Source: Candidatus Dormiibacterota bacterium
GTDB lineage: Bacteria > Chloroflexota > Dormibacteria > Aeolococcales > Bog-877
DNA: 64,000 nt
Reading direction: 5' to 3'
NCBI GenBank assembly: GCA_027306595.1
Contig: DAHUZI010000016.1
Span: 962 to 64,961 of the forward strand
Positions 1 through 64,000 of this stretch are shown piece after piece. Position 1 is the first letter of the stretch. Each line of letters starts with the position of its first letter. The translations under genes were made by a program, and so were the position numbers. The notes under the pieces were generated by a model. That model was not told the DNA's origin and ran no database searches. It saw only the letters and a list, made by a program, of their open reading frames with translations.

Positions 1-705
1 GACCACCGGCAGCAGGTCGGCGATCGCCGAAACCTTCCGGTCGGTGATGAGGATGTAGGGCTCCTCGAGGACCGCCTCCATCGCCTGGGCGTTAGTAACC
101 ATGTAGGCGCTGACATAGCCCTTGTCGAACTGCATGCCCTCGACCAGCTCGAGCTCGGTCGCGATCCCCTTCGACTCCTCGACGGTGATCACGCCATCCT
201 TGCCCACCTTCTCCATGGCGTCGGCGACCGTCTCGCCGATGGAGGGGTCGGCTGCGGAGATCGAGGCGACCTGGGCGATCTTCTCCCGCTCGCTGATCGG
301 GACCGAGTGCTTCTTGATCTCCTCGACCACCAGCTCGACAGCCCGGTTGATGCCCGACTTGATCTGGACCGGGTTGGCGCCGCTGGCGACCTGCCGGAGC
401 CCCTCGGTGATCATCGCGGAGGCCAGCACGGTCGCGGTGGTCGTCCCATCCCCGGCGATGTCGTTGGTCTTGCTGGCGACCTCCTTGACCAGCTGGGCCC
501 CCATGTTCTCGAAGGGGTCCTCCAGCTCGATCTCCTTGGCGATCGTCACGCCGTCGTTGGTGATGACCGGGCTCCCGAACTTCTTGTCCAGGACCACGTT
601 CCGGCCCTTGGGGCCGATGGTGATACGGACCGCGTCCGCCACCCGGTCAGCGCCCCGCTTGAGCGCGGCCCGCGCCTCGCTGTCGAACAACAGTTGCTTC
701 GCCAT
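1..705 (-). CDS. groEL: Chaperonin GroEL (Cpn60), 5' part; runs off the left edge
   Basis: Reverse strand from ATG at 705 reads [95 protein letters not shown], with the GDGTTT motif. RBS AGGAGG lies at 711-716. Absent from the ORF track because it is truncated. Confidence 0.99.
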
Positions 706-763
706 TCAGTCCTCCTGGCCGAATTCGATTCGTGGCCGTCCACCCGGAAGCCTGGGCGCCAGT

Positions 764-813
764 TTAGCACTCGGGGCGACCGAGTGCTAGCACTCGGGGG
801 GCGCAACTGCCAG
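764..813. promoter_or_regulatory. CIRCE (HrcA operator) upstream of groEL, plus an overlapping degenerate second copy
   Basis: TTAGCACTC-N9-GAGTGCTAG at 764-790 (consensus TTAGCACTC-N9-GAGTGCTAA). Second copy CTAGCACTC-N9-AACTGCCAG at 787-813. Confidence 0.95.
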
Positions 814-862
814 CGGGAAGGCCCGGCAGACGGGCCGTCCCGTCCCTGCCGATGATGGGGAA

Positions 863-1714
863 ATGGCGACGCCCGGCGACGGCCCTGCCCCCGGCGGCTC
901 CCGGGTCCGAGAGCGATCCGGACCTGGGGCGATCGCGGCGGCGCGCGCCTTCCTCCGAGCCCAGGGGCCGGCCGGGTTCATCGCCGGGTCCTTGCTCGAC
1001 TGGGCGGCCGCCGCCGATCGCGCCCCGGATCGCGACGCGACCGTCATCGCCGTGGCGCCGGACGCCGGGGGGGCGCTCGAGGCCGTGGTGGTCACCGCGG
1101 ACCGGCGCTCGGCGGTGGTGGCCCCGCTTCCCGAAGCCTTTGGGACCGTGCTCGACGTCCTGGGGCGGCGCCGAACGGCGTTCGACCGGATCACGCTGCC
1201 CCTGGCGCTCCACGACCGCTGGCTTGCCCAGGCGCCGGAGCTTCTGGCCGGCGCCCGGGGCCACACCGTCTGGCTGACCCGGCTGGGCCGCCTTCGAGTC
1301 CCCCGGCGGCCGCTCCCCAAGGCCCGCCCCGCCCGCGAGGCCGACGCCGAGGCGCTGCAGGCGATCTACCACCACGTGTTCTGGATGCGGGACGACCGTC
1401 TCGAGCGCTGGCGGGAGCGCCTCCGCCGGGGCCACGTCTGGGTCGTCGAGCTCGACGGCGTGCCGGTGGCCGCCGCCCGCTGGACCCGCGCCTTCGCCGG
1501 GCAGGTGGAGGTGGGCAGCCTCGCCTGCCTCCCTGAGGCGCGGCGGCGAGGAGCCGCAACCGCCGCCCTCCTCGCCGCGATCACCGCCGCCCAGCGGGCC
1601 GGCCGCACCGTCTATCTCCGCTACGGGGATCCGGCGCTCGCTCCCCTCTACCACGGGCTCGGGTTCGAGCACGTCGGACGGCACCGCTTCCTCACCTGGG
1701 ACGAGGCCGGCTGA
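863..1714 (+). CDS. GNAT family N-acetyltransferase (C-terminal GNAT domain)
   Basis: C-terminal VGSLACLPEARRRGAATA acetyl-CoA motif A and PALAPLYHGLGFE motif B. Confidence 0.8.
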   Translation: MATPGDGPAPGGSRVRERSGPGAIAAARAFLRAQGPAGFIAGSLLDWAAAADRAPDRDATVIAVAPDAGGALEAVVVTADRRSAVVAPLPEAFGTVLDVLGRRRTAFDRITLPLALHDRWLAQAPELLAGARGHTVWLTRLGRLRVPRRPLPKARPAREADAEALQAIYHHVFWMRDDRLERWRERLRRGHVWVVELDGVPVAAARWTRAFAGQVEVGSLACLPEARRRGAATAALLAAITAAQRAGRTVYLRYGDPALAPLYHGLGFEHVGRHRFLTWDEAG

Positions 1715-1769
1715 GCGGTCCCCGAAGGCTGGGGGCGGTCTGGCGCTGGTCCGACCGTATGATCGGGCC

Positions 1770-2957
1770 ATGGCCGATCCGCGTCGCCTCGCGGCGATCT
1801 CGGCGCTCGGGGTGCTGGGGGTGGTCGCCGCCCGCCGGGGCCTGAGGCGCTCGGGGGTGACGCGCTCGGGTCCGCTCCTGGACTGGGACCTGGTCCGGCG
1901 CACCGCCCAGGCCCGGTGCGGCGAGCCGGAGCCCGACGCGGCGGAGGTCCGGCGGCTCGCGGCGCTCACCCCGGTGTACGACGGGCTCGTCGCCGACCTC
2001 ACCCCGCCGCTGACCCTGCTGGTGGGGGGGACGCTGGTTCCGACCAACTTCGGCGCGGTCACGGTGGTCGACCGGCGCGGCTTCATCGATCGGAACATCC
2101 AGATCATGCGGCGGATCACCGACGCGGTCGAGGCCCTGCGCGCAGACCAGCCCGCCCCCTGGGCCCAGGGCCTGGCTCGGATCCCGCTGAGCCTCTACAT
2201 GGGCGGCCTGCTCGCGATCATGTCCCGGCGGGTGCTGGGGCAGTACGACCCCGTTCTGTCACTGCAGGCCGTCGCCACCCCCGACCGGCCCGCGCTCCTC
2301 ATCGTCGAGCCCAACGTCGCGAGCTTCGCCCAGGGCGCGGAGCTTGACCCCGACCAGGCCCGGCGCTGGCTGGTCCTCCACGAGCTCACCCATGCGTGGC
2401 AGTTCGACGGCCATCCCTGGCTGGTGGAGCACCTCACCGGGCTGATGCGGGGGCTGGTCATCGAGCCGCTGCGGGCCGCCGGGCTGGTCACCGACCGGCG
2501 TCGCGAGTCGGCCGACGCCCTCCAGCTCCTCCGCAACGCTGGTCGCGGACTCTTCGGGCAGTGGCGTGCCGTCGCCGGCCTCCAGACCGTGATGTCGATC
2601 CTGGAGGGCCACGGCAACTACGTGATGCGCGAGGTGGGGCGCGACGAGCTCCGCGACTTCGCGCAGCTGGACGCGGCCTTCCACCGGCGCCAGCGGGACC
2701 GCTCGCCGCTCGAGCAGCTGGTCTTCTGGCTCACCGGCATCCGTGCCAAGCTCCAGCAGTACGAGCGGGGGGAGCGCTTCCTGCGAGCCGCCGAAGCGGC
2801 GGGCGGCCGCGCGCTTCTGGCCCGGCTGTGGACCGGTCCGGAGGCCCTGCCCACCGCCGCCGAGCTGCGTGCACCCGCGCGGTGGGTCGCACGGATGGGG
2901 GGCGCAGGCGCCCCGGCCGTCGCGGCGCCCGCGGTGCCGTCCGCGCAGCCTGCCTGA
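1770..2957 (+). CDS. Zinc-dependent metalloprotease, zincin-like (DUF2342-type)
   Basis: Motifs VLGQYDP, HELTHAWQF (HExxH), MSILEGHGNYVM, KLQQYERGERF and LWTGPEALPTAAEL. Confidence 0.85.
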   Translation: MADPRRLAAISALGVLGVVAARRGLRRSGVTRSGPLLDWDLVRRTAQARCGEPEPDAAEVRRLAALTPVYDGLVADLTPPLTLLVGGTLVPTNFGAVTVVDRRGFIDRNIQIMRRITDAVEALRADQPAPWAQGLARIPLSLYMGGLLAIMSRRVLGQYDPVLSLQAVATPDRPALLIVEPNVASFAQGAELDPDQARRWLVLHELTHAWQFDGHPWLVEHLTGLMRGLVIEPLRAAGLVTDRRRESADALQLLRNAGRGLFGQWRAVAGLQTVMSILEGHGNYVMREVGRDELRDFAQLDAAFHRRQRDRSPLEQLVFWLTGIRAKLQQYERGERFLRAAEAAGGRALLARLWTGPEALPTAAELRAPARWVARMGGAGAPAVAAPAVPSAQPA

Positions 2958-3126
2958 TCCCCCCAGGCCGGTTCGAACCGGACGCTCCAACTCGCCGGGC
3001 CGCGGGTACACTGCGCGCCATGCGGTGGACCCGTGGCCCGCGCCCCGGCCCAGGTGGGGCTGCGCCGTCCCGCGCCTCGCTCGGTCGGGGGCGCGGCGGC
3101 GATCCGGGTAGGAAGGAGCACCGACC

Positions 3127-4632
3127 ATGATCCGCAGACTGCTGCGCGCGCTCGGATCCGATCCAGCTCCCCGGTGGGTGCGGCGGCTCGGACCGAGTGG
3201 GCTGGCGCCGGCCTGGGTGCCCGCGCTGGTCCTCGCCCCGGCCGGCGCGGGGGTGGGCACGCCCCCGCTCCTGACGCATCGCATCTTCGGACGGCACAAG
3301 GAGGCCGGTCCCGCCGGCGCGGGCGAGCCGGAGGGCTCGGAAGGGCCCGAGACCGGAGCCCTGGATGGCGGCCTTCCCCCGCTGGCGGGGGCGCCACCCG
3401 AGCCGGTGGCGGAGGCAGCCGGTGCCGCGGAGGCGGCGGAGCCGCCCGCCCCCGAGCCGCCCGGCGCCGCCGACGTGGCCCTGCCGGAGTGGGCGACCCG
3501 TTCCCTCGACGGCGTCGAGGCTGGCGCAGAGTCGGCCCAGCCCGAGCCGGCCGGGGCCGGCGACCGGTCGGTCCAGGCTGGCGACCCCGGCGAGCCTCGA
3601 CGAGGGTGGCGGGAGCGGGTCCGCGGGTCGCGGCCCGAGCCCGAGCCCGAGCCGGTGGACGCTGTGGGCGAGTCCGAGTCTGCGGAGGCGCCGGAGCCGA
3701 TCGCTGGCTTCGAGGAGGCGCGCCTCGACTGGTCGTCCGCCCCCGCCGCCCCCGAGGAACCCTTGGGCGGCTCCGAGCCCAGCCCGCCGGACGTCACCCG
3801 GCCGTTCGAGCCGTCAGTCGTCCCCGAGCCCCCGCTGCCCGCGGTCGCCCCCTTCGGCATCCCAGAGGACCCGACCCTGCTGCTCCGTCCCCAGCCCATC
3901 GTCCCGGAGGCGCCGTCGGAGCCGGCGGTGTCGGCCCTCCCCGAACCGTCGTCCGCCGCCTCGGAGGTGCCTTCGGTGACCGACCTCACCCCGACCGCTC
4001 CCCACCAGGAGCCGCGCGCGTTCCCGCTCCCGGATGGTGAGGTGGTGTTCCGCAACCTGCGCACCGCGTTCACCGATCCGGCCCGGCTCCTTCGCCACCT
4101 GGCGTCGGACGGCCACACCGGGGTGCTCGAGATCGTGAGCGGGGAGAGCCGCAGCAGCTATGTCGTCCTCCTCGAGGGTGGGGTGGTGGCGGTCGCGCTC
4201 GAGGACGGGGGGGCGGTCCGGACCACGAGCCGCGTGGCCTTCCCGGCGTTCCCGGACGGCCAGGACACCCTCAACGTGTTCCGCTACCCGCCCGAGGTGG
4301 CCCGCGGCCTCGGCCTCCTCCTCCACGCGCCCGTTCTCTGGGCCGGGCTCGGCGCCGTGTTCGTCGACCTCGATGGGCTCAACACGTACCTCCAGGGGCG
4401 GCAGGCCGGCGGCGGGCTGGACGTCGCCGACGGGGAGCGGATCGGGGTCGCCCTCTATTCGGGCGGTGAGCTGGTGGGGGCGTACACCTCCGAGGACCGC
4501 AGCCTGGGCGACCTCGAGCGGATCCGGGCGCTGGTCGCGGGGAGCCAGGCCGAGATCGACGTGCGCGTGGGCGGGCCGACCGAGCCGCCGGCGATCCCGC
4601 TCGACGACCTCCTGCGGGGCCTCGGCGGGTGA
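3127..4632 (+). CDS. Hypothetical protein: long acidic Pro/Glu-rich linker followed by two tandem DUF4388/DUF2226 (PATAN-like) domains
   Basis: RBS GGAAGGAG precedes the ATG. Low-complexity P/E/A region. Internal repeat NLRTAFTDPARLLRHLASDGHTGVLEI / GLGAVFVDLDGLNTYLQGRQAGGGLDV. Stop overlaps the next start (GTGA). Confidence 0.65.
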   Translation: MIRRLLRALGSDPAPRWVRRLGPSGLAPAWVPALVLAPAGAGVGTPPLLTHRIFGRHKEAGPAGAGEPEGSEGPETGALDGGLPPLAGAPPEPVAEAAGAAEAAEPPAPEPPGAADVALPEWATRSLDGVEAGAESAQPEPAGAGDRSVQAGDPGEPRRGWRERVRGSRPEPEPEPVDAVGESESAEAPEPIAGFEEARLDWSSAPAAPEEPLGGSEPSPPDVTRPFEPSVVPEPPLPAVAPFGIPEDPTLLLRPQPIVPEAPSEPAVSALPEPSSAASEVPSVTDLTPTAPHQEPRAFPLPDGEVVFRNLRTAFTDPARLLRHLASDGHTGVLEIVSGESRSSYVVLLEGGVVAVALEDGGAVRTTSRVAFPAFPDGQDTLNVFRYPPEVARGLGLLLHAPVLWAGLGAVFVDLDGLNTYLQGRQAGGGLDVADGERIGVALYSGGELVGAYTSEDRSLGDLERIRALVAGSQAEIDVRVGGPTEPPAIPLDDLLRGLGG

Positions 4633-5423
4633 GCCCAGGCGATCCTCCCCGCGAGGTCGCCAGCAGTCGGGAGCGGTTCGCGGCGGTCGCCGCGGCCTAC
4701 CGGACGAGCCCCTTCCACCGCGACCCGGTCGCCCTCGAGGCGTTCCTCGCTGTGGCCGATCTGGGGCCGGCCCAGCGCGTCCTCGACATCGCGACCGGGC
4801 CGGGGCACGTCGCCATCGCGGCCGCGCCCCGGGTGGCCGAGGTGGTCGCCCTCGACATCACCGAGGAGATGCTGGTCCAGGCTCGGGATCTGGCCGCCGA
4901 GCACGAGGTCCGCAACTGCCAGTTCGTGCTCGGCGACGCCGAGCGGCTGCCCTTTGCCGACCGCAGCTTCGACCGGGTGCTGGTGCGTGCCGCCCCCCAC
5001 CATTTCCGCAACCTCACCCGCGCCTGCGCCGAGGCGTTCCGCGTGCTGGTGCCGGGGGGCACCTTCAGCGTCTCCGACACCTCGCCGCCGCCGATCGTGC
5101 GCGACTGGTTGGAGCATGTCGAGATCCGCCGCGACCCCTCGCACGTCCGCGCCCGGGTCCTCGACGAGTGGCGGGCCATCCTGGCCGCGATCGGGTTCGC
5201 CGTCGAGCATGCCGAGCGGATCGAGCAGGAGCTGGACGTCCTCGCCTGGTTCGCCCTCATGCGCGTCCCCGAGACGGTCGTCCGCGAGCTCCTCGACTAC
5301 TACGACGGAGCGACCGACGCGGTCCGGCGGGCGATCCTGCCCCAGTGGAACGACGGTCGCTTCTACCACCGCTACTGGCAGGTGATGGTGCGGGCGCGCC
5401 GCCCCCTGGCGGGCGGTCGCTGA
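4629..5423 (+). CDS. Class I SAM-dependent methyltransferase
   Basis: VLDIATGPG motif I, GDAERLPFADRSFD, and AFRVLVPGG. Confidence 0.92.
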   Translation: MSPGDPPREVASSRERFAAVAAAYRTSPFHRDPVALEAFLAVADLGPAQRVLDIATGPGHVAIAAAPRVAEVVALDITEEMLVQARDLAAEHEVRNCQFVLGDAERLPFADRSFDRVLVRAAPHHFRNLTRACAEAFRVLVPGGTFSVSDTSPPPIVRDWLEHVEIRRDPSHVRARVLDEWRAILAAIGFAVEHAERIEQELDVLAWFALMRVPETVVRELLDYYDGATDAVRRAILPQWNDGRFYHRYWQVMVRARRPLAGGR

Positions 5424-5470
5424 TCGACGGCGCCGATCCCCATCGCGGGCCCCTCTACCATGAGCGTGGG

Positions 5471-5863
5471 ATGCGCGAACCCGTCGACCTGAGCGGTCTC
5501 CACCGCGAGCTGGACCGGCTCAAGGCGCAGCTGTGCCATTGCGAGTCGCGCGGCGACTGCCTCGGCTGCAAGGGCCTGGAGATGGTCCGCCAGCAGGCCG
5601 AGGCGGTCGTGGCCGCCGCCTCCCAGCCGGTCCTGCTCCAGGTGGCGCAGGAGGCTGCCGCCCGCGACATGGTGGCCCAATTCGGCGCGATGCAGGAGCG
5701 GCTGCTGGCGGACCCTGCGGTCCGGGACGCCGCCGAGGCGATGCAGGCCCAGCTCCTGCAGGACCCGCAGGCGCGCCGGATGCTGGAGGCGCTGATGCGC
5801 CAATTGGAGGGGGGTGAGCCGGACGCCGGTGGGCCCTCGGGACCGGAGCCCGCGTCGGGCTGA
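5471..5863 (+). CDS. Small hypothetical protein with a CxCx5CxxC cluster and DP-repeat helices
   Basis: 3' part of track ORF 4160..5863, from ATG 5471: MREPVDLSGLHRELDRLKAQLCHCESRGDCLGCKGLE...LLADPAVR...LLQDPQARRML. Confidence 0.7.
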   Translation: MREPVDLSGLHRELDRLKAQLCHCESRGDCLGCKGLEMVRQQAEAVVAAASQPVLLQVAQEAAARDMVAQFGAMQERLLADPAVRDAAEAMQAQLLQDPQARRMLEALMRQLEGGEPDAGGPSGPEPASG

Positions 5864-5865
5864 GC

Positions 5866-7341
5866 TCAAGGGCGGAGCGTCACCACGAGGGTGTGGCGCC
5901 GGTCGCGGTCCTGGATCACGATGGCGAGAAGGTGGCGCCGGGGCTCGAGCCGGCTGGTCACGGCGCCGGCGGGATCGGAGGTCGTGAGCCGATAGCGGGT
6001 GAAGCGGGCGGGGACCGCCACCAGCGTCGGCCGCCCGCCGGATCGGCCCGTGAAGGCCACGGTGAGGCGCCTGGCGGCCGGGTCGAAGCGCACGGCGGTC
6101 AGCGTCCCGGGGACCGCGCGCGGGTAGGGCCGGGCCAGGGCGCGCAGTCGCGCCGGGTGGGTCGCCGCCGACCAGCTGCCCACCTGGCTCCACGCCCAGT
6201 AGGCCCACCCCATCTCGAAGCGGTCGAACTCGCCGAGCTCGCGGTCGATCCAGGTCGTCGCCCCCCGGCTCGGCGGTCCCCCGAACTCGCCCACCCAGGG
6301 CGCGGCGTGTGCCGTTCGGGCCTGGGCCTCCAGGAGGCGCAGGGGGCTGGCGTACTCGGCCGCGGGGTGCAGGTCCCACGGGGGGTCGAGCAGGGTGGCG
6401 AACACATGGCTCGAGAAGACCTGGTTCGGGTAGGGCAGCCGGCCCACGTACGTGGGCAGCCCGAAGTCCAGGGTCTGCTCGGTCATCCACATCTGCCGGG
6501 GCGCGACCGTGGCCAGGCTCGTGATGAGCCGGGCCTCGAACGGCAGGAGCAGCTTCTTCGCGAACAGCCCGGGCGGCGCCGGGAAGGGGTGAGGCTCGTT
6601 CCAGAGGTCGAAGGCGCAGACGGCGGGGTCGCGGGCGAAGGCCCGGGCCACGTACCGCCAGCTGGCGATCACGTCCCGCTGCCAGCCGCCCCAGTCGGCC
6701 CAGAAGATGCCGTAGCTCGCCAGCACGCCCGGCGCCAGGTGGCGATCCCAGGGCGGGGGCGCCGGGAAGGACGTTGGGAGGGGGCCGGCGGTGGCCCAGG
6801 CGGGCGCGCCATCGCCGCCGTAGCGGCGGCTCCAATCGAGATCGTGCAGGTCGAGCACCGTGTAGAGCCCGGCGGCGGCGGCCCGATCCACGAGCTCGCG
6901 GATGCGCGCGAGGTAGGGGGCGGAGAAGCGGCCGGGGCGGGGCTCGATCCCAGCCCATGTGATCGGCGCCCGGATGACATCGAAGCCGTCCGCTGCCATG
7001 GTCGCGAACGCCGCTGGCGCCGGAAGCCGTCCGCCCGCGGTTCCGGCGGGATGGAGGAGGCTCACCACGTCCATCCCGCGGAGCAGGACCTCGCGTCCCT
7101 CGGGATCGACGATCATGCGCCCGTCGCTGTGGAGCCACGGCAGGCCGTGGCCACCCGCTGCGGGCACGGACTGGGCGGTCGGCGCGGCGGGCAGGGGCGG
7201 ATAGCGGTTCGGGACCAACGCGTAGATCAGGAGCCCCAGCGCCAGTGCCAGGAGGGCGAGAAGACAGCCGCCACAGCAGCCGCAGCCGCGGCGGCACCCG
7301 GGGCGGCTGCGCCCCCGCTGCTCTCCGCTGGGCCCACCCAC
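5866..7341 (-). CDS. Membrane-anchored GH5 glycoside hydrolase, endoglycoceramidase-like
   Basis: DPEGREVLLRG; WAGIEPRPG; acid/base motif DLWNEP; nucleophile motif VGEFG; RPYPRAVPGT plus a C-terminal beta domain; N-terminal TM helix. GTG start at 7341 follows GGGGAGGA. Confidence 0.85.
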   Translation of the reverse strand: MGGPSGEQRGRSRPGCRRGCGCCGGCLLALLALALGLLIYALVPNRYPPLPAAPTAQSVPAAGGHGLPWLHSDGRMIVDPEGREVLLRGMDVVSLLHPAGTAGGRLPAPAAFATMAADGFDVIRAPITWAGIEPRPGRFSAPYLARIRELVDRAAAAGLYTVLDLHDLDWSRRYGGDGAPAWATAGPLPTSFPAPPPWDRHLAPGVLASYGIFWADWGGWQRDVIASWRYVARAFARDPAVCAFDLWNEPHPFPAPPGLFAKKLLLPFEARLITSLATVAPRQMWMTEQTLDFGLPTYVGRLPYPNQVFSSHVFATLLDPPWDLHPAAEYASPLRLLEAQARTAHAAPWVGEFGGPPSRGATTWIDRELGEFDRFEMGWAYWAWSQVGSWSAATHPARLRALARPYPRAVPGTLTAVRFDPAARRLTVAFTGRSGGRPTLVAVPARFTRYRLTTSDPAGAVTSRLEPRRHLLAIVIQDRDRRHTLVVTLRP

Positions 7342-7522
7342 CCTGAGTCCTCCCCGTGTCCGGCATCCCGTCACGAGCGGCTGTCTTGCCATCGTGGAGG
7401 GGCTCGGGACGGCTGTCAAACCGCAACCCGCCGACCGGCGTGGGGTTGGACGCCGGCGCCGGCCCCGCCCGTATCATCGGTCGGCCGTCACGGATCCGTT
7501 CGGCGTGCACCGGAGGGTCGCC

Positions 7523-8449
7523 ATGCGTCTGCGTCGAGCCGTCCTCGCCTGCCCCGGCTCGAGCCCGAGGATGATGGCGCGCGCGGCCGGGAGCGGGGCC
7601 GACGAGGTGTTCCTTGACCTCGAGGACGCCGTCGCGCCGTCTGAGAAGGTGGCGGCCCGACAGCTGGTCGTGGACGCGCTGCGGCACCATGACTTCGGCC
7701 GCAGCCTGCGCTGCGTGCGGGTCAACCAGATCGGCTCGGCCCTGGTGCTGGGCGACATCGAAGCGGTGGTTCGCGGGGCGGGGGACCGACTGGACACCCT
7801 GATGCTCCCCAAGGTCCAGGACCCCGGGGACCTCGCCTTCGCCGACCGGCTGCTGACCGGCCTGGAGGCCGAGCTCGGGCTGGCGCGGCCGATCGGACTC
7901 GAGGTCCAGATCGAGGACGCTCGGGGCCTGGTGCACGTCGACGCGATCGCCGCCGCGGCCCGCGTCGAGGCGGTGGTCTTCGGGCCGGGCGACTTTGCCG
8001 CCGCCATGGGCATGCCCCAGCTGACCGTCGGGGCGGAGTCGCCCGCCTATTCCGGGGACCTCTGGCACTACCCCCTCTTCCGGATCGCCGTGGCGGCGCG
8101 CGCCAGCGGGCGGCAGGCCATCGACGGGCCGTTCGCCGCCATTCGGGACCTCGACGGGCTGGGCCGCTCCGCGGCTCGAGCCGCGGCACTCGGCTACGAC
8201 GGCAAGTGGGCGCTCCATCCGACCCAGCTCGACGTGGTCACCCAGGCGTTCACCCCGACTCGAGCCGACTTCGAGCGCGCGCAGGCGATTGTCGCTGCCC
8301 ACCACGCCGCCGCCGATGGCGATCGCCGGGGGGCGGTCATGCTCGGGGACGAGATGATCGACGAGGCCTCGAGGAAGATGGCGGCCCAGCTGGTGACGCG
8401 CGGCATCGCCGCCGGCCTCGGGGACTCCACGTCCGCGGCCGCGCCGTGA
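7523..8449 (+). CDS. CitE/HpcH-family CoA-ester lyase (probable malyl-CoA/beta-methylmalyl-CoA lyase)
   Basis: RRAVLACPGS, VFLDLEDAVAP, LMLPKVQ, EVQIEDARG, FGPGDF, GYDGKWALHPTQ and MIDEASRKMA. Confidence 0.9.
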   Translation: MRLRRAVLACPGSSPRMMARAAGSGADEVFLDLEDAVAPSEKVAARQLVVDALRHHDFGRSLRCVRVNQIGSALVLGDIEAVVRGAGDRLDTLMLPKVQDPGDLAFADRLLTGLEAELGLARPIGLEVQIEDARGLVHVDAIAAAARVEAVVFGPGDFAAAMGMPQLTVGAESPAYSGDLWHYPLFRIAVAARASGRQAIDGPFAAIRDLDGLGRSAARAAALGYDGKWALHPTQLDVVTQAFTPTRADFERAQAIVAAHHAAADGDRRGAVMLGDEMIDEASRKMAAQLVTRGIAAGLGDSTSAAAP

Positions 8450-9609
8450 CCGTCGCCGGGGACGGCCCGGCCGATCGTGGCTGGGCCATCGCCACCCGCG
8501 CTGTGCGGGCGGGAGGCGAGCCGGACCCCGGCACGGGCGCCATCGCGCCCCCGGTGGTGACCAGCTCGATCTACGACCTCGACCGCCCCGCGGCCCAGGC
8601 CTACGGCCGGGACGGCAACCCGACCTGGACCCGGCTCGAGACCGCGCTCTGCGACCTGGAGGGTGGGGCGGAGGCGGTGCTCTTCGGCTCGGGGATCGCC
8701 GCCATCAGCGCGGTGCTGGCGTCCGTCCCCCCAGGCGGGGTCGTGGTCGCGCCGATCGATGCGTACCTGGGCACCCGGGAGCGGCTCGCCGAGCTCGAGG
8801 CGGCCGGCCGGATCCGGGTGCGCCTGGTCCAATCGGGGGCGACCGAGACGGTCGTTCGCGCCTGCGACGGCGCCGGGCTCGTCCTGCTCGAGACGCTCAC
8901 GAACCCCCTGGTGCGGGTTCCCGACCTGCCGTCCATCGCCGCCGCCGCCCGGGCCGCGGGGGCCCGCCTCGTCGTCGACAACACGTTCGCCACCCCGATC
9001 GGGTGCCAGCCGCTCCGGCTCGGCGCCGACGTGGTCGTCCACTCGGCCTCCAAGTACATCGGGGGCCACAGCGATGCGATCCTGGGGGTGGCGGTGACCG
9101 CGTCGGCCGAGGAGGCGGGCGGCCTGCGCCGCCACCGGCATGACCACGGAGCCATCCCCGGCCAGCTCGAGGCCTGGCTCGCCCTCCGGGGCCTGCGCAC
9201 CCTCGCGGTGCGGGTGCCCCGGCAGATGGCGAGCGCCACCTGGCTCGCGGCCCGGCTCGCCGAGGACCCCCGGGTCACCCGCGTCCACCATCCGTCGCTG
9301 GCCACCCACCCCGACCACGAGCGGGCGCGGCGGCTGCTGGCGACGGGGCTGGGCGCGGTCGTGTCGATCGAGCTGACCGGCACCGCCGAGGACGCCGAGG
9401 CGGTCTGCGCCGCCACCGACCTCTGGACGCACGCCACCAGCCTGGGCGGGGTGGAGTCGACTCTCGAACGCCGCGCCCGCTGGCCCGGGGACGCCCACCT
9501 GCCGCCGACCCTCCTGCGGCTGTCCGTAGGCATCGAGGACAAGGCCGACCTCCTGCGGGATCTCGGACGGGCCATCGCCCGGGGTGGGCCCCGCCGCCCC
9601 TGCGCCTGA
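8446..9609 (+). CDS. metB: Cys/Met metabolism PLP-dependent enzyme (cystathionine gamma-synthase/lyase family)
   Basis: YGRDGNPTW, VVDNTFATP, HSASKYIGGHSD (PLP lysine), ATSLGGVES and LRLSVGIED. GTG start overlaps the upstream stop. Confidence 0.9.
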   Translation: MTVAGDGPADRGWAIATRAVRAGGEPDPGTGAIAPPVVTSSIYDLDRPAAQAYGRDGNPTWTRLETALCDLEGGAEAVLFGSGIAAISAVLASVPPGGVVVAPIDAYLGTRERLAELEAAGRIRVRLVQSGATETVVRACDGAGLVLLETLTNPLVRVPDLPSIAAAARAAGARLVVDNTFATPIGCQPLRLGADVVVHSASKYIGGHSDAILGVAVTASAEEAGGLRRHRHDHGAIPGQLEAWLALRGLRTLAVRVPRQMASATWLAARLAEDPRVTRVHHPSLATHPDHERARRLLATGLGAVVSIELTGTAEDAEAVCAATDLWTHATSLGGVESTLERRARWPGDAHLPPTLLRLSVGIEDKADLLRDLGRAIARGGPRRPCA

Positions 9610-9802
9610 GCAGACGGGCCAGCCGGGGCCCGCACCAGCGGCCGGTGGTCGGAGCCTCGCCACGCAGGCGTCGCGGTCGCCGCGATGGTGGCCCGCCGCC
9701 TGCTTGCGGTTGCCAGGGCCGCGCGGAGGACCGGAACGCTGCAGCGGATCCGCCCACCGACGCGCGCGAGGCGCCCCCACGACTCCGACAATCGAGCCGG
9801 TC

Positions 9803-10417
9803 TCAGGTCCAGCCCAGTGCGCCGCCGATCAGGGCGATCATCGCCTCGGCCACCGCCTCGGCGCGGAAGCGCTCGCCGGCCGCGACCCGTGCCAGGACGG
9901 CGCCGTCGAACAGCATCGCGATGCCACGGGCGAGTGCCGCGATTGGGATCGTGGCCGGCGCATCCCCGCGGGCGACGGCGTCCGTGAGGAGGAGCTCGGC
10001 GGCGCCCTCAACGCGGTCCGTTCCGGCGCGGAGCAGGTTGCGGACCCGGGGGTTCTGCTCGGCCTCGCCGTATGCGCTGACGTGGACCCCGGCCCGGGTG
10101 CCCACCGCCAGCTCGGCGACGAAGCGCTCGATCGCCGCGCGCAGCCGCTTCCTCGGATCCTCGATCGCGGCCAGCTCGGCGGTGCGCGCCGCCACGCCGG
10201 CCGCCCCCTCGGCCGCGCAGATGGCGAGGAAGAGCTCGGCCTTGCTGGGGAAGTACCGGTAGATCACCCCGACCGATACGCCGGCGGCGGTCGCGATCGC
10301 CGGCACGGTGGTCCCGTGGTAGCCGGCGGCCGCGAACGCGCGCGCCGCTCCCTCGAGGATGCGCGCCTGCGTGGGGCCGGGGACCGCTGGGGCCGGTCGG
10401 CGCTTGGTCGCGTCCAT
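9803..10417 (-). CDS. TetR/AcrR family transcriptional regulator
   Basis: ARILEGAARAFAAAGYHGTTVPAIATAAGVSVGVIYRYFPSKAELF helix-turn-helix. Confidence 0.95.
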   Translation of the reverse strand: MDATKRRPAPAVPGPTQARILEGAARAFAAAGYHGTTVPAIATAAGVSVGVIYRYFPSKAELFLAICAAEGAAGVAARTAELAAIEDPRKRLRAAIERFVAELAVGTRAGVHVSAYGEAEQNPRVRNLLRAGTDRVEGAAELLLTDAVARGDAPATIPIAALARGIAMLFDGAVLARVAAGERFRAEAVAEAMIALIGGALGWT

Positions 10418-10440
10418 CGCCCTCCCATCGTCCTTCGGTC

Positions 10441-10517
10441 TTGACAGGCGACCCGGGGCTGCCTAGACTGTCGAATGAACGTTCATTCATTATCGCACGT
10501 TCGCGCCCGCCTGACAA
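10441..10517. promoter_or_regulatory. Face-to-face sigma70-type promoters with a central TetR operator
   Basis: Plus strand TTGACA(10441)-17 bp-TAGACT(10464). Minus strand TTGTCA(10517)-17 bp-GATAAT(10494). Perfect palindrome GAATGAACGTTCATTC at 10473-10488. Confidence 0.85.
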
Positions 10518-10564
10518 CCGCTCGTGGAGGGCCCGCCCCCCGTCGAGCACGACGAGGAGCCTGC

Positions 10565-12907
10565 GTGTTCGCCATGCTGGGGCGGTTCGACTACCGCCAC
10601 CGCCGGCTGATCCCGATCGCGATGCTGGGCCTGATGGCGGCTGTGCTCGTCGCCGCCACCCTCTTCGGCGGGCAGCTCAGCCCCGGCGGGTTCACCATCC
10701 CGGGCTCCGACTCCGCTCGCGCGCAGGCCCTCCTCAACCGCGCCTTCGGGAGCGGCCGCACCTCGCTGGTGGTCGTCTACGTCAGCCCCAGACCCGACGC
10801 CGCCAGCCCCGCGGTGCAGCGGCGCGTCGCCACCAGCCTCGACGCCCTCCGCGGCTACGGGCCGGTGAGCTCGATCCTCACCTACGCGAGCACCGGCGAC
10901 TCGACCTTCGTCGGCAATCACGGGCGCGCCACCTTCGCGGTCGTGAACCTGCGCCTCAGCGAGAACGAGGCGATCGCCCGGCTCGGCGCGCTCACCAGCC
11001 GGGTCGGCCATCCCGCCGGTCTCCGGACGATCGTGACCGGCGCCCCCCCGGTCGACGCCCTCTACAACGACACCCTCCAGCGCGAGCTCACCCGCACCGA
11101 GGCCATCACCCTGCCCATCTCGCTGGTCCTCTTGGTCATCGTCTTCGCCTCGCTCGTCGCCGCGGCCCTGCCCCTGCTCACCGCCGCTCTCGCCCTGCCG
11201 ACCGCGCTCGGGGTCATCTCGCTTCTGGCCGCGCACCTCCAGATGTCGATCTTCGTCACCAATGTCGCCACGGTGGTGGGCCTCGGCCTGGCGATCGATT
11301 ACGCGCTGTTCCTGGTGCGCCGCTTTCGGGAGGAGCTGCGCACGAGCGACGTCGAGCTGGCGCTCGAGCGCACCATGGCGACGGCGGGCAAGGCCATCAC
11401 CATCTCCGGCATCGCGGTGGCCATCGGTCTTAGCTCGTTGACCCTCTTCCCCGCGCCGGGGCTGAGCAGCATGGGGATCGGCGGGGTCGTGGTCGCCCTC
11501 TGCACCCTGGTCTTCGGCCTCACCGCCCTCCCGGCGGTGCTGGCCCTCCTCGGCCCCCGGGTCAGCCGCCTGCGGGTCAGCCGCCTGCGGGGCAGCTGGC
11601 CGCATCGGCGATCGCGCGGTCGGCCGTGGGCGCTGGCCGCGGGCGCCCCCCCGGCGCTCCCCGCCGGACCGCCGACGGGCGGATTCTGGGCCGGGGTGGC
11701 CCGGGTGGTCATGCGGCGCCCGATCGTCATCGGGCTCCCGGTCGCCGCCGTCCTCGTGGCGGTGGGCTCCCCCTTCCTCTCCCTGCGGCTCTCGACCGGC
11801 GGGAGCATCGCCGACATACCCCCGGGCAGTGCCCGCGACGGCTATGCGATCCTCACCCGAGACTTCCCCAGCGGCGGCGGCGGAGATGTGATCAACCCCG
11901 TCGTCGCCTACCCGACGGCCGGCCTCGCCGCCTCTCGGGTTCGGGAGCTCGGGGCCTACGTGGCCCGCCTGCGCCGGGTGCCCGGGGTCACCGGGGTGCA
12001 GAGCGTGCTGGACCCCGCGCCCAAGACCACCGCCGCCGCCTATCGGCGCTGGCTCCTTCTGCCAGCCGCCGACCGGCCCGCCAGCGTCAATCGCTACATC
12101 GCCGTCTTCATGAGCGGGCGCGTGGCGCAGCTTCAGGTGGGCACCAACGCCAGCGCCACCGGCGCGGCCGGCAGCCGGCTCGTCCAGCGGCTGCGCCAGG
12201 TCCGGCCCCCGGCGGATGCCCTGACCTACATCACCGGGGGGGCGGCGCAGCAGGTCGACTTCCTCGACGCGTTCCGGGCCACCGTGCCGCTGGCCGTGCT
12301 GGTGGTGATGGGCGTGACCGCCCTGGTGCTCCTTCTCACCTTCGGCTCACTGGTCCTGCCCCTCCAGGCGGTCGCGATGAGCCTGCTTTCCCTCAGTGCC
12401 GCCTTCGGCGCTTTGGTCTGGATCTTCCAGGAGGGCCACCTCTCCGGGCTCTTCGGCTTCACCCCCTCGGGGGCGATCGTCGCCACCGACCCGGTGCTGA
12501 TGTTCGCGATCGTCTTCGGGCTCTCCATGGACTACGAGGTCTTCCTGCTCTCGCGGATCCGCGAGCGCTACGTCGCCACCGGCGACACCCGGCGGGCGGT
12601 GGCCGAGGGGCTGGGGGCAACCGGCGGGATCATCACCAGCGCCGCCGGCATCATGATCACCGTCTTCGGCGCCTTCGCGCTCAGCGACATCCTGGAGCTG
12701 AAGGCCCTGGGCCTGGGGATGGCGCTGGCGGTGGCCGTGGATGCGACCCTGGTCCGGGGGATCCTCGTCCCGGCGATCATGCGCTGCCTCGGCCGGGGAA
12801 ACTGGTGGGCCCCCGGGTGGCTGCAGCGCTTCGTGCTCCGGCTGGGCTTCTACGAGGAGCCGCTGGCCCCCGGGCATCCCCGAGCCCGGCTCGACGCGGC
12901 CGGCTGA
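10565..12907 (+). CDS. MMPL family (RND superfamily) transporter
   Basis: GLGLAIDYALFLVRRFREE and FGLSMDYEVFLLSRIRE motifs; DATLVRGILVPAIMRCLGRGNWW; two-lobed TM layout. GTG start follows GAGGAG. Confidence 0.95.
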   Translation: MFAMLGRFDYRHRRLIPIAMLGLMAAVLVAATLFGGQLSPGGFTIPGSDSARAQALLNRAFGSGRTSLVVVYVSPRPDAASPAVQRRVATSLDALRGYGPVSSILTYASTGDSTFVGNHGRATFAVVNLRLSENEAIARLGALTSRVGHPAGLRTIVTGAPPVDALYNDTLQRELTRTEAITLPISLVLLVIVFASLVAAALPLLTAALALPTALGVISLLAAHLQMSIFVTNVATVVGLGLAIDYALFLVRRFREELRTSDVELALERTMATAGKAITISGIAVAIGLSSLTLFPAPGLSSMGIGGVVVALCTLVFGLTALPAVLALLGPRVSRLRVSRLRGSWPHRRSRGRPWALAAGAPPALPAGPPTGGFWAGVARVVMRRPIVIGLPVAAVLVAVGSPFLSLRLSTGGSIADIPPGSARDGYAILTRDFPSGGGGDVINPVVAYPTAGLAASRVRELGAYVARLRRVPGVTGVQSVLDPAPKTTAAAYRRWLLLPAADRPASVNRYIAVFMSGRVAQLQVGTNASATGAAGSRLVQRLRQVRPPADALTYITGGAAQQVDFLDAFRATVPLAVLVVMGVTALVLLLTFGSLVLPLQAVAMSLLSLSAAFGALVWIFQEGHLSGLFGFTPSGAIVATDPVLMFAIVFGLSMDYEVFLLSRIRERYVATGDTRRAVAEGLGATGGIITSAAGIMITVFGAFALSDILELKALGLGMALAVAVDATLVRGILVPAIMRCLGRGNWWAPGWLQRFVLRLGFYEEPLAPGHPRARLDAAG

Positions 12908-12985
12908 CCCCAGCCGGGGTCGCGGGCGGCGCGCCGTGGCATCCTCTAGCCCACCGGCGGCGGCCGCTGCGGTGAGGAGGATCCC

Positions 12986-13483
12986 ATGCAGTTCGGACGG
13001 TATCTGGAGGAGTTCACGGTCGGGGCCACCTACCGGCACTGGCCGGGCAAGACCATCACCGAGGCTGACGACCACCTCTTCTGCGCTCTCACCCTGAACC
13101 ACCATCCGCTCCACACCGACGCCGCCTACGCGGCCGAGCGGACCCAGTTCGGGCGCAACGTCGTGGTCGGCAACCTCGTGTACAGCCTGGCGGTGGGGAT
13201 GAGCGTCGCCGACGTGAGCGGGAAGGCGATCGCCAACCTCGAGGTCGACGCGCTCCGCCACCTGGCCCCCACCTTCCACGGGGACACGATCTACGCGGAG
13301 TCGACCGTGCTGACGGTCACGCCCTCGAGGAGCCGACCTGACCGCGGCGTGGTGACGGTCGAGACCCGCGTCCGCAACCAGCGGGACGAGCTGGTCTGCT
13401 CGTTCCGCCGCGCGGTGCTGGTGCCGACCCGTGCGGCCCACCCCGACCTCCAGCCGCCGGACGGCGCGCCGCCGTCGCGATGA
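12986..13483 (+). CDS. MaoC family dehydratase (probable actinobacterial-type mesaconyl-CoA hydratase)
   Basis: MQFGRYLEEFTVGATYRHWPGKTITEADDHLFCALTLNHHPLH...PTFHGDTIYAES...SRPDRGVVTVET hot-dog fold. Confidence 0.9.
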   Translation: MQFGRYLEEFTVGATYRHWPGKTITEADDHLFCALTLNHHPLHTDAAYAAERTQFGRNVVVGNLVYSLAVGMSVADVSGKAIANLEVDALRHLAPTFHGDTIYAESTVLTVTPSRSRPDRGVVTVETRVRNQRDELVCSFRRAVLVPTRAAHPDLQPPDGAPPSR

Positions 13484-14412
13484 GCCGGCCCCCGGCAGCG
13501 ATCGCTCCCTCGGGGCTGCAGATCCCGCTCCGCCACGGCGACCAGCTGGCGATCGTCACCTCGGTCGGAGCCACCCTGCGCCAGTACCAGGACGGGGGCG
13601 GCGCCTGCATCGACGGATTCGCCGCCGACCGGTCCTCCGACAGCCGCGGCCAGCTCCTCATCCCCTGGCCCAACCGCATCGGGGAGGGTCGCTACCGCTT
13701 CGGGGGCGAGGAGCACACCCTGCCGATCACGGACCGGGCCCACGGCGCCGCCATCCACGGGCTCGTCCGCTGGGTGGAGTGGCGGGTGGACCGAGCCGAG
13801 GTGGCGCTCGCTGCCCTGTCGACGACGCTCTACCCCCAGCCCGGCTACGAGTTCTGCCTCCACTGCGAGGTCACCTATCGCCTGGACGCTGACGGCCTGA
13901 GCGTCCGCTCGGCGGCGACCAATGTCGGTCGGGGGCCGCTGCCGGTGGGGATCGGGGCGCACCCCTACCTCGCCGTCGGGACGGCGTCGATCGACACCGC
14001 CGTCCTGACCGTGCCCGCCGGGCGCTACCTGCCCGTCGGCGCCGACCTCCTGCCGGCCGGCCCCGCCCGTCCGGTCGCCGGAACCCCGTACGACTTCCGC
14101 ACCGGGCGTCGCATCGGGCCGGCGGCGCTGGACGTGGCCCTCACCGACCTGATCCCCGATGGCTCGGGTCGCACCACGGTCGAGCTCGCCGCGCCGGGCG
14201 CGACCCGGCGGGTCGCGCTGTGGGCCGATTCCGCCTGCCGCTACATCCAGCTGTACACGGGCGACACCCTGCCCGACCCCGCGGTCCGGCGCCGGGGCCT
14301 GGCGGTCGAGCCCATGACCTGTGCCCCGGACGCCTTTCGCAGCGGAGCCGGCCTGCGGGTGCTGGTCCCAGGCGAGCGCCTGACCGCCGCCTTTGGCATT
14401 CGGGCCCGCTGA
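13480..14412 (+). CDS. Aldose 1-epimerase family protein
   Basis: LIPWPNRI, AIHGLV, GAHPYL, QLYTGD and AVEPMTCAPDAFRSG. Confidence 0.92.
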   Translation: MSRPPAAIAPSGLQIPLRHGDQLAIVTSVGATLRQYQDGGGACIDGFAADRSSDSRGQLLIPWPNRIGEGRYRFGGEEHTLPITDRAHGAAIHGLVRWVEWRVDRAEVALAALSTTLYPQPGYEFCLHCEVTYRLDADGLSVRSAATNVGRGPLPVGIGAHPYLAVGTASIDTAVLTVPAGRYLPVGADLLPAGPARPVAGTPYDFRTGRRIGPAALDVALTDLIPDGSGRTTVELAAPGATRRVALWADSACRYIQLYTGDTLPDPAVRRRGLAVEPMTCAPDAFRSGAGLRVLVPGERLTAAFGIRAR

Positions 14413-14557
14413 TCCGGCCCCGACCCGAGGGCCGGTCGGTCGCGGGGCCGCCGGGGCCGGGCGCGGCCCCCGAGCGCTCGGCCCGCGCCACGGCGAAAGC
14501 GGGCCGGGGCGGCCGGGGCGCGAGGCGGGAGCTGGAGCCCTCGCCGGCCGGCCTGTC

Positions 14558-16627
14558 CTATTCGGCTCCGCGCGCCTCGCCGAGGTGGCGATCGAACCAC
14601 TCGAGCACCCGGGTCATGCGGTCGATGCGCCGATCTGGGCGCCCGATCGCCATGTAGACGTGCGACTCCTCGGGGTAGAGGACGTACTCGACGGTGCGAC
14701 CGAGCAGGCGCAGGGCGATGAAGAGCTGCTCGTTGTCCTGGGGAGGACAGCGCAGATCGGCCTCCGCCTGGAGCATGAGCAGGGGGGTGGTGAGGGTGCG
14801 GACGTGCGCCAGTGGCGACTGCCTCCAGAGGGTGGCGACCCCCTCGGCGCTGAGGGAATCGCCGAGGCGGGCGCTGCGGTTGTAGAGGGGACCACAGTCG
14901 GAGTTGGCGAAGGCGCTGACCTGGTTGGCGACGCCGTTCTCGGCCACCGCCGCCCGGAAGCGCCCGCTGGTCGCGACCAACCATTGGGTCAGGAATCCAC
15001 CGTACGAGAGCCCCATGACTCCCAGCCGGTCGGCGACGCCGAGCCCGAGGGCGAGGCAGTGGTCGACCACGGCGTGGACGTCGGCCGCGTCCACGTCGCC
15101 CCAGCGCCCCCCCAGGAGCGCTGCAGTCCACTCCCGCCCGTACGAGGCAGAGCCGCGGATGTTGGGGAGCACGACCCGGTATCCGCGGCCGCAGAGGAGG
15201 AACGCCTCGAGCGGGGGTGTGGGTCCCCAGGCTCCGACCGGGCCGCCATGGACGTCGACGACCAGGGGGAGCGGTCCGCCGCCGGACTGTCTGGGTGAGA
15301 CCACGAACGCCGGGACCGGCCCGCCCGGACCCGGGGCCGCCAGCTCCGTCACCGTGACCGCGGGGAGGTGGCGCTGCCATGCGGAGCCGATCCGGGTGCG
15401 CGGAGCCGGTCGTGGCTGGGGCGCGCCAGCCGGGGGGACGACGAAGAGCTCAGGCGCCCGGTCGCCGGTCGCGCTGATCACCCCGACCGCCTCGTCGCGG
15501 ACGCTCAGGCTCCAGACCAGGTGGTCACCCGCGAGCAGCGGACGGGGCGCGCCCGCTGGCCGGCCGCTGGCGGGGTCGACCGGAAACCCCCAGGGGACGG
15601 TGCGTCCGCGGTCCGTCACCAGCGTGACCACCGTGTCGGGGCCGCACCAGAAGGGGCCGGGCCGGGCATCGCCGGTCCAGCCGGCGAGATCGGTGTCGGC
15701 AAAGACGCCGACGGGCCGGTCGAGCGCGGGGGCGAGCGGCTCAGGGGGACGGCCCCCGCCAGCCGGCCCGACGAACAGGCCCGGCAGCGCGTCGTCGAGC
15801 GGGTCGACCTCGTCGATCCCCACCGCCACGATCCACCGGCCGTCCGGCGAGCAGGCGGGGCGGCCGGCCGGCCCCGCGAGGGCGAGGAGCTCGGCCGGCT
15901 CGCCGCCGGTCACCGGCACCCGCCAGATCGTCGGTCGGGGGTGCTGCGCGCTGTCCCGGCCGCGGTCAGCGCTGATGAGGACCGAGGACCCGTCGGCTGA
16001 GAAGCTGGGCTCCCGCACGTCGAAGTCGCCCCGTGTCAGCTGCCGGGGGCGGGCCCCCGGGCGGGCCACGACCACGAAGAGGTGGTCGCGGCGATCGAGG
16101 TGACCGACCCCGTCCAGGCGCCAGTCGATCCGGGTGATGCGCCGGGCCGTCGGGGTCCGACGGCCATCCGTCCCGGTTCCGGCGCCCACGAGGAAGCGTG
16201 GCGGATCGACGGGAGCCGCGTACGCGATCCGGCTCCCGTCCGGCGCCCAGCAGGGGGCGCCGGCGCCGTGGGGGGGGCGGGCGACCGGCCACGGCTCCCC
16301 ACCGGTGAGCTCCATCACCATGACCGCGGCGGTCGGCTGCCTGGCGTCTGGCCGGGCGCGCAGGAAGAGGACTCGCCGGCCGTCGGGGCTGATCCTGGGC
16401 CAGCTGTCGCGGACGGGTCCGGTGGTCAGCGGCCGCGGGCGCCCCGCGGGGAGCGGGATCCACCAGAGGTGGGAGCGGTAGCGCTCGCCGTCGGTGACCC
16501 GCCGGACGGCGATGGCGAAGGCAGCGGTGGCGCTGAGGTCGTGGTCCTCAAGCACGACCTGATGGCGGATGGCGGCGGTCGCGATCGCGCCTGGGGTCGG
16601 GCGTCGGCCGGCGGGGGGGATGGCCAT
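14558..16627 (-). CDS. S9 family (prolyl oligopeptidase/acylaminoacyl) peptidase
   Basis: Propeller repeats (SPDG), VHGGP, NIRGSASYG, GLSYGG (catalytic Ser), D in ADLRCP and H in YPEESH. ATG 16627 follows CCAGGAG. Confidence 0.95.
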   Translation of the reverse strand: MAIPPAGRRPTPGAIATAAIRHQVVLEDHDLSATAAFAIAVRRVTDGERYRSHLWWIPLPAGRPRPLTTGPVRDSWPRISPDGRRVLFLRARPDARQPTAAVMVMELTGGEPWPVARPPHGAGAPCWAPDGSRIAYAAPVDPPRFLVGAGTGTDGRRTPTARRITRIDWRLDGVGHLDRRDHLFVVVARPGARPRQLTRGDFDVREPSFSADGSSVLISADRGRDSAQHPRPTIWRVPVTGGEPAELLALAGPAGRPACSPDGRWIVAVGIDEVDPLDDALPGLFVGPAGGGRPPEPLAPALDRPVGVFADTDLAGWTGDARPGPFWCGPDTVVTLVTDRGRTVPWGFPVDPASGRPAGAPRPLLAGDHLVWSLSVRDEAVGVISATGDRAPELFVVPPAGAPQPRPAPRTRIGSAWQRHLPAVTVTELAAPGPGGPVPAFVVSPRQSGGGPLPLVVDVHGGPVGAWGPTPPLEAFLLCGRGYRVVLPNIRGSASYGREWTAALLGGRWGDVDAADVHAVVDHCLALGLGVADRLGVMGLSYGGFLTQWLVATSGRFRAAVAENGVANQVSAFANSDCGPLYNRSARLGDSLSAEGVATLWRQSPLAHVRTLTTPLLMLQAEADLRCPPQDNEQLFIALRLLGRTVEYVLYPEESHVYMAIGRPDRRIDRMTRVLEWFDRHLGEARGAE

Positions 16628-16796
16628 GTGCGTCTCCTGGGTGGTCGGCACGGTCCCGCATCGGACCGCTGCAGTATCGCGCCCGGCGGTCCCCGCCCCG
16701 CCGCCGGCCGTGCCCTCCCGCGCCCGTCGGCAGCGCGTGCTACGATCCCCACCCAGATCCGGGGCACCCAGTTCTCCATATGACAGGGGGGCACCG

Positions 16797-18614
16797 ATGA
16801 GACGCGTGCATATGGCGGCCGCGGCCCGCCACCGGATAGCGGTGACAGTTGCCGGGATCGCAGTCGCGCTGGCGGCGCTGGCGACGGCGGGCGGTGGAGC
16901 CGCGGGGGCGGCCGCCGCGCCCCGGACGGGTCCGTCCGGAACGGTGACCTTCGCCGACGGGGCGGGGCAGAGCCCCAACTACATCTTCCCGATCACCCCC
17001 GGGGCCCAGTACGGCATCAACAACCTCACCTACTTCCAGCCCCTGCTGTATCGGAACCTGTACTGGATCGGCAAGGGAACCCAGCTGGTGCCCAACCCGG
17101 TCCTGAGCCTCGCCGACCCGCCGGTCTTCCTCAACCACGACCGCGGGGTTCGGATCACCCTCAAGCCGTACCGATGGTCGGACGGCGCCCCGGTGACGAC
17201 CCGTGACGTCCAGTTCTTCTTCAACCTGCTGCGAGCCAACAAGGAGCAGTGGGGCGGGTACGTGACCGGGGACTTCCCCGACTTCGTCACCAAGTTCACG
17301 ATCGACAGCCCGAGGACCTTCACCCTCAGCTTCGACCGGGCCTACGCCCCGGCCTGGTTGATCAACAACGAGCTGCCGACCTTCGTGCCGCTGCCGCAGC
17401 AGTCGTGGGACCGCACGTCGGCCGGCGGGCCGGTGGGCAACTATGACCTCACCACCAAGGGTGCGCAGAAGGTCTATGCCTTCCTCAACAAGCAGTCCGC
17501 GACGCTGTCGACCTACGCCACCGATCCCCTGTGGCGGGTGGTCGATGGACCCTATCGGCTCACCGCCTTCAACTCCTCGACCGGCTACGCTGTCTTCCAG
17601 CCCAACCCCGGCTACAGCGGGCCGGTGAAGTCGAAGATCGCCAAGCTCATCGAGCTGCCCTTCACCAGCAACGCCGCTGAGTTCGACGCCCTGCGGGCCG
17701 GCGAGATCGACTACGGCTACATCCCCTACACCGACCTCTCGCTGAAGCCGACCTTCACCAGCCGGGGCGACCGGATCCAGGCCTGGCCGACGGTCGGGCT
17801 CAACTACGTGGTGCTCAACTTCACCAACAAGAAGTACGCGCCCTACTTCCGCCAGCTCTACATCCGCCAGGCCCTCCAGCTGACCATCAACCAACCCCTT
17901 TGGATTCGGACCATCCTGAAGGGGTACGGCTACCCGGACTACGGCCCGGTGCCGGTCCAGCCGAAGAGCCCCTACGTCAGCCGCTACGAGGCGGACAATC
18001 CCTACCCGTACAGCCCCGGCCGGGCCGCCCGGCTGCTCACCGCTCACGGCTGGAAGGTGGTCAAGAACGGCACCACCACCTGCGTGCGCCCCGGGCGCGG
18101 GGCCAACGCCTGCGGCGCCGGAATCCCCAAGGGCGCGCCCCTCACCTTCAACGTCATCTACTCCTCCGGGTCGGTCACGACCGACCAGGAGTTCCAGGAC
18201 TGGAAGTCGGCGTCGACCGCGATCGGGCTCACCCTCAACCTCTCGTCGGTCCCCTTCAACACCGTGATCACGATCGCCAACCCCTGCACCAAGGGCCCCA
18301 CCTGCACCTGGCAGCTGGCCTCCTGGGGGGGCTGGAGCTTCGGCACCCCGTACCCGACCGGGGGCCAGCTGCTCTCCCCGGCCAACGCGGGCGGGTACGC
18401 GGACCCGGTCAATGACGCCAACGTGCGCGCCACCCATGTGAGCGGGAATCCCAACGCCATGGTCGTCTACGAGAACTACGTGGCGAAGACCCTGCCCCTG
18501 GTCTGGCTGGCGAACCAGCCCCTGCAGATCTCAGTGATCGCCAAGCGGCTGCACGGGGTCGTGCAGAACGCGGTGTCGGCGCTGAGCCCGGAGTACTGGA
18601 CGGTGACGGGCTGA
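16797..18614 (+). CDS. ABC transporter family-5 (OppA/DppA-like) substrate-binding protein, no permeases adjacent
   Basis: Signal peptide; PNYIFP; WSDGAPVTTRDV; VVDGPYRL; IRQALQ; C-terminal PEYW. Confidence 0.92.
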   Translation: MRRVHMAAAARHRIAVTVAGIAVALAALATAGGGAAGAAAAPRTGPSGTVTFADGAGQSPNYIFPITPGAQYGINNLTYFQPLLYRNLYWIGKGTQLVPNPVLSLADPPVFLNHDRGVRITLKPYRWSDGAPVTTRDVQFFFNLLRANKEQWGGYVTGDFPDFVTKFTIDSPRTFTLSFDRAYAPAWLINNELPTFVPLPQQSWDRTSAGGPVGNYDLTTKGAQKVYAFLNKQSATLSTYATDPLWRVVDGPYRLTAFNSSTGYAVFQPNPGYSGPVKSKIAKLIELPFTSNAAEFDALRAGEIDYGYIPYTDLSLKPTFTSRGDRIQAWPTVGLNYVVLNFTNKKYAPYFRQLYIRQALQLTINQPLWIRTILKGYGYPDYGPVPVQPKSPYVSRYEADNPYPYSPGRAARLLTAHGWKVVKNGTTTCVRPGRGANACGAGIPKGAPLTFNVIYSSGSVTTDQEFQDWKSASTAIGLTLNLSSVPFNTVITIANPCTKGPTCTWQLASWGGWSFGTPYPTGGQLLSPANAGGYADPVNDANVRATHVSGNPNAMVVYENYVAKTLPLVWLANQPLQISVIAKRLHGVVQNAVSALSPEYWTVTG

Positions 18615-18692
18615 CCGTTCGCCGGCCACCGGCGGCTGCCCTCCGCGGCGTAGACTGCGCCGAGGGGGGCGGCCGTCGGGGTTCAGGGGACC

Positions 18693-19010
18693 ATGCGCGA
18701 GCTCCTCGATGACATCGATCGCTGGCGGACCGCTGGCCGGAAGGTCGCGATCTGCCGGGTGGTGGACCTTGAGGGCTCCGGGCCCCGGCTGCCTGGGGCG
18801 GCGATGGCGGTGAGCGAGGACGGGGAGGTTGCCGGATCCGTCTCCGGCGGCTGCGTCGAGGGGGCGGTGGTCGACGAGGCCCTCGCCATGCTTCGCGCGG
18901 GCGCGCCCGCGCACCTGGTCCGCTACGGGATCAGCGACGATGACGCGTTCGCGGTCGGCCTGACCTGCGGCGGCACCATCCACCTCCTCATCGCCCCTTT
19001 GGACTGGTGA
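18693..19010 (+). CDS. XdhC/CoxI family protein, N-terminal module
   Basis: GSGPRLPGA, GSVSGGCVEGAV and AFAVGLTCGGTI. Confidence 0.93.
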   Translation: MRELLDDIDRWRTAGRKVAICRVVDLEGSGPRLPGAAMAVSEDGEVAGSVSGGCVEGAVVDEALAMLRAGAPAHLVRYGISDDDAFAVGLTCGGTIHLLIAPLDW

Positions 19011-19789
19011 GCGGGCGGTACGAGGCGCTCAGCCGCGCCCTGCGCTCCGGGGAGCCGGCGGCGCTGGCGACGGTCCTCGAGGGCGGCCCGGTCGGGGCCA
19101 CGATCGTGGTGCGGCCCGGCGCCGAGGTGCTCGGCGCGCTCGGCGATCCCGAGCTCACCCGCGTGGTCGCCCGCGACGCCCTCGCCGCGCTGGGGGCGGG
19201 GCGGGGCGGGCTGCGCCACTACGGGCTGCGAGGGGAGGCCCGGCAGGGGGCGGTCACCGTCTTCCTCGAGGCCTTCGCCCCACCTCCGAGGATGGTCATC
19301 TTCGGGGCCGTCGACTTCACCGGCTCGCTGGCCCGGGTGGCGGCCGGGCTCGGCTATCGGGTGGTCGTGTGCGACGCCCGCGCCGCGTTCGCAACCGCGC
19401 GACGCTTCCCGCAGGCAAACGAGGTCGTGGTGGAGTGGCCCGAACGGTACCTGGCGCGCGTGGGCGACGCCCTCGGACCGGGGGACGCGGTCTGCGTCCT
19501 CACCCACGATCCCAAGTTCGACCTCCCGGCCATCGTCGCGGCCCTGCGGACCGAGGTGGGGTACCTCGGCGCCATGGGCTCCCGCCGAACCCACGGCCGT
19601 CGGCTTGAGGCGCTCCGGGCCATGGGGGTGTCGGAGGCCGACCTGGCGCGCGTCATGGCGCCCATAGGCCTGGACATCGGCGCCCGCACCCCCGAGGAGA
19701 CCGCGATCGCGATCGCGGCCGAGATCATTGCCTGCGCCAGCGGCCGGCCGGCCCCCCGCCTTCGCGATCGGGAGGGGCCGATCCACTGA
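19007..19789 (+). CDS. XdhC/CoxF family protein, C-terminal Rossmann module
   Basis: CDARAAFATARRFP, LTHDPKFD, YLGAMGSRRTH and PIGLDIGARTPEETAIAIAAEI. Confidence 0.93.
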   Translation: MSGRYEALSRALRSGEPAALATVLEGGPVGATIVVRPGAEVLGALGDPELTRVVARDALAALGAGRGGLRHYGLRGEARQGAVTVFLEAFAPPPRMVIFGAVDFTGSLARVAAGLGYRVVVCDARAAFATARRFPQANEVVVEWPERYLARVGDALGPGDAVCVLTHDPKFDLPAIVAALRTEVGYLGAMGSRRTHGRRLEALRAMGVSEADLARVMAPIGLDIGARTPEETAIAIAAEIIACASGRPAPRLRDREGPIH

Positions 19790-19837
19790 CCCGCGCGGCC
19801 GACGGCTGGCCCCCGGCCGCCGTCGCCGCGGCGGGAC

Positions 19838-21052
19838 TCACCCGGAGCGCGGCCGGCCGGGGATGCGGCGCGCCCCGGGGGCCGCGCCCGGATCGGTTGC
19901 GGTGAGCACCGCTGCGAGCTGCTCCAGGCTCCGCAGATTGTGGACGGGGTGGAGGAGGTCGATGTGGGGGAGGGCGGCCGCCATCCCGCGCGCCGTGGGC
20001 GCGTACCCCGGATCGCCCATGAGCGGGTTGCCCCAGATCAGCCGCCAGCTCGAGCGTCGCAGCCGCGCGAGCTCCCGCCCCAGCCGCTCCGGCGAGCCCG
20101 TCTCCCACCCGTCGCTGACCACGACCGTGAGCGGTCGCCGGCTGAGGGCCCGCGGCCCCCAGCGGGTGCAGAGCTCATGCACCGCGTCCCCGATCCGAGT
20201 CCCGCCCGACCAGCCCGCCGACTGGCGCCCCACCGCCGCCAGCGCCTGGGTGGGGTCCCGCAGCCGCAGGGGCCGGCTGACCCGGGTGAGCGTCGTGCTG
20301 AACACGAACGCCTCGATCGGCGCCCCACCCCGCGCGGCCGCGTGGCCGAAGCGGAGGAGGACGCGGGCGTAGCGCTCCATCGAGCCGCTCACGTCGCAGA
20401 GGAGGAGGACCGGACGCAGACGGCGCCGGGGACGGCGGTGGTAGACGCGCAGCCATTCGCCGCCCGCGCGCAGGGCGGCGCGCCGGGTGCGGGCCCAGTC
20501 GATCTGGGGGCCGCGCCGCGCCGGCCGCCTCCGCCGGCTGCGGCGGGTGGGGAGCCCGATCCGCAGCTCCGCGATCGCGGCCGCGAGCTCGGCGAGCTCG
20601 GCGGGCGTGCACGCGCCGAAGTCGACGGTCGCCAGGCCCTCGTGCTCGGACGGGACCAGCCGATGACCGGGCCGCCGCCGCCCGCCCGCGCCGGGGGCGG
20701 CCGCGTCGGCGGCGCCGAGGTGGAGCGCGCGAGGTCCGGGGGCGATCGGCTTCGGGATGGCGTGCGCCTCGGCACCGCCGGCGGCGATGGCGAGCACGGT
20801 CTCGAACCGCAGGAGGTCCTCGCGCGAGCGGCACCAGCTGGCCCGCAGGGCGTGGGCCCAGCTGGTGCCGTCGGTGAGGCCGACCGCGGCCACGGCCTCG
20901 ATTCCCACAAGCACATCGCCGGTCCCGAGGCGGAGCCCAGCGCCTCTGAGCCGGCGGGCGAGCCGCATCACGAGCAGCGCCAGCCCCTCCCCGGTGGCCG
21001 TCGGCTCCTCCTCCGCCCGCTTCACCCCGGGGCCGCCCAGCCGCTCAGGCAT
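19838..21052 (-). CDS. coxE: CoxE-like VWA domain protein
   Basis: MIDAS motif LCDVSGSM, WSGGTRIG, VVSDGWE, LIWGNPL and HNLRSLE. Confidence 0.9.
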   Translation of the reverse strand: MPERLGGPGVKRAEEEPTATGEGLALLVMRLARRLRGAGLRLGTGDVLVGIEAVAAVGLTDGTSWAHALRASWCRSREDLLRFETVLAIAAGGAEAHAIPKPIAPGPRALHLGAADAAAPGAGGRRRPGHRLVPSEHEGLATVDFGACTPAELAELAAAIAELRIGLPTRRSRRRRPARRGPQIDWARTRRAALRAGGEWLRVYHRRPRRRLRPVLLLCDVSGSMERYARVLLRFGHAAARGGAPIEAFVFSTTLTRVSRPLRLRDPTQALAAVGRQSAGWSGGTRIGDAVHELCTRWGPRALSRRPLTVVVSDGWETGSPERLGRELARLRRSSWRLIWGNPLMGDPGYAPTARGMAAALPHIDLLHPVHNLRSLEQLAAVLTATDPGAAPGARRIPGRPRSG

Positions 21053-22022
21053 GCCCACGGCTCCGCTCGAGGACCGCCGCCACCCCGGTGGCCCGGACGG
21101 TGGCGAGGTCCTCTTGGTACTTGAGCAGGCTGCCGAGCGTCAGATCGATCGCGGGGAGGCTGAGGTCGTCCGCACCCAGGGCGGCCAGGGCCCGGGTCCA
21201 GTCCAGGGTCTCGGCCACCCCCGGTGGCTTGTACAGGTCGAGCGCCCGCAGCTCGCCAACGAAGGCGGTCACCGCCCGCGCCAGCCGCTCGCCGACCCAG
21301 GGCAGTCGGGTCCTCACGATCCGCCGCTCGGTGTCGAGCGTTGGCAGCTCAAGCCAGTGGAACAGGCAGCGGCGCTTGATCGCGTCATGGAGCTCGCGGG
21401 TGCGGTTGGAGGTGAGGATCACGGCCGGCGGGTGCTCGGAGCGCACCGGCCCTAGCTCGGGGATCGTGACCTGCCAGTCGGACAGGAGCTCGAGGAGAAA
21501 GGCCTCGAACTCGTCGTCGGCCCGGTCGAGCTCGTCGACGAGCAGGACCGGGCGACGCCCATCCTCGGGGTCGAGGGCCTGCAGGAGCGGCCGCCGGGCG
21601 AGGAACTCGGCCCCGTACAGGTTGACAGGACCGGACCCGCGCAGCTCCGTCTGGCGGATGGCGAGCAGCTGGCGGGGATGGTTCCACTCGTACAGGGCCT
21701 GGCCGATGTCGATCCCCTCGTAGCACTGGAGGCGGATCAGGGGCGCGTGGAGCACCTCGGCGAGCGCCTTGGCTAGCTCGGTCTTGCCACTGCCGGTCTC
21801 CCCCTCCAGCAGAAGCGGCCGCTCGAGGGCGATCGCGAGAAAGCAGCTGGTGGCGAGCGCCGGATCGGCGATGTACCCGGTGGCGAGCAGGGCGCGCTCG
21901 ACCGCGGCGGGGTCTGGGAGCGCAGGCGCGCCCGGCCAGGCGGATGGGGTGGCGATCCCGCCAGCCGCCCTCGGCCTGCCCCCGCCGCCCTCCGGGGGAC
22001 GGTCCGAGTCCGGGTTCGGCAT
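21045..22022 (-). CDS. coxD: CoxD-like MoxR AAA+ ATPase
   Basis: Walker A GETGSGKT; RLQCYEGID; Walker B LLVDELDRADDEFEAFLLE; TSNRTRELHDAIKRRC. Confidence 0.93.
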   Translation of the reverse strand: MPNPDSDRPPEGGGGRPRAAGGIATPSAWPGAPALPDPAAVERALLATGYIADPALATSCFLAIALERPLLLEGETGSGKTELAKALAEVLHAPLIRLQCYEGIDIGQALYEWNHPRQLLAIRQTELRGSGPVNLYGAEFLARRPLLQALDPEDGRRPVLLVDELDRADDEFEAFLLELLSDWQVTIPELGPVRSEHPPAVILTSNRTRELHDAIKRRCLFHWLELPTLDTERRIVRTRLPWVGERLARAVTAFVGELRALDLYKPPGVAETLDWTRALAALGADDLSLPAIDLTLGSLLKYQEDLATVRATGVAAVLERSRGHA

Positions 22023-22115
22023 GGAGCACGATCATAGTCCGGGGGTGGCGGCCGCCCCGCCGGGGCCGCCGACGCGGCGGGGCGGGGGCCGATCGGGCGG
22101 CGGGGAGGCCGCCGA

Positions 22116-23327
22116 TCACGCCGAACGGTCGGCTGCCTCCCCACCCGGCCCCGGGCGCGTGGATTGGGGGTGCGCGGCGCCAAGGCGCCCGGCCTCCCCC
22201 CCGACCGAGACCCCGGCGTGCTGGGCCAGTGCCACGATGAGGGCCTGGAGGGCGGCCACGTCGGCGGCCGCCCCGGCGGCGTCGGCCGCCGGCGGGGCGC
22301 CGCCGCGGACCGCGTCGGCGAAGGCCCCCAGCTGCCGAAGGAACCCGCTCTCGTGCCCGGCCCGCGACACGGTCTCGGTCCGCAGCGCGCCCGCCTGCCG
22401 CTCCACGGTCAGTCGGCTGCGTGCCTCGAGGAGGTAGGGGGCGGCAACGTCGAGCTGCACCCGCGCGTCGGTCCCGAGAACGGCGATCGCCTCCAGGTAC
22501 TCGGGCTGCTCGGGCAGCCAGTTCCACGAGAGGACAAGGCGGCAGTCGGCGCCGAGATCGGCGACCGCCAGGATGCAGGGTGGCGTCGCGGCCGCCGGCG
22601 GCCAGGGCCACCATTCGGCGTGCTCGAAGCGATCGGGGAGCCCAAAGCCGAGGGCGCGCAGCAGGGCGAACTCATGCACCACCGAGCCGAGAAGGAGTCC
22701 GCGGTAGGCGCGCCCCCACGGCTCCGGCATCGGCCCGATCGCCGCGCTGACCGCTCGCGCCTCGGCGGCCTCCGCCGCGGCCACCAGCGCCGGGTCGGCG
22801 TCGGTGTCGGGCTCCAGCCGCAGGTGCGCCACCTGGGAGGCGTCGGCCGGATGGCAGACGGTGACCCTGACAAGCCGTCGGGCTCGCACCGACCGGCAGG
22901 CCTGGGCCGCGGCCCCGACCAGGGGGTCGTAGGTCTTCATGGTCCCGACCTGGAGGACGAGCCCGGCGGCGGCGGCCTGCCGTCCGAGCGCCCGGGCGGC
23001 GGCCACGGTGGCGCTGAGCGGCTTCTCCGCCAGGACGTGTCGACCGGCGGCCAGGCAGGCCCGGGCCAGCTCCGCGTGGCTCCCGGGGGTGGCGAGGAGG
23101 ACCGCCTCCACGCCCGCGGCTCCGATCGCCGCCGCGGGCGACGTGGTCGCCAGCACCGAGGCGCCGTGCTCCGCGGCCACCCGCCGCGCCCTCGAGGGCG
23201 AGGCGTCACAGACGGCTCGGAGCGTGAACCGCCGGCGGAGCCTGCGGACCGCTGGCAGGTGGACGCCCTGGGTGACCGTGCCGGCCCCGATCACCGCCAG
23301 CCCCACCGGCTCGGGATCAGAACCCAT
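22116..23327 (-). CDS. Gfo/Idh/MocA family oxidoreductase (inositol dehydrogenase, IolG-like)
   Basis: Rossmann motif VIGAG and HVLAEKP; operonic with iolE. Confidence 0.85.
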   Translation of the reverse strand: MGSDPEPVGLAVIGAGTVTQGVHLPAVRRLRRRFTLRAVCDASPSRARRVAAEHGASVLATTSPAAAIGAAGVEAVLLATPGSHAELARACLAAGRHVLAEKPLSATVAAARALGRQAAAAGLVLQVGTMKTYDPLVGAAAQACRSVRARRLVRVTVCHPADASQVAHLRLEPDTDADPALVAAAEAAEARAVSAAIGPMPEPWGRAYRGLLLGSVVHEFALLRALGFGLPDRFEHAEWWPWPPAAATPPCILAVADLGADCRLVLSWNWLPEQPEYLEAIAVLGTDARVQLDVAAPYLLEARSRLTVERQAGALRTETVSRAGHESGFLRQLGAFADAVRGGAPPAADAAGAAADVAALQALIVALAQHAGVSVGGEAGRLGAAHPQSTRPGPGGEAADRSA

Positions 23328-24303
23328 GTCGCCGCACCACCTCGCGATTGTGCCGCTGCTCGGCGGTGATGGCGGCCACCGTGGTGTGAGGGCCCGGGAT
23401 CACGTCCTGCTCGACGACCAGCCACCCCGCGTAGTCGGAGCCGCAGACCGCACCAAGGAAGGCCTCGACGTCGAGGTCGCCGGCGCCCAAGGCGCAGAAC
23501 ACGCCCTGGCTCCAGACCGATTCCATCGACGCCCCCTCGGCGACGCACCGCTGGAGCACATCCATCCGGCAGTCCTTGACATGGAGATGGTTGATGCGCG
23601 CCCGCCAGCTGTCCCAGGCGCGCATCGGGTCGCCGCCGCCGAGGAGGAGGTGTCCGGTGTCCAGGCAGAGCCCGATGTCGGTGAGCTCGAGCAGCCGCTC
23701 GATCTCGACCGGGGCCTCGACGTAGGTGCAGGCATGGTGGTGGAAGGTGGGCTCCAGGCCGCGGCGGCGAACGTGATCCGCGGCGATGCTGACCCGCGCG
23801 GCGAACGCCCCCCAGTCCGCATCCGGCAGGCGGATCTCGGGCCGGTCCCACCCCCGGCCGGGGTTGGCTCGTCGAATCGGCGAGCCGGCGTCGGCCAGCG
23901 TCGGCTTCGGCGGCGGGGCGCCGGCCGCGGCAGCGGCGACGAAGAGGTCGAGGAGCCGGTCCAGCTCGCCGAGGTCGTCCGCGAAGCCGGCGGCGTCGGG
24001 GAACCGAAGCGAGATCCATCCGCCAGCCAGGGCAAGGCGGTGGGCCGTCAGGTTCTCCGCGATCGCGTCCACATCGCCGAGGTATCCGGGGGGACCGAGG
24101 TCGACGCCGTCGTAGCCGGCGTCAGCGAGGTCGGTCAGCAGGACGTCGGCGGCGACGAACGGCGGACCGGTCGGGGCCAGCTCGAACACCCCGTAGCTGA
24201 CCGGTGCATTCGCCACCGCGCGCTCGGTCCCGCCGCGGCGGACCCCAGCCGGCCTGCGCTCCTGGCGACCGCTGCCGGTCCCGCCCGGCTCAGAGCGGTT
24301 CAT
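23317..24303 (-). CDS. iolE: Myo-inosose-2 dehydratase IolE-like (xylose isomerase-like TIM barrel)
   Basis: 3' part of track ORF 23317..25170: ANAPVSYGVFE, FHHHACTYVE, LCLDTGH, HLHVKD, FCALGAGDLD and GWLVVEQD. ATG 24303 overlaps the glpD stop. Confidence 0.85.
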   Translation of the reverse strand: MNRSEPGGTGSGRQERRPAGVRRGGTERAVANAPVSYGVFELAPTGPPFVAADVLLTDLADAGYDGVDLGPPGYLGDVDAIAENLTAHRLALAGGWISLRFPDAAGFADDLGELDRLLDLFVAAAAAGAPPPKPTLADAGSPIRRANPGRGWDRPEIRLPDADWGAFAARVSIAADHVRRRGLEPTFHHHACTYVEAPVEIERLLELTDIGLCLDTGHLLLGGGDPMRAWDSWRARINHLHVKDCRMDVLQRCVAEGASMESVWSQGVFCALGAGDLDVEAFLGAVCGSDYAGWLVVEQDVIPGPHTTVAAITAEQRHNREVVRRHGF

Positions 24304-25898
24304 AGCGGCGCCGGCCCCCCGGCCGTGCGAAGCAGGGCCGCCACCCTGGCGATGACCGGCGCCTCCGCCAGCCCGCGCAGCCCCACGGTTGTCCGCCGCC
24401 GGAGCACGTCGTCCGGGGTCAGCGCCCACTCCTCGTCGACCGCCCGGTGGACCTGGGCCCAGATGTCGGGTCCCCGGGGGTCGATCCGCTCCAGCCCCCC
24501 AGGCTGGGCGGCACCGCGGGCGACCAGGCGGTTCGCGTCGCTCCCGTACAGGTGCACGAGGTGGCGGCAGACGCTCGGATCCAGCGCCGGATACCGGCGC
24601 TCGAGGCGGGCGGCGGCGATCCGAAGCGCCTCGGGGGTGGCCAGCGTCCCCCCGGGCAGGGGCGCGTCGCTCAGGGTCAGGTGCCGCACCCCCAAATCTG
24701 CCCGCAGCATCGCCAGCGTCTCGTGGGCGATCCGCCGATGGGTGGTGAGCTTGCCACCCGCGACCGACACCATCCCCGTCGGCCCTCGCACCAGGAGGCG
24801 CTCGCGTGGCGCTCGGGCTGGACCTCCCGGGAGGCGCGGCAGCACCCGCAGGCCGGCGAAGGTGGCCCGGATCGCCCCGGGGGCGAGCGTCGGCATGGTG
24901 AGGGCGGAGCGCGCCTCGTCGAGGACCGCAGCAACGTCGGCGTCGGTCACCGCGACCGCGTCGGGGTCGCCCTCGTAGGCGGTGTCGGTCGTGCCCAGGA
25001 GCAGCATGCCCTCCCAGGGGATGGCGAACGTCACCCGGTAGCGGTCGACGGGGGCGACCACCGCGGCCCGCCAGGGCTCGTCGAGCGGGAGCACGACATG
25101 GACGCCCTTGCTGAGCTGGGCCAGCGGTGGCGCGGCAGGGTCCTCCAGCCGCCGCACCGCGTCCACCCATGGACCGGCGGCGTTGATGACTGTGCGGGCC
25201 GCGACGCGAATCGGGTCGGGGGAGCCGGCGGCAACCACGGTGGCCGCGTGCCGATCGCCGGGGACCCGATCCAGCTCGACGACCCGCGCGTAGTTCAGGA
25301 CCACCGCACCGGCCAGGGCCGCACCGCGGGCGGTGGCGAGGCAGAGACGGTGGTCGTGGGTGGTGGCATCCATGAACAGCCCGGCGCCGATGCAGTCATC
25401 GGTCCGCAGGGCTGGGACCAACCGGCAGGCGCGGGCGGGGGTGAGCAACCGGGCGTGCGCGTCGCGGAATGCGGAGAGGCTGGCGTAGAGCAGGAGGCCG
25501 GCCGCCAGGGTGGGGGCGCGATGGGGGCCGCCACGATAGGCGGGGAGGAGGAAGGGCAGCGGCCGCACCAGGTGCGGCGCGACCCGGTGCACCAGGACCC
25601 GGCGCTCGTGATGCGCCTCGCGCACACGACGGATGTCACCGGTGGCGAGGTAGCGGAGTCCCCCATGCACGAGCTTGGATGACGCCGCCGACGTCGCGCC
25701 GCCGAGGTCACGCGCATCCAGGAGGGCCACACGAAGGCCTGCGGCGCTCGCCTCCAGCGCGATGCGGCTGCCGATGATGCCGGCACCGATGATGAGCAGG
25801 TCGAAGCATCCGCGAGTCAGCTCGGTGAGCGCATCGGCACGGCGCCATGGTGTGGGCGGGGGAATGATCACCGCATCACCGGACCCGGTCTTCACCAC
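24300..25898 (-). CDS. glpD: FAD-dependent glycerol-3-phosphate dehydrogenase/oxidase
   Basis: LIIGAGIIG, TSAASSKLVHGGLRYL, INAAGPWVD, SKGVHVV, GTTDT, VAGGKLTT and DVLRRRT. Start uncertain (GTG 25898 or 25871). Confidence 0.92.
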   Translation of the reverse strand: MVKTGSGDAVIIPPPTPWRRADALTELTRGCFDLLIIGAGIIGSRIALEASAAGLRVALLDARDLGGATSAASSKLVHGGLRYLATGDIRRVREAHHERRVLVHRVAPHLVRPLPFLLPAYRGGPHRAPTLAAGLLLYASLSAFRDAHARLLTPARACRLVPALRTDDCIGAGLFMDATTHDHRLCLATARGAALAGAVVLNYARVVELDRVPGDRHAATVVAAGSPDPIRVAARTVINAAGPWVDAVRRLEDPAAPPLAQLSKGVHVVLPLDEPWRAAVVAPVDRYRVTFAIPWEGMLLLGTTDTAYEGDPDAVAVTDADVAAVLDEARSALTMPTLAPGAIRATFAGLRVLPRLPGGPARAPRERLLVRGPTGMVSVAGGKLTTHRRIAHETLAMLRADLGVRHLTLSDAPLPGGTLATPEALRIAAARLERRYPALDPSVCRHLVHLYGSDANRLVARGAAQPGGLERIDPRGPDIWAQVHRAVDEEWALTPDDVLRRRTTVGLRGLAEAPVIARVAALLRTAGGPAPL

Positions 25899-25958
25899 GC
25901 GGGGGAATGTGCGCGATGCCAAGGGCGATCCCCTGCGAGGGACTGGTACCATGCGCCC

Positions 25959-28754
25959 GTGGCCATGCGCGCGGCGCCATTCGCCAAGCCCACGCCGTCA
26001 TCGACGGCCGCCGCAGTCGACGCGCCGACGCGGATGTTCGTGGTGCCCCACAGCCATTGGGATCGCGAGTGGTACCAGCCATTTCAGCGCTTCCGCATGC
26101 GACTTGTCGACCTCGTCGACCGCGTGCTGGATCTGGCCGAGCGCGACCCCGGGTTCTGCTTCACCTTCGACGGGCAGCTGGCCGCGGTCGACGACTACCT
26201 CGCCATCCGGCCCCAATCCGAGGAGCGCGTGCGGGAGCTGGTGGAGCGGGGCCAGCTCGCCATCGGACCCTGGCGGGTGCTCGCCGACGAGTTTCTCTGC
26301 TCCGGCGAGTCGCTGGTACGCAACCTCGAGCGCGGCATGCGGCGAGCCGAGCAGCTGGGGGGATGCCTGGCCGCCGGCTACCTCCCCGACGAGTTCGGCC
26401 ATGCCGCGCAGATGCCTCAGATCCTCAGGCGTGCGGGCCTCGCCCGGGCGGTGGTCTGGCGCGGGGTGCCCGCCGCCATCCGCCGCCATGCCTTCGTCTG
26501 GAGGGCTCCCGATGGGTCGGAGGTGCTGGCGGAGTACCTGCCTGACGGCTACGGGCACGCGGCCTTCCTGCTGGCACCGGGCGGCAACCCGGTGGAGCGG
26601 CTGCGGCGGGTGGCAGCCGATGTCGCGCCCTACTTCGGCTCGGGGCCGATCCTCGCCATGTGCGGCGGGGACCACACGAGCCCGATGCCGGACCTGGTGG
26701 CCGCGGTCGCGGCCCTGCAGCGCTCCGCCCCCGAGTTCCGCCTCGAGCTCGCCACCCTGGCCGGATACCTGGAGGCGACCGGGGCGGCGACGCGCCACGA
26801 GGCCGAGCGCGGCCGGTTGCCGCGCTGGTCCGGTGAGCTGCGTTCCGCCGCTCGGGCGAACCTGCTGGTCGGGGTGACGTCGACCCGGGTTGCGGTCAAG
26901 GCGGCCTGCACGCGCGCGGAGCGGCTCCTGGAGCGGTTCGCCGAGCCTCTCGACGCCCTCTGGGGAACGGCGGAAGCCGCGCCCTATCTCGAGCTCGCCT
27001 GGGACCGGGTGGTCGACTCCGCCGGGCACGACTCCGTCACCGGCTGCGGGATCGACGCGGTGGCGGAGGAGGTGGCCGGCCGACTCCATCAGGCGGCCCA
27101 GCTGGCCGAGGGCGTCACCGACCGGGTCTGCGCGACCCTCGCGGCTGGCGTGCCCGCCGGTGCGCTGTGCGTCGTCAACCCCTCGCCGATCCCTCGCGAG
27201 GGGCTGGTTGAGCTCGACATCCCCCTCGGCGACGCCCCTGGCGTGGTCGTCCTCACCGACGCGGGGGGACGAGCGCTGGCCACCCAGGAGCTGGCCCGGA
27301 CCGGTGGGGTGCTCCACACCGAGCGGCTGGACGCCAGGCGCCTGGTCCGCTTCGCCCGCCGCATCCATGGGGGCGAGCTCTTCGGCCTGCAGGTGCTGGG
27401 GTGGCGCATCGACCGGGGACGGCGGAGGCTCGTGATCGACCTCGGGCAGGGCGACGAGCTCGCGGCCGACGAGCCCTGGCGCCTGGCCAGCGAGCTCGAG
27501 GCCGAGGCCGAGGCGGTCCCGGGGGCCTGGCAGGTCACGCTGACGGCCCGGCCGCGGCAACGGCTCGCCGCCGTGGTCAGCGCCCCCGCGCTCGGGTGGA
27601 CCGCCTACCGGCCCGTCGCCGGCTCGGCCGTGCCCGCCCATCCGGTGACCGCGGCGACCGGCCGGCTCGACAACGGTCGGGTCTTGGTCTCGGTCGAGCC
27701 CGCGGGCACCCTGCGGATCGTCGGCCAGGGCCAGGAGTGCACCGGGATCGCGGCGCTCGTCGACGGCGGGGACGCCGGCGACGCCTACAACTACGCGCCG
27801 CCGGCCCGCGATCGACTGGTCGCCGAGCCGCAGGCGGTGACCGTCGCCGTGCGCCGAGCCGGTCCAGTCGTCGGGGAGCTGGTCATCACCCGCACCTACC
27901 GCTGGCCGGCCGGTCTGGCTGCGAAGGGCCGGTCGCGGAGCGCTCGCGGCCGGACCGCGGTCGTCGAGACGGTCTGCAGCCTTCGGGCGGGCGAGCCGTT
28001 CGTGCGCATAGCGCTCTCGTTCACGAACCCGTGCACGGACCACCGGCTCCGCCTCCACCTGCCGCTGCCCCGTCCGGCCACCGGCCTGGCCACCGAGGGG
28101 CAGTTCGCCGTGGTGGAGCGCGTTGCGGGGCCGATCGAGGGCGGATCCGGCGAGGTCCCCTTGGCCACCCACCCCGCCCGCGGTTTCGTCGACGCCGGTG
28201 GACTGGCGGTGCTCCTCGACCAGGTGAGCGAGGTCGAGCTCCTCGACGGGCGGGCGCTCGCGGTCACGGTGGTGCGGGCGATCGGCCAGATCAGCCGGAA
28301 CGACAACCGCTACCGGGAGGAGCCGGCCGGCCCTGAGGTCGCGACCCCGGGCGCGCAGTGCCTGGGACCGGTCGCGACCACCGTCGCCTGCTACCCCCAC
28401 CCGGGCGGCTGGGCGGAGGCCGACGTCGTCGGCGTCGCCGAGCGCTATCACCACGGGCTGCGCGCCATGCCGGGGACGGCGGTCGCCGGTTCGATCCCGT
28501 CCGGGTCGGCCGGTCTCACCATCGAGGGGGCCGGCGTGGTGCTGAGCGCGCTGCGCCGCCGCGACGGCTGGCTCGAGCTGCGCCTCGTGCTGGAGTCGCC
28601 CGAGCCGGGGGTGGCGAGGATCCGCGGCGCCTTCACGCAGGCGCGGCGGGCGGACCTGCTCGGACGCCCGCTGGAGCCGATCGCCGTCCGCGACGGGTCG
28701 ATCGCGCTCGCGCTCGCCCCCTTCGAGATCGCGACCTGCCACCTGCGCCGCTGA
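25959..28754 (+). CDS. GH38 alpha-mannosidase (MngB-like), no signal peptide
   Basis: VVPHSHWDREWY Zn motif, FDGQ, GESLVRNL, YLPDEFGH (nucleophile), HDSVTGC and C-terminal LAPFEIAT. Confidence 0.95.
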   Translation: MAMRAAPFAKPTPSSTAAAVDAPTRMFVVPHSHWDREWYQPFQRFRMRLVDLVDRVLDLAERDPGFCFTFDGQLAAVDDYLAIRPQSEERVRELVERGQLAIGPWRVLADEFLCSGESLVRNLERGMRRAEQLGGCLAAGYLPDEFGHAAQMPQILRRAGLARAVVWRGVPAAIRRHAFVWRAPDGSEVLAEYLPDGYGHAAFLLAPGGNPVERLRRVAADVAPYFGSGPILAMCGGDHTSPMPDLVAAVAALQRSAPEFRLELATLAGYLEATGAATRHEAERGRLPRWSGELRSAARANLLVGVTSTRVAVKAACTRAERLLERFAEPLDALWGTAEAAPYLELAWDRVVDSAGHDSVTGCGIDAVAEEVAGRLHQAAQLAEGVTDRVCATLAAGVPAGALCVVNPSPIPREGLVELDIPLGDAPGVVVLTDAGGRALATQELARTGGVLHTERLDARRLVRFARRIHGGELFGLQVLGWRIDRGRRRLVIDLGQGDELAADEPWRLASELEAEAEAVPGAWQVTLTARPRQRLAAVVSAPALGWTAYRPVAGSAVPAHPVTAATGRLDNGRVLVSVEPAGTLRIVGQGQECTGIAALVDGGDAGDAYNYAPPARDRLVAEPQAVTVAVRRAGPVVGELVITRTYRWPAGLAAKGRSRSARGRTAVVETVCSLRAGEPFVRIALSFTNPCTDHRLRLHLPLPRPATGLATEGQFAVVERVAGPIEGGSGEVPLATHPARGFVDAGGLAVLLDQVSEVELLDGRALAVTVVRAIGQISRNDNRYREEPAGPEVATPGAQCLGPVATTVACYPHPGGWAEADVVGVAERYHHGLRAMPGTAVAGSIPSGSAGLTIEGAGVVLSALRRRDGWLELRLVLESPEPGVARIRGAFTQARRADLLGRPLEPIAVRDGSIALALAPFEIATCHLRR

Positions 28755-28788
28755 GCGGCGTCCCGAGCCCGGTCCTGCGGAGCCGGGC

Positions 28789-30015
28789 TCACGGGGTGAA
28801 CCCAAGGACCAACCCGTCTGGGCCCTCAAGACGGGCGAGTCCGGCGGGCGCCGACATCCGGAAGCGGGCGCCGGTGATGGGGGTGACGGAGCCGTCCGCC
28901 GCGACGACGCGCAGGCGGTCTCCGCCCGCGACGCAGAGCTCGCCCTCGCACCGAACCGCAACCGGGCCGCGGGGATCGGCGCTGATCGCGACCCGCCCCC
29001 GGCGGAGCCCCTCGAGCACCCGAGCGGGATCGGGGGGGCCGCCGTCGGTGTCCGCTAGCTCCACCCAGGCGGTCGGGGTCCCGGGAGGAGGGTCGCCCGG
29101 GCGATGGAAGTCGCTGCCGCCGACCGGAACGCCCGCGCCGCGATCCTGCCACCAGCTGACGGCGGCGGGGTCCCGGCGGTCCCAGCTGGAGCCGTTCCAG
29201 ATCTCGACCAGATCGGGGGCCGCCCGCATCGGGCGCCGCCACCCGAGCTCGGCGGTGACCGGGTGGTTGAGCGACAGCAGGCCGCCGCGCTCGCGGGCCA
29301 CCTGGACCCAGTCGTCGGCGGCCTGCCGGAAGTCGACCCAGCCCACGTCGCCCAGGCAGCTGGCGTGGCCCTCGGCGGTTGTCAGCTCCTGCCCGGGGAT
29401 CAGGGTGAGGCCGTACCGGGCCGCCGCCGCGGCCAGGTGGGGGTGGTGGCTCACCGTGTTGTGGTCGGTCACCGCCAGGAAGTCGAGCCCCCGGGCTCGG
29501 GCCTGGGCCGCGAGCTGGTCGATGGTGAGCTGCCCGTCGGAGTGGACGGTGTGGGTGTGCAGGTCGCCGGCGACCCACCGGTGCCCTGGCGCCGCCGGCG
29601 GCCGTTCAGTTGGGGCAACGGCCGGGGCGGGGGGCGGGGGGGGCGGCTCCGGCATGGGGTCGAGCTGTCCCCTCGCCTCCACCCGCACGGCCACCCCCGC
29701 CGGGCCGACCCGGTAGAGGCCAAGGATCACCCGCCACGGGCCAGAGGTGATGGGCCCCGGCAGGTACCCGGGCGTCGCAGCGGCCGGTCCCACCGTCACC
29801 CGCTGGCGCTCACCCCCCGACCAGCCGCGAAAGCCATCGGGCCCGAAGAGGCCGAGGTCGATGACCGCGGCCGTGCGGTCGTACCCAAGCTCGACGGTGA
29901 GCCCGGGCATGGGTCCGCCGACGTCGACCGGCAGGTACTGGTAGTAGCTGTGGGCACGGTCGTCTGGGCCGAACCGGCGGTGATGGACGACCTGCTGTCC
30001 GGGGCCGATCGTCAC
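28789..30015 (-). CDS. CehA/McbA-type PHP-family metallohydrolase (putative phosphoesterase)
   Basis: GFRGWSGG, ATPGYLPG, GDLHTHTVHSDG, AVTDHN, PGQELTT, NHP and GGSDFH. Confidence 0.88.
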   Translation of the reverse strand: MTIGPGQQVVHHRRFGPDDRAHSYYQYLPVDVGGPMPGLTVELGYDRTAAVIDLGLFGPDGFRGWSGGERQRVTVGPAAATPGYLPGPITSGPWRVILGLYRVGPAGVAVRVEARGQLDPMPEPPPPPPAPAVAPTERPPAAPGHRWVAGDLHTHTVHSDGQLTIDQLAAQARARGLDFLAVTDHNTVSHHPHLAAAAARYGLTLIPGQELTTAEGHASCLGDVGWVDFRQAADDWVQVARERGGLLSLNHPVTAELGWRRPMRAAPDLVEIWNGSSWDRRDPAAVSWWQDRGAGVPVGGSDFHRPGDPPPGTPTAWVELADTDGGPPDPARVLEGLRRGRVAISADPRGPVAVRCEGELCVAGGDRLRVVAADGSVTPITGARFRMSAPAGLARLEGPDGLVLGFTP

Positions 30016-30049
30016 CGCCGGGGGACCCGGCGGCGGCCGCGGCGCCTGG

Positions 30050-31195
30050 TCATGACGCCGCCCCCGGCAGGGTCGCGGTGCTGGCCGCGGTGGTTCGCTG
30101 CGTCGGCGGTCCGCCCAGGGCAGCGCCGACCAGCTCGCCGCTCTCCTTCGCGTACAGGAGGGCGCGGGCGAGGGCGACGACCAGCCAGACCTCGGATCCG
30201 AGCGGCGGTGCCTCATCCTCGGCGACCACCGCCTGGAGGGGACCAGCGGCGCTCTCTAGGTCCACCAGGATGGAGGTGCCGAGGTGCTCGGTGATGACGA
30301 CCCGGCTCCGCACCCCGCCGGCCACCGGTCCGGGGCGGAGCGCGACGTATTCGGGGCGAGCGCCGAGGACGACCGGCTCGCCCTCGCGCACCGCATCGGC
30401 CGTGTTCGGGGGCAGCGGGACGGTATCGTCCCCGATCCGCAGCAGGCCCCCGACGACATGGGCGTCGATCAGGTTCATCGGGGTGTTGCCGATGAACGAG
30501 GCCACGAACAGGTTGGCGGGCCGATGGAAGACCTCGACAGGGCTCCCGATCTGCCGGATCGTGCCGCGATCCATCACCGCCATGCGATCGGCGACGGCCA
30601 GGGCCTCGGCTTGGTCGTGGGTGACATACACGGTGGTGGTGGTGAGGTCCGAGTGCAGGCGCTTGAGGAAGGTGCGGGCCTCCATCCGCAGGCGGGCGTC
30701 CAGGTTCGACAGCGGCTCGTCGAACAGGAACACGTGGGGGTGGCTTGCGACTGCGCGGGCCAGGGCCACGCGCTGCTGCTGCCCGCCGCTGAGCTGGGCG
30801 GGGCGGCGATCCATCATCCCCTCGAGACCGAGGTGGGCCCCGGTCTCGGCCGCCCGCTGACGTCGGGGGCCGCGACCCATCCGCTGGATCTTGAGCGGAT
30901 AAGCGATGTTGTCGGCCACATCCATGTGCGGGTAGAGGGCGTAGTCCTGGAAGACCATCGCCACCTTGCGGGCGCCCGGGGGCAGGCGCGTGACGTCGCG
31001 GTCGCCGATGGAGATGGTGCCATGGGTCGGTGCCTCCAGGCCTGCCAGGGTGCGCAGGAGGGTCGTCTTCCCGCATCCGGACGGACCCAGCAGGGCGAAG
31101 AAGGAGCCATCCGCGATCTGGAGGTCGACCTCCTGGAGGGCGCGTACTCCGTTGGGGAACACCTTGGTCAGCTTGGCAACGGTGATGCCCGCCAT
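30050..31195 (-). CDS. Carbohydrate ABC transporter ATP-binding subunit (MalK/UgpC-like)
   Basis: GPSGCGKT, LSGGQQQRVAL, DEPLSNLD, YVTHDQAEA and a TOBE C-terminus. Confidence 0.97.
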   Translation of the reverse strand: MAGITVAKLTKVFPNGVRALQEVDLQIADGSFFALLGPSGCGKTTLLRTLAGLEAPTHGTISIGDRDVTRLPPGARKVAMVFQDYALYPHMDVADNIAYPLKIQRMGRGPRRQRAAETGAHLGLEGMMDRRPAQLSGGQQQRVALARAVASHPHVFLFDEPLSNLDARLRMEARTFLKRLHSDLTTTTVYVTHDQAEALAVADRMAVMDRGTIRQIGSPVEVFHRPANLFVASFIGNTPMNLIDAHVVGGLLRIGDDTVPLPPNTADAVREGEPVVLGARPEYVALRPGPVAGGVRSRVVITEHLGTSILVDLESAAGPLQAVVAEDEAPPLGSEVWLVVALARALLYAKESGELVGAALGGPPTQRTTAASTATLPGAAS

Positions 31196-32070
31196 CAGCG
31201 CTTGAGCCCCCCGTAGAAGCGAAAGCCGTATCGGTTCTGAACGACGAGGTACATGATGACGACCGGAATCGTGTAGAGCAGGCCGAAGGTTGAGATCAGG
31301 CGCAGGTTTGCCGTGCCCCCCGCCGAGTAGAAGCTGTAGATCTCGACGGCGGCTGGCTGCTGGCTGGGATCCTGCAGGAGGATGAAGGGCGTGAGGAAGC
31401 TCCCCCAGACGGTGACGATGGTCCAGACCGCGATCACCGCCAATCCGGGTCGCACCAGGGGCAGAACGATGTGGCGCAGGATCTGGAACGGGCTGGCGCC
31501 GAACACCCGGGCGGACTCCTCGTAGCTGGCCGGGGTCGAGTCCATGAAATCCTTGAGGATGAAGATCGCGGCCGGCAGCAGCCCGCCGGCCAGGACCAGG
31601 GCCACCCCGGTCAGGGTGTTGATGATGTGGAGGTCATAGGCGAGCAGGAAGATCGGCACCATCGCCGCTGAGCCGGTGACCACCGAGGAGAACAGGAGCA
31701 GGATGTACAGGATGACGTCGCGTCCCGGCACCCGGGCGCGGCTGAGAGCGTAGGCGGCCAGCGCGGCCGAGGCGACCACGACGGCCATGGTGCCGAGCGC
31801 CAGCAGGATCGAGTTCAGCAGCGACCCCCGAACGGACGGGTTGTCGAACATGGCCTTGAAGTTCTGCAAGGTCGGATCGGTCAGGCCAGCCACCAGGGTC
31901 GGATGGGCTTCGAACGGCGCGAGCACCAGCCAGGCCATCGGCAGGGCGAAGAAGGCGGCGGTCAGGGCCAGGAAGCCGTAGAGCACAATCCGGCTCACCA
32001 GCGCCCGAACCAGCCAGCGCCGGTCCTCTGCCGCCGTGTCGACTGCCGACGTCGCCCCGGTGGCCGCCAT
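31195..32070 (-). CDS. Carbohydrate ABC transporter permease
   Basis: Six TM segments and EAA loop YEESARVFGAS. Confidence 0.95.
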   Translation of the reverse strand: MAATGATSAVDTAAEDRRWLVRALVSRIVLYGFLALTAAFFALPMAWLVLAPFEAHPTLVAGLTDPTLQNFKAMFDNPSVRGSLLNSILLALGTMAVVVASAALAAYALSRARVPGRDVILYILLLFSSVVTGSAAMVPIFLLAYDLHIINTLTGVALVLAGGLLPAAIFILKDFMDSTPASYEESARVFGASPFQILRHIVLPLVRPGLAVIAVWTIVTVWGSFLTPFILLQDPSQQPAAVEIYSFYSAGGTANLRLISTFGLLYTIPVVIMYLVVQNRYGFRFYGGLKR

Positions 32071-33020
32071 CAGCGTCGCTCCCTGAGGATCCGCATGTAG
32101 AAGAGTGCCACCACGAGGTTGATGACGAGCACCAATGTGGAGATCGCGGCGCCGTACCCCAGCGCCCCCTGCTGGAAGGCCTGCTGGTAGATGTACACCG
32201 GCAGGAACTGGGTCTGGTTGCCGGGACCGCCGCCGGTCAGGAGAAACGGCGTGAAGTCATTGAAGGTCCAAAGGCTGATCAGCAGCAGATTGGTCAAGAT
32301 GTGCCCGCGGGAGCGCGGAATCACGATGTCGCGCATCATCTGCCAGGTCGACGCTCCCGCCACCCTGGCGGTCTCCAGGTAGGAGGGCGGAATCGCCTGC
32401 AGCCCGGCCCCGAACAGCAGCATCGAGAATGCGGTTCCGCGCCAGATGTTGAAGACCACGATCGACAGCATTGGCAGCTCCAGCCACCAGTTGATCCCGA
32501 TCCCGCCCAGGATGGTGTTGAGGGTACCGGTCTCGACCAACGGTCCGATGTTGCCCTGGAGAAAGGCCAGCCAGAGGAATGCGACCACGGAGCCCGGAAC
32601 GATCCAGGCGACGATGATCAAGGACTCCAGCCCCCGCCGGATCGGGCCGCGCCAGTTGCGCAGGACCCAGGCCAACGTGAACCCGAGTACGCACTGGCCG
32701 ATTACCGCGGAGAACACCACGTAGATGAACGTGATGTAGAGGGAGTGGAGGAAATCGCCCCCGGTCAGCGCGTTGAGGTAGTTCTCGCCGCCGACGAAAC
32801 GGGAGTGGAGGGCCGCCGTTCCCAGGAGCCGGAAGTTGGTCAGACCGAGGTAGATGGTCCAGACCGCCGGGAAGGCAAGGAAGACGCCGATGAGGAGCAT
32901 CGACGGGGTGAGAAAGCCGATCGCCCACCTTCGGCTCAGCCCCGCGGCGACGGCTGTGCCCCCCGGCGAACCGGGGGGCACAGCCTGAACGACTTCAGGA
33001 GTTGGCGACGTGGGCTGCAC
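32070..33020 (-). CDS. Carbohydrate ABC transporter permease
   Basis: FVGGENY, YLETARVAGAS and FLLTGGGPG. Start uncertain. Confidence 0.93.
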   Translation of the reverse strand: MQPTSPTPEVVQAVPPGSPGGTAVAAGLSRRWAIGFLTPSMLLIGVFLAFPAVWTIYLGLTNFRLLGTAALHSRFVGGENYLNALTGGDFLHSLYITFIYVVFSAVIGQCVLGFTLAWVLRNWRGPIRRGLESLIIVAWIVPGSVVAFLWLAFLQGNIGPLVETGTLNTILGGIGINWWLELPMLSIVVFNIWRGTAFSMLLFGAGLQAIPPSYLETARVAGASTWQMMRDIVIPRSRGHILTNLLLISLWTFNDFTPFLLTGGGPGNQTQFLPVYIYQQAFQQGALGYGAAISTLVLVINLVVALFYMRILRERR

Positions 33021-34398
33021 CGACGATCTTGTCCAGCTGGCCCACATACGTGGCCAGGGCAGCGTGGACACTCATGCCGGTCGCAAGGTTCTGGGCGAGC
33101 TGCTGGATGAGAACCGACACCTGCGGGTACACCGCCAGCGAGGGCCGGTAAGCTGTGATCGGAAGGCACTGCTGGGCGATGAACGTGAGCATCGGGTGGT
33201 GCTGGAAGGCCACCTTGTTGACGATCGAGTTCGCCGAGATGAACTGCTTGAGCGGCTCGTACCGCAGCAGCGACGCGGTGGATTGCTCGTAGGTGAGGAA
33301 GCGCCACGCCAGCGCCGGGTGCTTGGTGTTGGGATTGAGGGTGGTGCCGCCGCCACCCGATAGGGTGACGAAGTCCTGACCGCGGAATCCCGCTCCCGGC
33401 TTCTGCGCCGGGATAAGGGTCCATGCCACGTTCTGGTTGCGGCCCGGCATCGGGTAGATGCCGGTGGAGTTGATCACCGATTCGTAGAGGTACTCGCTCT
33501 CAAGGTAGATCCCGACCTTGTTCTGGGAGAAGGCCTGGAATGTCTCGTTGCGCCCGTTGGGGCCAAGCTGGAGCTGCGAGTTGGCCAGACCGGTGGAGTA
33601 GATGGTGTGGTAGAACCCGGCCGCCGCCCGCATCGCCGCGGTGTTGCCCTGCCACTTGCCGGTGCTCTCGTTGTAGATGAGCTGCCCGGCTCCGGCGAGG
33701 ATCGGCAGGTAGCCCTGGAGCGTGGTCGCCTCGCCCATCTGCGCGCCGCCATCGATCTGGAGCGCCTCGATGCCGGGGTCCTTCTGCTGGAGGGTCTTGG
33801 CGGCTGCGATCACGTCCGCCCAGCTGGTGGGATGCCAGGGCATCTGGATCCCGGCATTGCGGAAGAGCTGGGTGTTGTAGAAGAGGACCCGGCCGTCGGT
33901 GCCGCCCGGGATCCCGTACTGCTGGCCCTGGAACTCGGTGATCGCCTGGACGGTCTGGGGGATGTTCTTCCAACCCGCCCACTTCAGGGCCTGAGGACCG
34001 ACGAGCTGATCGATCGGCTTGAGGTACCCCGCCTGGGCGAACTCCCCGTAGTAGGGCCCATCCAGGTCGAAGATGTCAGGACCGCCGCCGGCCTTGATGT
34101 CGAGGGCCAGGGCGTTGGCGTAGTCCTGGCCACTCACGCCGCTGCCGATCAGCTTGATGGTGACCGGCTGGCCCTTGGCGCGCATGCTCTTCTCGAAGCC
34201 GGGGATGACGTCCTTGGTCAGCCAGACGGCCTCGGCCGCGTTCTTGCCGTGGAGGACAGCGTTTATCTCGACCGTGAGCGTGACCGGCGCCGCCTCGGTC
34301 TTCCCCATGACCGTTGCGCCTGTACCTACGATCGAAGCCAGGAGCACAGTCGTCCCCAGGGCGGCCAGGCTCCGGCGCCGCGGTCGCAACTTCACCAT
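32995..34398 (-). CDS. Carbohydrate ABC transporter extracellular solute-binding protein (family 1)
   Basis: Signal peptide, GGGPDIF, YGIP, LFYNTQLF, PTSWAD, SGGGG and AWRFL. RBS GAGGAGGAG. Confidence 0.93.
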   Translation of the reverse strand: MVKLRPRRRSLAALGTTVLLASIVGTGATVMGKTEAAPVTLTVEINAVLHGKNAAEAVWLTKDVIPGFEKSMRAKGQPVTIKLIGSGVSGQDYANALALDIKAGGGPDIFDLDGPYYGEFAQAGYLKPIDQLVGPQALKWAGWKNIPQTVQAITEFQGQQYGIPGGTDGRVLFYNTQLFRNAGIQMPWHPTSWADVIAAAKTLQQKDPGIEALQIDGGAQMGEATTLQGYLPILAGAGQLIYNESTGKWQGNTAAMRAAAGFYHTIYSTGLANSQLQLGPNGRNETFQAFSQNKVGIYLESEYLYESVINSTGIYPMPGRNQNVAWTLIPAQKPGAGFRGQDFVTLSGGGGTTLNPNTKHPALAWRFLTYEQSTASLLRYEPLKQFISANSIVNKVAFQHHPMLTFIAQQCLPITAYRPSLAVYPQVSVLIQQLAQNLATGMSVHAALATYVGQLDKIVGAAHVANS

Positions 34399-34461
34399 AG
34401 CCCTACTCCTCCTCGCTTCGCGAGCGGCACCCCATCCCTCGCGGGATTCCTCTCGCCCTAT

Positions 34462-34475
34462 TGTCTTGACATCCT
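34462..34475. promoter_or_regulatory. Putative IolR (GntR) operator upstream of the ABC operon
   Basis: TGTCTTGACATCCT matches KGWCHTRACA, the consensus I recall for Corynebacterium IolR. It shares CTTGACATCCT with the site at 35341. Confidence 0.7.
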
Positions 34476-34536
34476 ATCAGTGAAAGGATGCCGGCGGGCG
34501 GTCGGCGCTCGCCCCCGGCCCCGCCGGTGCCGCGTC

Positions 34537-35289
34537 TCAGCGCACCACAAGCCGCATCTCGAACGTGTACCGGTCGGCGCGGTAGCAGTGCGAGCCATAC
34601 TCGATTGCGCGCCCAGATGCGTCGAACGCGGTCCGGTCCATCGTGAGCACGGTCAGCCCTCGGGGGCCGTCGAGCAGGCGGGCCTCGGCGGGCGTGGCGG
34701 CGCGGGCGCCGAGGGTCTGCTCGGCCACCTGCGGCTGGATCCCCGCGGACCGCAGGACCGCGTACAGGCCCCGGGCCTCGAGCCCGGGGGGCTCGAGCTC
34801 GACCAGGCCCGCCGGGAGGTAGTTGCGCATCAGGCTGAGCGGGACCCCGTCGGCGGATCGCAGCCGTTCGAGGAACTGGACGCCTGCGCCCCGGCTGAGC
34901 CCGAGGGCGTGGGCGACGACGCTGTCGGCGGGGATGGTGGTCACGGTCATCACCGTGGTGGTGGGCCGCCGACCGGCGGCCAGGAGATCGTCGTAGAGGC
35001 TGCTGAGCTGGAGCGGCCGGCGGATCCGCTGGGGGACGACCACGGTGCCGATGCCCCTGCGGCGGACCACGACCCCCTGCTCGATGAGGCGGTCGATCGC
35101 CTGACGGATCGTGGGCCGGCTGACGCCGATGCGCTCGGCGAGCTCCACCTCGCTCTCGAGGCGGGACCCGGCCGGCAGCGCGCCCCCATCGATGGCCGAG
35201 GTGAGCTGCTGGGCGATTTGGAAGTACAGCGGGACCGGACTGGTCCGGTCGATGCCGCTCCCGGGGGCCGAGGCGGGCACGGCGGTCAT
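34537..35289 (-). CDS. iolR: GntR/HutC (UTRA) family regulator, probable IolR
   Basis: IDRTSPVPLYFQIA, SEVELAERIGVSRPTIRQAI and a UTRA C-terminus; divergent from iolC. Confidence 0.88.
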   Translation of the reverse strand: MTAVPASAPGSGIDRTSPVPLYFQIAQQLTSAIDGGALPAGSRLESEVELAERIGVSRPTIRQAIDRLIEQGVVVRRRGIGTVVVPQRIRRPLQLSSLYDDLLAAGRRPTTTVMTVTTIPADSVVAHALGLSRGAGVQFLERLRSADGVPLSLMRNYLPAGLVELEPPGLEARGLYAVLRSAGIQPQVAEQTLGARAATPAEARLLDGPRGLTVLTMDRTAFDASGRAIEYGSHCYRADRYTFEMRLVVR

Positions 35290-35333
35290 CGAGGGCAGCG
35301 TAGCAGATCGCGAGCGATCGAGAAGCTGTCATC

Positions 35334-35371
35334 AGGATGACTTGACATCCTCATCTCGAGCCGCCTATCCT
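35334..35371 (+). promoter_or_regulatory. iol operon promoter with IolR operator over the -35 element
   Basis: Imperfect palindrome AGGATGACTTGACATCCT (35334-35351) contains TGACTTGACA. TTGACA(35342)-18 bp-TATCCT(35366). Confidence 0.75.
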
Positions 35372-35519
35372 CGGACGGACGGTCAGGCCGAGCTCGACCG
35401 GCCGCCCGCGGCGGCAGCTCCGTCAGGTGATCGCGCGAGAGGGGTGGGGCAGGCGGGCAATCGGGGGCCGGGCGGCGTTCCGCCCGTGCGGTGCGCGCCG
35501 CCGGGCGGGAGCGCGCCCC

Positions 35520-36557
35520 GTGAACCTCCAGGTGGATGCGACACGGGTCGGAGGACGCGCTACGGAAACGGACGGCGAGGGTGCGGCTGAGGGCGGCGCG
35601 TCGGAGGACGAACCGTTCGACGTCCTGACGACCGGGCGCGTCGGTGTGGACCTCTACCCCCTCCAGAGCGGCGTTGGCCTGGAGGACGTCACCACCTTCG
35701 GCAAGTTCCTGGGCGGCACCGCCACCAACGTCGCGGTCGCTGCGGCCCGGTTGGGGCGGCGAGCGGCGGTCATCACCCGCACCGGGGCGGATCCATTTGG
35801 TGTCTACGTCCACAAGGCGCTCCGTGCGCTCGGGGTCGACGATCGCTGGGTGAGCGCGGTGGCGGAGCTGCCCACGCCGGTCACCTTCTGCGAGCTCTTC
35901 CCCCCCGACCGCTTCCCGCTCTACTTCTATCGCACGCCCACCGCGCCGGATCTCCAGATCCGGCCTGACGACCTGGACCTCGCGGCGATCCGAGCCGCCC
36001 GGGTCTTCTGGGTCACGGCGACCGGCCTGTCCCAGGAGCCCAGCCGGTCGGCAGTCATGGCCGCGCTCGCAGCTCGGGGTCGACGCCGGCTCACCGTTCT
36101 CGACCTCGATCACCGTCCGCAATTCTGGCCTTCGATGGCGGATGCGCGGCGCGAGGTCACCGTAGCCTTGGAGCAGGTCACCGTGGCGGTCGGGAACGTC
36201 GAGGAGTGCGAGGTCGCGACCGGCACCCGCGACGCGCGGGCGGCCGCCGCCGCCCTGCTCGGGCGCGGGCTCGACCTGGCGGTGGTCAAGCGCGGGCCCG
36301 ATGGGGTCCTCGCGCGGGATCACGGGGCGGAGGTCTCCGTGCCGGCGGCCCCGATTGCGGTGGTGAACGGGCTCGGGGCCGGCGACGCCTTCGGCGGCGC
36401 CCTCTGCCACGGTCTCCTGGCGGAATGGCCGCTCGATCGGTGCCTGCGCTTTGCGAACACCGCCGGGGCGATCGTGGCCTCCCGGCTCGCCTGCGCCCAA
36501 GCTATGCCCACCGCGGAGGAGATCGACGCCGTGATGGGGGCCGGGCAGCGTGTCTGA
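35520..36557 (+). CDS. iolC: 5-dehydro-2-deoxygluconokinase
   Basis: DVLTTGRVGVDLYP, FGKFLGG, FPLYFYR, DLDHRPQFW and NGLGAGDAFGG (PfkB). Start uncertain. Confidence 0.93.
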   Translation: MNLQVDATRVGGRATETDGEGAAEGGASEDEPFDVLTTGRVGVDLYPLQSGVGLEDVTTFGKFLGGTATNVAVAAARLGRRAAVITRTGADPFGVYVHKALRALGVDDRWVSAVAELPTPVTFCELFPPDRFPLYFYRTPTAPDLQIRPDDLDLAAIRAARVFWVTATGLSQEPSRSAVMAALAARGRRRLTVLDLDHRPQFWPSMADARREVTVALEQVTVAVGNVEECEVATGTRDARAAAAALLGRGLDLAVVKRGPDGVLARDHGAEVSVPAAPIAVVNGLGAGDAFGGALCHGLLAEWPLDRCLRFANTAGAIVASRLACAQAMPTAEEIDAVMGAGQRV

Positions 36558-37482
36558 CGACCGGGCGCGCCGCATCGCCCAGCTGCGGCTGCGCCGGCCG
36601 GAGGCGATCCAGGAGGCCGCGCGCCGCCGCCGGCGGCTGGCCCGGCCGGACCGCCCCGATGCGGTGGTGATCGTCGCCGCCGACCACTCGGCCCGGGGGG
36701 TGTTCCGGGCCGGGGCCGACCCGCTGGCGATGGCCGACCGGGGCACTCTGCTGGATCGGGTCCTGGTGGCCCTGGAGCGCCCCGGGGTCGACGGCCTGCT
36801 GGCGACCGCCGACGTGATCGAGGACGTTCTCGCCGTCGGGATTCTGGAGGGGCGCCCGGTGCTCGACGACCGACTCGTGTTCGGGTCCATGAATCGGGGC
36901 GGGCTGACGGGCACGGTCTTCGAGATCGATGATCGCTTCACCGGCTTCTCCGCGGCGGGCGTCGCCGCCCTTGGGCTCGACGGCGGGAAGATGCTCCTCC
37001 GCATCGACCCCGACGACGCCGCGGCGGTCCGGACGTTGGAGACGTGCGGCCGGGCGGTGACGGAGCTCGCCGAACGTGAGCTGATCGCCCTTGTGGAGGT
37101 CTTTGTCTCCCATCGAACCCGGACCCGGGTGCGCAACGACCTCGCGCCGGAGTCAGTGATGCGCTCGATTGCCATCGCGTCGGGGCTTGGCTCGACCTCC
37201 GCCTACACCTGGCTCAAGGTGCCGGTGGTCGACCGCATGGAGGAGGTGATGCGGGCCACCCTGCTCCCGTCCCTGATCCTCGGGGGGGAGGTGAGCGGTG
37301 ACCCGGGGGAGGCCCTGGCGCGCTGGGGCGGGGCACTCCGCCTTCCCAATGTATGCGGGGTGGTGATGGGGCGCTCGATGCTCTATCCCGCCGATGGGGA
37401 TGTGGCCGGAGCGGTGGACCGGGTCGTTGAGGAGGTTCGCACCGCCCGGCCGCGGGCAGACGGCCGGGCGGTCATGGCGTGA
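36550..37482 (+). CDS. Actinobacterial iol-cluster DeoC/LacD-like aldolase (Cgl0159-like)
   Basis: AADHSARG, GSMNRGGL, FEIDDRFTG, GGKMLLRID and GLGSTSAYTWLK. Confidence 0.88.
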   Translation: MSDDRARRIAQLRLRRPEAIQEAARRRRRLARPDRPDAVVIVAADHSARGVFRAGADPLAMADRGTLLDRVLVALERPGVDGLLATADVIEDVLAVGILEGRPVLDDRLVFGSMNRGGLTGTVFEIDDRFTGFSAAGVAALGLDGGKMLLRIDPDDAAAVRTLETCGRAVTELAERELIALVEVFVSHRTRTRVRNDLAPESVMRSIAIASGLGSTSAYTWLKVPVVDRMEEVMRATLLPSLILGGEVSGDPGEALARWGGALRLPNVCGVVMGRSMLYPADGDVAGAVDRVVEEVRTARPRADGRAVMA

Positions 37483-38399
37483 CCCACCCCCTGCACCTCG
37501 CGCGGCCGCCGGGCGGGCCGACCCCGGCCGTAACCCCATCGGTCGCGGGCTGGACCTACTGCGGCCTTCGCATCGTCGAGCTCACGCCCGGAGGCTCCCT
37601 CGAGCTGACCACCGGGTCGTGCGAGCTGGTGATCCTCCCGCTGGCCGGAGCCTGCCGAGTCGGCTGCGACGGTCGCGAGTTCGAGCTGGCCGGACGACCC
37701 GACGTGTTCTCTCGGGTGACCGACTTCGCGTACGTGCCGCGCGACGCGACGGTCCGAATCGAGAGCGCTGGCGGCGGGCGCTTCGCGCTCCCCAGCGCCG
37801 AGGCCCGCACCCGCCGTGAACCCGTCCATCGACCCGCGGAGTCGGTCGCCGTCGAGGTTCGTGGTCGGGGGGCGGCCACCCGTCAGGTGAACAACTTCCT
37901 CGATCCCAGTGTGCCGATCGCCGATCGGCTCATCGCCGTTGAGGTGCTGACCCCCGAGGGCAGCTGGTCGAGCTACCCACCCCACAAGCACGACACGCCG
38001 GGCCCGGGCGAGGCGAGGCTCGAGGAGATCTACTACTTCGAGATCGCGCGCCGCGCTCCGGCCGGCCACCGCCGCGTCGGCGAGGGGTTCGCCCTCCAGC
38101 GCCTCTACACCGCCGACCGCTCAATTGACCTGTGCGCCGCGGTTGCCCACGGCGACGTCGTCCTCATCCCCCGCGGCTACCACGGGCCGTCAGTGGCGCC
38201 CCCCGGCTATGACCTCTACTACCTCAACGTCCTGGCCGGACCGGCCGCGGACCGGACGATGGCCTTCTGCGACGATCCCGCCCATGCGTGGGTGCGAGGT
38301 GCCTGGAGCGGTCAGCGTGCCGATGCCCGCCTCCCGATGACGTCCGCCGCCGGCGCCGTGGTGATTGCCCCCGACGGATCCGGTCCGGGGACGGCGTGA
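37479..38399 (+). CDS. iolB: 5-deoxy-glucuronate isomerase
   Basis: EVLTPEGSWSSYPPHKHD, LEEIYYF, PRGYHGP and YYLNVLAGP. Confidence 0.97.
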   Translation: MTHPLHLARPPGGPTPAVTPSVAGWTYCGLRIVELTPGGSLELTTGSCELVILPLAGACRVGCDGREFELAGRPDVFSRVTDFAYVPRDATVRIESAGGGRFALPSAEARTRREPVHRPAESVAVEVRGRGAATRQVNNFLDPSVPIADRLIAVEVLTPEGSWSSYPPHKHDTPGPGEARLEEIYYFEIARRAPAGHRRVGEGFALQRLYTADRSIDLCAAVAHGDVVLIPRGYHGPSVAPPGYDLYYLNVLAGPAADRTMAFCDDPAHAWVRGAWSGQRADARLPMTSAAGAVVIAPDGSGPGTA

Positions 38400-40294
38400 T
38401 GCGGGAGCCCGGCGCGGGGAGCTCCGCCGAGACCCGGCGCTTGACCATGGCCCAGGCGCTCGTCCTCTACTGTTCACGGCAGTACACCGATGCAGCCGGC
38501 GAGCGACGACGGCTCATCCCGCGTGTGCTCGGCATCTTCGGCCACGGCAACGTCGCCGGGCTGGGCGCCGCCCTCGATGAGTTCCGCAACCAGATGCCGT
38601 ACGTGCAGGGGCGCAACGAGCAATCGCTCGTGCACGCGGCGGTGGCCTACGCCAAGGCGTCGCGGCGGCGCTCGGTCCTCGCGGTGACCTCGTCGATCGG
38701 TCCCGGTGCCACCAACATGGTGACCGGCGCCGCGCTGGCGACGATCAACCGGCTCCCGGTCCTGCTCCTTCCCGGTGACGTCTACGCCACCCGGCGACAA
38801 GGCCCGGTGCTCCAACAGCTCGAGCACCCCCTGGCGGGGGATCTCAGCGTGAACGACTGCTTCCGCCCGGTCGCGCGCTTCTTCGACCGGATCTGGCGAC
38901 CCGAGCAGCTGCTCACCGCCCTCCCGGAGGCGATGCGGGTGCTCACCAGTCCGGTCGAGGCGGGGGCGGTCGTGCTGGCCCTGCCCCAGGACGTGCAGTC
39001 CGAGGCCTACGACTACCCGGATGCGTTCTTCTCCGAACGGACGTGGACGATCGAGCGAGTCGAGCCCTCGCCCGGCCAGGTCGAGCAGGTGGCAGCCCTG
39101 CTGGCGGCGGCGACGCGACCCCTAATCGTCGCCGGGGGCGGGGTCGTGTACGCCGAGGCGGAGGCGGCCCTGGCGAGCCTCGCCGGTCGGTTCGGCATCC
39201 CGGTGGCGGAGACGTTCGCCGGCAAGGGTGCCGTCCAGCAGGCGCGGTGGTGGGGGCTGGGCGGGCTGGGCGTGGAGGGCAATCCCGCCGCCAACCAGGT
39301 GGCCACCAGCGCTGATCTCATCGTTCAGGTCGGGACCCGGCTCACCGATTTCGCCACCGCCTCCCAGTCCTTGTTCCAGCACCCGTCGGTGCGGTTCGCG
39401 TCGATCAACCTGAGCGACCGCGATGCTCGCAAGCAGGGGGCGGCGCCCATGGTCGCCGACGCCCGCCTGGGCCTGGAGGCGCTCGGGCGGGCGGCGGCGG
39501 TCGCCGGCGTGCGCCCCCGCCCGGCCTGGGAGCGCGAGATCCGCGCGGCGCTGGCCCGCTGGGGCCCGCTGCGCACAGCCGCCCTCGCGCCGCAAGGGCG
39601 CCCGCTGACCCAAGGGCAGCTGATCGGGCTCCTCCAGGCCGCCGCTCGGGATGGGGATACGATCCTCGCCGCCGCCGGCGGTGCGCCCGGCGACCTCCTC
39701 AAGGTCTGGGACGCGACGGGCGGTCGCCGCTGCCACCTGGAGTTCGGCTATTCGTGCATGGGGTACGAGATCCCGGCCACCCTCGGGGTGCGACTGGCGC
39801 AACCGGAGGGCGAGGTCATCGCCCTGATCGGAGATGGGACCTTCCTCATGCAGCCGTCGGAGATCGCCACGGCGGTCCAGGAGGGGCTTCGGATCACGGT
39901 TGTCGTGGCCGAGAACCACGCCTTCCACAGCATCGACCGTCTGCAGGGGTCCCGAACCGGTCGGCGCTTCGGCACCGAGTTCCGGCTCCGCCGCCCCGGC
40001 GCGGCAGCGGCCGAGGGGGCGTACCTCCCGCTCGATCTCGCCGCCGTGGCTCGGGGGCTGGGGGCGACGGCGCTGCGCGTCGACACCGCCGAGGCGGCGC
40101 GCTCCGCTCTGGCGACCGCGCGCCGCCAGCCCGGCCCGACCGTCGTCGTCGCCGAAGTCGCGCCCCACGAGGACCTTCCCCCGGCAGGGACCTGGTGGGA
40201 TGTGGCGCCGCCGGCGGTCGCCGGGCTGCCCGAAGTCGGCCCGCTGCGCCAGGCCTACGACCGCGACCGGCTCCTGCAGCGATGGCACGGGTGA
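38399..40294 (+). CDS. iolD: 3D-(3,5/4)-trihydroxycyclohexane-1,2-dione acylhydrolase
   Basis: RLTMAQAL, GIFGHGNVAGLG, SSIGPGATN, LQQLE, EFGYSCMGYEI and ThDP motif GDGTFLM. Confidence 0.97.
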   Translation: MREPGAGSSAETRRLTMAQALVLYCSRQYTDAAGERRRLIPRVLGIFGHGNVAGLGAALDEFRNQMPYVQGRNEQSLVHAAVAYAKASRRRSVLAVTSSIGPGATNMVTGAALATINRLPVLLLPGDVYATRRQGPVLQQLEHPLAGDLSVNDCFRPVARFFDRIWRPEQLLTALPEAMRVLTSPVEAGAVVLALPQDVQSEAYDYPDAFFSERTWTIERVEPSPGQVEQVAALLAAATRPLIVAGGGVVYAEAEAALASLAGRFGIPVAETFAGKGAVQQARWWGLGGLGVEGNPAANQVATSADLIVQVGTRLTDFATASQSLFQHPSVRFASINLSDRDARKQGAAPMVADARLGLEALGRAAAVAGVRPRPAWEREIRAALARWGPLRTAALAPQGRPLTQGQLIGLLQAAARDGDTILAAAGGAPGDLLKVWDATGGRRCHLEFGYSCMGYEIPATLGVRLAQPEGEVIALIGDGTFLMQPSEIATAVQEGLRITVVVAENHAFHSIDRLQGSRTGRRFGTEFRLRRPGAAAAEGAYLPLDLAAVARGLGATALRVDTAEAARSALATARRQPGPTVVVAEVAPHEDLPPAGTWWDVAPPAVAGLPEVGPLRQAYDRDRLLQRWHG

Positions 40295-41364
40295 GCGTCA
40301 CCAAGGTGGGGGCGCTGCCGGGGGGGCCACCGCCACCGGCGATGCGCGCCGCCGTCTTCGCCGGGCCGGGCCGGGTGGTGATTGCCCAGCGTCCGGTGCC
40401 GGCCCTAGGCGACGATGACGTGCTCCTGGCGGTCGATGGGTGCGGGATCTGCGGCACCGACCTTCACATCCTCGAGGACCCGCCCGGCCATCCGGCGACT
40501 CCAGGGGTCGTCCTCGGTCACGAGATGATCGGCCGGGTTGCCGCGCGCGGGCCAGCCGCCCGCGGCCTGAGCGATGGCGACCGCGTCGCGGTGGCGCCGA
40601 ATCTCCCCTGCGGCTGGTGCCGGTTCTGCAAACTCGGGGCGCCCAGCCACTGCGAGCACCTCAGCGCCCTGGGCATCTTCCGCGACGGGGGGCTGGCGGA
40701 ATGGGTGACCGCCCCGGCGTCGGCCTGCCATCGCATCGGCGAGGCGGTTCCCACCGCGGTCGCCGCGCTGGCGGAGCCGCTCTCCTGCGTCCTCAACGGC
40801 GTCGACCAGGCGCAGCCCCTGGCCGGCGAGGTCGCCCTCGTCCTCGGCGCCGGCGCCATCGGGCTCCTCTTCGTCGCCGTCCTGCGGGCGAGCGGGGTGC
40901 GATGCGTCGTGGTCGAGCCAGTCGCAGCCCGCCGCGCCCTCGCCGAGCGGCTGGGGGCGGTCGCGGCCGTTGACCCGGAGGCGGTCGGGGCCGAGGCCGA
41001 CCTCGACGGCCTCCTGCCGGAGGGCGCCGACCTCGTCGTCGACGCGGTCGGTTCCCAGCTCGCCGTGGCCGTCCCCCGGACGCGGCCCCGGGGCCGGGTG
41101 GTCCTGTTTGGCATGGACAGCCGGGCCCGCGCTGCGGTCACCCAGAACGACCTCACCCGGCACGAGATCCGGCTGCTCGGCAGCTATGTCGGCGACCACG
41201 CCGTGCCGCGGGCGGTGCGGCTGCTGGAGTCGGGCCTGGTGGACGTCGAGCCGATCGTCAGCCGCGTCTGGCCCCTCGAGCGGCTGCCCGATGCGCTGAC
41301 CGCTCTCCGCGCCGGGCGGGCGGTGAAGATCGTGCTCGCCCCGGCGCTCAACCCCGGGGCCTGA
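40291..41364 (+). CDS. Zn-dependent (MDR) polyol/alcohol dehydrogenase
   Basis: CGICGTD, GHE, CGWCRFC...C, EPLSC and GAGAIG. GTG overlaps the iolD stop. Confidence 0.92.
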   Translation: MSVTKVGALPGGPPPPAMRAAVFAGPGRVVIAQRPVPALGDDDVLLAVDGCGICGTDLHILEDPPGHPATPGVVLGHEMIGRVAARGPAARGLSDGDRVAVAPNLPCGWCRFCKLGAPSHCEHLSALGIFRDGGLAEWVTAPASACHRIGEAVPTAVAALAEPLSCVLNGVDQAQPLAGEVALVLGAGAIGLLFVAVLRASGVRCVVVEPVAARRALAERLGAVAAVDPEAVGAEADLDGLLPEGADLVVDAVGSQLAVAVPRTRPRGRVVLFGMDSRARAAVTQNDLTRHEIRLLGSYVGDHAVPRAVRLLESGLVDVEPIVSRVWPLERLPDALTALRAGRAVKIVLAPALNPGA

Positions 41365-41406
41365 GCCAGGGCGGCGGGCGGTCAGCGCCCGCGCGCCCCG
41401 GACGGC

Positions 41407-42216
41407 TCAGGCTGTCGCCTCCTCCAGTGCCCGCTGGGTGAGCACCCGGGCCAGGTGGCATCGGTAGTCGGCGCTGGCCCGAAGGTCGGACGGCGGGGTC
41501 AGCCCGTCGGCGGCGCGCGCGCCGGCCCCGGCGGCGCTCTCGCCCTGGGCCAGGGCGGCTTCGGCGGCCCGCGCGCGCAGCGGCGTCGGCCCGCAATTCG
41601 TCAGTCCGAGCCGCCAGCCGCCGTCGAGCCGCTGGGCCGCCACCCCCACGATCGCCCAGTCGCAGCGCCGGCGCCGAAACTTCACGTACCGGTGGGGACC
41701 GGGCGCGACCGGGAAGGCGATCTCGCGGATCACCTCGTCCGCCTCCAGCGGGGTGGTGAAGATGTGCTGGAAGAAGTCGGCGGCAGCGTGGGTCGTCCGG
41801 GTGGTGACGATCTCGGCGTCAAGCATGAGGGCCAGGGTCGGGTAGTCGCCGGCAGGATCGGCATGGGCGATCACCCCGCCGATGGTGCCGCGCGCACGGA
41901 CCTGGAGGTCGCCGACCTCGGCGGCCATCGCCGCGAGCAAGGGCAGCGCCCCGCGGACGACTGGCGAGGCTGCCAGCTGAGCGTGACGGGTCAGGGCACC
42001 GACTCGCAGGCGGTCGCCATCGACCCGGACGCCGTCGAGGCCGGGAACGCGCCCGAGGTCGACCAGCGCCGTCGGCTGGGCTAGCCGCAGCCGCATCAGG
42101 GGGATGAGGCTGTGGCCGCCGGCCAGCACCTTGGCCTCGGGCCCCAGCTCACGGAGCAGGCGGGTCGCATCATCGAGGTCCGAGGCGCGCCGGTACTCGA
42201 AGCTGGCGGGGATCAT
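41407..42216 (-). CDS. coxM: CoxM/XdhB-type FAD-binding subunit
   Basis: MIPASFEYRRA, LAGGHSLIPLMRLRL, VRARGTIGG, HADPAGD and ASADYR. Confidence 0.93.
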   Translation of the reverse strand: MIPASFEYRRASDLDDATRLLRELGPEAKVLAGGHSLIPLMRLRLAQPTALVDLGRVPGLDGVRVDGDRLRVGALTRHAQLAASPVVRGALPLLAAMAAEVGDLQVRARGTIGGVIAHADPAGDYPTLALMLDAEIVTTRTTHAAADFFQHIFTTPLEADEVIREIAFPVAPGPHRYVKFRRRRCDWAIVGVAAQRLDGGWRLGLTNCGPTPLRARAAEAALAQGESAAGAGARAADGLTPPSDLRASADYRCHLARVLTQRALEEATA

Positions 42217-44561
42217 GGGCGTCGAGCCTCCTGGATCAGGCGCCAGAGCCGGTCCGGGCTGGCTGGCATGTCGACATGGCGGATGCCGAACGGCTGGAGC
42301 GCGTCGGACACGGCGTTGATGACCGCGGCGCTGGCGGCGATGGTGCCGGCCTCGCCGACACCCTTCACCCCCAGGGCGTTGATCGGACTTGGGGTGACGG
42401 TCCGGCTCAGCTCCGGCACCGGCAGCTCGCTCATCGTCGGCACGAGGTAGTCGAGCAGGGTGCCGGTCCGAAGCTGTCCGGAGTCGGGGTCGTAGACGAC
42501 CTCCTCGAACAGGGCCTGGGCGATCCCCTGGGCGATCCCCCCCTGGATCTGGCCGTCCACGATCATCGGGTTGACGACCGTGCCGCAGTCGTCGACCGCC
42601 ACGTAGCGGTCGATCGTCACCTGGCCGGTCTCGGCGTCGACTTCGGCAACGCAGACGTGAGCGCCGAACGGCCAGACGAAGTTGGCGGGGTCGAAGTAGT
42701 GAACAGCCTCCAGCCCCTGCTCCATCCCATGGGGCAGGTCGGGGCCGTAGGCGGCGAGCGCGACCTCGGCGAAGCTTCTCGACGCGGCCGGGCTCCCCCG
42801 CACGGCAAAGCGGCCGCCCTCGAAGATGACGTCGGCCTCGTCCGCCTCCAGCAGATGGGCGGCAAGTCGGCGCGCCTTCTCCACCACCTTGATGGTGGCG
42901 CCACGAATCGCCATCCCGCCCACCGACAGGCTCCGGCTTCCGTACGTGCCGTAGCCAAACCCCGTCCCTTCGTCAGTGTCGCCGTGGTGGAGCTCGACCT
43001 GCTCGATGGGGATCCCCAGGGTGGCGGCCGCGATCTGGGCGAAGGTCGTGTCGTGACCCTGCCCCTGGGCGTGGGTCCCGACGTACACGGCCACTGATCC
43101 GGTCGGGAACACCCGCACCTGCGCCCCCTCCACCAGGGCGATGCCGCCGGTGGCCGCGGCGGTGGCCGCGCTGGGCCCGAGGCCGCAGATCTCGACGTAG
43201 GTCGAGAGGCCGATCCCCAGGTAGCGGCCCTGGAGGCGGAGCGCTGCTTGACGGTGGCGGAGTGCCGGGTAGTCGACCAGGTCGAGGGCGCGAGCCAGCG
43301 TCCGCCCGTAGTCCCCCGAGTCGTACACGAGCCCGAAGGGATTGGTGAACGGGAACGCCTCCGCGAAGTTGCGGCGCCGTACCTCCGCCGGATCCATCCC
43401 CAGCTCGCCGGCCAGCCGGTCGACCATCCGCTCGACCAGGTGGGTGCCCTCCGGGCGTCCGGCCCCGCGGTAGGGGTCCGTGGGCACCTTGTTGGTCAGC
43501 ACTCCCACGGTGCGCCCCTCGACCCCGCGCCATCGGTAGGCCCCCGGGGCCATGTACACCGCCACCGCCTGGAAGGCGCCGAAGGTGCCGCAGTAGGCGC
43601 CGACGTCGAGGATCTGGGTGAGCCGCATCCCAAGGAGGGTGCCGTCGCGCTTGGCGGCCACCTCGACGTCGTACACCTGCCCGCGCCCGTGGCTGGTGCC
43701 GACCATTGCCTCGCTTCGCGTCTCCACCCACCGCACCGGGCGTCCCAGCAGTCGCGCCGCGGCGGGCACGAGGTAGTCCTCGGGATAGGGGCTGATCTTG
43801 CATCCGAACCCACCCCCCACGTCCCGCGAGACCACCCGCACCTGGGTCTCGGCCATGCCCAGGGCCTGGCTCACGAAGAGGCGGATGAAGTGCGGGTTCT
43901 GGCTCCCCAAGCGGATCGTCAGCCGGCCCCCGTAGGGATCGGGCTCGGCGATGACCACCCGCGGCTCCATCGCCGTCGGGGCCAGCCGCTGCTGCCCGAT
44001 CCGCTCGCGGATGACCACCTCCGCCTCGGCGAACGCCGCGGCCACGTCGCCGCCGGTGTAGGTGACGTCCCAGCACACATTGTCCGGCGCCCCGGCGTGG
44101 GTGCGGGCGCTGTCGGCCTCAAGCGCCCGATCCGGGTCCACCACCGCTTGCAACGGCTCGTAGTCGACGTCGACCAGCTCGGCGGCGTCCGCGGCCGCCG
44201 TCCGCGACAGCGCCACGACCACCGCCACCGGCTCACCCTGGTAGACGACCTCGCGGTCGGCGATCGGGAACCGCTCCGGCACCTGGCGCTTGTCGGCCAC
44301 GAACGACGGGGTCACCGGCATCGTGCCCCGGAGCACGGCACGGAAGTCGGCTCCCACCAGCACTCGAAGCACCCCCGGCGCGGCCACGGCCCTGGCGGTG
44401 TCGAGGGAGCGGATAAGCGCGTGCGGATGCGGGCTCCGCACCACCTGGAGGGCGGTGCAGCCGCGCGGCTCCCCGTCGTCGGTGTAGTGGCCGTGCCCGG
44501 TGATGAGGCGGGGGTCTTCGCGGCGCTGAACGCGGGCGCCGACCAGCTGGGAGACGGCCAT
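42213..44561 (-). CDS. coxL: Molybdopterin large subunit, form II CoxL-like (not form I CO dehydrogenase)
   Basis: RREDPRLITG, DVGGGFG, DPYRGAGRPE, YDSGDY, GQGHDT, TYGSRS, INALGVKGVGEAG; lacks AYXCSFR. Confidence 0.92.
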   Translation of the reverse strand: MAVSQLVGARVQRREDPRLITGHGHYTDDGEPRGCTALQVVRSPHPHALIRSLDTARAVAAPGVLRVLVGADFRAVLRGTMPVTPSFVADKRQVPERFPIADREVVYQGEPVAVVVALSRTAAADAAELVDVDYEPLQAVVDPDRALEADSARTHAGAPDNVCWDVTYTGGDVAAAFAEAEVVIRERIGQQRLAPTAMEPRVVIAEPDPYGGRLTIRLGSQNPHFIRLFVSQALGMAETQVRVVSRDVGGGFGCKISPYPEDYLVPAAARLLGRPVRWVETRSEAMVGTSHGRGQVYDVEVAAKRDGTLLGMRLTQILDVGAYCGTFGAFQAVAVYMAPGAYRWRGVEGRTVGVLTNKVPTDPYRGAGRPEGTHLVERMVDRLAGELGMDPAEVRRRNFAEAFPFTNPFGLVYDSGDYGRTLARALDLVDYPALRHRQAALRLQGRYLGIGLSTYVEICGLGPSAATAAATGGIALVEGAQVRVFPTGSVAVYVGTHAQGQGHDTTFAQIAAATLGIPIEQVELHHGDTDEGTGFGYGTYGSRSLSVGGMAIRGATIKVVEKARRLAAHLLEADEADVIFEGGRFAVRGSPAASRSFAEVALAAYGPDLPHGMEQGLEAVHYFDPANFVWPFGAHVCVAEVDAETGQVTIDRYVAVDDCGTVVNPMIVDGQIQGGIAQGIAQALFEEVVYDPDSGQLRTGTLLDYLVPTMSELPVPELSRTVTPSPINALGVKGVGEAGTIAASAAVINAVSDALQPFGIRHVDMPASPDRLWRLIQEARRP

Positions 44562-44565
44562 CGCC

Positions 44566-45075
44566 CTACTCCGACGACCGCGCGGAGGCGCTGGCGGCGG
44601 TCGACCCGCTCAGCATGCGGCGGCTCGCGGTGCGGACCGCCTTCAGGATGTTGACATAGCCGGTGCAGCGGCAGAGGTTGCCCTCGAGGCCGATCTTGAT
44701 CTCGTCATCGGTGGGGTTGGGGTTGTCGCTGAGGAGCTTGGCGGCCGTCATGATGAACCCCGGGGTGCAATAGCCGCACTGGAGTCCGTGCTCATCCCAG
44801 AACGCCTGCTGGAGCGGGTGCAGCTCATCGCCGCGCGCCATCCCCTCGATGGTGGTGATGGCGGCGCCGTCCGCCTGCACCGCCAGGACGGTGCACGACT
44901 TGACGGCGTCACCGTCGAGCAGGACCGTGCAGGCGCCGCACTGGCTCGTGTCGCAGCCGACGTGGGTGCCGGTGAGCCCCACGGTCTCGCGCAGGTGGTG
45001 GACGAGAAGCGTGCGCGGCTCGACCTCGTCCTCGTGCGACATCCCGTTGATCGTCATCGTGACCCGCTCGCCCAT
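44566..45075 (-). CDS. coxS: CoxS-type 2x[2Fe-2S] subunit
   Basis: 3' end of track ORF 44566..48450: [22 protein letters not shown] and [12 protein letters not shown] 45075 follows GGGAGGG. Confidence 0.96.
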
Positions 45076-45354
45076 CAGCGCCCTCCCGAGGTGATCCCGC
45101 GCTCCGACGCGGTCGCTTCGATCGGGAGCGACCCACCCCCGGAGCGGGTGTCGTCCCGGCTCGCCCGCCCGGCGCCCGCCCCGCCCGGGGCCGTCCCGCC
45201 GGAGCGGCCTGCCCGGATCCCGTTGGAGTATCGCGCCGGCGCCAGGGTATGGCAAGGAGGCGGCCGGGCGTACAGTTGGGACGTGCGCGCCGGCACTCGC
45301 GCCCGCCGCGAACAGGGGGAACCGGGGCCGCCCACCGGTTCCAGAACCGCCCCC

Positions 45355-45909
45355 GTGCCTGCCGATGCCGCTCACCGGGGGGAGGGGGCGGCGCCCGCCG
45401 ACCGCGGGCCGGCCACAGGCGGTGGGGCCTCTGGTCCGGCGGCGATCCACCTCCACCGGGTCTACGATCGGCGATCCCCGCCCGCAGGCCTGCGCGTTCT
45501 CGTCGACGGTCTGTGGCCGCGAGGGGTGAGCCGGGAAGCCCTCGGTCTCCACCTGTGGCTGCGAAGCGTGGCCCCCTCGGATGCCCTGCGGTGCTGGTAC
45601 GGGCATCGGCCCGAACGCTGGCCGGTGTTCGCGCGACGATATCGCGAGGAGCTGCGAACCCCGGAGCGGGCCGCGGCGCTGGACCAGCTCCGCACCCTGC
45701 TCGTCGACGGGCCGGTGGTGCTCCTCTACGGATCGCGCGACGATCGCCGCAACCAGGCCGTCGTGCTCCGAGCGGTGCTCTTGGCGACCGCGGCTGGCAG
45801 ACCGGCGGCGGCCGCGGCCGCGGCTGCCGAGCCCGGCATCGGTGCCGCTATCGTGAGCGGAGCAACGACCGTTCGGGGCGGTCGGGCCGGGATCCGGCCG
45901 TCCGAGTGA
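45355..45909 (+). CDS. DUF488 (YeaO-like) family protein
   Basis: RVYD...[14 protein letters not shown]...[25 protein letters not shown]...LLYGSRD..RNQAVVL. Start uncertain. Confidence 0.85.
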
Positions 45910-45948
45910 CCGGCGGCGCCATCGGCCCGGACCGGACCAGAGAGGAGC

Positions 45949-46869
45949 GTGCCGATGAGCCGCCGCGGGTGGTTGCTGTTCGCGGCGATGAGCGTGATCT
46001 GGGGTCTGCCCTACCTGCTCATCAAGATTGCCGTCGCCCATGTCAGCCCCACCGTGCTGGTCTTCGGGCGCACCGCGATCGCGACCGGGCTCCTCTGCCC
46101 TCTGGCGATCGCCCGCGGCGACCTCCGGGCGGTCGCCAGGGCCTGGCTCCCCATGCTGGCGTTCTCGGCGACCGAAGTGGCGGTGCCGTGGGTGCTGTTG
46201 TCGGACGCGGAGGTCCGCCTCACGAGCTCGCTGTCCGGGCTCCTGGTTGCGCTCGTCCCCCTGGTCGGGATGGTGCTCGCCTGGGTGGCGGGCGCCGGTG
46301 AGCGGCTCGGGCGCGTCCAGATGGCGGGCCTGCTCCTCGGGCTGCTCGGGGTGGCGGCGGTGGTCGGGCTGGATCTTGGCCATGTGACGGCGGGAGCGAT
46401 GATCGAGATGGCCGTCGTCGTGTGCTGCTACGCGGCGGGTCCGCAGATTCTCGTTCGATGGCTCCGCCAGCTGCCCGGTGTCGGGGTGGTGTTCGCCGCC
46501 CTGCTCGTCGCCACCGTCGCCTACGCGCCGGTGGCGGTCCTCCAGAGGCCCTCCCACTGGCCGAGCGCGCCTGTCGTGGCCAGCATCGCCGCCCTCGGGG
46601 TCGTCTGCACCGCCCTCGCCTTCGTCCTGTTCTTCGAGCTCGTGTCGGTGGCGGGGCCGGTGCGCTCGACCATCATCACGTACGTCAACCCGGCGGTGGC
46701 GGTGGTCCTCGGCGTGGCCGTCCGGCACGAGCCCGTGACCTGGGGGCTCGGGGTCGGCTTCGTGCTCATCCTGGGCGGCTCCGTGCTCGCGACCCGCCGG
46801 GGTCGGCCCACCGGCCCGCCGGGGCCGGCCCGGCGGCTGCGGCCGGAGTCGAGCCAGGCCGCCACCTGA
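45949..46869 (+). CDS. DMT/EamA family transporter
   Basis: About ten TM segments; [16 protein letters not shown] and [10 protein letters not shown]. Confidence 0.93.
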
Positions 46870-47199
46870 GGCGCAGCGGCAAGCCGACCGGCCCGGTCCA
46901 CGTCCCCCGGCTCCGGCCCCCTGGCCCCACCAGCGAGGAGCGGGGCGCGCTGGCCGCCCCCCCCAACCACGGCCGGTGCGGGGCGATGGGGTGCCGGGCG
47001 GCGACGGGCCCGAGGGCCGACCGCTCCCGGGACCGACCGGCTGGCCCCGGCCTCGCACTTGGCAGCGAGCGGCCGGGCCGCTACCCTGAGCCGACCGACG
47101 GTCCCAGCCGCGCCGTCGGCGTGTCCCGGGCGTGCGCCCGGGTGCGGGACGAGACCGGCGCGGACCGTGCGGCCCGCGCCGACCCCCGGAGGTGTGCCC

Positions 47200-48402
47200 T
47201 TGACCGCTGCGCTCGCCGAGCCGCTGACTGTCGGCACGCTGCCCCCGACCATGCCGGCCTTCGTCATCCGCCCCGAGCGGGAGGGGGAGCCGGAGCGGGC
47301 CATGCACCTGGAGGAGGTCGCGACCCCCGAGCCCGGACCGGATGAGGTGATCGTACGGGTGATGGCGGCGGGCGTGAACTACAACGGGGTGTGGGCGGCC
47401 CTCGGTCAGCCGGTCTCCGTGTTCAAGCTCCACCGGGAGCCCTTCCACATTGCGGGCTCGGACGCGAGCGGCGTGGTGTGGGCGGTCGGCGCCAACGTGC
47501 ATCGCTGGCACCTCGGCGACGAGGTGGTCGTCCACTGCAACCAGTCCTGTGGTGAATGCCCGGAGTGCAACGGGCTCGACCCGATGGCCTGCAGCGAGCA
47601 GAAGATCTGGGGCTACGAGACCTCGTGGGGCTCGTTCGCCCAGTTCTGCCGCGTCCAGTCCCAGCAGCTGCTCCCCAAGCCGCGCCATCTCACCTGGGAG
47701 GAGGCCGCCTCCTATGGGCTCGTCTACTTCACCGCCTACCGGATGCTGGTCGACCGCGCCCGCATCCGCGCCGGGCAGAACGTCCTGGTCTGGGGTGGCG
47801 GGGGCGGGCTCGGGTCGATGGCGGTCCAGATCTGCCGCCTCTTCTCGGCCAACGCCATCGCGGTTGTGTCGTCCGACGAGAAGGCGGCCCTGACCCGCGC
47901 CCTGGGTGCCAGCGCGGCCATCAACCGCAGCGAGTTCGACCTGGTCAAGCGCGACGGCGAGTCGGCAGAGCAGGCCCGCCACCGGGTCGGGGAGATGCGC
48001 CGGTTCGGCAAGCGCATCCGCGAGCTCACCGGCGGCCGCGACGTGGACATCGTCTTCGAGCACGTCGGTTCCGCGACCTTCCCCACCTCGGTGTTCGTCT
48101 GCTCGCGCTTCGGGCTGGTGGTGATCTGCGGTGCCACCGCCGGGTACAACCTCGAGTTCGACGTCCGCTACCTGTGGATGCGGCAGAAGTCGATCATCGG
48201 CTCCCACTTCGCCAATGCCTACGAGTGCCACCAGGCCAATGAGCTCATCGTCCAGCGCAAGATCCAGCCGGTCGTGGGCGACGTCTTCCCGTTCGAAGCG
48301 GTCCCCCAGGCCCACCAGGTCATGCGCCACAACCAGCACGCCGGCAAGATGGTGATCCTGGTCGGGGCGCCCCGCCGCGGGGCGGGCGTGCATGCCGGGT
48401 AG
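47200..48402 (+). CDS. ccr: Crotonyl-CoA carboxylase/reductase
   Basis: [41 protein letters not shown] and [19 protein letters not shown], carrying the CO2-binding Asn/Glu/His signature. TTG start follows GGAGG. Confidence 0.95.
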
Positions 48403-50071
48403 GGGCGAGCGTTCGGAGCCGTCGGCGGGCGCGGGCGAGAAGCCTCGCACCGGTTCGGGGGCTCGAGCGGACGGCCGCTCGGCGGTCCAGACCCCATCGG
48501 GGCTGCCGGTCGCTCCCTTCTACACGCCGGGTGACGTCGACACGGACGCCTATGCGACCCGAGTCGGCCGCCCCGGGGCCCCCCCCTACACCCGCGGTCT
48601 CAGCGCCGATGGCTACCGGAACCGCCCTTGGACGATCCGCCAGTACGCCGGGTTTGGGACCGGCGCGGAGACGAGCGGACGCTTCCGCCGGCTCCTCGAC
48701 GACGGCCAGACCGGGCTCTCGCTGGCGTTCGATCTGCCCACCCAGATGGGTCTGGACTCCGATGACCCTCGCGCCCGCGGCGAGGTGGGGCGCCTGGGGG
48801 TCGCCGTGGACACGGTCGAGGACCTCGCCGAGTGCTTTCAGGGCATCGATCTCGACCGTATCAGCACCTCGATGACCATCAACGCGCCGGCGCCGGTCCT
48901 GGTCGCGATGTACGTGGTCGCGGCCGAGGCGCGGGGCGTGGGACGGGCCCTGGTGCGGGGCACCGTCCAGAACGACGTACTCAAGGAGTACGTCGCCCGG
49001 GGGACCTACATCTACCCGCCCGGACCCTCGCTGCGGCTGGCGGCCGACCTCATCGCCTGGTGCGCCCGCGAGACGCCGCGCCTCAACCCCATCTCGGTGT
49101 GCGGGTATCACCTGCGCGAGGCCGGCAGCACTGCCGTCCAGGAGATGGCGTTCGCGCTCGCCAACGCCCTCGCCTACGTCGATGCGGTCCTCGCCCTCGG
49201 CCTCACCATCGACGACTTCGCCCCCCGCCTGTCCTGGATCTTCAACACCCAGAGCCACCTGCTGGAGGAGGTGGCCAAGTTCCGAGCCCTCCGACGGATC
49301 TGGGCCGACCTCATGCGAGAGCGGTTCGGCGCCCGCGACCCCCGCTCCCTCCAGCTTCGCACCCACACCCAGACCGGCGGCTCGACCCTCACCGCCCAGG
49401 AGCCGCTGACCAACATCGTGCGGGCGGCCTACCAGGCGCTGGCAGCGGTGCTCGGCGGGGTCCAGTCGCTCGCCCTCTCCTGCTACGACGAGGCGCTGGG
49501 CATCCCCAGCGAGGCGGCGCAGCGGCTTGCCGTCCGCACCCAGCAGGTGCTCCTGGAGGAGACCGGGGTGGCCGACACCGCCGACCCGCTCGGCGGGTCG
49601 TACGCAGTCGAGGCCCTCACCGACGGGCTCGAGCAGCGCGCGCGCTCTCTCTTGGCGGAGGTGGAACGGCGGGGGGGCGCGGTCGCCTGCATCGAGGCCG
49701 GGTGGATGCAGCAGGCGATCCAGGAGGAGGCGGTCCTCGCCGAGCAGGCGCTGGCCGACGGGCGGCGCCGGGTGGTGGGGGTGAACGTCGCCGTCGGCCC
49801 GGGCGGCCCCGAACCCGCCCCCGTGCCAGCCTTCCGGGTCGACCCCGGCCTGGAGGCCGCCCAGCTCGAGCGGCTGGCCCGGGCGCGGAGGGACCGCGAC
49901 CCGGTCCCGGCTCGCGCGGCGCTCCACCGGCTCCGCGCCGCGGCCCGCGATCCGGCCGCCGCGCTGATGCCGGCGATCGTCGACGCGGTGGGGGCGCGCT
50001 GCACGGTTGGGGAGGTGTGCGGCACCCTGGCCGAGGTGTTCGGGCGCTACCGGGCGCCCGCCGTCATCTGA
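48392..50071 (+). CDS. B12-dependent acyl-CoA mutase, substrate-binding (large) subunit
   Basis: [49 protein letters not shown] and DPLGGSY; no DxHxxG cobalamin-binding domain. Confidence 0.93.
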
Positions 50072-50110
50072 ATGGGCGGGGCGGCCGGCGCCCGGCCGAG
50101 GGAGGAGTCC

Positions 50111-51268
50111 ATGACCGAGGACCTGCAGAGCGCGGAGCAGGCGGCCATCGTGGCTACGGTGCGGGCCTTCGTGGATCGGGAGGTGATCCCCCACGCGGCC
50201 GAGTTCGAACACGGGGACCGGTTCCCCGAGGCGATGGTCGAGGGGATGCGGGAGTTGGGCCTCTTCGGGCTCACCGTCCCCGAGCCGTACGGGGGCGCGG
50301 GCCTCGACCTTGTCACCTATGCCCTGGTGGTGGAGGAGCTGGCTCGCGGCTGGATGTCGCTCGCCGGCGTCCTCAACACCCACGTCATCACCGCCTACCT
50401 CATCGCGACGTTCGGCACGGACGCCCAACGGCAGCGCTTCCTGCCGGCGCTCGCCGCCGGACGGCTCCGCGCCGCCTTCAGCATGAGCGAGCCCCAGGGC
50501 GGAAGCGACGTGCAGGCGGTGCGGACTCGCGCCGTCCGCGACGGCGACGCCTACGTCGTCGACGGGACCAAGATGTGGGCTACCAACGGCGCCCGGGCGG
50601 GACTCGTCGCCACCCTGGTGCGGACCGGGACCGAGAACGATCCGCCCAATCGCCGCCTCTCCTGCCTGCTGTGTGAGAAGGGGCCGGGCTTCGAGGCCGG
50701 GGCCCCGATCGCCAAGCTCGGGTACAAGGGTGTGGAGACGACCGAGCTCGTGTTCCGGGGCAACCGGCAGCCGCTCGCCAACCTGCTCGGCTCCGAGGAG
50801 GGTCGCGGCTTCGCGCAGATGATGGCGGGCATCGAGGTAGGCCGGATCAACGTCGCGGCCCGCGGCGTGGGGGTGGCTCGCGCGGCCCTCGAGCTCGCCA
50901 TGGCCTACGCACGCGAACGGCAGGCGTTCGGGCGGCCGATCGCGGAGCACCAGGCCATCCAGTTCAAGCTCGCCGACATGGCGACCCAGATCGAGGCCGC
51001 CCGGCTCCTCACCCTCGCCGCCGCGCGGCGCAAGCAGACGGGCCAACGCAGCGACGTCGAGGCGGGCATGGCGAAGCTCTTCAGCTCAGAGGCCTGCCAC
51101 GACGTCGTCCTGGAGGCGATGCGGATCTTCGGCGGCTACGGGTACAGCACCGCCTACCCGATCGAGCGGCTGTACCGTGATGCGCCCCTGCTGATCGTGG
51201 GGGAGGGGACCAACGAGATCCAGCGACTCATCATCGCCCGCGGCCTCCTGGCGCGCGCCGCTGACTGA
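50111..51268 (+). CDS. Acyl-CoA dehydrogenase (probable methylsuccinyl-CoA dehydrogenase)
   Basis: FSMSEPQGGSDV, GTKMWATNG, KLGYKGVETTEL, GRINVAARG, GGYGYS and GEGTNEIQ; operonic with ccr. Confidence 0.9.
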   Translation: MTEDLQSAEQAAIVATVRAFVDREVIPHAAEFEHGDRFPEAMVEGMRELGLFGLTVPEPYGGAGLDLVTYALVVEELARGWMSLAGVLNTHVITAYLIATFGTDAQRQRFLPALAAGRLRAAFSMSEPQGGSDVQAVRTRAVRDGDAYVVDGTKMWATNGARAGLVATLVRTGTENDPPNRRLSCLLCEKGPGFEAGAPIAKLGYKGVETTELVFRGNRQPLANLLGSEEGRGFAQMMAGIEVGRINVAARGVGVARAALELAMAYARERQAFGRPIAEHQAIQFKLADMATQIEAARLLTLAAARRKQTGQRSDVEAGMAKLFSSEACHDVVLEAMRIFGGYGYSTAYPIERLYRDAPLLIVGEGTNEIQRLIIARGLLARAAD

Positions 51269-51486
51269 GCCCAAGCGGAGGTCGGCTCGCCGGCGACCAG
51301 GCCTGCCCCCCGTGCGATCGGCGGGGTGCGGGGAGGCCCGGTCACGCGCGGGGCGCCAGCGGTTCGGCGACGGCCCCGGCCGAATCTGTCCGTCGGGAGC
51401 GGCGTTCGGGGCGTCGATCGCGGACCGCACCCTGGGGCCTGCGGCCCCGGATGCCCCGGGCGCCCCTGGCGACCGAGCGCCGACTC

Positions 51487-51568
51487 TTGCGGGGCCCGGC
51501 GCGGCCGCCGTATAATTGCGAGAAATCGATTTCGCGTCTTTAGCCCACGTGCAGCAATCGATTTCTCG
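51487..51568 (+). promoter_or_regulatory. Promoter with two LacI-type operators
   Basis: TTGCGG(51487)-18 bp-TATAAT(51511). Operators GAAATCGATTTC (51522-51533) and GCAATCGATTTC (51554-51565), each with a central CG. Confidence 0.82.
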
Positions 51569-51577
51569 GAGGCAGTG

Positions 51578-52588
51578 GTGCCGATCCGAATCGCAGAGGT
51601 GGCGGCCCGGGCAGGGGTCTCGCCCGCGACCGTCTCGCGCGTCCTGAACGACGTCTCGTCAGTCGATGCCGACCTTGCCGATCGGGTTCGATCAGCGGTG
51701 GCGGCCTTGCGCTACGAGCCCAATCGGGTCGCCCGCAACCTGAGGCGCCAGCGGGTGGACATGATCGGCGTCCTGATCTCCGATATCCAGAACCCCCACT
51801 TCGCCGAGCTCGTCCGGGGGATCGAGCGGGCGGCCTTCGCGGCCGGCTACCGGGTCCTGCTCTGCAACACCGATGAGGACCCCGACAAGCAGACCACGTA
51901 TCTGCGGATCCTGACGCAGGAGCGGGTCGCCGGCATCATCCTCTCGCCCACCCGAGACCTCGCCGGGGCCATCGCCGATGCCATCCGCACCGCGACGCCG
52001 GTCGTCGCCGTGGACCGCGCGGTCGACGCCGACGGGGCGGACTCCGTCCTGGCCAACAACGCCAGGGCCGCGGAGCTGGCCACCACCAGGCTGCTCGCTG
52101 CCGGCCACCGCTCGGTCGGGCTCATCGCGGGGCCGGCCGAGGTGGCCACCGCGGCCGAGAGGCGCGAGGGGTACGTCCGCGCCATGGGCCGTGCCGGCCT
52201 GACTCCGATCGTCGAAGAGGCCGACTTCCGGGCTGAGGGTGGCCAGCGGGCCATGGAGCGCCTGCTCCGCCACCCCGACAGCGTGACCGCCGTCGTGATC
52301 AGCAACAACCTCATGACCGCGGGGGCCCTGGGCGTCTTGGCGGCGGAGCGGGTCGCCATCCCCGACCGGCTGGCGTTGATCAGTTTCGATGATCCCTTCT
52401 GGGCGGCGATCACCAATCCGCCACTCACGGTCCTGGCCCAGCCCGTCACCCGGATGGCCCAAAGAGCCCTGGCGCTCCTGATCGAGCGGATGGGGGGCGG
52501 GCGTTCCGAGCCCAGGACGGAACGCCTCGATCTCGACCTGCGCCTTCGGAAGTCGTGCGGCACCTCCGGTGCCATCACGGGGGAATGA
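51578..52588 (+). CDS. LacI family transcriptional regulator
   Basis: IAEVAARAGVSPATVSRVLN, YEPNRVARNL and IPDRLALISFDD. Confidence 0.96.
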   Translation: MPIRIAEVAARAGVSPATVSRVLNDVSSVDADLADRVRSAVAALRYEPNRVARNLRRQRVDMIGVLISDIQNPHFAELVRGIERAAFAAGYRVLLCNTDEDPDKQTTYLRILTQERVAGIILSPTRDLAGAIADAIRTATPVVAVDRAVDADGADSVLANNARAAELATTRLLAAGHRSVGLIAGPAEVATAAERREGYVRAMGRAGLTPIVEEADFRAEGGQRAMERLLRHPDSVTAVVISNNLMTAGALGVLAAERVAIPDRLALISFDDPFWAAITNPPLTVLAQPVTRMAQRALALLIERMGGGRSEPRTERLDLDLRLRKSCGTSGAITGE

Positions 52589-52591
52589 GCC

Positions 52592-54007
52592 ATGGCTCGA
52601 ATCGGGCTTCTGACCGTCGGTGACGGGCGCCCGGAGGTCTATGCGCAGATCGAGTCCTACGTGGCGTCCGCGACCGACCGGCTTCGCAGCTGGCTGATTG
52701 GGCAGGGTCACACGGTGCACGAAGGGCGCGCAGTCCTCACCACCAACGTCCTGGCGACCCGTGAGGCCCGCTACGTCGGGGCAGCTGCCCCAGACCTGGT
52801 GCTGCTGCACTACCCCATCTGGGCCTTCCCCCACTTCACCGTGCTGGCCGCGACGGCGACTCAGGCCCCCCTGCTGCTCCTCGGCGCGCTCGACGGCCAC
52901 CAGCCGGGCATGGTGGGCATGCTGGCGGCCGGCGGCGCGCTGGACCAGATCGGTCGCGCCCATCTTCGCGCCTGGGGCGACGTCTCCGACCCGGCCCTGG
53001 GCGACCGGCTGCACAGCGCGATCGGCGCCGCGGTCGCGGCGTCGCGCCTGCGGGGCTCCACATTCGGGCGGATCGGTGGCCGGCCGATGGGCATGTACAC
53101 GGCGGCGGCGAGCCCCGAGGAGTGGGCTCGGCGGTTCGGCATCGACGTCGAAGACATCGACCAGGGCGAGCTCGTCCGCCTGGCGGGGCTCGTGGACCAG
53201 GAGCGCGTGACCGCTGCCCGGACCTGGCTGGAGCGGCACGCCGCCGGGGTCCACTACGACGGCGCCGCCCTGACCCCTGCCAAGCTCGAGCTGCAGATCC
53301 GAGCCTACTACGGCATGCGCGCGCTGATCGACGAGTGGCACCTCGACTTCTCCGGGATCAAGGGGCAGCCGGAACTGACAACGCACTACGCGACGATGGA
53401 CATCGCCGAGGCCTTTCTCAACGATCCGTACGATTGGGAGGGACCGAAGGCTCCCCACGTCTGTGCGACGGAGTCGGACATGGACGGGGCGCTCACGATG
53501 CAGGTCCTCAAGCACATCGCCAACCTCCCCGTCCTGTTCGCCGACGTCCGTCACTACCACCAGGACCGGCAGGTGTGGGACCTCTGCAATTCCGGGCAGC
53601 ACGCGACCTGGTTCGCGGAGCGCAGCGATGATCCCGAGGTCAACCTGGGGAGCACCCACCTGTACCCAGAGGTGTTCTTCTTCCCGGCCGGCGGGGCCTC
53701 CGTCCACCACGTGGCAGCCCCCGGTCGATTCACCTTCGCCCGGCTGAGCCGCCTCAACGGGCGGTACCGGCTCCAGGTCGTGGCCGGGGACATCGAGCGG
53801 TACGACGACGCGACGAACCAGCGCCTGATCCAGGAGACGACCCCCGAGTGGCCCCACGCCTTCGCGCGGCTGGACACCGACGCGACGACCTTCCTCGCCC
53901 GCTTCGGGGCCAACCACATCCATGGGGTCCCCGGCGAGCACGGCGAGTCCCTGCGTGCCTTTGCCCGCCTAACCGGAATCGACTTCGACGACCTTTCGGA
54001 CCGCTGA
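52592..54007 (+). CDS. L-fucose/D-arabinose isomerase family protein
   Basis: GGRPMGMYT, GIKGQPEL, EAFLNDPYDW, CATESDMDGALTM, DLCNSG, WPHAF and ANHIH. Confidence 0.9.
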   Translation: MARIGLLTVGDGRPEVYAQIESYVASATDRLRSWLIGQGHTVHEGRAVLTTNVLATREARYVGAAAPDLVLLHYPIWAFPHFTVLAATATQAPLLLLGALDGHQPGMVGMLAAGGALDQIGRAHLRAWGDVSDPALGDRLHSAIGAAVAASRLRGSTFGRIGGRPMGMYTAAASPEEWARRFGIDVEDIDQGELVRLAGLVDQERVTAARTWLERHAAGVHYDGAALTPAKLELQIRAYYGMRALIDEWHLDFSGIKGQPELTTHYATMDIAEAFLNDPYDWEGPKAPHVCATESDMDGALTMQVLKHIANLPVLFADVRHYHQDRQVWDLCNSGQHATWFAERSDDPEVNLGSTHLYPEVFFFPAGGASVHHVAAPGRFTFARLSRLNGRYRLQVVAGDIERYDDATNQRLIQETTPEWPHAFARLDTDATTFLARFGANHIHGVPGEHGESLRAFARLTGIDFDDLSDR

Positions 54008-54009
54008 CG

Positions 54010-55533
54010 GTGAGCTACGTCCTGGGGGTGGATATCGGGTCCACCTCGTCGAAGGCGATCCTGGCGAGCGCCCAGGGCGAGGTGATCGCCACCGCGGCGT
54101 GCCCGCACGCGGTGGCGATGCCCCATCCTGGTTGGGCCGAGCACGATGCCGACCGCGTCTGGTGGCATGACGTCCGCCGCCTGGCCCGCCAGCTGCTGGC
54201 GGACAAGGGGCTCGAGGTCACGGCCGTCTGTGTCAGCGGCATCGGGCCCTGCGCCCTGGTGACCGGAACCGACTCCAGGCCGCTGCGCCCGGCGATCCTG
54301 TACGGGATCGACACGCGGGCGTCCCACGAGATCGAGATTCTGGCGCAGCGGCTCGGCCCGACGCCCATCCTCGATACGTGCGGCTCCGCGCTGACGAGCC
54401 AGGCGGTGGGGCCGAAGCTGCTCTGGCTCCAAGAGCACGAGCCATCGGTGTGGCAGGCGGCCCGCCGCTTGTACATGGCTTCGTCCTTCATCGTTCAGCG
54501 GCTCTGCGGCGCCTACATCCTGGACCACCACTCGGCGAGCCAGGCGGTCCCCCTCTACGACCTGCGCCGCCAGAGCTGGCACCGCGACTGGGCCCAGAGC
54601 CTGGCCGGGCCGATCCAGCTGCCCGAGCTGGTCTGGCCGATGGAGCAGGTGGGCCGCGTGTCCGCGGCCGCGGCCGCGGACACTGGGATCACCGAGGGGG
54701 CCGTGGTCTGCGCGGGCAGCATCGACGCCTGGGCCGAGGCCGTCTCGGTCGGAATGCGTGACCCCGGGGACACCTGCGTCATGTACGGGTCGACCACGTT
54801 CCTGGTCCAGCAGGTGGAGACGTTCTCCCCCGACCCGCGCCTGTGGACGACGGCGGGGATCCTGCCGGGATCCATCACGGTGGCCGCCGGCATGGCGACC
54901 ACGGGGTCGGTGACGAACTGGTTCCGCGACCTCTGCGGCGGCCCCAGCTGGGCCAGCCTGTTCGCGGCCGCGGAGAGGGTGGAACCGGGCTCGATGGGGC
55001 TCCTAGTCCTTCCCTACTTCGCGGGGGAGCGGACGCCGATCTTCGATGCCAGGGCTCGGGGCGCCATCATCGGACTCACGCTCCGACACCAGCGCCCCGC
55101 GCTGTTCCGGGCCATCCTCGAGGGCGTGGCGTACGGGATCCGCCACAACCTGGAGGTCATGGGGCAGGTGACGGGCTTGCCGCCCCGCCTGCTGGCGACG
55201 GGAGGCGGGTCCATGCACCGTCTGTGGCTGCAGATCGTCAGCGACGTGACCGGATACACGCAGACGGTTCCGCACACAGACGCGAGCGCCGCCCACGGCG
55301 CGGTCCTCATGGCGATTGGGGATGGAGGCGCGACCTCGAGGAGCCGAGGCGATGAGCAGCGCGTGGTCGAACCGCAGCGCCGGCTTCGGAGACAGTACGA
55401 CGAGATCTATCAACTGTACCGGGCGGCCTATGAGCAGGCGCGCTCGACCATGCACGGGCTCGCACGGGTGCAGGAAGCCGCTGGCCGTGAAGGCGGGGGC
55501 GCTGCCGTGGGCGGGCACGGCGAACAGGTGTGA
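54010..55533 (+). CDS. FGGY family carbohydrate kinase
   Basis: LGVDIGSTSSK, RPAILYGIDTRA, LPYFAGERTP, AILEGVAY and GGGS. Confidence 0.94.
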   Translation: MSYVLGVDIGSTSSKAILASAQGEVIATAACPHAVAMPHPGWAEHDADRVWWHDVRRLARQLLADKGLEVTAVCVSGIGPCALVTGTDSRPLRPAILYGIDTRASHEIEILAQRLGPTPILDTCGSALTSQAVGPKLLWLQEHEPSVWQAARRLYMASSFIVQRLCGAYILDHHSASQAVPLYDLRRQSWHRDWAQSLAGPIQLPELVWPMEQVGRVSAAAAADTGITEGAVVCAGSIDAWAEAVSVGMRDPGDTCVMYGSTTFLVQQVETFSPDPRLWTTAGILPGSITVAAGMATTGSVTNWFRDLCGGPSWASLFAAAERVEPGSMGLLVLPYFAGERTPIFDARARGAIIGLTLRHQRPALFRAILEGVAYGIRHNLEVMGQVTGLPPRLLATGGGSMHRLWLQIVSDVTGYTQTVPHTDASAAHGAVLMAIGDGGATSRSRGDEQRVVEPQRRLRRQYDEIYQLYRAAYEQARSTMHGLARVQEAAGREGGGAAVGGHGEQV

Positions 55534-55582
55534 CGGGTCGAATGGCCAGGTCTATGAGGACCTGTGGCGAAGGAGGAATGTC

Positions 55583-57445
55583 TTGAGCAAGTCGACGCGG
55601 GTGCGCAGGCTCGTCGTGGGTGCGGCAGCGATCGCCGGGGCCAGCCTGCTGGCGGCCTGTGGGGCGGTGTCAGCTGGCGCCCAGTTGAGCCGCCAGGGTC
55701 AGACCGGCAGTGGCAGCGGCGGGGTGGTGACGTTCGCCAACCAGGTGGGGGCGCCCCCCACCTACATCTTCCCGATGTATCCGATTCAGGATGCGCAGAA
55801 CTCGGACATCACGTACTTCCAGCCCCTGCTGTGGCGGCCGCTGTACTGGTTCGGACACGAGTCGAGTTCCGCTCCCACGATCAACTACCGGCTGAGTCTC
55901 GCCTACCCACCGGAGTTCTCCAATGGGGGGCGGACCGTGACCGTGAGGCTGCGTCGCTATGTCTGGTCGGACGGTCGGCCGGTCACGTCCAGGGATGTCG
56001 AGTTCTGGATGCACCTGCTGCTGGCGGTCAAGAGCTCGTGGGGTATCTGGGCTCCGGGCGACTGGAGCTCTCATATCGTGGGCATGAACTTCGCCCGTCC
56101 GGGCCAGTTCTCGATCACCTTCAATCAACAGTTCAACCAGAACTACCTGCTCTACAACGGACTCGCCCAGATCACGCCGATCCCCCAGCATGCGTGGGAC
56201 CGGAAGGCGGCCGGCGGGGCCATCGGGAACTACGACCGAACGGCAGCCGGGGCCCGGGCGGTCTACAGCTACCTGAATGATCAGTCCAAGACCCTCGCCA
56301 CCTGGGACACCAATCCGCTCTGGCAGGTGGTCGACGGACCGTGGCGGCTCCAGCCCAACACCGGGTTCAACCCCGCCACAGGATATGCCGCATTCGTGCC
56401 CAACCGGCACTACTCGGGGCCGCAGCGGCCGAAGGTGTCGAAGTACGAGCTGCTCACCTTCACCAGCGCCACCGCTGAGTTCGACGCCCTGCTCGCGGGC
56501 CGGGTTGACTACGGCTACCTGCCATTCCAGGATGTCGCCCTCAAGCAGCGGCTGCTCAGCAGCGGATACCAGGTGAAGCCATGGCTGTACTGGGGGATCT
56601 CCTACATCCCGTTCAATTTCGCCAATCCCCGCGTGGGGCGGGTCTTCGACCAGCTGTATATCCGACAGGCGATGCAGCATGTGATCGATGAGTCGCAGTA
56701 CATCAGCCGGGTGTTCAAGGGGTATGGCAGCCCGGACTACGGCCCGGTCCCGGTGCAGCCCCCCAGCCAATTCGTCAGCCCGCTGGCGGCCCATCCGCTC
56801 TACCCGTACAGCGTCGGCGCCGCGCGCCAGCTGCTGGCCAGCCACGGGTGGGTCCTGCACGGCGCGAACTCGGCAGCCTCCTGTGAGCGTCCGGGGAGCG
56901 GGCCGTCGGAGTGCGGGGCGGGTATCGCCCGGGGGGCAGCGCTGAACTTCACCATGCTCTACGCCAGCGGCACGCCCGCCTACTCGCAGATCATGCAGGC
57001 GTGGAAGTCGAGTCTGGCGGAGGCGGGGATCCAGTTGGCGCTGTCGCAGGCGCCCTTCAGCACGGTGGCAGCCACCGAGGCCGGGTGCGATGCGAAGACC
57101 GGGAGCGGGTGCTCCTGGGAGATGACGTATCTGGGCGCGCCGACGACGACCTATGTTCCCGTCTACTACCCGACGGGGGAGATCATCCTCCACAGCGGGG
57201 CGCCCGACAATGTTGGCAACTACGACAATCCGGTGAACGATGCGAACATCAACGCAAGCCACGTCCAGCCCGGATTGGGCGCGCTCTACCGATACGAAGA
57301 CTTCGTGGCCCGGCAGCTACCGCTGCTGTACATGCCCAACAGCGTCTATCAGATCTCGGTCATCAGCAAGCGGCTGCACGGAGTGACGGCGCAGGACTCG
57401 ACCAACCACATCTATCCGGAGGTGTGGACGCTCTCCAAGAGGTAG
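55583..57445 (+). CDS. Family-5 ABC substrate-binding lipoprotein, no permeases adjacent
   Basis: TTG start follows AGGAGG; lipobox LLAAC; PTYIFP, WSDGRPVTSRDV, VVDGPW and IRQAMQ. Paralogous to 16797..18614. Confidence 0.9.
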   Translation: MSKSTRVRRLVVGAAAIAGASLLAACGAVSAGAQLSRQGQTGSGSGGVVTFANQVGAPPTYIFPMYPIQDAQNSDITYFQPLLWRPLYWFGHESSSAPTINYRLSLAYPPEFSNGGRTVTVRLRRYVWSDGRPVTSRDVEFWMHLLLAVKSSWGIWAPGDWSSHIVGMNFARPGQFSITFNQQFNQNYLLYNGLAQITPIPQHAWDRKAAGGAIGNYDRTAAGARAVYSYLNDQSKTLATWDTNPLWQVVDGPWRLQPNTGFNPATGYAAFVPNRHYSGPQRPKVSKYELLTFTSATAEFDALLAGRVDYGYLPFQDVALKQRLLSSGYQVKPWLYWGISYIPFNFANPRVGRVFDQLYIRQAMQHVIDESQYISRVFKGYGSPDYGPVPVQPPSQFVSPLAAHPLYPYSVGAARQLLASHGWVLHGANSAASCERPGSGPSECGAGIARGAALNFTMLYASGTPAYSQIMQAWKSSLAEAGIQLALSQAPFSTVAATEAGCDAKTGSGCSWEMTYLGAPTTTYVPVYYPTGEIILHSGAPDNVGNYDNPVNDANINASHVQPGLGALYRYEDFVARQLPLLYMPNSVYQISVISKRLHGVTAQDSTNHIYPEVWTLSKR

Positions 57446-57452
57446 CCGAGGG

Positions 57453-57480
57453 CGGGTGGGGCTCGGGCGAGCCCCACCCG
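57453..57480 (+). terminator. Strong hairpin after the SBP stop (possible terminator without a U-tract)
   Basis: CGGGTGGGGCTCG-GG-CGAGCCCCACCCG, a perfect 13-bp inverted repeat beginning 8 nt after TAG. Confidence 0.55.
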
Positions 57481-57671
57481 CGCCACCGGGGCGCGGCGGG
57501 GACGGTGGCCAGGGCCTCGGCGGGGCCACCGGGATCCGGACGATCCGGGCGCCCCCTCGCCGCCAGGACCTCAGCGCACTACGGTCGCGGTCGGCGCGTC
57601 GCGGAGCCGACTGGAGCCGGGGATGCCCGGCGGTGAGGCGCAGCATGGCGACGCCGGCCGGGCCCCGGGCG

Positions 57672-58228
57672 TCAGCTGTGGGTGGGATGCTGGAGGTGGA
57701 CGACCCCACCCCCGAAGCGGTCCATGCGCAGCAGCTCGAGGGGCGAGCGGAGGTCACCGGGAAGCGCGGGCGTGCCATCCCCGATGGTCATGGGGGTCGG
57801 AACGGGTGGACCTCGTCGAGCAACCCGGCCGCCATCGCCTGGCGCGCGAGGGTCGAGCCCCCGACGGACAGACAACTGCCTGCTGTCCGCCTCATCCGCC
57901 GCACCGCTTCCGGATCGAATTCGGGCTCGACTGGGTTCTGGCGGTGGACCGCTCGTGCAGGGTTGTCGAGTAGACGATCTTGGTGGCGGCCGCCAGATCC
58001 CAGCGAACTCAAGGGCGCATGGGTGCTGATCTGCGACCGCAACGAACGTCTTTCAGTAGGCCATCGTCTCGCACGTCCTGCCTCCGGAGCGATGGGTGCC
58101 GATCCCCCGCTCGAGGGCGTTGGTGACGGTGTGCGCCCGGGGCCGGGGGCGCCCCAGTCGAACCTGCCGTCCGCGTCCGCTGTGTAGCCGTCGAGCGACA
58201 TGATGGCCGAGTACACCAACGGCGCCAT
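57672..58228 (-). pseudogene. Degraded RibD_C/dihydrofolate-reductase-like gene
   Basis: Family segments lie in different frames: MAPLVYSAIMSLDGYTADADGRFDW / NALERGIGT...ETMAY*(TGA 58053-58055) / EFDPEAVRRM..SVGGSTLARQAMAAGLLDEVH / GDGTPALPGDLRSPLELLRMDRFGGGVVHL. Confidence 0.85.
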
Positions 58229-58998
58229 GGCGTTCCCTTCATCTGCCGTCCTGGGGGTCTGTGGTCACAACGGCTGCACTCGCGCGAGGTTCCCGTCTGC
58301 CTCCCGGATCCACACGAACGGGCAAGCGCCTTGCGGTTCCGCGCGACGCCCAGCCAGACAGCGTCGCCAGCCGCCGGTGGGCTGCGATCGGGGCGCCGGT
58401 GGAGCTGCCGGCCGGCGACCCGCACCAGGGCTCGGCCGGGTGCCGCGAGGACGAGTCGTCCGCACGACGGGTCGCTGGCCCGGTCGGTGTCGGATCGGAC
58501 AGCGCGGCCCTCGGGGCGGTGGACCTGGCGGCCGGGGCCCTTTCGGTGCGGGGGAGCCTCGGCCGACTCAGCCCCGGGGCCGCGGCTGTGGAGCGGGTGC
58601 GCCCCGGGGCGCACCCGCCGGCGCGGTCGCCCGGGGCGTCGCGCCACCGCCTCGAGCTGATCCCCCGAGTGCCGCTGCGGCGCCCCGTTGCACGAGGCGC
58701 CGAGCACGCCGCCCGAGCCCCGGGCGACGCACCGCCGACCGGTCCTGCCGACCGCTTCAGGGCGGACGCCAGCTCCACGGCCACCACCACGCTCGTCACC
58801 AGGCCGCCCGCGCGCCGGATGGTGCGCGCTTGGGCCCCGGGGGTGACCGGCGCGGGGCGCGTCGTCCACCCCTGCCCGGGCTGGGGTGACCGGCGCGGGG
58901 GACGAGCGCAGCCCTGGGGCGGCGCCGCTGCCTGCGACGGGCGCCAGCCATGCGGGGCGCGGCCCTCGCAGGCGATCGCGAGGCTTGGAGCGGGGGCA

Positions 58999-60480
58999 CT
59001 AGCCGGCTCCGCCCTCGGCTGCCGCCCGGTGCGCGGGGTGCTCCAGCGGTCGGGCGACCCGACCGAGCAGGCCCATTCCGAGGACGAACGCCGCCAGGTA
59101 GAAGCCGGCGAAGAGGTGGAAGCCCGCGTCGGTGGCGTGGACCAGAGCCGCCCCCGACCGGGGTGCCAAGACCCCAGCGGTCCCGAGGAAGACGCGGGTC
59201 GCGACCCGCGTCGACAGGCTCGCCTCGGCCACCAGCAGGGCGAGGGTGAGCGAGAGCGCCATGCCCACGTTGCGCAGGGTGAAGTACATGCCTGAGGCGA
59301 CCCCCGTCCGTGCCGGTGGCGCCGCCGAGAGCATCGCCTTGGTGAGCGACGGCCAGGCGAGGGCGTTGGCCGCCGACATGAGCAGGAGGGGCCCGACCAC
59401 CAGCGGCAGGGAGAGGCGCGGGCCGAGCTGGCCCAGCAGCCAGGCCCCAAGGGTGAGGACGAGGAGGCCGACGAGGACGAGCCGGGCCGGGCCGATCCGA
59501 TCAGCGAGGTGCCCGCCCAGCGGGGCCAGCACCAGCTGGGGCGCCGCCAGCGGCACCAGGGCGAGCCCGGCCGCCAGCGGCCCGAGGTGGAGCGCGCCCT
59601 GGAGGTAGAAGGTGAGCAGGAACGTGGTCGCGGACAGGGCGATCATGTACAGGAGGACGACCCCCAGCCCGCTGCGGTAGTGGCGGTGGCGGAGCAGCCC
59701 GGTGTCGAAGAGCGGCGCTGGGGTCCGGCGCTCACGAGCGGCGAAGGCGAGCCCGAGCCCCGCCGCCGCCGCCAGGAGCACGACCGTGGGGGTCGCCCCC
59801 CAGCCCCAGGCGAGGCCCTCGGAGAGCGCGAGGAGCGCGGCCACCAGGGCGAGGCCGAAGAGCGCGGCGCCCGTCCAGTCGACCGCGGCGCGACCGTGGG
59901 TGCGGGCATCGGGCCGCAGGACCCACCACCCGCCGAGCAGCCCGAGACCACCGAACGGGACCGTGACGAAGAAGACGACCCGCCAGCCCAGGCTCGCCAC
60001 CAGCGCTCCCCCCGCCACCGGCCCGACGATCGCGCCCAGGACCCAGGCGGTGGAGTTGACGCCCAGCGCCCGTCCCAGGTCGCCCGGGGGGAAGACCTGG
60101 ACGATAAGGGGGACGGCCGTCGCCAGGCCCAGCGCGGCGCCCGCCCCCTGGACGAATCGGGCAGCAACGAGGAACGTGCCCGAGGGCGCGGCCCCGCAGG
60201 CGATCGTCGCGGCGGTGAACACCGCGAGGCCGGCGAGGAACGTCCGGCGCCGTCCGGCGACGTCCGACCAGCGGCCGGCGGGCAGGAGCAGCACCGTGCT
60301 GGTGATGAGGTAGGCGGTGAGGGTCCAAAGACCGGTGGTGGCCGCGATCCGAAGCCCGGCCATCAGCCGCGGGAGGGCCACGACCACGATCGTGCCGTCG
60401 ACATTGGTGACGAAGGCGACCAGGGTCACGACGGCGAGGAGCCACCACCGGCCGGTGGCGGGGCGCGCGGATCGGGACAT
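58999..60480 (-). CDS. MFS drug:H+ antiporter (DHA2/EmrB-like, 14 TM)
   Basis: VDGTIVVVALP, GRWSDVAGRRR motif A, ARFVQGAG, GPVAGG and LGWR. Confidence 0.93.
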   Translation of the reverse strand: MSRSARPATGRWWLLAVVTLVAFVTNVDGTIVVVALPRLMAGLRIAATTGLWTLTAYLITSTVLLLPAGRWSDVAGRRRTFLAGLAVFTAATIACGAAPSGTFLVAARFVQGAGAALGLATAVPLIVQVFPPGDLGRALGVNSTAWVLGAIVGPVAGGALVASLGWRVVFFVTVPFGGLGLLGGWWVLRPDARTHGRAAVDWTGAALFGLALVAALLALSEGLAWGWGATPTVVLLAAAAGLGLAFAARERRTPAPLFDTGLLRHRHYRSGLGVVLLYMIALSATTFLLTFYLQGALHLGPLAAGLALVPLAAPQLVLAPLGGHLADRIGPARLVLVGLLVLTLGAWLLGQLGPRLSLPLVVGPLLLMSAANALAWPSLTKAMLSAAPPARTGVASGMYFTLRNVGMALSLTLALLVAEASLSTRVATRVFLGTAGVLAPRSGAALVHATDAGFHLFAGFYLAAFVLGMGLLGRVARPLEHPAHRAAAEGGAG

Positions 60481-60514
60481 CGGGCCATGATCCACTGCCG
60501 CGCCCGGCGGCGGA

Positions 60515-60874
60515 TCAGCTGGCGGTCGGGAGCGAGGCCGGTCCCTCGAGGTCGACGATCGAGCGCCGGGCCGCGCCCACCCGGCGCTCGAGCAGCGCCT
60601 CCTGGAGATCAAAGAGCTGATCGAGGAGATGGGTGATGGTGATCCCGGCGTGGAGCTCCGGGCGCAGGGCCTCGGGGAGCAGGTCGCCGAGCGCATCGAG
60701 GGCGGGCTGGAGCGAGGCGGGCACGCGCTTGCGCCCCTCCAGATGAAGCGCCTCGAGCTGGGCGACCAGCGCGTCCACGCCCTGCACCGGCGCGTCGCGG
60801 GCGTCCAGGCGCTGTCGGCGGCGCAGTTCGTCGGCATCGGCGGCGGCGATGGCGTGGGTGGCAACAGCGTACAC
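60515..60874 (-). CDS. Small helical hypothetical protein (paralog of 61035..61376)
   Basis: GTG start follows GGGGGAT; amphipathic helices; similar to the divergent neighbour. Confidence 0.7.
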   Translation of the reverse strand: MYAVATHAIAAADADELRRRQRLDARDAPVQGVDALVAQLEALHLEGRKRVPASLQPALDALGDLLPEALRPELHAGITITHLLDQLFDLQEALLERRVGAARRSIVDLEGPASLPTAS

Positions 60875-61034
60875 GCAGATCCCCCACCGCGCTCTGTCCG
60901 GGGCCCCCGTCCCCGGTCACCCAGCCGGGGCCCCGATCAACGGAGTGGGGCGCGAGAGGCGCGGCTCTCGTGTGTGGCCATGAGTATAAGCCCGTAGCCG
61001 CGGGACGCCGGGAGCGACGATAATCGCGGCGCTG

Positions 61035-61376
61035 ATGGTTCAGGAGACGGCAGATCCGGAGCGGCGCCAGTTCTTGCGGCGGCTCGACGACATCCTCGAG
61101 GCGTTGGAGCAGCTGAATCTGCAGGAGCGCCCCCAGCTGCCGGAGACGGTTCGGCGGTCGCTGCTCGCCCAGGGCATCGTCTGTGAGGACGAGCCCGACG
61201 TCCGAGCCCTGATCGAGCGGGTCTGGCGCAAGCAGGAGCCCTTCCTCCTGCGGCTCGGCACCGAGCGCCGGAGCGCGAGCACCCGCCGCGGAGGCGGGCG
61301 TCGGCCCCCGCGCCACCAGGTCGTGGAGGGGATCCTGCGCCAGCTGGCCGAGCCCCCCCGGTCCGCGCACCCCTGA
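61035..61376 (+). CDS. Small helical hypothetical protein (paralog of 60515..60874)
   Basis: LDDILEALEQLNL...LPETV...LIERVWRKQEPFL. Confidence 0.72.
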   Translation: MVQETADPERRQFLRRLDDILEALEQLNLQERPQLPETVRRSLLAQGIVCEDEPDVRALIERVWRKQEPFLLRLGTERRSASTRRGGGRRPPRHQVVEGILRQLAEPPRSAHP

Positions 61377-61383
61377 TCGACCG

Positions 61384-62349
61384 CTAGCGGTCGGCGGTCG
61401 CCTGTCCCCGCGAGCCGGGGTGGGGTGCATCCCCGCCGGCTCCGCCCGCCCCCGACCGGTTCGCCGCCGGCGTGCCGCGCTCCAGCGCCTCCTCCAGCTG
61501 CAGGGTGCGCCGGTAGGCCGCCCACATGGCGTCGCCGACGACGGTGCGCAACCCGCCTCGCTCCAGGGCGGCCAGCGCCTCGGCGGAGGTGCCTCCGGGT
61601 GACGTGACCATGTCGCGCAGCTCGGCCACGTGCCGACCGCTCTGGAGGGCGAAGGCGGCGGACCCCTGCATCGTGTCGAGGACGAGGTCGCGGGCGACAT
61701 GGCGGGCGAAGCCCACGTGGACCGCGGCGTCGATCAGGGCCTCGATGAACAGGAAGATGTACGTGGGGCCGGTGCCGCTGACGGCGGTCGCCATCGCCAC
61801 CTGCCCCTCGTCCTCGACCTCGACGGCGCGGCCGAGCGCCGCCAGCATGCCACGGGTGCAGGCCTTGCCTGCCTCGGTGACCACCGGGGTGGCGTACCAG
61901 ACCGTGACCCCCTGGCCGATTTGGGCCGGTGTGTTCGGCATGGCGCGCACGATTGCGGGGTGGCGGAGTCCACGACCCAGGGCCCGGGTGCTGGCCCCGG
62001 CCACGATGCTGACGACGAGCTGCTCGGCGCGCAGGACCGGGGCGAGCTCGGGCACGACGTGGGGCAGCACCTGGGGCTTGAGGGCGATCAGGACCAGGTC
62101 GGCGTCGCCCGCAGCCTGGGCGTTGGCCGTCACGACGGTGACGCCGTAGGTCTGGCGCAGGTGGGCGGCCCGTGCCGGCCGCGGGTGACTGCACACAACC
62201 TGATCGGGGCTGAGGAGGTGCTGGCGGAGCATGCCGGCCAGCATCGCCTCGCCCATCGCCCCGGCCCCGACGATGCCGACCCGGATACCGGCCAGCGGGC
62301 CCGCGGCGGCTGGGCTCGCCGCGAGGTGGGAGACGGGCTCGCTCGCCAT
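61384..62349 (-). CDS. proC: Pyrroline-5-carboxylate reductase
   Basis: VGAGAMG, ALKPQ, SIVAG, RAMPNTP, TAVSGTGP and VTSPGGTS. Confidence 0.97.
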   Translation of the reverse strand: MASEPVSHLAASPAAAGPLAGIRVGIVGAGAMGEAMLAGMLRQHLLSPDQVVCSHPRPARAAHLRQTYGVTVVTANAQAAGDADLVLIALKPQVLPHVVPELAPVLRAEQLVVSIVAGASTRALGRGLRHPAIVRAMPNTPAQIGQGVTVWYATPVVTEAGKACTRGMLAALGRAVEVEDEGQVAMATAVSGTGPTYIFLFIEALIDAAVHVGFARHVARDLVLDTMQGSAAFALQSGRHVAELRDMVTSPGGTSAEALAALERGGLRTVVGDAMWAAYRRTLQLEEALERGTPAANRSGAGGAGGDAPHPGSRGQATADR

Positions 62350-62416
62350 GGTGCCGCTGCAGGGTGCCACAACGCGGGGGCGCGGTGCATCGCTGGCTTG
62401 CTACGGTGGCACCGGC

Positions 62417-63703
62417 ATGGCCGCCCCGCTCGTCGTCCTCTTCCCCGAGGGGGCCTTCGGGCCCACCAACAACTGTGTCGGCATCGCCCAGGCCCTGCAG
62501 CGGCGGGGCGCGCGCGTCGTCTTCGTGGTCGAGGCGTCGTTCCAGGGAACCCTCGAGGCCCAGGGCTTCGAGGAGCGGGTCATGCGCCTCAAGCCCGCCC
62601 CCGCGCAGCCGGAGGAGCCCGGCCAGTTCTGGAAGGACTTCATCCGCGACACCGCACCCCAGTTCCAGCGCCCCACGATCGAGCAGCTCGAGGGGCTGGT
62701 CCTGCCGATCTGGGCCGAGCTGGTCGCCGGGGCCCAGTACGTCGACGAGCGGCTGCGCGCGATCTTCGCCGAGCTGGACCCCGACGTGATCGTGGTCGAC
62801 AACGTCGTCGCCTTCCCCGCCGTCCTGGCCCACGGCTGCCCGTGGGTGCGGATCGTCTCCTGCAACCCCCTGGAGATCCGCGACCCCGAGCTCCCGCCCC
62901 CCTACTCCGGCTATCCCACCCGGGATCGCTCGGGGTGGGAGCCATTCCGGCGCCGCGAGGCGGAGCTGCTCGACGGGCTGCGGGCCGAGTTCGGGGCGTT
63001 CGTGCAGGATCGCGGGGCGCCAGCCCTGCCGAACGCCGCCTTCATCCACGCCTCCCCGTACCTCAACCTCTTCCTCTACCCGGCGGCCCTCGACTACGCT
63101 CGCTCGCGGCCGCTGGGCCCGAGCTGGTCGCGACTCGAGAGCTGCGTGCGGACGGCGGAGCACCGGTACCGCCCGCCCGAGCGGCTGCGCACCGGCGACG
63201 GCGCCCTCGTCTACTGCAGTCTGGGCAGCCTGGGCTCGGCGGACGTGCCCCTGATGGCGCGGCTGCTCGACGTCCTCGGCCGCAGCCGGCACCGGGCCAT
63301 CGTGAGCCTCGGTCCCCAGCACGACCAGCTCCGCCTCGCCATCAACCAGGACGGGGCCGCCCTCCTGCCCCAGCCCCGGATCCTGCCCCAGGTGGACGTC
63401 GTCATCACCCACGGCGGCAACAACACGATCACCGAGGCGTGCCACTTCGGTCGGCCGATGGTGGTCCTCCCCCTCTTCTGGGACCAGCACGACAACGCCC
63501 AGCGGATCGACGAGGCCGGCCTGGGCGTCCGCCTGCCGCCCTATGCCTTCGGGGACGCGGAGCTGACCGGCGCCATCGACCGGCTGGCGGCCGACGCCGG
63601 GCTGCATCGCCGGCTTCGCGCCCTGGCCAGCCGCCTGCAGGCGCAGCCGGGGACCGGCCGGGCGGCGGAGCGGATCCTCGGGATCGCCAGCCAGCGCCGC
63701 TGA
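62417..63703 (+). CDS. GT1/MGT-like glycosyltransferase (UDPGT family)
   Basis: PEGAFGPTNNC, YCSLGSLG and LPQPRILPQVDVVITHGGNNTITEACHFGRPMVVLPLFWDQHDNAQR (UDPGT signature). Confidence 0.93.
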   Translation: MAAPLVVLFPEGAFGPTNNCVGIAQALQRRGARVVFVVEASFQGTLEAQGFEERVMRLKPAPAQPEEPGQFWKDFIRDTAPQFQRPTIEQLEGLVLPIWAELVAGAQYVDERLRAIFAELDPDVIVVDNVVAFPAVLAHGCPWVRIVSCNPLEIRDPELPPPYSGYPTRDRSGWEPFRRREAELLDGLRAEFGAFVQDRGAPALPNAAFIHASPYLNLFLYPAALDYARSRPLGPSWSRLESCVRTAEHRYRPPERLRTGDGALVYCSLGSLGSADVPLMARLLDVLGRSRHRAIVSLGPQHDQLRLAINQDGAALLPQPRILPQVDVVITHGGNNTITEACHFGRPMVVLPLFWDQHDNAQRIDEAGLGVRLPPYAFGDAELTGAIDRLAADAGLHRRLRALASRLQAQPGTGRAAERILGIASQRR

Positions 63704-63719
63704 GCCCAGGGGGCCTGGG

Positions 63720-63971
63720 ATGCGGGTGGAGGTCCTCGTCGTGCCCCGCGCCCGAGCGGCCCACTGCGCGCGCGACGGCGACCGGCTGCGGGTCCGGGTG
63801 ACGGCGGCGCCCGAGGGTGGGGAGGCGAATCGCCAGGTGGTGGCGGCCGTCGCCGGCTGGCTCGGGGTCGCCCCCGGCGCGGTCGAGATCCTGCGCGGCC
63901 ACCGCGGCCGGCGGAAGTGGCTCTGGGTCCCGGTGGACCGGCTCCCGCCCGGACCCGGCGCCCCCCCCTAG
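63720..63971 (+). CDS. yggU: DUF167 (YggU) family protein
   Basis: VLVVPRA...LRVRVTAAPEGGEAN...VEILRGHRGRRK. Confidence 0.88.
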   Translation: MRVEVLVVPRARAAHCARDGDRLRVRVTAAPEGGEANRQVVAAVAGWLGVAPGAVEILRGHRGRRKWLWVPVDRLPPGPGAPP

Positions 63972-64000
63972 GCTCCGGTCTCCGCCCGGCGGAGCGCCTC

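Follow-up and report, generated by a model that had tools for sequence, protein, structure and literature searches.

The 64,000-nucleotide stretch of Candidatus Dormiibacterota DNA analysed here (the window) contains a gene block of about 19 kb, at 22116-41364, that brings together an importer, a PHP metallohydrolase, a mannosidase, glpD and the genes for inositol breakdown (Table 1). As its core set recurs in many soil actinobacteria, we believe that the block probably salvages an inositol-mannose compound, such as the head group of a membrane lipid. Because of the high G+C content of the window (65-77%), genes were called by third-position G+C, and the called genes were identified with Pfam, NCBIfam and PDB sequence searches. 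All of the genes named in an earlier sequence-only reading were present where it had placed them; the block additionally holds a GntR/UTRA regulator and a Zn-dependent alcohol dehydrogenase, and the 475-aa maximal ORF given for the PHP gene was replaced by one of ~408 aa. The translational coupling proposed for glpD, the iolE-like gene and the Gfo gene is real, as the TGA of glpD overlaps the iolE-like ATG in an ATGA at 24303-24300 and the iolE-like stop and Gfo start overlap by 11 nt. Overlaps of 1-8 nt are also found among iolC, the aldolase gene, iolB, iolD and the Zn-ADH gene, and the gap between the ATPase and PHP genes is 34 bp. Our best explanation, which we put forward tentatively, is that the block represents one regulon-like catabolic unit with an upper and a lower pathway. 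We found no description of such an ABC-PHP-GH38-inositol module in the literature searched.

Table 1. Features of the gene block and its flanks, with positions counted from the first nucleotide of the window.
Feature	Position	Strand	Evidence and remarks
Gfo/Idh/MocA oxidoreductase, IolG-like, 403 aa	22116..23327	-	PF01408, E 4e-20; TIGR04380 66 bits (cut-off 355)
IolE-like xylose-isomerase-fold TIM barrel, inosose dehydratase candidate	23317..24303	-	TIGR04379 153 bits (cut-off 290); PDB 9zmu, 3cny
GlpD, FAD-dependent glycerol-3-phosphate dehydrogenase	24300..25952	-	PF01266 + PF16901; maximal ORF, true start may be downstream
Cytoplasmic GH38 alpha-mannosidase	25959..28754	+	PF01074 + PF09261; maximal ORF, conserved N-terminus from ~ATG at 26034
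PHP-fold CehA/McbA-family metallohydrolase, 408 aa	28789..30015	-	NF038032 156 bits (cut-off 80); PF02811
ABC ATPase, MalK/UgpC type	30050..31195	-	PF00005 + TOBE domain; UgpC model 385 bits (cut-off 432)
ABC permease 2, CUT1 type	31195..32070	-	PF00528; generic GlcU/UgpE/MalG NCBIfam matches, far below cut-offs
ABC permease 1, CUT1 type	32070..33071	-	PF00528; generic GlcT/UgpA NCBIfam matches, far below cut-offs
Secreted solute-binding protein (SBP_bac_1)	32995..34398	-	PF01547
Operator-like palindrome upstream of SBP gene	34460..34473	.	2 mismatches to GATGTCTTGACATC
GntR/HutC-type regulator, UTRA domain, candidate IolR	34537..35289	-	PF00392 + PF07702
Second copy of GATGTCTTGACATC palindrome, gntR-iolC intergenic	35336..35349	.	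1 mismatch
iolC, 5-dehydro-2-deoxygluconokinase	35427..36557	+	TIGR04382 367 bits (cut-off 300)
Cgl0159-like aldolase, candidate for IolJ role	36550..37482	+	PF22649, E 4e-107
iolB, 5-deoxy-glucuronate isomerase	37479..38399	+	TIGR04378 298 bits (cut-off 205)
iolD	38288..40294	+	TIGR04377 777 bits (cut-off 715); maximal ORF, likely start 38396/38399 overlaps iolB stop
Zn-dependent alcohol dehydrogenase, IolM-like	~40291..41364	+	PF08240 + PF00107; NF041097 184 bits (cut-off 450)
Flank: CoxD-like AAA + CoxE-like VWA genes	19838..22022	-	Pfam
Flank: CoxM-like + CoxL-like genes	41407..44561	-	Pfam

In the inositol pathway, IolC, IolB and IolD all exceed their NCBIfam equivalog cut-offs, and the Cgl0159-like protein is the predicted 5-dehydro-2-deoxy-phosphogluconate aldolase, a type that we take to be the actinobacterial substitute for IolJ. 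The label "IolE" given in the sequence-only reading holds in that the closest solved relatives of the protein are IolE proteins (E ~1e-24), but not at the level of the equivalog, whose cut-off is missed; "IolG-like" is likewise a loose assignment, as the IolG model is matched over the Rossmann domain only. The iolE-like gene is nevertheless the sole good IolE match in the window's genome (G000), and that of the module is the only IolE-like gene in two further genomes (G047 and G056), while G000 has an IolG-like gene with a higher score (250 bits) on a different contig. The IolE-like and Gfo genes are paired in the congener G001 and in five of the 80 best loci. Within the iol operons of the genus, an aldehyde dehydrogenase gene sits in that of G001, and the IolM-like Zn-ADH gene is kept in those of G001 and G002. 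The block resembles the canonical iol clusters of Bacillus subtilis and Corynebacterium glutamicum in its equivalog-level iolC/iolB/iolD, its Cgl0159-type aldolase and a GntR-type regulator divergent from iolC, but it differs in its divergent dehydrogenase and dehydratase, in that the IolE-like/Gfo pair goes together with the ABC-PHP-GH38 unit and not with iolCJBD, and in having neither an IolT/IolF-type transporter nor iolA (malonate-semialdehyde dehydrogenase; the closest relative in G000, an assembly only 76% complete, is 51% identical). To our knowledge, a PHP hydrolase, GH38 or glpD is found in no iol cluster.

The block is one single-copy insertion exactly between coxM and coxD; coxM is contiguous with CoxD/CoxE-like genes in the congeners G001, G002 and G003, whereas in the window the block separates them. 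In these congeners the three modules are dispersed, with the PHP/GH38/glpD module not beside the iol genes, and G002 lacks PHP, GH38, glpD and the IolE-like gene together. Three modules have been consolidated at one site in the window's genome. The sequence-only reading had named a lack of linkage between GH38, PHP, glpD and the iol genes in relatives as evidence against its proposal, and this is in part what we find, as the congeners do lack it. The dispersal, and the fact that G000 is a MAG, could point to unrelated modules that came together by chance or to a chimeric assembly. This is disfavoured and highly improbable: the genes are translationally coupled, independently built contigs of run X1 span each of the two junctions of the block, and at junction 1 a contig from a second sample, X4, does so as well, without any differences. 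The gene set also recurs in another phylum, and since unrelated genomes repeat it, the combination is more than chance.

Across the Actinomycetota, a core of SBP-permease-permease-ATPase-PHP genes recurs; GH38 usually accompanies it, and the IolE-like/Gfo pair and GntR often do. Three loci (L082, L104 and L107) have a single-strand (GntR-)SBP-perm-perm-ATPase-PHP-IolE-like-Gfo-GH38 operon, and a fourth (L113) has PHP-IolE-like-Gfo-GH38 with no importer found beside the operon; in L082, L107 and L113 the module operon is divergent from iolC-aldolase-iolB(-iolD). We sampled one actinobacterial class evenly, taking 200 genomes and adding the seed genome G058 (n=201); of these, 15 encoded a PHP orthologue, giving 14 new loci besides the seed. 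Orthologous ABC genes are adjacent to PHP in 13 of the 14, GH38 is present in 11 (and missing within 10 kb in three), Gfo in nine, and the IolE-like gene and a GntR orthologue in seven each. All 14 PHP carriers have an iolB above the cut-off, compared with 67/201 genomes overall, an enrichment with a Fisher p of ~7e-8 without the seed, in which related genomes are not independent observations; in five of the 14, iolB lies on the same contig within ~30 kb. Outside one derived clade of the PHP tree, 39/44 rows are ABC-linked, and the tree has a 51-member clade without an ABC neighbour. The four operons and the 14/14 occurrence of iolB support the claim that PHP, the ABC importer and GH38 are a single conserved unit tied to inositol catabolism, and the suggested survey of co-occurrence found PHP, GH38 and iolB recurring together, with glpD linked in the window's genus only. 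Some loci have further genes beside the core: in L058 and L042 the SBP gene has an esterase gene and a CE4 deacetylase gene directly upstream, and in L097 PHP is followed by an alpha/beta hydrolase gene.

GlpD has both a DAO domain and a GlpO-type C-terminal domain, and it aligns over nearly its full length with 3da1, 2rgh and 2qcu (E 1e-56 to 1e-61). All four of its PDB matches at E<=1e-10 are G3P dehydrogenases or oxidases, and the NCBIfam equivalog PRK12266 cut-off was not reached (269 vs 360 bits). The gene is single-copy in G000, G001 and G003 and is located in the module in each, next to GH38 despite differing flanking genes, with glpK elsewhere. As a general feature the link of glpD to the module is not supported, since it is confined to these three genomes of one genus; near the module it was found in none of the 14 sampled actinobacterial loci, and there was one weak match (35% identity) among 78 non-congener loci. 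As it is the sole copy, with glpK elsewhere and a link in one genus, the module glpD may be a housekeeping gene. It would be so if a block of the same architecture acted on a phosphomonoester (mannosyl-inositol-phosphate, inositol phosphate or inositol cyclic phosphate), with PHP as a phosphatase or cyclic-phosphate hydrolase. Mannosyl-inositol-phosphate would come from fungal MIPC or plant GIPC, whose head group it forms, through release by a C-type phospholipase. We consider a phosphomonoester substrate unlikely, although the distribution and copy number of glpD are consistent with it, and most characterised PHP enzymes, judging by model names and folds, are phosphomonoesterases or nucleases. 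Against it, glpD stays by GH38 in the three congeners and is coupled to the iolE-like gene in the window, and this position of glpD is the only evidence that discriminates between a phosphomonoester and our best explanation.

The PHP protein consists of an N-terminal beta-sandwich, a PHP barrel and a C-terminal beta domain (database form P0001, 408 aa), and it passes the cut-off of the CehA/McbA model. We know of no characterised enzyme in the PHP family of the module. In an alignment of 10 sequences, the HxH, D, H, E, H, H, DxH motif columns of the PHP family are fully conserved (H153, H155, D160, H185, E210, H217, H251, D302 and H304), which we take to be the PHP trinuclear metal ligand set. 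The closest folds to its AF2 model (pLDDT 82.5) are 3e38 and 2anu, PHP proteins without an assigned function that are annotated as phosphoesterases. No GDPD gene (PF03009) was found in the window, and the sole match in G000 is on contig C114. Sb-PDE of Sphingobium sp. TCM1 is described as a 413-aa dialkyl-phosphate diesterase of the PHP superfamily that favours dialkyl phosphodiesters over monoesters (PMC5460133). Like the protein of the module, it is a PHP-domain protein of ~410 aa, and it provides a precedent for diesterase chemistry in the PHP fold, but it is a secreted enzyme whose substrates are xenobiotic haloalkyl phosphates (PMC5460133). As the CehA/McbA name in NCBIfam derives from carbamate hydrolases (PMC8292978), a non-phosphate PHP substrate is also possible. 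The substrate might then be a non-phosphorylated inositol or mannosyl-inositol conjugate with an acyl, carbamoyl or similar group, which PHP would remove as an esterase or amidase like the CehA/McbA carbaryl hydrolases; besides the family name, the esterase, CE4 deacetylase and alpha/beta hydrolase neighbours would fit such a substrate. We regard it as improbable, given the invariant putative metal-ligand columns and the phosphoesterase annotation of the nearest solved folds, and we know of no candidate natural compound.

The importer belongs to the CUT1 type, but its SBP matched no NCBIfam family. The closest PDB match of the SBP is the sugar SBP 5ci5 (E 8e-14), and UgpB was matched over the N-terminal part only (E 8e-5). 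An RRR motif and then a hydrophobic stretch are found at its N-terminus, and AGGAGG precedes the ATG. The Ugp cut-offs were all missed, by the ATPase for UgpC and by the permeases for UgpA (64 vs 335 bits) and UgpE (67 vs 297 bits), and a Ugp-type glycerophosphodiester transporter is ruled against by the non-UgpB SBP and the generic CUT1 permeases. With the Ugp/GlpQ salvage systems (Ugp of E. coli, and UgpABCE with GlpQ1 of M. tuberculosis) the block would share the logic of a CUT1 importer of deacylated lipid head groups, a cytoplasmic phosphoesterase and G3P metabolism, but its SBP is not UgpB-like, its hydrolase has the PHP fold instead of GDPD, and it adds a mannosidase and inositol catabolism. 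In M. tuberculosis, UgpB binds GroPIns only moderately and a glpQ1 mutant accumulates GroPIns (10.1101/529602, PMC12722247).

In L060, L082 and L104, an orthologue of the GntR regulator (50-56% identity) stands at the head of the module or beside it, and in each of the four genomes of the genus the gene and iolC are divergent. G001 and G003 have a perfect GATGTCTTGACATC palindrome upstream of the SBP gene. In the whole G000 assembly the palindrome is rare, with only three matches at <=2 mismatches; it is found upstream of both the SBP gene and iolC, and the latter copy overlaps a -35-like TTGACA.

The mannosidase has the catalytic (PF01074, E 1e-37) and middle domains of GH38, its closest PDB relatives are 3lvt/5kbp and 2wyh, and its sole NCBIfam match is the MngB model. 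The MngR/MngA/MngB system of E. coli likewise pairs a GntR/UTRA-type regulator with a cytoplasmic GH38 acting on a small mannosyl heteroside. However, the match to MngB is far below the cut-off (314 vs 1138 bits), uptake is by an ABC system here and by a PTS in Mng, and the block is linked to inositol and lacks glycerate metabolism. For a tally of glycosidases within 10 kb, we used the 21 loci with an SBP orthologue among the best 80, and found an MngB-like GH38 in 11, an Ams1-type GH38 in five (L038, L040, L042, L058 and L084), a GH63 MGH1-like hydrolase in one (L037) and no glycosidase in four. The glycosidase of the module is thus replaceable, GH38 having been swapped for an Ams1-type GH38 or GH63 in some lineages.

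As the iol operons of the genus have no other transporter, the ABC system could be no more than an importer of plain myo-inositol or an isomer, with PHP and GH38 acting on mannosylglycerate, mannosylglycerol or oligomannosides and clustered by shared regulation. The actinobacterial clusters have no other transporter either, the SBP resembles sugar binders, and GH38 matches the MngB model only and is replaced in L037 by a gene resembling mannosyl/glucosylglycerate hydrolases. We nevertheless think this quite unlikely, because in 13 of the 14 sampled loci the PHP gene comes directly after that of the ATPase, ABC-PHP also occurs where iolB was not found (5/23 ABC- or GH38-linked genomes among the best 80 loci, one of them an isolate), and we saw no gene for glycerate kinase or a comparable enzyme in the loci examined.

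Glycerophosphoinositol with its alpha-mannosides, the deacylated head groups of PI/PIM, is the strongest single candidate for the substrate, which we regard as possible but short of probable. Against our best explanation stand the non-UgpB SBP and the generic permeases, the carbamate-derived family name and uninformative fold matches of PHP, the restriction of the glpD link to one genus, the dispersal in the congeners, the ABC- or GH38-linked genomes in which iolB was not found, the sampled loci without GH38, and the PHP clade with no ABC neighbour. We infer what the SBP binds, which chemistry PHP performs and in which order the steps follow. The CUT1-type importer would take in a soluble inositol conjugate, from which the cytoplasmic PHP metallohydrolase would strip a PHP-labile group, most likely phosphodiester-linked glycerol phosphate, and GH38 would cut off alpha-mannose. 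Oxidation of the freed myo-inositol would begin with the Gfo-type dehydrogenase and the IolE-like dehydratase, and breakdown would be completed by iolD, iolB, iolC and the Cgl0159-type aldolase, while in this genus glycerol-3-phosphate would be taken by glpD.

A more specific and somewhat doubtful proposal is that soil Actinomycetota and, by consolidation, this Dormibacterota-labelled lineage have a dedicated pathway, absent from the literature searched, for dismantling deacylated PI(-mannoside) head groups. The key step would fall to a new family of PHP-fold GroPIns phosphodiesterases that replaces GlpQ, accompanied by a mannosyl-inositol-specific GH38 and a module-specific IolG/IolE pair. 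If this is true, the PI/PIM lipids of dead cells would be a significant source of carbon and phosphorus for these bacteria and, in nature, the principal supply to their iol pathway.

Gene calling relied on third-position G+C, as the G+C content of the window lies between 65 and 77%, and the products were identified by Pfam, NCBIfam, and PDB sequence searches. These searches bore out all of the genes named in the block by the sequence-only reading, with small corrections only. The iolC, iolB, and iolD products passed their NCBIfam equivalog cut-offs. The identities proposed for IolE and IolG held in part: the closest solved relatives of the IolE-like protein are IolE proteins, but both this protein (153 bits against 290) and the Gfo/Idh/MocA oxidoreductase (Gfo; 66 bits against 355 for IolG) fall below their NCBIfam equivalog cut-offs. 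PDB matches of GlpD at E ≤ 1e-10 were solely glycerol-3-phosphate dehydrogenases or oxidases, three of four near full length. The predicted translational coupling of glpD, the iolE-like gene, and Gfo was confirmed by an ATGA overlap between the glpD stop and the iolE-like start and by an 11-nt overlap between the iolE-like and Gfo genes; overlaps of like kind couple the genes from iolC onward. NCBIfam scans of the permeases and ATPase gave no clue to transport specificity. Across the transporter genes (window 30001-34000) G+C falls to 65-69%, which we attribute to protein composition rather than foreign origin because the orthologues in the congener G001 have the same low first-position G+C.

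Genes of the block, with window coordinates
Feature	Position	Strand	Basis or remark
Gfo/Idh/MocA oxidoreductase	22116-23327	minus	Pfam/NCBIfam/PDB searches
IolE-like TIM barrel	23317-24303	minus	Pfam/NCBIfam/PDB searches
GlpD	24300-25952	minus	Pfam/NCBIfam/PDB searches
GH38	25959-28754	plus	Pfam/NCBIfam/PDB searches
PHP-fold CehA/McbA-family hydrolase	28789-30015	minus	408 aa, same as database entry P0001
MalK/UgpC-type ATPase, two permeases, secreted binding protein	30050-34398	minus	
Binding protein (SBP) gene	32995-34398	minus	
GntR/UTRA regulator	34537-35289	minus	
iolC, Cgl0159-type aldolase, iolB, iolD, Zn-dependent dehydrogenase	35427-41364	plus	

The 19.3-kb block sits exactly between coxM (end 41407) and the AAA gene coxD (start 22022), with gaps of 42 and 93 bp at the junctions. 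In the congeners G001, G002, and G003, coxS-coxL-coxM-coxD(AAA)-coxE(VWA) is contiguous and has the same flanks as in the window, where the cox-like operon is split into coxD-E (19838-22022) and coxS-L-M (41407-45300). Through this split, Gfo is now followed on its own strand, after 93 bp, by coxD/E, into which transcription of the glpD operon may continue. A chimera of the metagenome-assembled genome (G000) at the block is unlikely, as run X1, which may be the source sample, has independently assembled contigs that cover the block and cross both junctions, and one contig from another sample (X4) also crosses junction 1 without differences. Runs X3 and X5 had no listed piece across either junction and are uninformative. 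Numerous 20-26-nt "joints" in the same comparison were dismissed as noise from other organisms.

Every block gene is single-copy in the G000 assembly (2.6 Mb, 76% complete), and the corresponding modules are dispersed in the congeners; three modules have therefore been united here. Among 40 relatives, only G001 and G003, two of the three congeners, carry a full-length PHP orthologue (61-63% identity), the remaining matches being to the generic PHP core or partial at 38-40%. Both keep the SBP-permease-permease-ATPase-PHP / GH38 / glpD unit with unrelated flanks: a Peptidase S58 gene on one side in both, and on the other ArsR/AHSA1 genes in G001 and DUF6885 in G003. The gntR<>iolC-aldolase-iolB-iolD-(Zn-ADH) operon lies elsewhere in G001, G002, and G003, while the IolE-like/Gfo pair is on a further, separate contig in G001 and the IolE-like gene stands alone on a short contig in G003. 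In G002 (81% complete), PHP, GH38, glpD, the IolE-like gene, and an above-cut-off glycerol kinase were all not found. The union of three dispersed modules in one insertion inside another operon is independent evidence of joint function. Since G000, G001, and G003 each have one glpD and carry glpK on other contigs, the glpD of the block is also the sole partner for glycerol kinase.

No transporter genes lie in the congeners' iol operons; the one in G001 (L123) has instead an HpcH/HpaI-type aldolase (11826-12605) and an aldehyde dehydrogenase (14603-16111), likely IolA, both absent from the block. The 76%-complete G000 assembly yielded no HpcH match at E ≤ 1e-20 and no relative of the aldehyde dehydrogenase above 51% identity. 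A second sugar- or inositol-like cluster of G000 (contig C121, ~22000-33000; L153) holds the genome's best IolG-like gene, which at 250 bits is under its cut-off of 355. The cluster also encodes two TIM barrels of the xylose-isomerase fold and a further Gfo protein, together with a Zn-ADH, a 2-hydroxyacid dehydrogenase, an FGGY kinase, and a GntR paralogue (39% identity). The nearest public contigs, L035 and L036, share their gene order with the window's genus and were treated as duplicates of G003 and G001 contigs. Their labels conflict (Candidatus Dormiibacterota and Verrucomicrobiia), and at least one is probably wrong.

Upstream of the SBP gene, G001 and G003 have a perfect copy of an operator-like palindrome, GATGTCTTGACATC. 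The window has a copy upstream of the SBP gene (34460-34473, two mismatches) and another between gntR and iolC (35336-35349, one mismatch), where it overlaps a -35-like TTGACA. The whole G000 assembly contains three matches at two mismatches or fewer, against one for the reversed control. These copies give modest support for control of the importer operon and of iolC by the GntR protein; the glpD-GH38 intergenic region has no copy. The third match in G000 (window 7380-7393, two mismatches), at a two-ORF junction far from the block, is probably due to chance. A one-mismatch copy in G001 contig C34, beside beta-lactamase and UDP-glucose dehydrogenase genes, was rejected as a probable chance match.

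A PHP-alignment search gave at least 587 confirmed matches, and the figures that follow are for the best 80. An orthologous binding protein (41-76% identity) was present at 21 loci, GH38 of the same type (44-65%) at 14, Gfo together with an IolE-like gene at five, and iolC, aldolase, and iolB at three. Three loci, L082, L104, and L107, have the one-strand order (GntR-)SBP-permease-permease-ATPase-PHP-IolE-like-Gfo-GH38, and in L113 PHP-IolE-like-Gfo-GH38 stands without the importer. Strains of Nonomuraea (L107), Micromonospora (L104), and Desertimonas (L105) are examples of culturable, non-pathogenic carriers. At five further ABC-PHP loci, L038, L040, L042, L058, and L084, PHP is directly followed by a different GH38, of Ams1 type (Pfam-annotated, like the esterase below, on L058 of genome G045), and L037 has a GH63 MGH1-like hydrolase; altogether, an alpha-mannosidase-type enzyme lies within 10 kb at 17 of the 21 binding-protein loci. 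The co-occurrence of GH38, PHP, glpD, and iol genes expected from the sequence-only reading was thus found in part: the unit recurs beside a divergent iolC-aldolase-iolB(-iolD) row in L082, L107, and L113, but glpD accompanies it only in the congeners, two of the three GlpD matches being the congener duplicates. The third, a weak match (L084, 35% identity, 8.6 kb away), was not taken as linkage. As the module's IolE-like gene is the sole one in genomes G047 and G056, it probably encodes the dehydratase of the inositol pathway. In L042 (4499-5461), L058 (4228-5484), and L097 (2463-3311), the ABC-PHP operon is aligned with genes for further hydrolases, namely an esterase (PF00756), a CE4 polysaccharide deacetylase, and an alpha/beta hydrolase, a hint that the natural substrate may be acylated in these lineages.

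At about 55 other loci of the best 80, for the most part from Streptosporangiaceae and Trebonia MAGs, PHP is flanked by unrelated genes. In a FastTree phylogeny of 97 PHP sequences, 51 of the non-ABC loci form one supported clade, and 39 of the 44 remaining rows are ABC-linked (three of the five exceptions are contigs of at most 8 kb); the Streptosporangiaceae/Trebonia clade has lost its ABC neighbour. The neighbours of these 51 genes (L039-L114), namely ABC-2 exporter, TetR, LysR, NaeI-like endonuclease, luciferase-like, and aminotransferase genes, have no operon link to PHP and are therefore uninformative on function. Of the genomes behind the best 80 loci, iolB was found in 18 of 23 with ABC- or GH38-linked PHP, against 15 of 27 for the others; one of the five linked genomes without it is an isolate.

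We also surveyed the Nonomuraea genome G058 together with an even sample of 200 genomes from its class. A PHP orthologue (E ≤ 1e-40) occurred in 15 of the 201, with orthologous ABC genes directly upstream at 13 of the 14 new loci, the exception being L149 (G104). In L150 (G282, 11877-19703) PHP is preceded by two tandem copies of the ATPase and permease genes, a partial duplication of the importer. GH38 was found around PHP at 11 of the 14 loci, Gfo at nine, the IolE-like gene at seven, GntR (≥50% identity) at seven, and iolC-aldolase-iolB-iolD within 10 kb at one. All 14 new carriers have iolB above the cut-off, against 67 of the 201 genomes overall (Fisher's p ~7e-8 with the seed left out, the related genomes not being independent), and in five it lies on the PHP contig within about 30 kb. 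Import of plain inositol, with PHP and GH38 in unrelated roles, appears improbable. The tallies of PHP among the 40 relatives and of iolB in the best-80 and 201-genome sets include the unpublished genomes G010, G013, G032, G035, G045, G096, G104, G113, G119, and G125.

The PHP family numbers 2881 proteins at E ≤ 0.001 among 8000 candidates scored. The HxH, D, H, E, H, H, and DxH columns, which we take to be a trinuclear metal site, are invariant in ten diverse homologues, as are many Trp and Arg residues, with an N-terminal FRG(W/Y)SGG.R...ATPGYLPG motif among them. The protein has no signal peptide; in its AF2 model (pLDDT 82.5), a PHP barrel stands between an N-terminal beta-sandwich and a C-terminal beta domain. 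Closest among the solved folds are 3e38 and 2anu (PHP proteins of unknown function), then RNase AM and pAp phosphatase; apart from these, the PDB fold search returned only polymerases and no substrate clue, and the ESM Atlas search only unnamed clusters of the same family. The NCBIfam name CehA/McbA derives from carbamate hydrolases, while a 413-aa PHP-superfamily enzyme prefers dialkyl phosphodiesters (PMC5460133). Hydrolysis of a non-phosphate conjugate would be the least probable of the substrate readings weighed here.

As the link between importer and PHP is the tightest, the importer would take up a compound carrying a PHP-labile group. That the mannosidase is frequent and replaceable speaks for an alpha-mannosyl residue, and the IolE-like/Gfo pair, GntR, and strict iolB co-occurrence speak for release of inositol. 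In the window's genus, glpD suggests glycerol phosphate. Mannosyl-inositol-phosphate or inositol (cyclic) phosphate as the substrate is unlikely, if less so than plain inositol. Taken together, the PHP, mannosidase, iol, and glpD links fit glycerophosphoinositol and its mannosides, first proposed from the sequence, which we tentatively favour as possible substrates.

The mycobacterial glycerophosphoinositol route uses UgpABCE and the GDPD enzyme GlpQ1 (10.1101/529602, PMC12722247). In contrast, the binding protein of the block is not UgpB-like by PDB sequence search, its permeases are generic, and no GDPD gene was found within it. In literature mostly outside subscription journals, we found no description of an ABC-PHP-GH38-inositol module, nor any work linking GH38 with inositol catabolism, mannosyl-inositol with mannosidase, Dormibacterota with inositol, or glycerophosphoinositol either with iolG or with mannosidase in actinobacteria. 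All parts of the block belong to known families and its logic resembles that of known salvage systems; what would be new is a testable role for this large group of PHP proteins.

Among the major lipids of actinobacteria and eukaryotes are phosphatidylinositol and its mannosides, and to our knowledge the recycling of their soluble head groups in soil is poorly known. Our analysis defines a conserved, testable operon and provides a working hypothesis for a large uncharacterised family of PHP hydrolases. A further suggestion is that many actinobacteria have the first two enzymes of inositol catabolism in a conjugate-uptake module rather than in a classical iol operon.

Follow-up and report, generated by a model that had tools for sequence, protein, structure and literature searches.

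In the window, by which we mean the whole 64-kb stretch of DNA analysed, the gene for a mutase large subunit lies in an operon with two other genes of acyl-CoA metabolism. The mutase belongs to a clade of the methylmalonyl-CoA mutase (MCM) family, here called VAR, and is a candidate ethylmalonyl-CoA mutase (Ecm). The genes that bear on this reading are as follows:

7394..8449, + strand: CitE/HpcH-family acyl-CoA lyase (PF03328, 140 bits); candidate beta-methylmalyl-CoA/malyl-CoA lyase
12950..13483, + strand: single-domain MaoC hydratase, 177 aa, resembling mesaconyl-CoA hydratase and RipB/Ich
47059..48402, + strand: ccr, crotonyl-CoA carboxylase/reductase (TIGR01751), upstream of the mutase gene
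48392..50071, + strand: VAR-clade split AdoCbl-dependent acyl-CoA mutase, large (catalytic) subunit; candidate ethylmalonyl-CoA mutase
50072..51268, + strand: FadE3-like acyl-CoA dehydrogenase (ACAD), 398 aa, with Pfam ACAD domains; candidate methylsuccinyl-CoA dehydrogenase

The mutase, P0001, is a protein of 559 aa translated from the open reading frame at 48392-50071 (+), which is taken to be coding because its third-position GC is 0.92. In a profile search it is matched over its full length by PF01642 (650 bits) and TIGR00641 (656 bits). PF01642 is its sole domain (residues 33-551 of 559) and a B12-binding domain is absent, as the preliminary description of this DNA had claimed. That description had also placed the gene between ccr and an acyl-CoA dehydrogenase gene, and the TIGR01751 and Pfam ACAD matches of the two neighbors bear this out.

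The longest ORF of ccr begins at 47059, the true start being likely the TTG at 47200, which is preceded by GGAGG. The ccr stop codon (TAG, 48400-48402) lies beyond the start of the mutase gene, giving an overlap of 11 nt with the mutase ATG, and the ATG of the dehydrogenase at 50072 directly abuts the mutase TGA. The three genes are translationally coupled. The Ccr of the window scores 547 bits on TIGR01751, a crotonyl-CoA-specific equivalog model with a cut-off of 378.55, and among solved structures is nearest to the Ccr 4gi2 (453 bits), followed by Streptomyces Ccrs (about 350) and CinF (290). A search for a cobalamin riboswitch or other RNA element found none within the 64-kb window.

Active-site residues and the VAR clade

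Residues were mapped on 1req_A, where chain index plus 1 gives the literature numbering. Three elements of the catalytic barrel are of interest:

49235..49240, + strand: Trp282-Ile283, strand beta-6, in place of Phe-Phe
49355..49375, + strand: LRTHTQT, residues 322-328, strand beta-7, with the His328 and Gln330 equivalents kept
49463..49495, + strand: signature strand [11 protein letters not shown], residues 358-368, barrel strand beta-8 and its exit

P0001 has an MCM-type catalytic barrel (PF01642/TIGR00641) with Tyr89, Gln197, Arg207, Tyr243, and His244. Its kept residues are Tyr89 (Y85), Gln197 (Q193), Arg207 (R203), Tyr243/His244 (Y239/H240), His328 (H325), and Gln330 (Q327). The changed ones are His364 (A361), Thr365 (L362), Asn366 (S363), and Ser367 (C364), so that positions 364-367 read A-L-S-C as against H-T-N-S in MCMs. 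The preliminary description had anticipated much of this: MCM-type motifs RQYAGF and LRTHTQT (the protein contains [35 protein letters not shown] as well as [11 protein letters not shown]); an altered strand at about 49463-49495; Ser at the Asn366 equivalent with the nearby His turned to Ala; and retention of the Tyr89 and Arg207 equivalents. Each of these holds.

The changes are characteristic of VAR as a group and go beyond chance. At positions 364-366 the canonical split MCMs have His in 70/70, Thr in 69/70, and Asn in 68/70, and the H-T-N strand is also kept in MutB, IcmF, and 7/8 ICM-like proteins; it is replaced in 31/31 VAR rows. On strand beta-6, Phe-Phe is found in 70/70 of the split MCMs examined and Trp-Ile in VAR, and Thr324 in the LRTHTQT of P0001 corresponds to Phe in split MCMs. 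The 31 VAR rows show no variation at the residues that bind the carboxylate and thioester (Tyr89, Arg207, Gln197, and His244). VAR and the 70 split MCMs are told apart by only eight positions, and barrel strands beta-6 to beta-8 hold seven of these. MCM, ICM, and IcmF have 76 conserved columns in common; VAR departs from five of them, and four of the five (residues 300, 361, 362, and 363) are changed in MeaA too, with Leu at 362 in both (Fisher p 0.027, from one Ecm sequence only).

In Ecm, His328 of MCM is replaced by Gly and Asn366 by Pro (P. shermanii numbering). These two swaps, the first within RYGVQVN, together with RTYAGH make up what we take to be the defining signature of the Ecm family. 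The pocket of Ecm is reportedly enlarged through replacement of these two residues, a finding said to be that of Erb et al. in 2008. A widening of the VAR pocket by Ala361 and Ser363 is putative. That His328, Gly in Ecm, stays His in VAR counts against the Ecm reading.

Of the 120 best 90%-identity protein clusters (query included), 117 carry the signature QS[LM]ALSC[YF]DE; two of the others have no regex match and one reads QSLHTN. The signature is present also in 21 of 80 genome loci. By the criterion of sequence, the altered strand marks a conserved, previously undescribed branch of the MCM family, the clade VAR. Support for the clade is 95 (starred; 30/31 rows) and, in another tree, 100 (starred; 12/12 rows). 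In the best trees Ecm falls outside all split-type mutases, on branches with support of 92 and 88 (not starred). That VAR arose independently of Ecm appears likely but falls short of proof: a tree that joins VAR and Ecm in a single clade is not rejected by the AU test (p 0.452, under LG+G4 with 30 rows that include one Ecm sequence). In a representative library of 50%-identity clusters, the motif was seen in 3 of the 150 best representatives, plus two near-variants; clustering at this level probably merges VAR with canonical MCMs, which are about 55% identical to it. Relatives of VAR are named methylmalonyl-CoA mutase in public sources and by annotation pipelines.

An AlphaFold2 model of P0001 (pTM 0.82) matches the fold of 4r3u best (TM 0.89), followed by MCMs (0.87). 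It has a beta-strand at residues 359-362, and a loop at residues 364-372 with pLDDT below 50.

Linkage to ccr and the candidate function

Genomic linkage of VAR to ccr and to ethylmalonyl-CoA pathway genes is present. Among 201 genomes of the window's phylum (Chloroflexota), 11 have VAR, 9 have a ccr that scores above cut-off, and 8 have both. The two genes are at most 5 kb apart in 7 of those 8 genomes (in G178 the distance is by coordinates alone). All five further VAR genomes, namely, two Actinomycetes MAGs, a member of the Dehalococcoidia, a Tepidiformaceae chromosome, and Methylomirabilis, have a true ccr. In an unbiased scan, ccr was near 6/21 VAR loci vs 0/59 canonical loci, the epimerase gene near 0/21 vs 9/59, and the small-subunit gene near 0/21 vs 3/59. 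In a sample centred on one of the Actinomycetes MAGs (G002), the motif was found in 1/251 genomes, G002 itself. VAR is carried by MAGs of the Tepidiformaceae as well.

No canonical fused Ecm was found in the 201 phylum genomes or in the genome of the window, which is 76% complete. The best MeaA match in the 201 genomes (45% identity) is a split MCM read through into the small subunit, and the window's own genome has two mutase genes only, each about 38% identical to MeaA. Full-length isocitrate lyase was absent from 5/5 VAR genomes checked, where only partial matches of 39-51 bits were seen. Several observations count against the Ecm reading. Nine of the 21 VAR loci have no pathway gene in the DNA examined, some of the contigs being short. 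In G050 (100% complete) the genes for lyase, ACAD, hydratase, VAR, reductase, and thiolase form a compact operon, yet a true ccr is missing (best match 179 bits). G055 and G067, both 79% complete and with the divergent form QTMALCC, also have no ccr. Conversely, G070 (96% complete) has ccr and no VAR.

The window's genome was also searched for a separate mcm and a small B12 subunit, as the preliminary description had proposed along with a canonical ecm, and both were found. A canonical split MCM (P0121, contig C16; 57% identical to P0001) adjoins the methylmalonyl-CoA epimerase gene, and this arrangement is also seen in VAR genomes G002-G005 and G050. A single small subunit with the DxHxxG motif (GLDGHDRG; TIGR00640, 164 bits) is encoded on contig C94, elsewhere in the genome as expected for the split-type mutase that had been claimed, and the MeaB chaperone gene is on contig C47. 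With two large subunits to serve, this 76%-complete genome yielded a single small subunit, which counts against the Ecm reading. In complete VAR genomes there is one small subunit and one MeaB per two to three intact large subunits, which fits the sharing of one small subunit among large subunits.

The accessory dehydrogenase and hydratase depart from the canonical enzymes. The ACAD of the window matches FadE3 best among solved structures (4iv6, 448 bits vs 265 for Mcd 6es9 and 173 for 8ciw), which rules it out as a canonical Mcd and counts against the Ecm reading. Its orthologues are 56-66% identical in VAR genomes. Such orthologues are likewise present in 8 genomes that lack VAR, and the hydratase is present in 5 such genomes, which again counts against the Ecm reading. 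The hydratase scores 72 bits on PF19315 MC_hydratase (cut-off 26.5), 93 bits against the beta-methylmalyl-CoA dehydratase 8hgn, and 135 bits on NF038241 RipB/Ich, under the cut-off of 340. It is not a canonical Mch. In four loci (L110, L111, L112, and L115) the hydratase gene adjoins an ACAD orthologue. The lyase is 48% identical to the product of the citE-like gene beside Streptomyces termitum meaA, and on NCBIfam models scores 155 for citE, 141 for RipC, and 90 for malyl-CoA lyase, all under cut-offs. Since hydratase and lyase match the itaconate-pathway RipB/RipC models as well as they do the Mch/Mcl models, all below cut-off, the downstream route may differ. In f5 genomes the CitE-like lyase, ccr, VAR, small hydratase, and ACAD genes lie within about 13 kb. 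The neighbors of VAR, namely, the CitE-like lyase, the small Mch/RipB-like hydratase, thiolase, and reductase, are by their predicted functions typical of C5-dicarboxylyl-CoA chemistry, and the thiolase and acetoacetyl-CoA-reductase-like SDR that adjoin VAR would point to C4 precursors.

We favor, at a probability of roughly 60%, P0001 as the catalytic subunit of a split, non-canonical AdoCbl-dependent Ecm. VAR probably replaces the missing Ecm in an acetate-assimilation pathway of uncultured soil bacteria. The basis is the gene order, the pattern of residues, the place of P0001 in the VAR clade, the occurrence of VAR together with ccr, and the absence of a canonical ecm; from these we infer which substrate VAR takes, that it pairs with the shared small subunit, and how the pathway continues downstream. 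Ccr, encoded just upstream, would convert crotonyl-CoA and CO2 to (2S)-ethylmalonyl-CoA, and the methylmalonyl/ethylmalonyl-CoA epimerase of the genome would turn the 2S into the 2R form. VAR, with the genome's only B12 small subunit and the MeaB chaperone, would then convert (2R)-ethylmalonyl-CoA to methylsuccinyl-CoA. The co-transcribed FadE3-like dehydrogenase would oxidise the latter, and the small Mch/RipB-like hydratase and the CitE-like lyase would act on its product. The sum of these steps would be acetyl-CoA assimilation of the ethylmalonyl-CoA type without isocitrate lyase or canonical Ecm.

The retained carboxylate ligands and remodelled pocket strands are also what one might see in an enzyme for another 2-substituted malonyl-CoA or a related carboxy-acyl-CoA, for example a longer alkylmalonyl-CoA (as for ActD/MatB) or an itaconate-, mesaconate-, or methylsuccinate-type catabolic intermediate. 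The G050 operon without ccr, the sub-threshold RipB/Ich and RipC/Ccl scores (135 and 141 bits), and the occurrence of the ACAD/hydratase pair without VAR are in line with such a substrate, and a published proposal has split mutases and CCR homologues working together on hexylmalonyl-CoA (PMC5719088). We nevertheless think this unlikely: the adjacent Ccr passes the crotonyl-CoA equivalog and is nearer 4gi2 than the octenoyl-CoA enzyme CinF, the neighboring genes belong to primary metabolism and include no NRPS, PKS, or tailoring genes, and the adjoining thiolase and SDR favor C4 precursors.

Two further readings concern the standing of VAR among the mutases of its own genome. It could be a second MCM isoenzyme of the propionyl-CoA branch, whose altered strand tunes regulation or stability rather than specificity. 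Its 57% identity to P0121, the retention of all known catalytic and carboxylate-binding residues, His328 included, and the public naming of its relatives would agree with this. Such a role is quite improbable, however, as none of the VAR genomes examined lacks a canonical split MCM, H-T-N is near-invariant in the 70 split MCMs and replaced throughout VAR, and VAR follows ccr, not the epimerase or small-subunit gene; the ccr-bearing genomes would moreover be left with no enzyme for ethylmalonyl-CoA. It is very improbable that VAR is an inactive or orphan large subunit lacking a dedicated B12 partner. A small-subunit gene lies beside none of the 21 VAR loci and only one is found per genome, but mean column identity within VAR is 70% (23 members) with all catalytic residues invariant, the third-position GC is that of a coding gene, the mutase gene is coupled to its neighbors, and the ratio of subunits in complete genomes fits sharing.

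We advance only tentatively a wider proposal, which as a whole is rather doubtful. Dormibacteria, other Chloroflexota, Methylomirabilota, and a few Actinomycetota may run a complete, unrecognised ethylmalonyl-CoA pathway with three non-canonical middle enzymes. The split mutase VAR would have come to its ethylmalonyl-CoA specificity along a path of its own, Mcd would be replaced by a short FadE3-like ACAD, and Mch by a hydratase of half the size. As many as three catalytic subunits (MCM, ICM-like, and VAR) would share one B12-binding small subunit and one MeaB. In uncultured bacteria the pathway is called from orthology to the fused Ecm, and because VAR is annotated as methylmalonyl-CoA mutase, genomes with ccr and no canonical ecm would be scored as having no working ethylmalonyl-CoA pathway. 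With VAR as Ecm, acetate/C1 assimilation by abundant soil lineages (Dormibacteria, Dehalococcoidia/Tepidiformia, and Methylomirabilis) would need re-reading. VAR would then also offer a second natural solution to ethylmalonyl-CoA specificity, for the study and engineering of B12 mutases, and the service of several catalytic subunits by one cobalamin subunit would become a testable question.

Comparison with known mutases

No paper in the literature searched describes an Ecm of split or non-canonical type from these phyla, and none mentions the signature peptides of VAR. Canonical Ecm, presumably the same as MeaA, is that of Rhodobacter, Methylobacterium, and Streptomyces; MeaA of S. termitum (locus L098) represents it in this comparison. 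The S. termitum gene lies between ccr and a citE-like gene, and its close homologues are named 'protein meaA'. The Ecm-type motifs RTYAGH and RYGVQVN, cited in the preliminary description, were verified in this gene. Like VAR, meaA directly follows ccr, and its pathway includes a CitE-like lyase. The MeaA protein, again like VAR, keeps the Tyr89 and Arg207 equivalents and differs from MCM at positions 364-366 and residue 300, with Leu at 365. However, MeaA, like its homologues, is one chain of PF01642 and a fused B12 domain (PF02310), whereas VAR is split. MeaA has RTYAGH, FRYGVQVN (His328 to Gly), and Q-L-P at 364-366 where VAR has RQYAGF, His328, and A-L-S-C. The two are only 38% identical. 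The lack of a fused B12 domain, the kept His328, and this low identity uphold the earlier claim that the mutase is not a canonical Ecm.

The split archaeal-type MCM (P0121) has the architecture, fold, and catalytic residues of VAR and is 57% identical to it. It depends on MeaB and on a small subunit of about 140 aa from another gene, as VAR is predicted to. VAR differs from it by the eight substitutions specific to the clade, which fall on strands beta-6 to beta-8 or close by. VAR also branches apart from the split MCMs as a supported clade, and has ccr, hydratase, lyase, and reductase genes as neighbors, unlike the epimerase and small-subunit genes of the split MCM. On the MCM equivalog model NF006944, P0001 scores 568.8 bits against a cut-off of 876, a shortfall that is weak evidence because the model was built on fused enzymes.

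PMC5719088 describes ActD and MatB, of the actinonin and matlystatin clusters, as split large subunits of an 'HCM-subclass' that work with a CCR homologue and an epimerase in a series of reactions resembling that of ethylmalonyl-CoA. Hexylmalonyl-CoA is their proposed substrate, and in the actinonin producer the mutase small subunit is encoded elsewhere (PMC5719088). Judged by that published description, they differ from VAR in belonging to secondary-metabolite clusters.

A role as an ICM supplying butyryl-CoA to Ccr for polyketide extender units was considered for VAR and is out, given the kept Tyr and Arg and the absence of PKS genes nearby. The 2-hydroxyisobutyryl-CoA mutase (HCM) HcmA (4r3u) is the best solved-structure match to P0001 (501 bits, TM 0.89) and has the same split architecture. 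In HCM and in isobutyryl-CoA mutase (ICM; IcmA/IcmF), Tyr89 is replaced by Ile or Phe and Arg207 by Gln while H-T-N is kept, and the ICM-like paralogues in VAR genomes likewise have Phe or Ile, and Gln. VAR is the opposite, with Tyr and Arg kept in 31/31 rows and H-T-N replaced.

The ccr-mutase operon and the mutase active site

The window lies on contig C30 of a 2.6-Mb metagenome-assembled genome (G000; 75.8% complete, about 73% G+C). The mutase had been described from the sequence as lying between ccr and an acyl-CoA dehydrogenase (ACAD) gene and as lacking a fused B12 domain. Both points hold: the three genes are coupled on the + strand, and a profile search found a complete PF01642/TIGR00641 barrel and no B12 domain in the mutase.

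Features of the window
47059-48402, +, ccr (open reading frame; likely start TTG 47200, after GGAGG), passing its equivalog model
48392-50071, +, mutase large subunit, 559 aa, full PF01642/TIGR00641 barrel
50072-51268, +, ACAD, 398 aa, third of the three coupled genes
7394-8449, CitE-like lyase, 48% identical to the Streptomyces termitum gene beside meaA
12950-13483, MC_hydratase/MaoC protein, 177 aa

An 11-nt overlap joins the stop of ccr to the ATG of the mutase gene, whose own TGA is followed at once by the ATG of the ACAD gene. An EamA transporter lies upstream of the set, and a LacI regulator and sugar genes lie downstream. Ccr scores 547 bits (equivalog cut-off 378.55) and is nearest, among solved structures, to the Ccr 4gi2 (453 bits).

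Residues were mapped by HMMER alignment to 1req_A, in which chain index plus 1 gives the methylmalonyl-CoA mutase (MCM) numbers Tyr89, Arg207, His244, His328, and Asn366. The mutase keeps Tyr89 (Y85), Gln197, Arg207 (R203), Tyr243/His244, His328 (H325), and Gln330, and has Ala361-Leu362-Ser363-Cys364 at MCM His364-Thr365-Asn366-Ser367. The preliminary description was thus correct in its carboxylate-binding pair, Tyr89 and Arg207, and in its Ser for Asn366 and Ala for the nearby His. The motifs that it gave for the canonical fused ethylmalonyl-CoA mutase (Ecm/MeaA), RTYAGH and RYGVQVN, both occur in a Streptomyces termitum gene between ccr and a citE-like gene; its 683-aa product has RTYAGH, FRYGVQVN, Q-L-P at 364-366, and a fused B12 domain, and its close homologues carry the name 'protein meaA'.

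A separate mcm and a small B12 subunit are present in the same genome. A second large subunit, P0121 on contig C16, has canonical motifs and adjoins a gene passing the methylmalonyl-CoA epimerase model; a single small subunit with DxHxxG stands alone on C94 (L003:1483-1911), and one MeaB is on C47. A canonical ecm was not found in this 75.8% complete genome, where a MeaA query gave no matches besides the two split genes (about 38% identity).

Elsewhere in the window are an inositol-catabolism-like set at 35427-40294 (+; PfkB kinase, Cgl0159-like protein, KduI/IolB-like protein, TPP enzyme) and sugar ABC transporter genes at 31195-34398 (-). Molybdenum-hydroxylase genes (xanthine/CO-dehydrogenase-type large subunit and FAD subunit) occupy 41407-44561, about 20 kb from accessory genes (XdhC, CoxE-like VWA protein, AAA ATPase) at 18654-22022. 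A 373-aa open reading frame at 44788-45909 ends in DUF488 (residues 220-339); its first ~220 residues matched no Pfam family, and so long an N-terminal part may simply reflect an open frame in high-GC sequence.

A clade of split mutases with A-L-S-C

The mutase belongs to a clade, here called VAR, of split large subunits with A-L-S-C in place of MCM H-T-N-S. The clade is genuine and conserved, and annotation does not recognise it as a clade of its own. Its signature, QS[LM]ALSC[YF]DE, was matched by 117 of the 120 nearest clusters at 90% identity and by 21 of the 80 loci that a single scan of species-representative genomes yielded; canonical split MCMs make up the remaining 59, almost always with LRFHxQT and QSLHTN. 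Carriers are labelled Chloroflexota (Dehalococcoidia, Tepidiformaceae), Dormibacterota, Methylomirabilis, and 'uncultured Actinomycetes'. Phylogeny recovers VAR as a supported clade both in an 85-row tree (30 of 31 VAR rows, SH-aLRT 95) and in a 30-row tree (12/12, support 100). The row that falls outside the clade in the former, L020:8001-9557, is a QSLAVSCYDE protein from a low-GC (47%) Chloroflexota genome; its branch joins that of a canonical split MCM (support 94).

No more than eight positions tell VAR (31 rows) apart from split MCM (70 rows): W282, I283, L300, T324, V357, A361, L362, and S363. In addition, every VAR row has Cys364. In an AlphaFold2 model of the window's mutase (pTM 0.82; loop 364-372 poorly modelled), seven of the eight are located either within the barrel strands beta-6 (280-285), beta-7 (323-328), and beta-8 (359-362) or where beta-8 begins or ends, and the His328 and Gln330 equivalents sit on the same set of strands. 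The best fold matches are HcmA 4r3u (TM 0.89) and MCMs (0.87).

Two VAR proteins, L126 (G055) and L129 (G067), form a QTMALCCYDE sub-branch on a long branch (1.98), with His328 replaced by Ile and Gln330 by Gly; ccr was not found in either genome, and the sub-branch may represent a third specificity. Separately, L099:1474-3306 (-) and L101:1477-3456 (-) of G004 and L127 of G067 are divergent mutase-like large subunits that form a supported clade. In two of the three, Gln takes the place of His244; Tyr243 and Gln330 are likewise substituted, and the sequence at 364-366 is atypical. The L101 protein adjoins its own small subunit (L135).

The genomes examined for subunit content (L003; L130-L135) have one B12-binding small subunit and one MeaB for two to five large subunits (canonical MCM, isobutyryl-CoA mutase (ICM)-like, and VAR), which suggests that one cobalamin subunit is common to several large subunits. 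G004 is an exception, with two small subunits. In G004, G005, and G050 the small-subunit gene adjoins the canonical MCM; in G002 and G003 its neighbour is the ICM-like gene.

Association with ccr and accessory enzymes

VAR is most likely a non-canonical ethylmalonyl-CoA mutase, a reading to which, on sequence, we give a probability of roughly 0.6. Within the 80-locus set, which is unbiased, ccr is near the mutase at 6/21 VAR loci (in two of them ccr is divided between two frames, and in one it is truncated by a contig end) and 0/59 canonical loci, an epimerase at 0/21 and 9/59, and a small subunit at 0/21 and 3/59. Other VAR neighbours are small MaoC hydratases (6), SDR reductases (6), CitE-like lyases, thiolases, and succinyl-CoA-ligase-like pairs; nine of the 21 loci, some of them on short contigs, show none of these neighbours in the DNA covered. 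In two Actinomycetes genomes (L005:6864-7980, L022:6852-7974) the ccr directly upstream of VAR is in two overlapping frames, through either a frameshift or an assembly error.

Among 201 genomes of the window's phylum, its own included, a degenerate DNA pattern for the VAR motif matched 11 and a reversed control pattern none. Nine have ccr above the cut-off, and one more copy is broken across contig ends (G089). VAR and ccr occur together in eight genomes, which belong to three families and include non-independent kin, and are less than 5 kb apart in seven; both counts take in one unpublished genome, G178. The two genes are immediate or near neighbours in the window, G046, G115, and G124, 2-4 kb apart in G088, G058, and G178, and 82 kb apart in G169. 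VAR occurs without ccr in G050 (100% complete) and, in the divergent QTMALCC form, in G055 and G067 (both 79% complete), and ccr without VAR in G070 (96% complete). A MeaA query found no match above 45% identity in the 201 genomes, the five best being split MCMs read through into their own small subunits. Five further VAR genomes reached through loci (G002, G003, the complete chromosomes G004 and G005, and one Methylomirabilis genome) all have ccr above the cut-off; in each of G002-G005 there is also a canonical split MCM together with an ICM-like paralogue, and a fused Ecm was not found.

The predicted accessory enzymes depart from the canonical set. The window's ACAD is nearest FadE3 (4iv6, 448 bits) vs 265 bits for Mcd (6es9). 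The hydratase and the lyase score 135 bits on RipB/Ich and 141 bits on RipC of the itaconate pathway, about the same as on Mch and Mcl models and all below cut-off, which points to a chemistry of C5-dicarboxylyl-CoA esters; the downstream route may differ from the canonical one. ACAD orthologues occur in 16/201 genomes, only 8 of which have VAR, and the hydratase in 14/201, 9 with VAR. The FadE3-like ACAD and small MC_hydratase also form an adjacent pair without VAR or ccr in G116 (L136:8690-10359), G080, G098, G107, and G200; the ACAD of the pair matches FadE3 (4iv6) in the PDB, and the hydratase weakly matches Rv0216 (2bi0).

In three genomes belonging to family f5, lyase, ccr, VAR, small hydratase, and ACAD lie inside ~13 kb. 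G050 has a compact operon (L115:3996-10940) of MaoC, CitE-like lyase, ACAD, small hydratase, VAR, an acetoacetyl-CoA-reductase-like SDR, and thiolase, followed by groES/groEL; a true ccr was not found in this genome. Full-length isocitrate lyase was not found in G000, G004, G005, G050, or G115.

Origin relative to Ecm and known systems

VAR is set apart from Ecm by its architecture, its overall identity, and the residues that it uses: it keeps His at 328, and its 364-366 strand reads A-L-S, whereas that of Ecm reads Q-L-P. VAR changes 5 of 76 columns conserved across MCM, ICM, and IcmF, and 4 of the 5 are also changed in MeaA (p 0.027, with one Ecm sequence and three of the columns adjacent). 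Because the same sites are altered, mostly to different residues, this looks like convergence. In the best trees Ecm has a very long branch and falls outside the split mutases as a whole; however, a VAR + Ecm clade is not rejected by the AU test on the 30-row set (delta lnL 1.38, p 0.45), which leaves an origin of VAR independent of Ecm as probable.

A search of one literature collection found no description of a split Ecm or of the VAR signature. The closest precedent in print comes from two antibiotic gene clusters, whose split mutases ActD and MatB have been proposed to act with CCR homologues on hexylmalonyl-CoA (PMC5719088).
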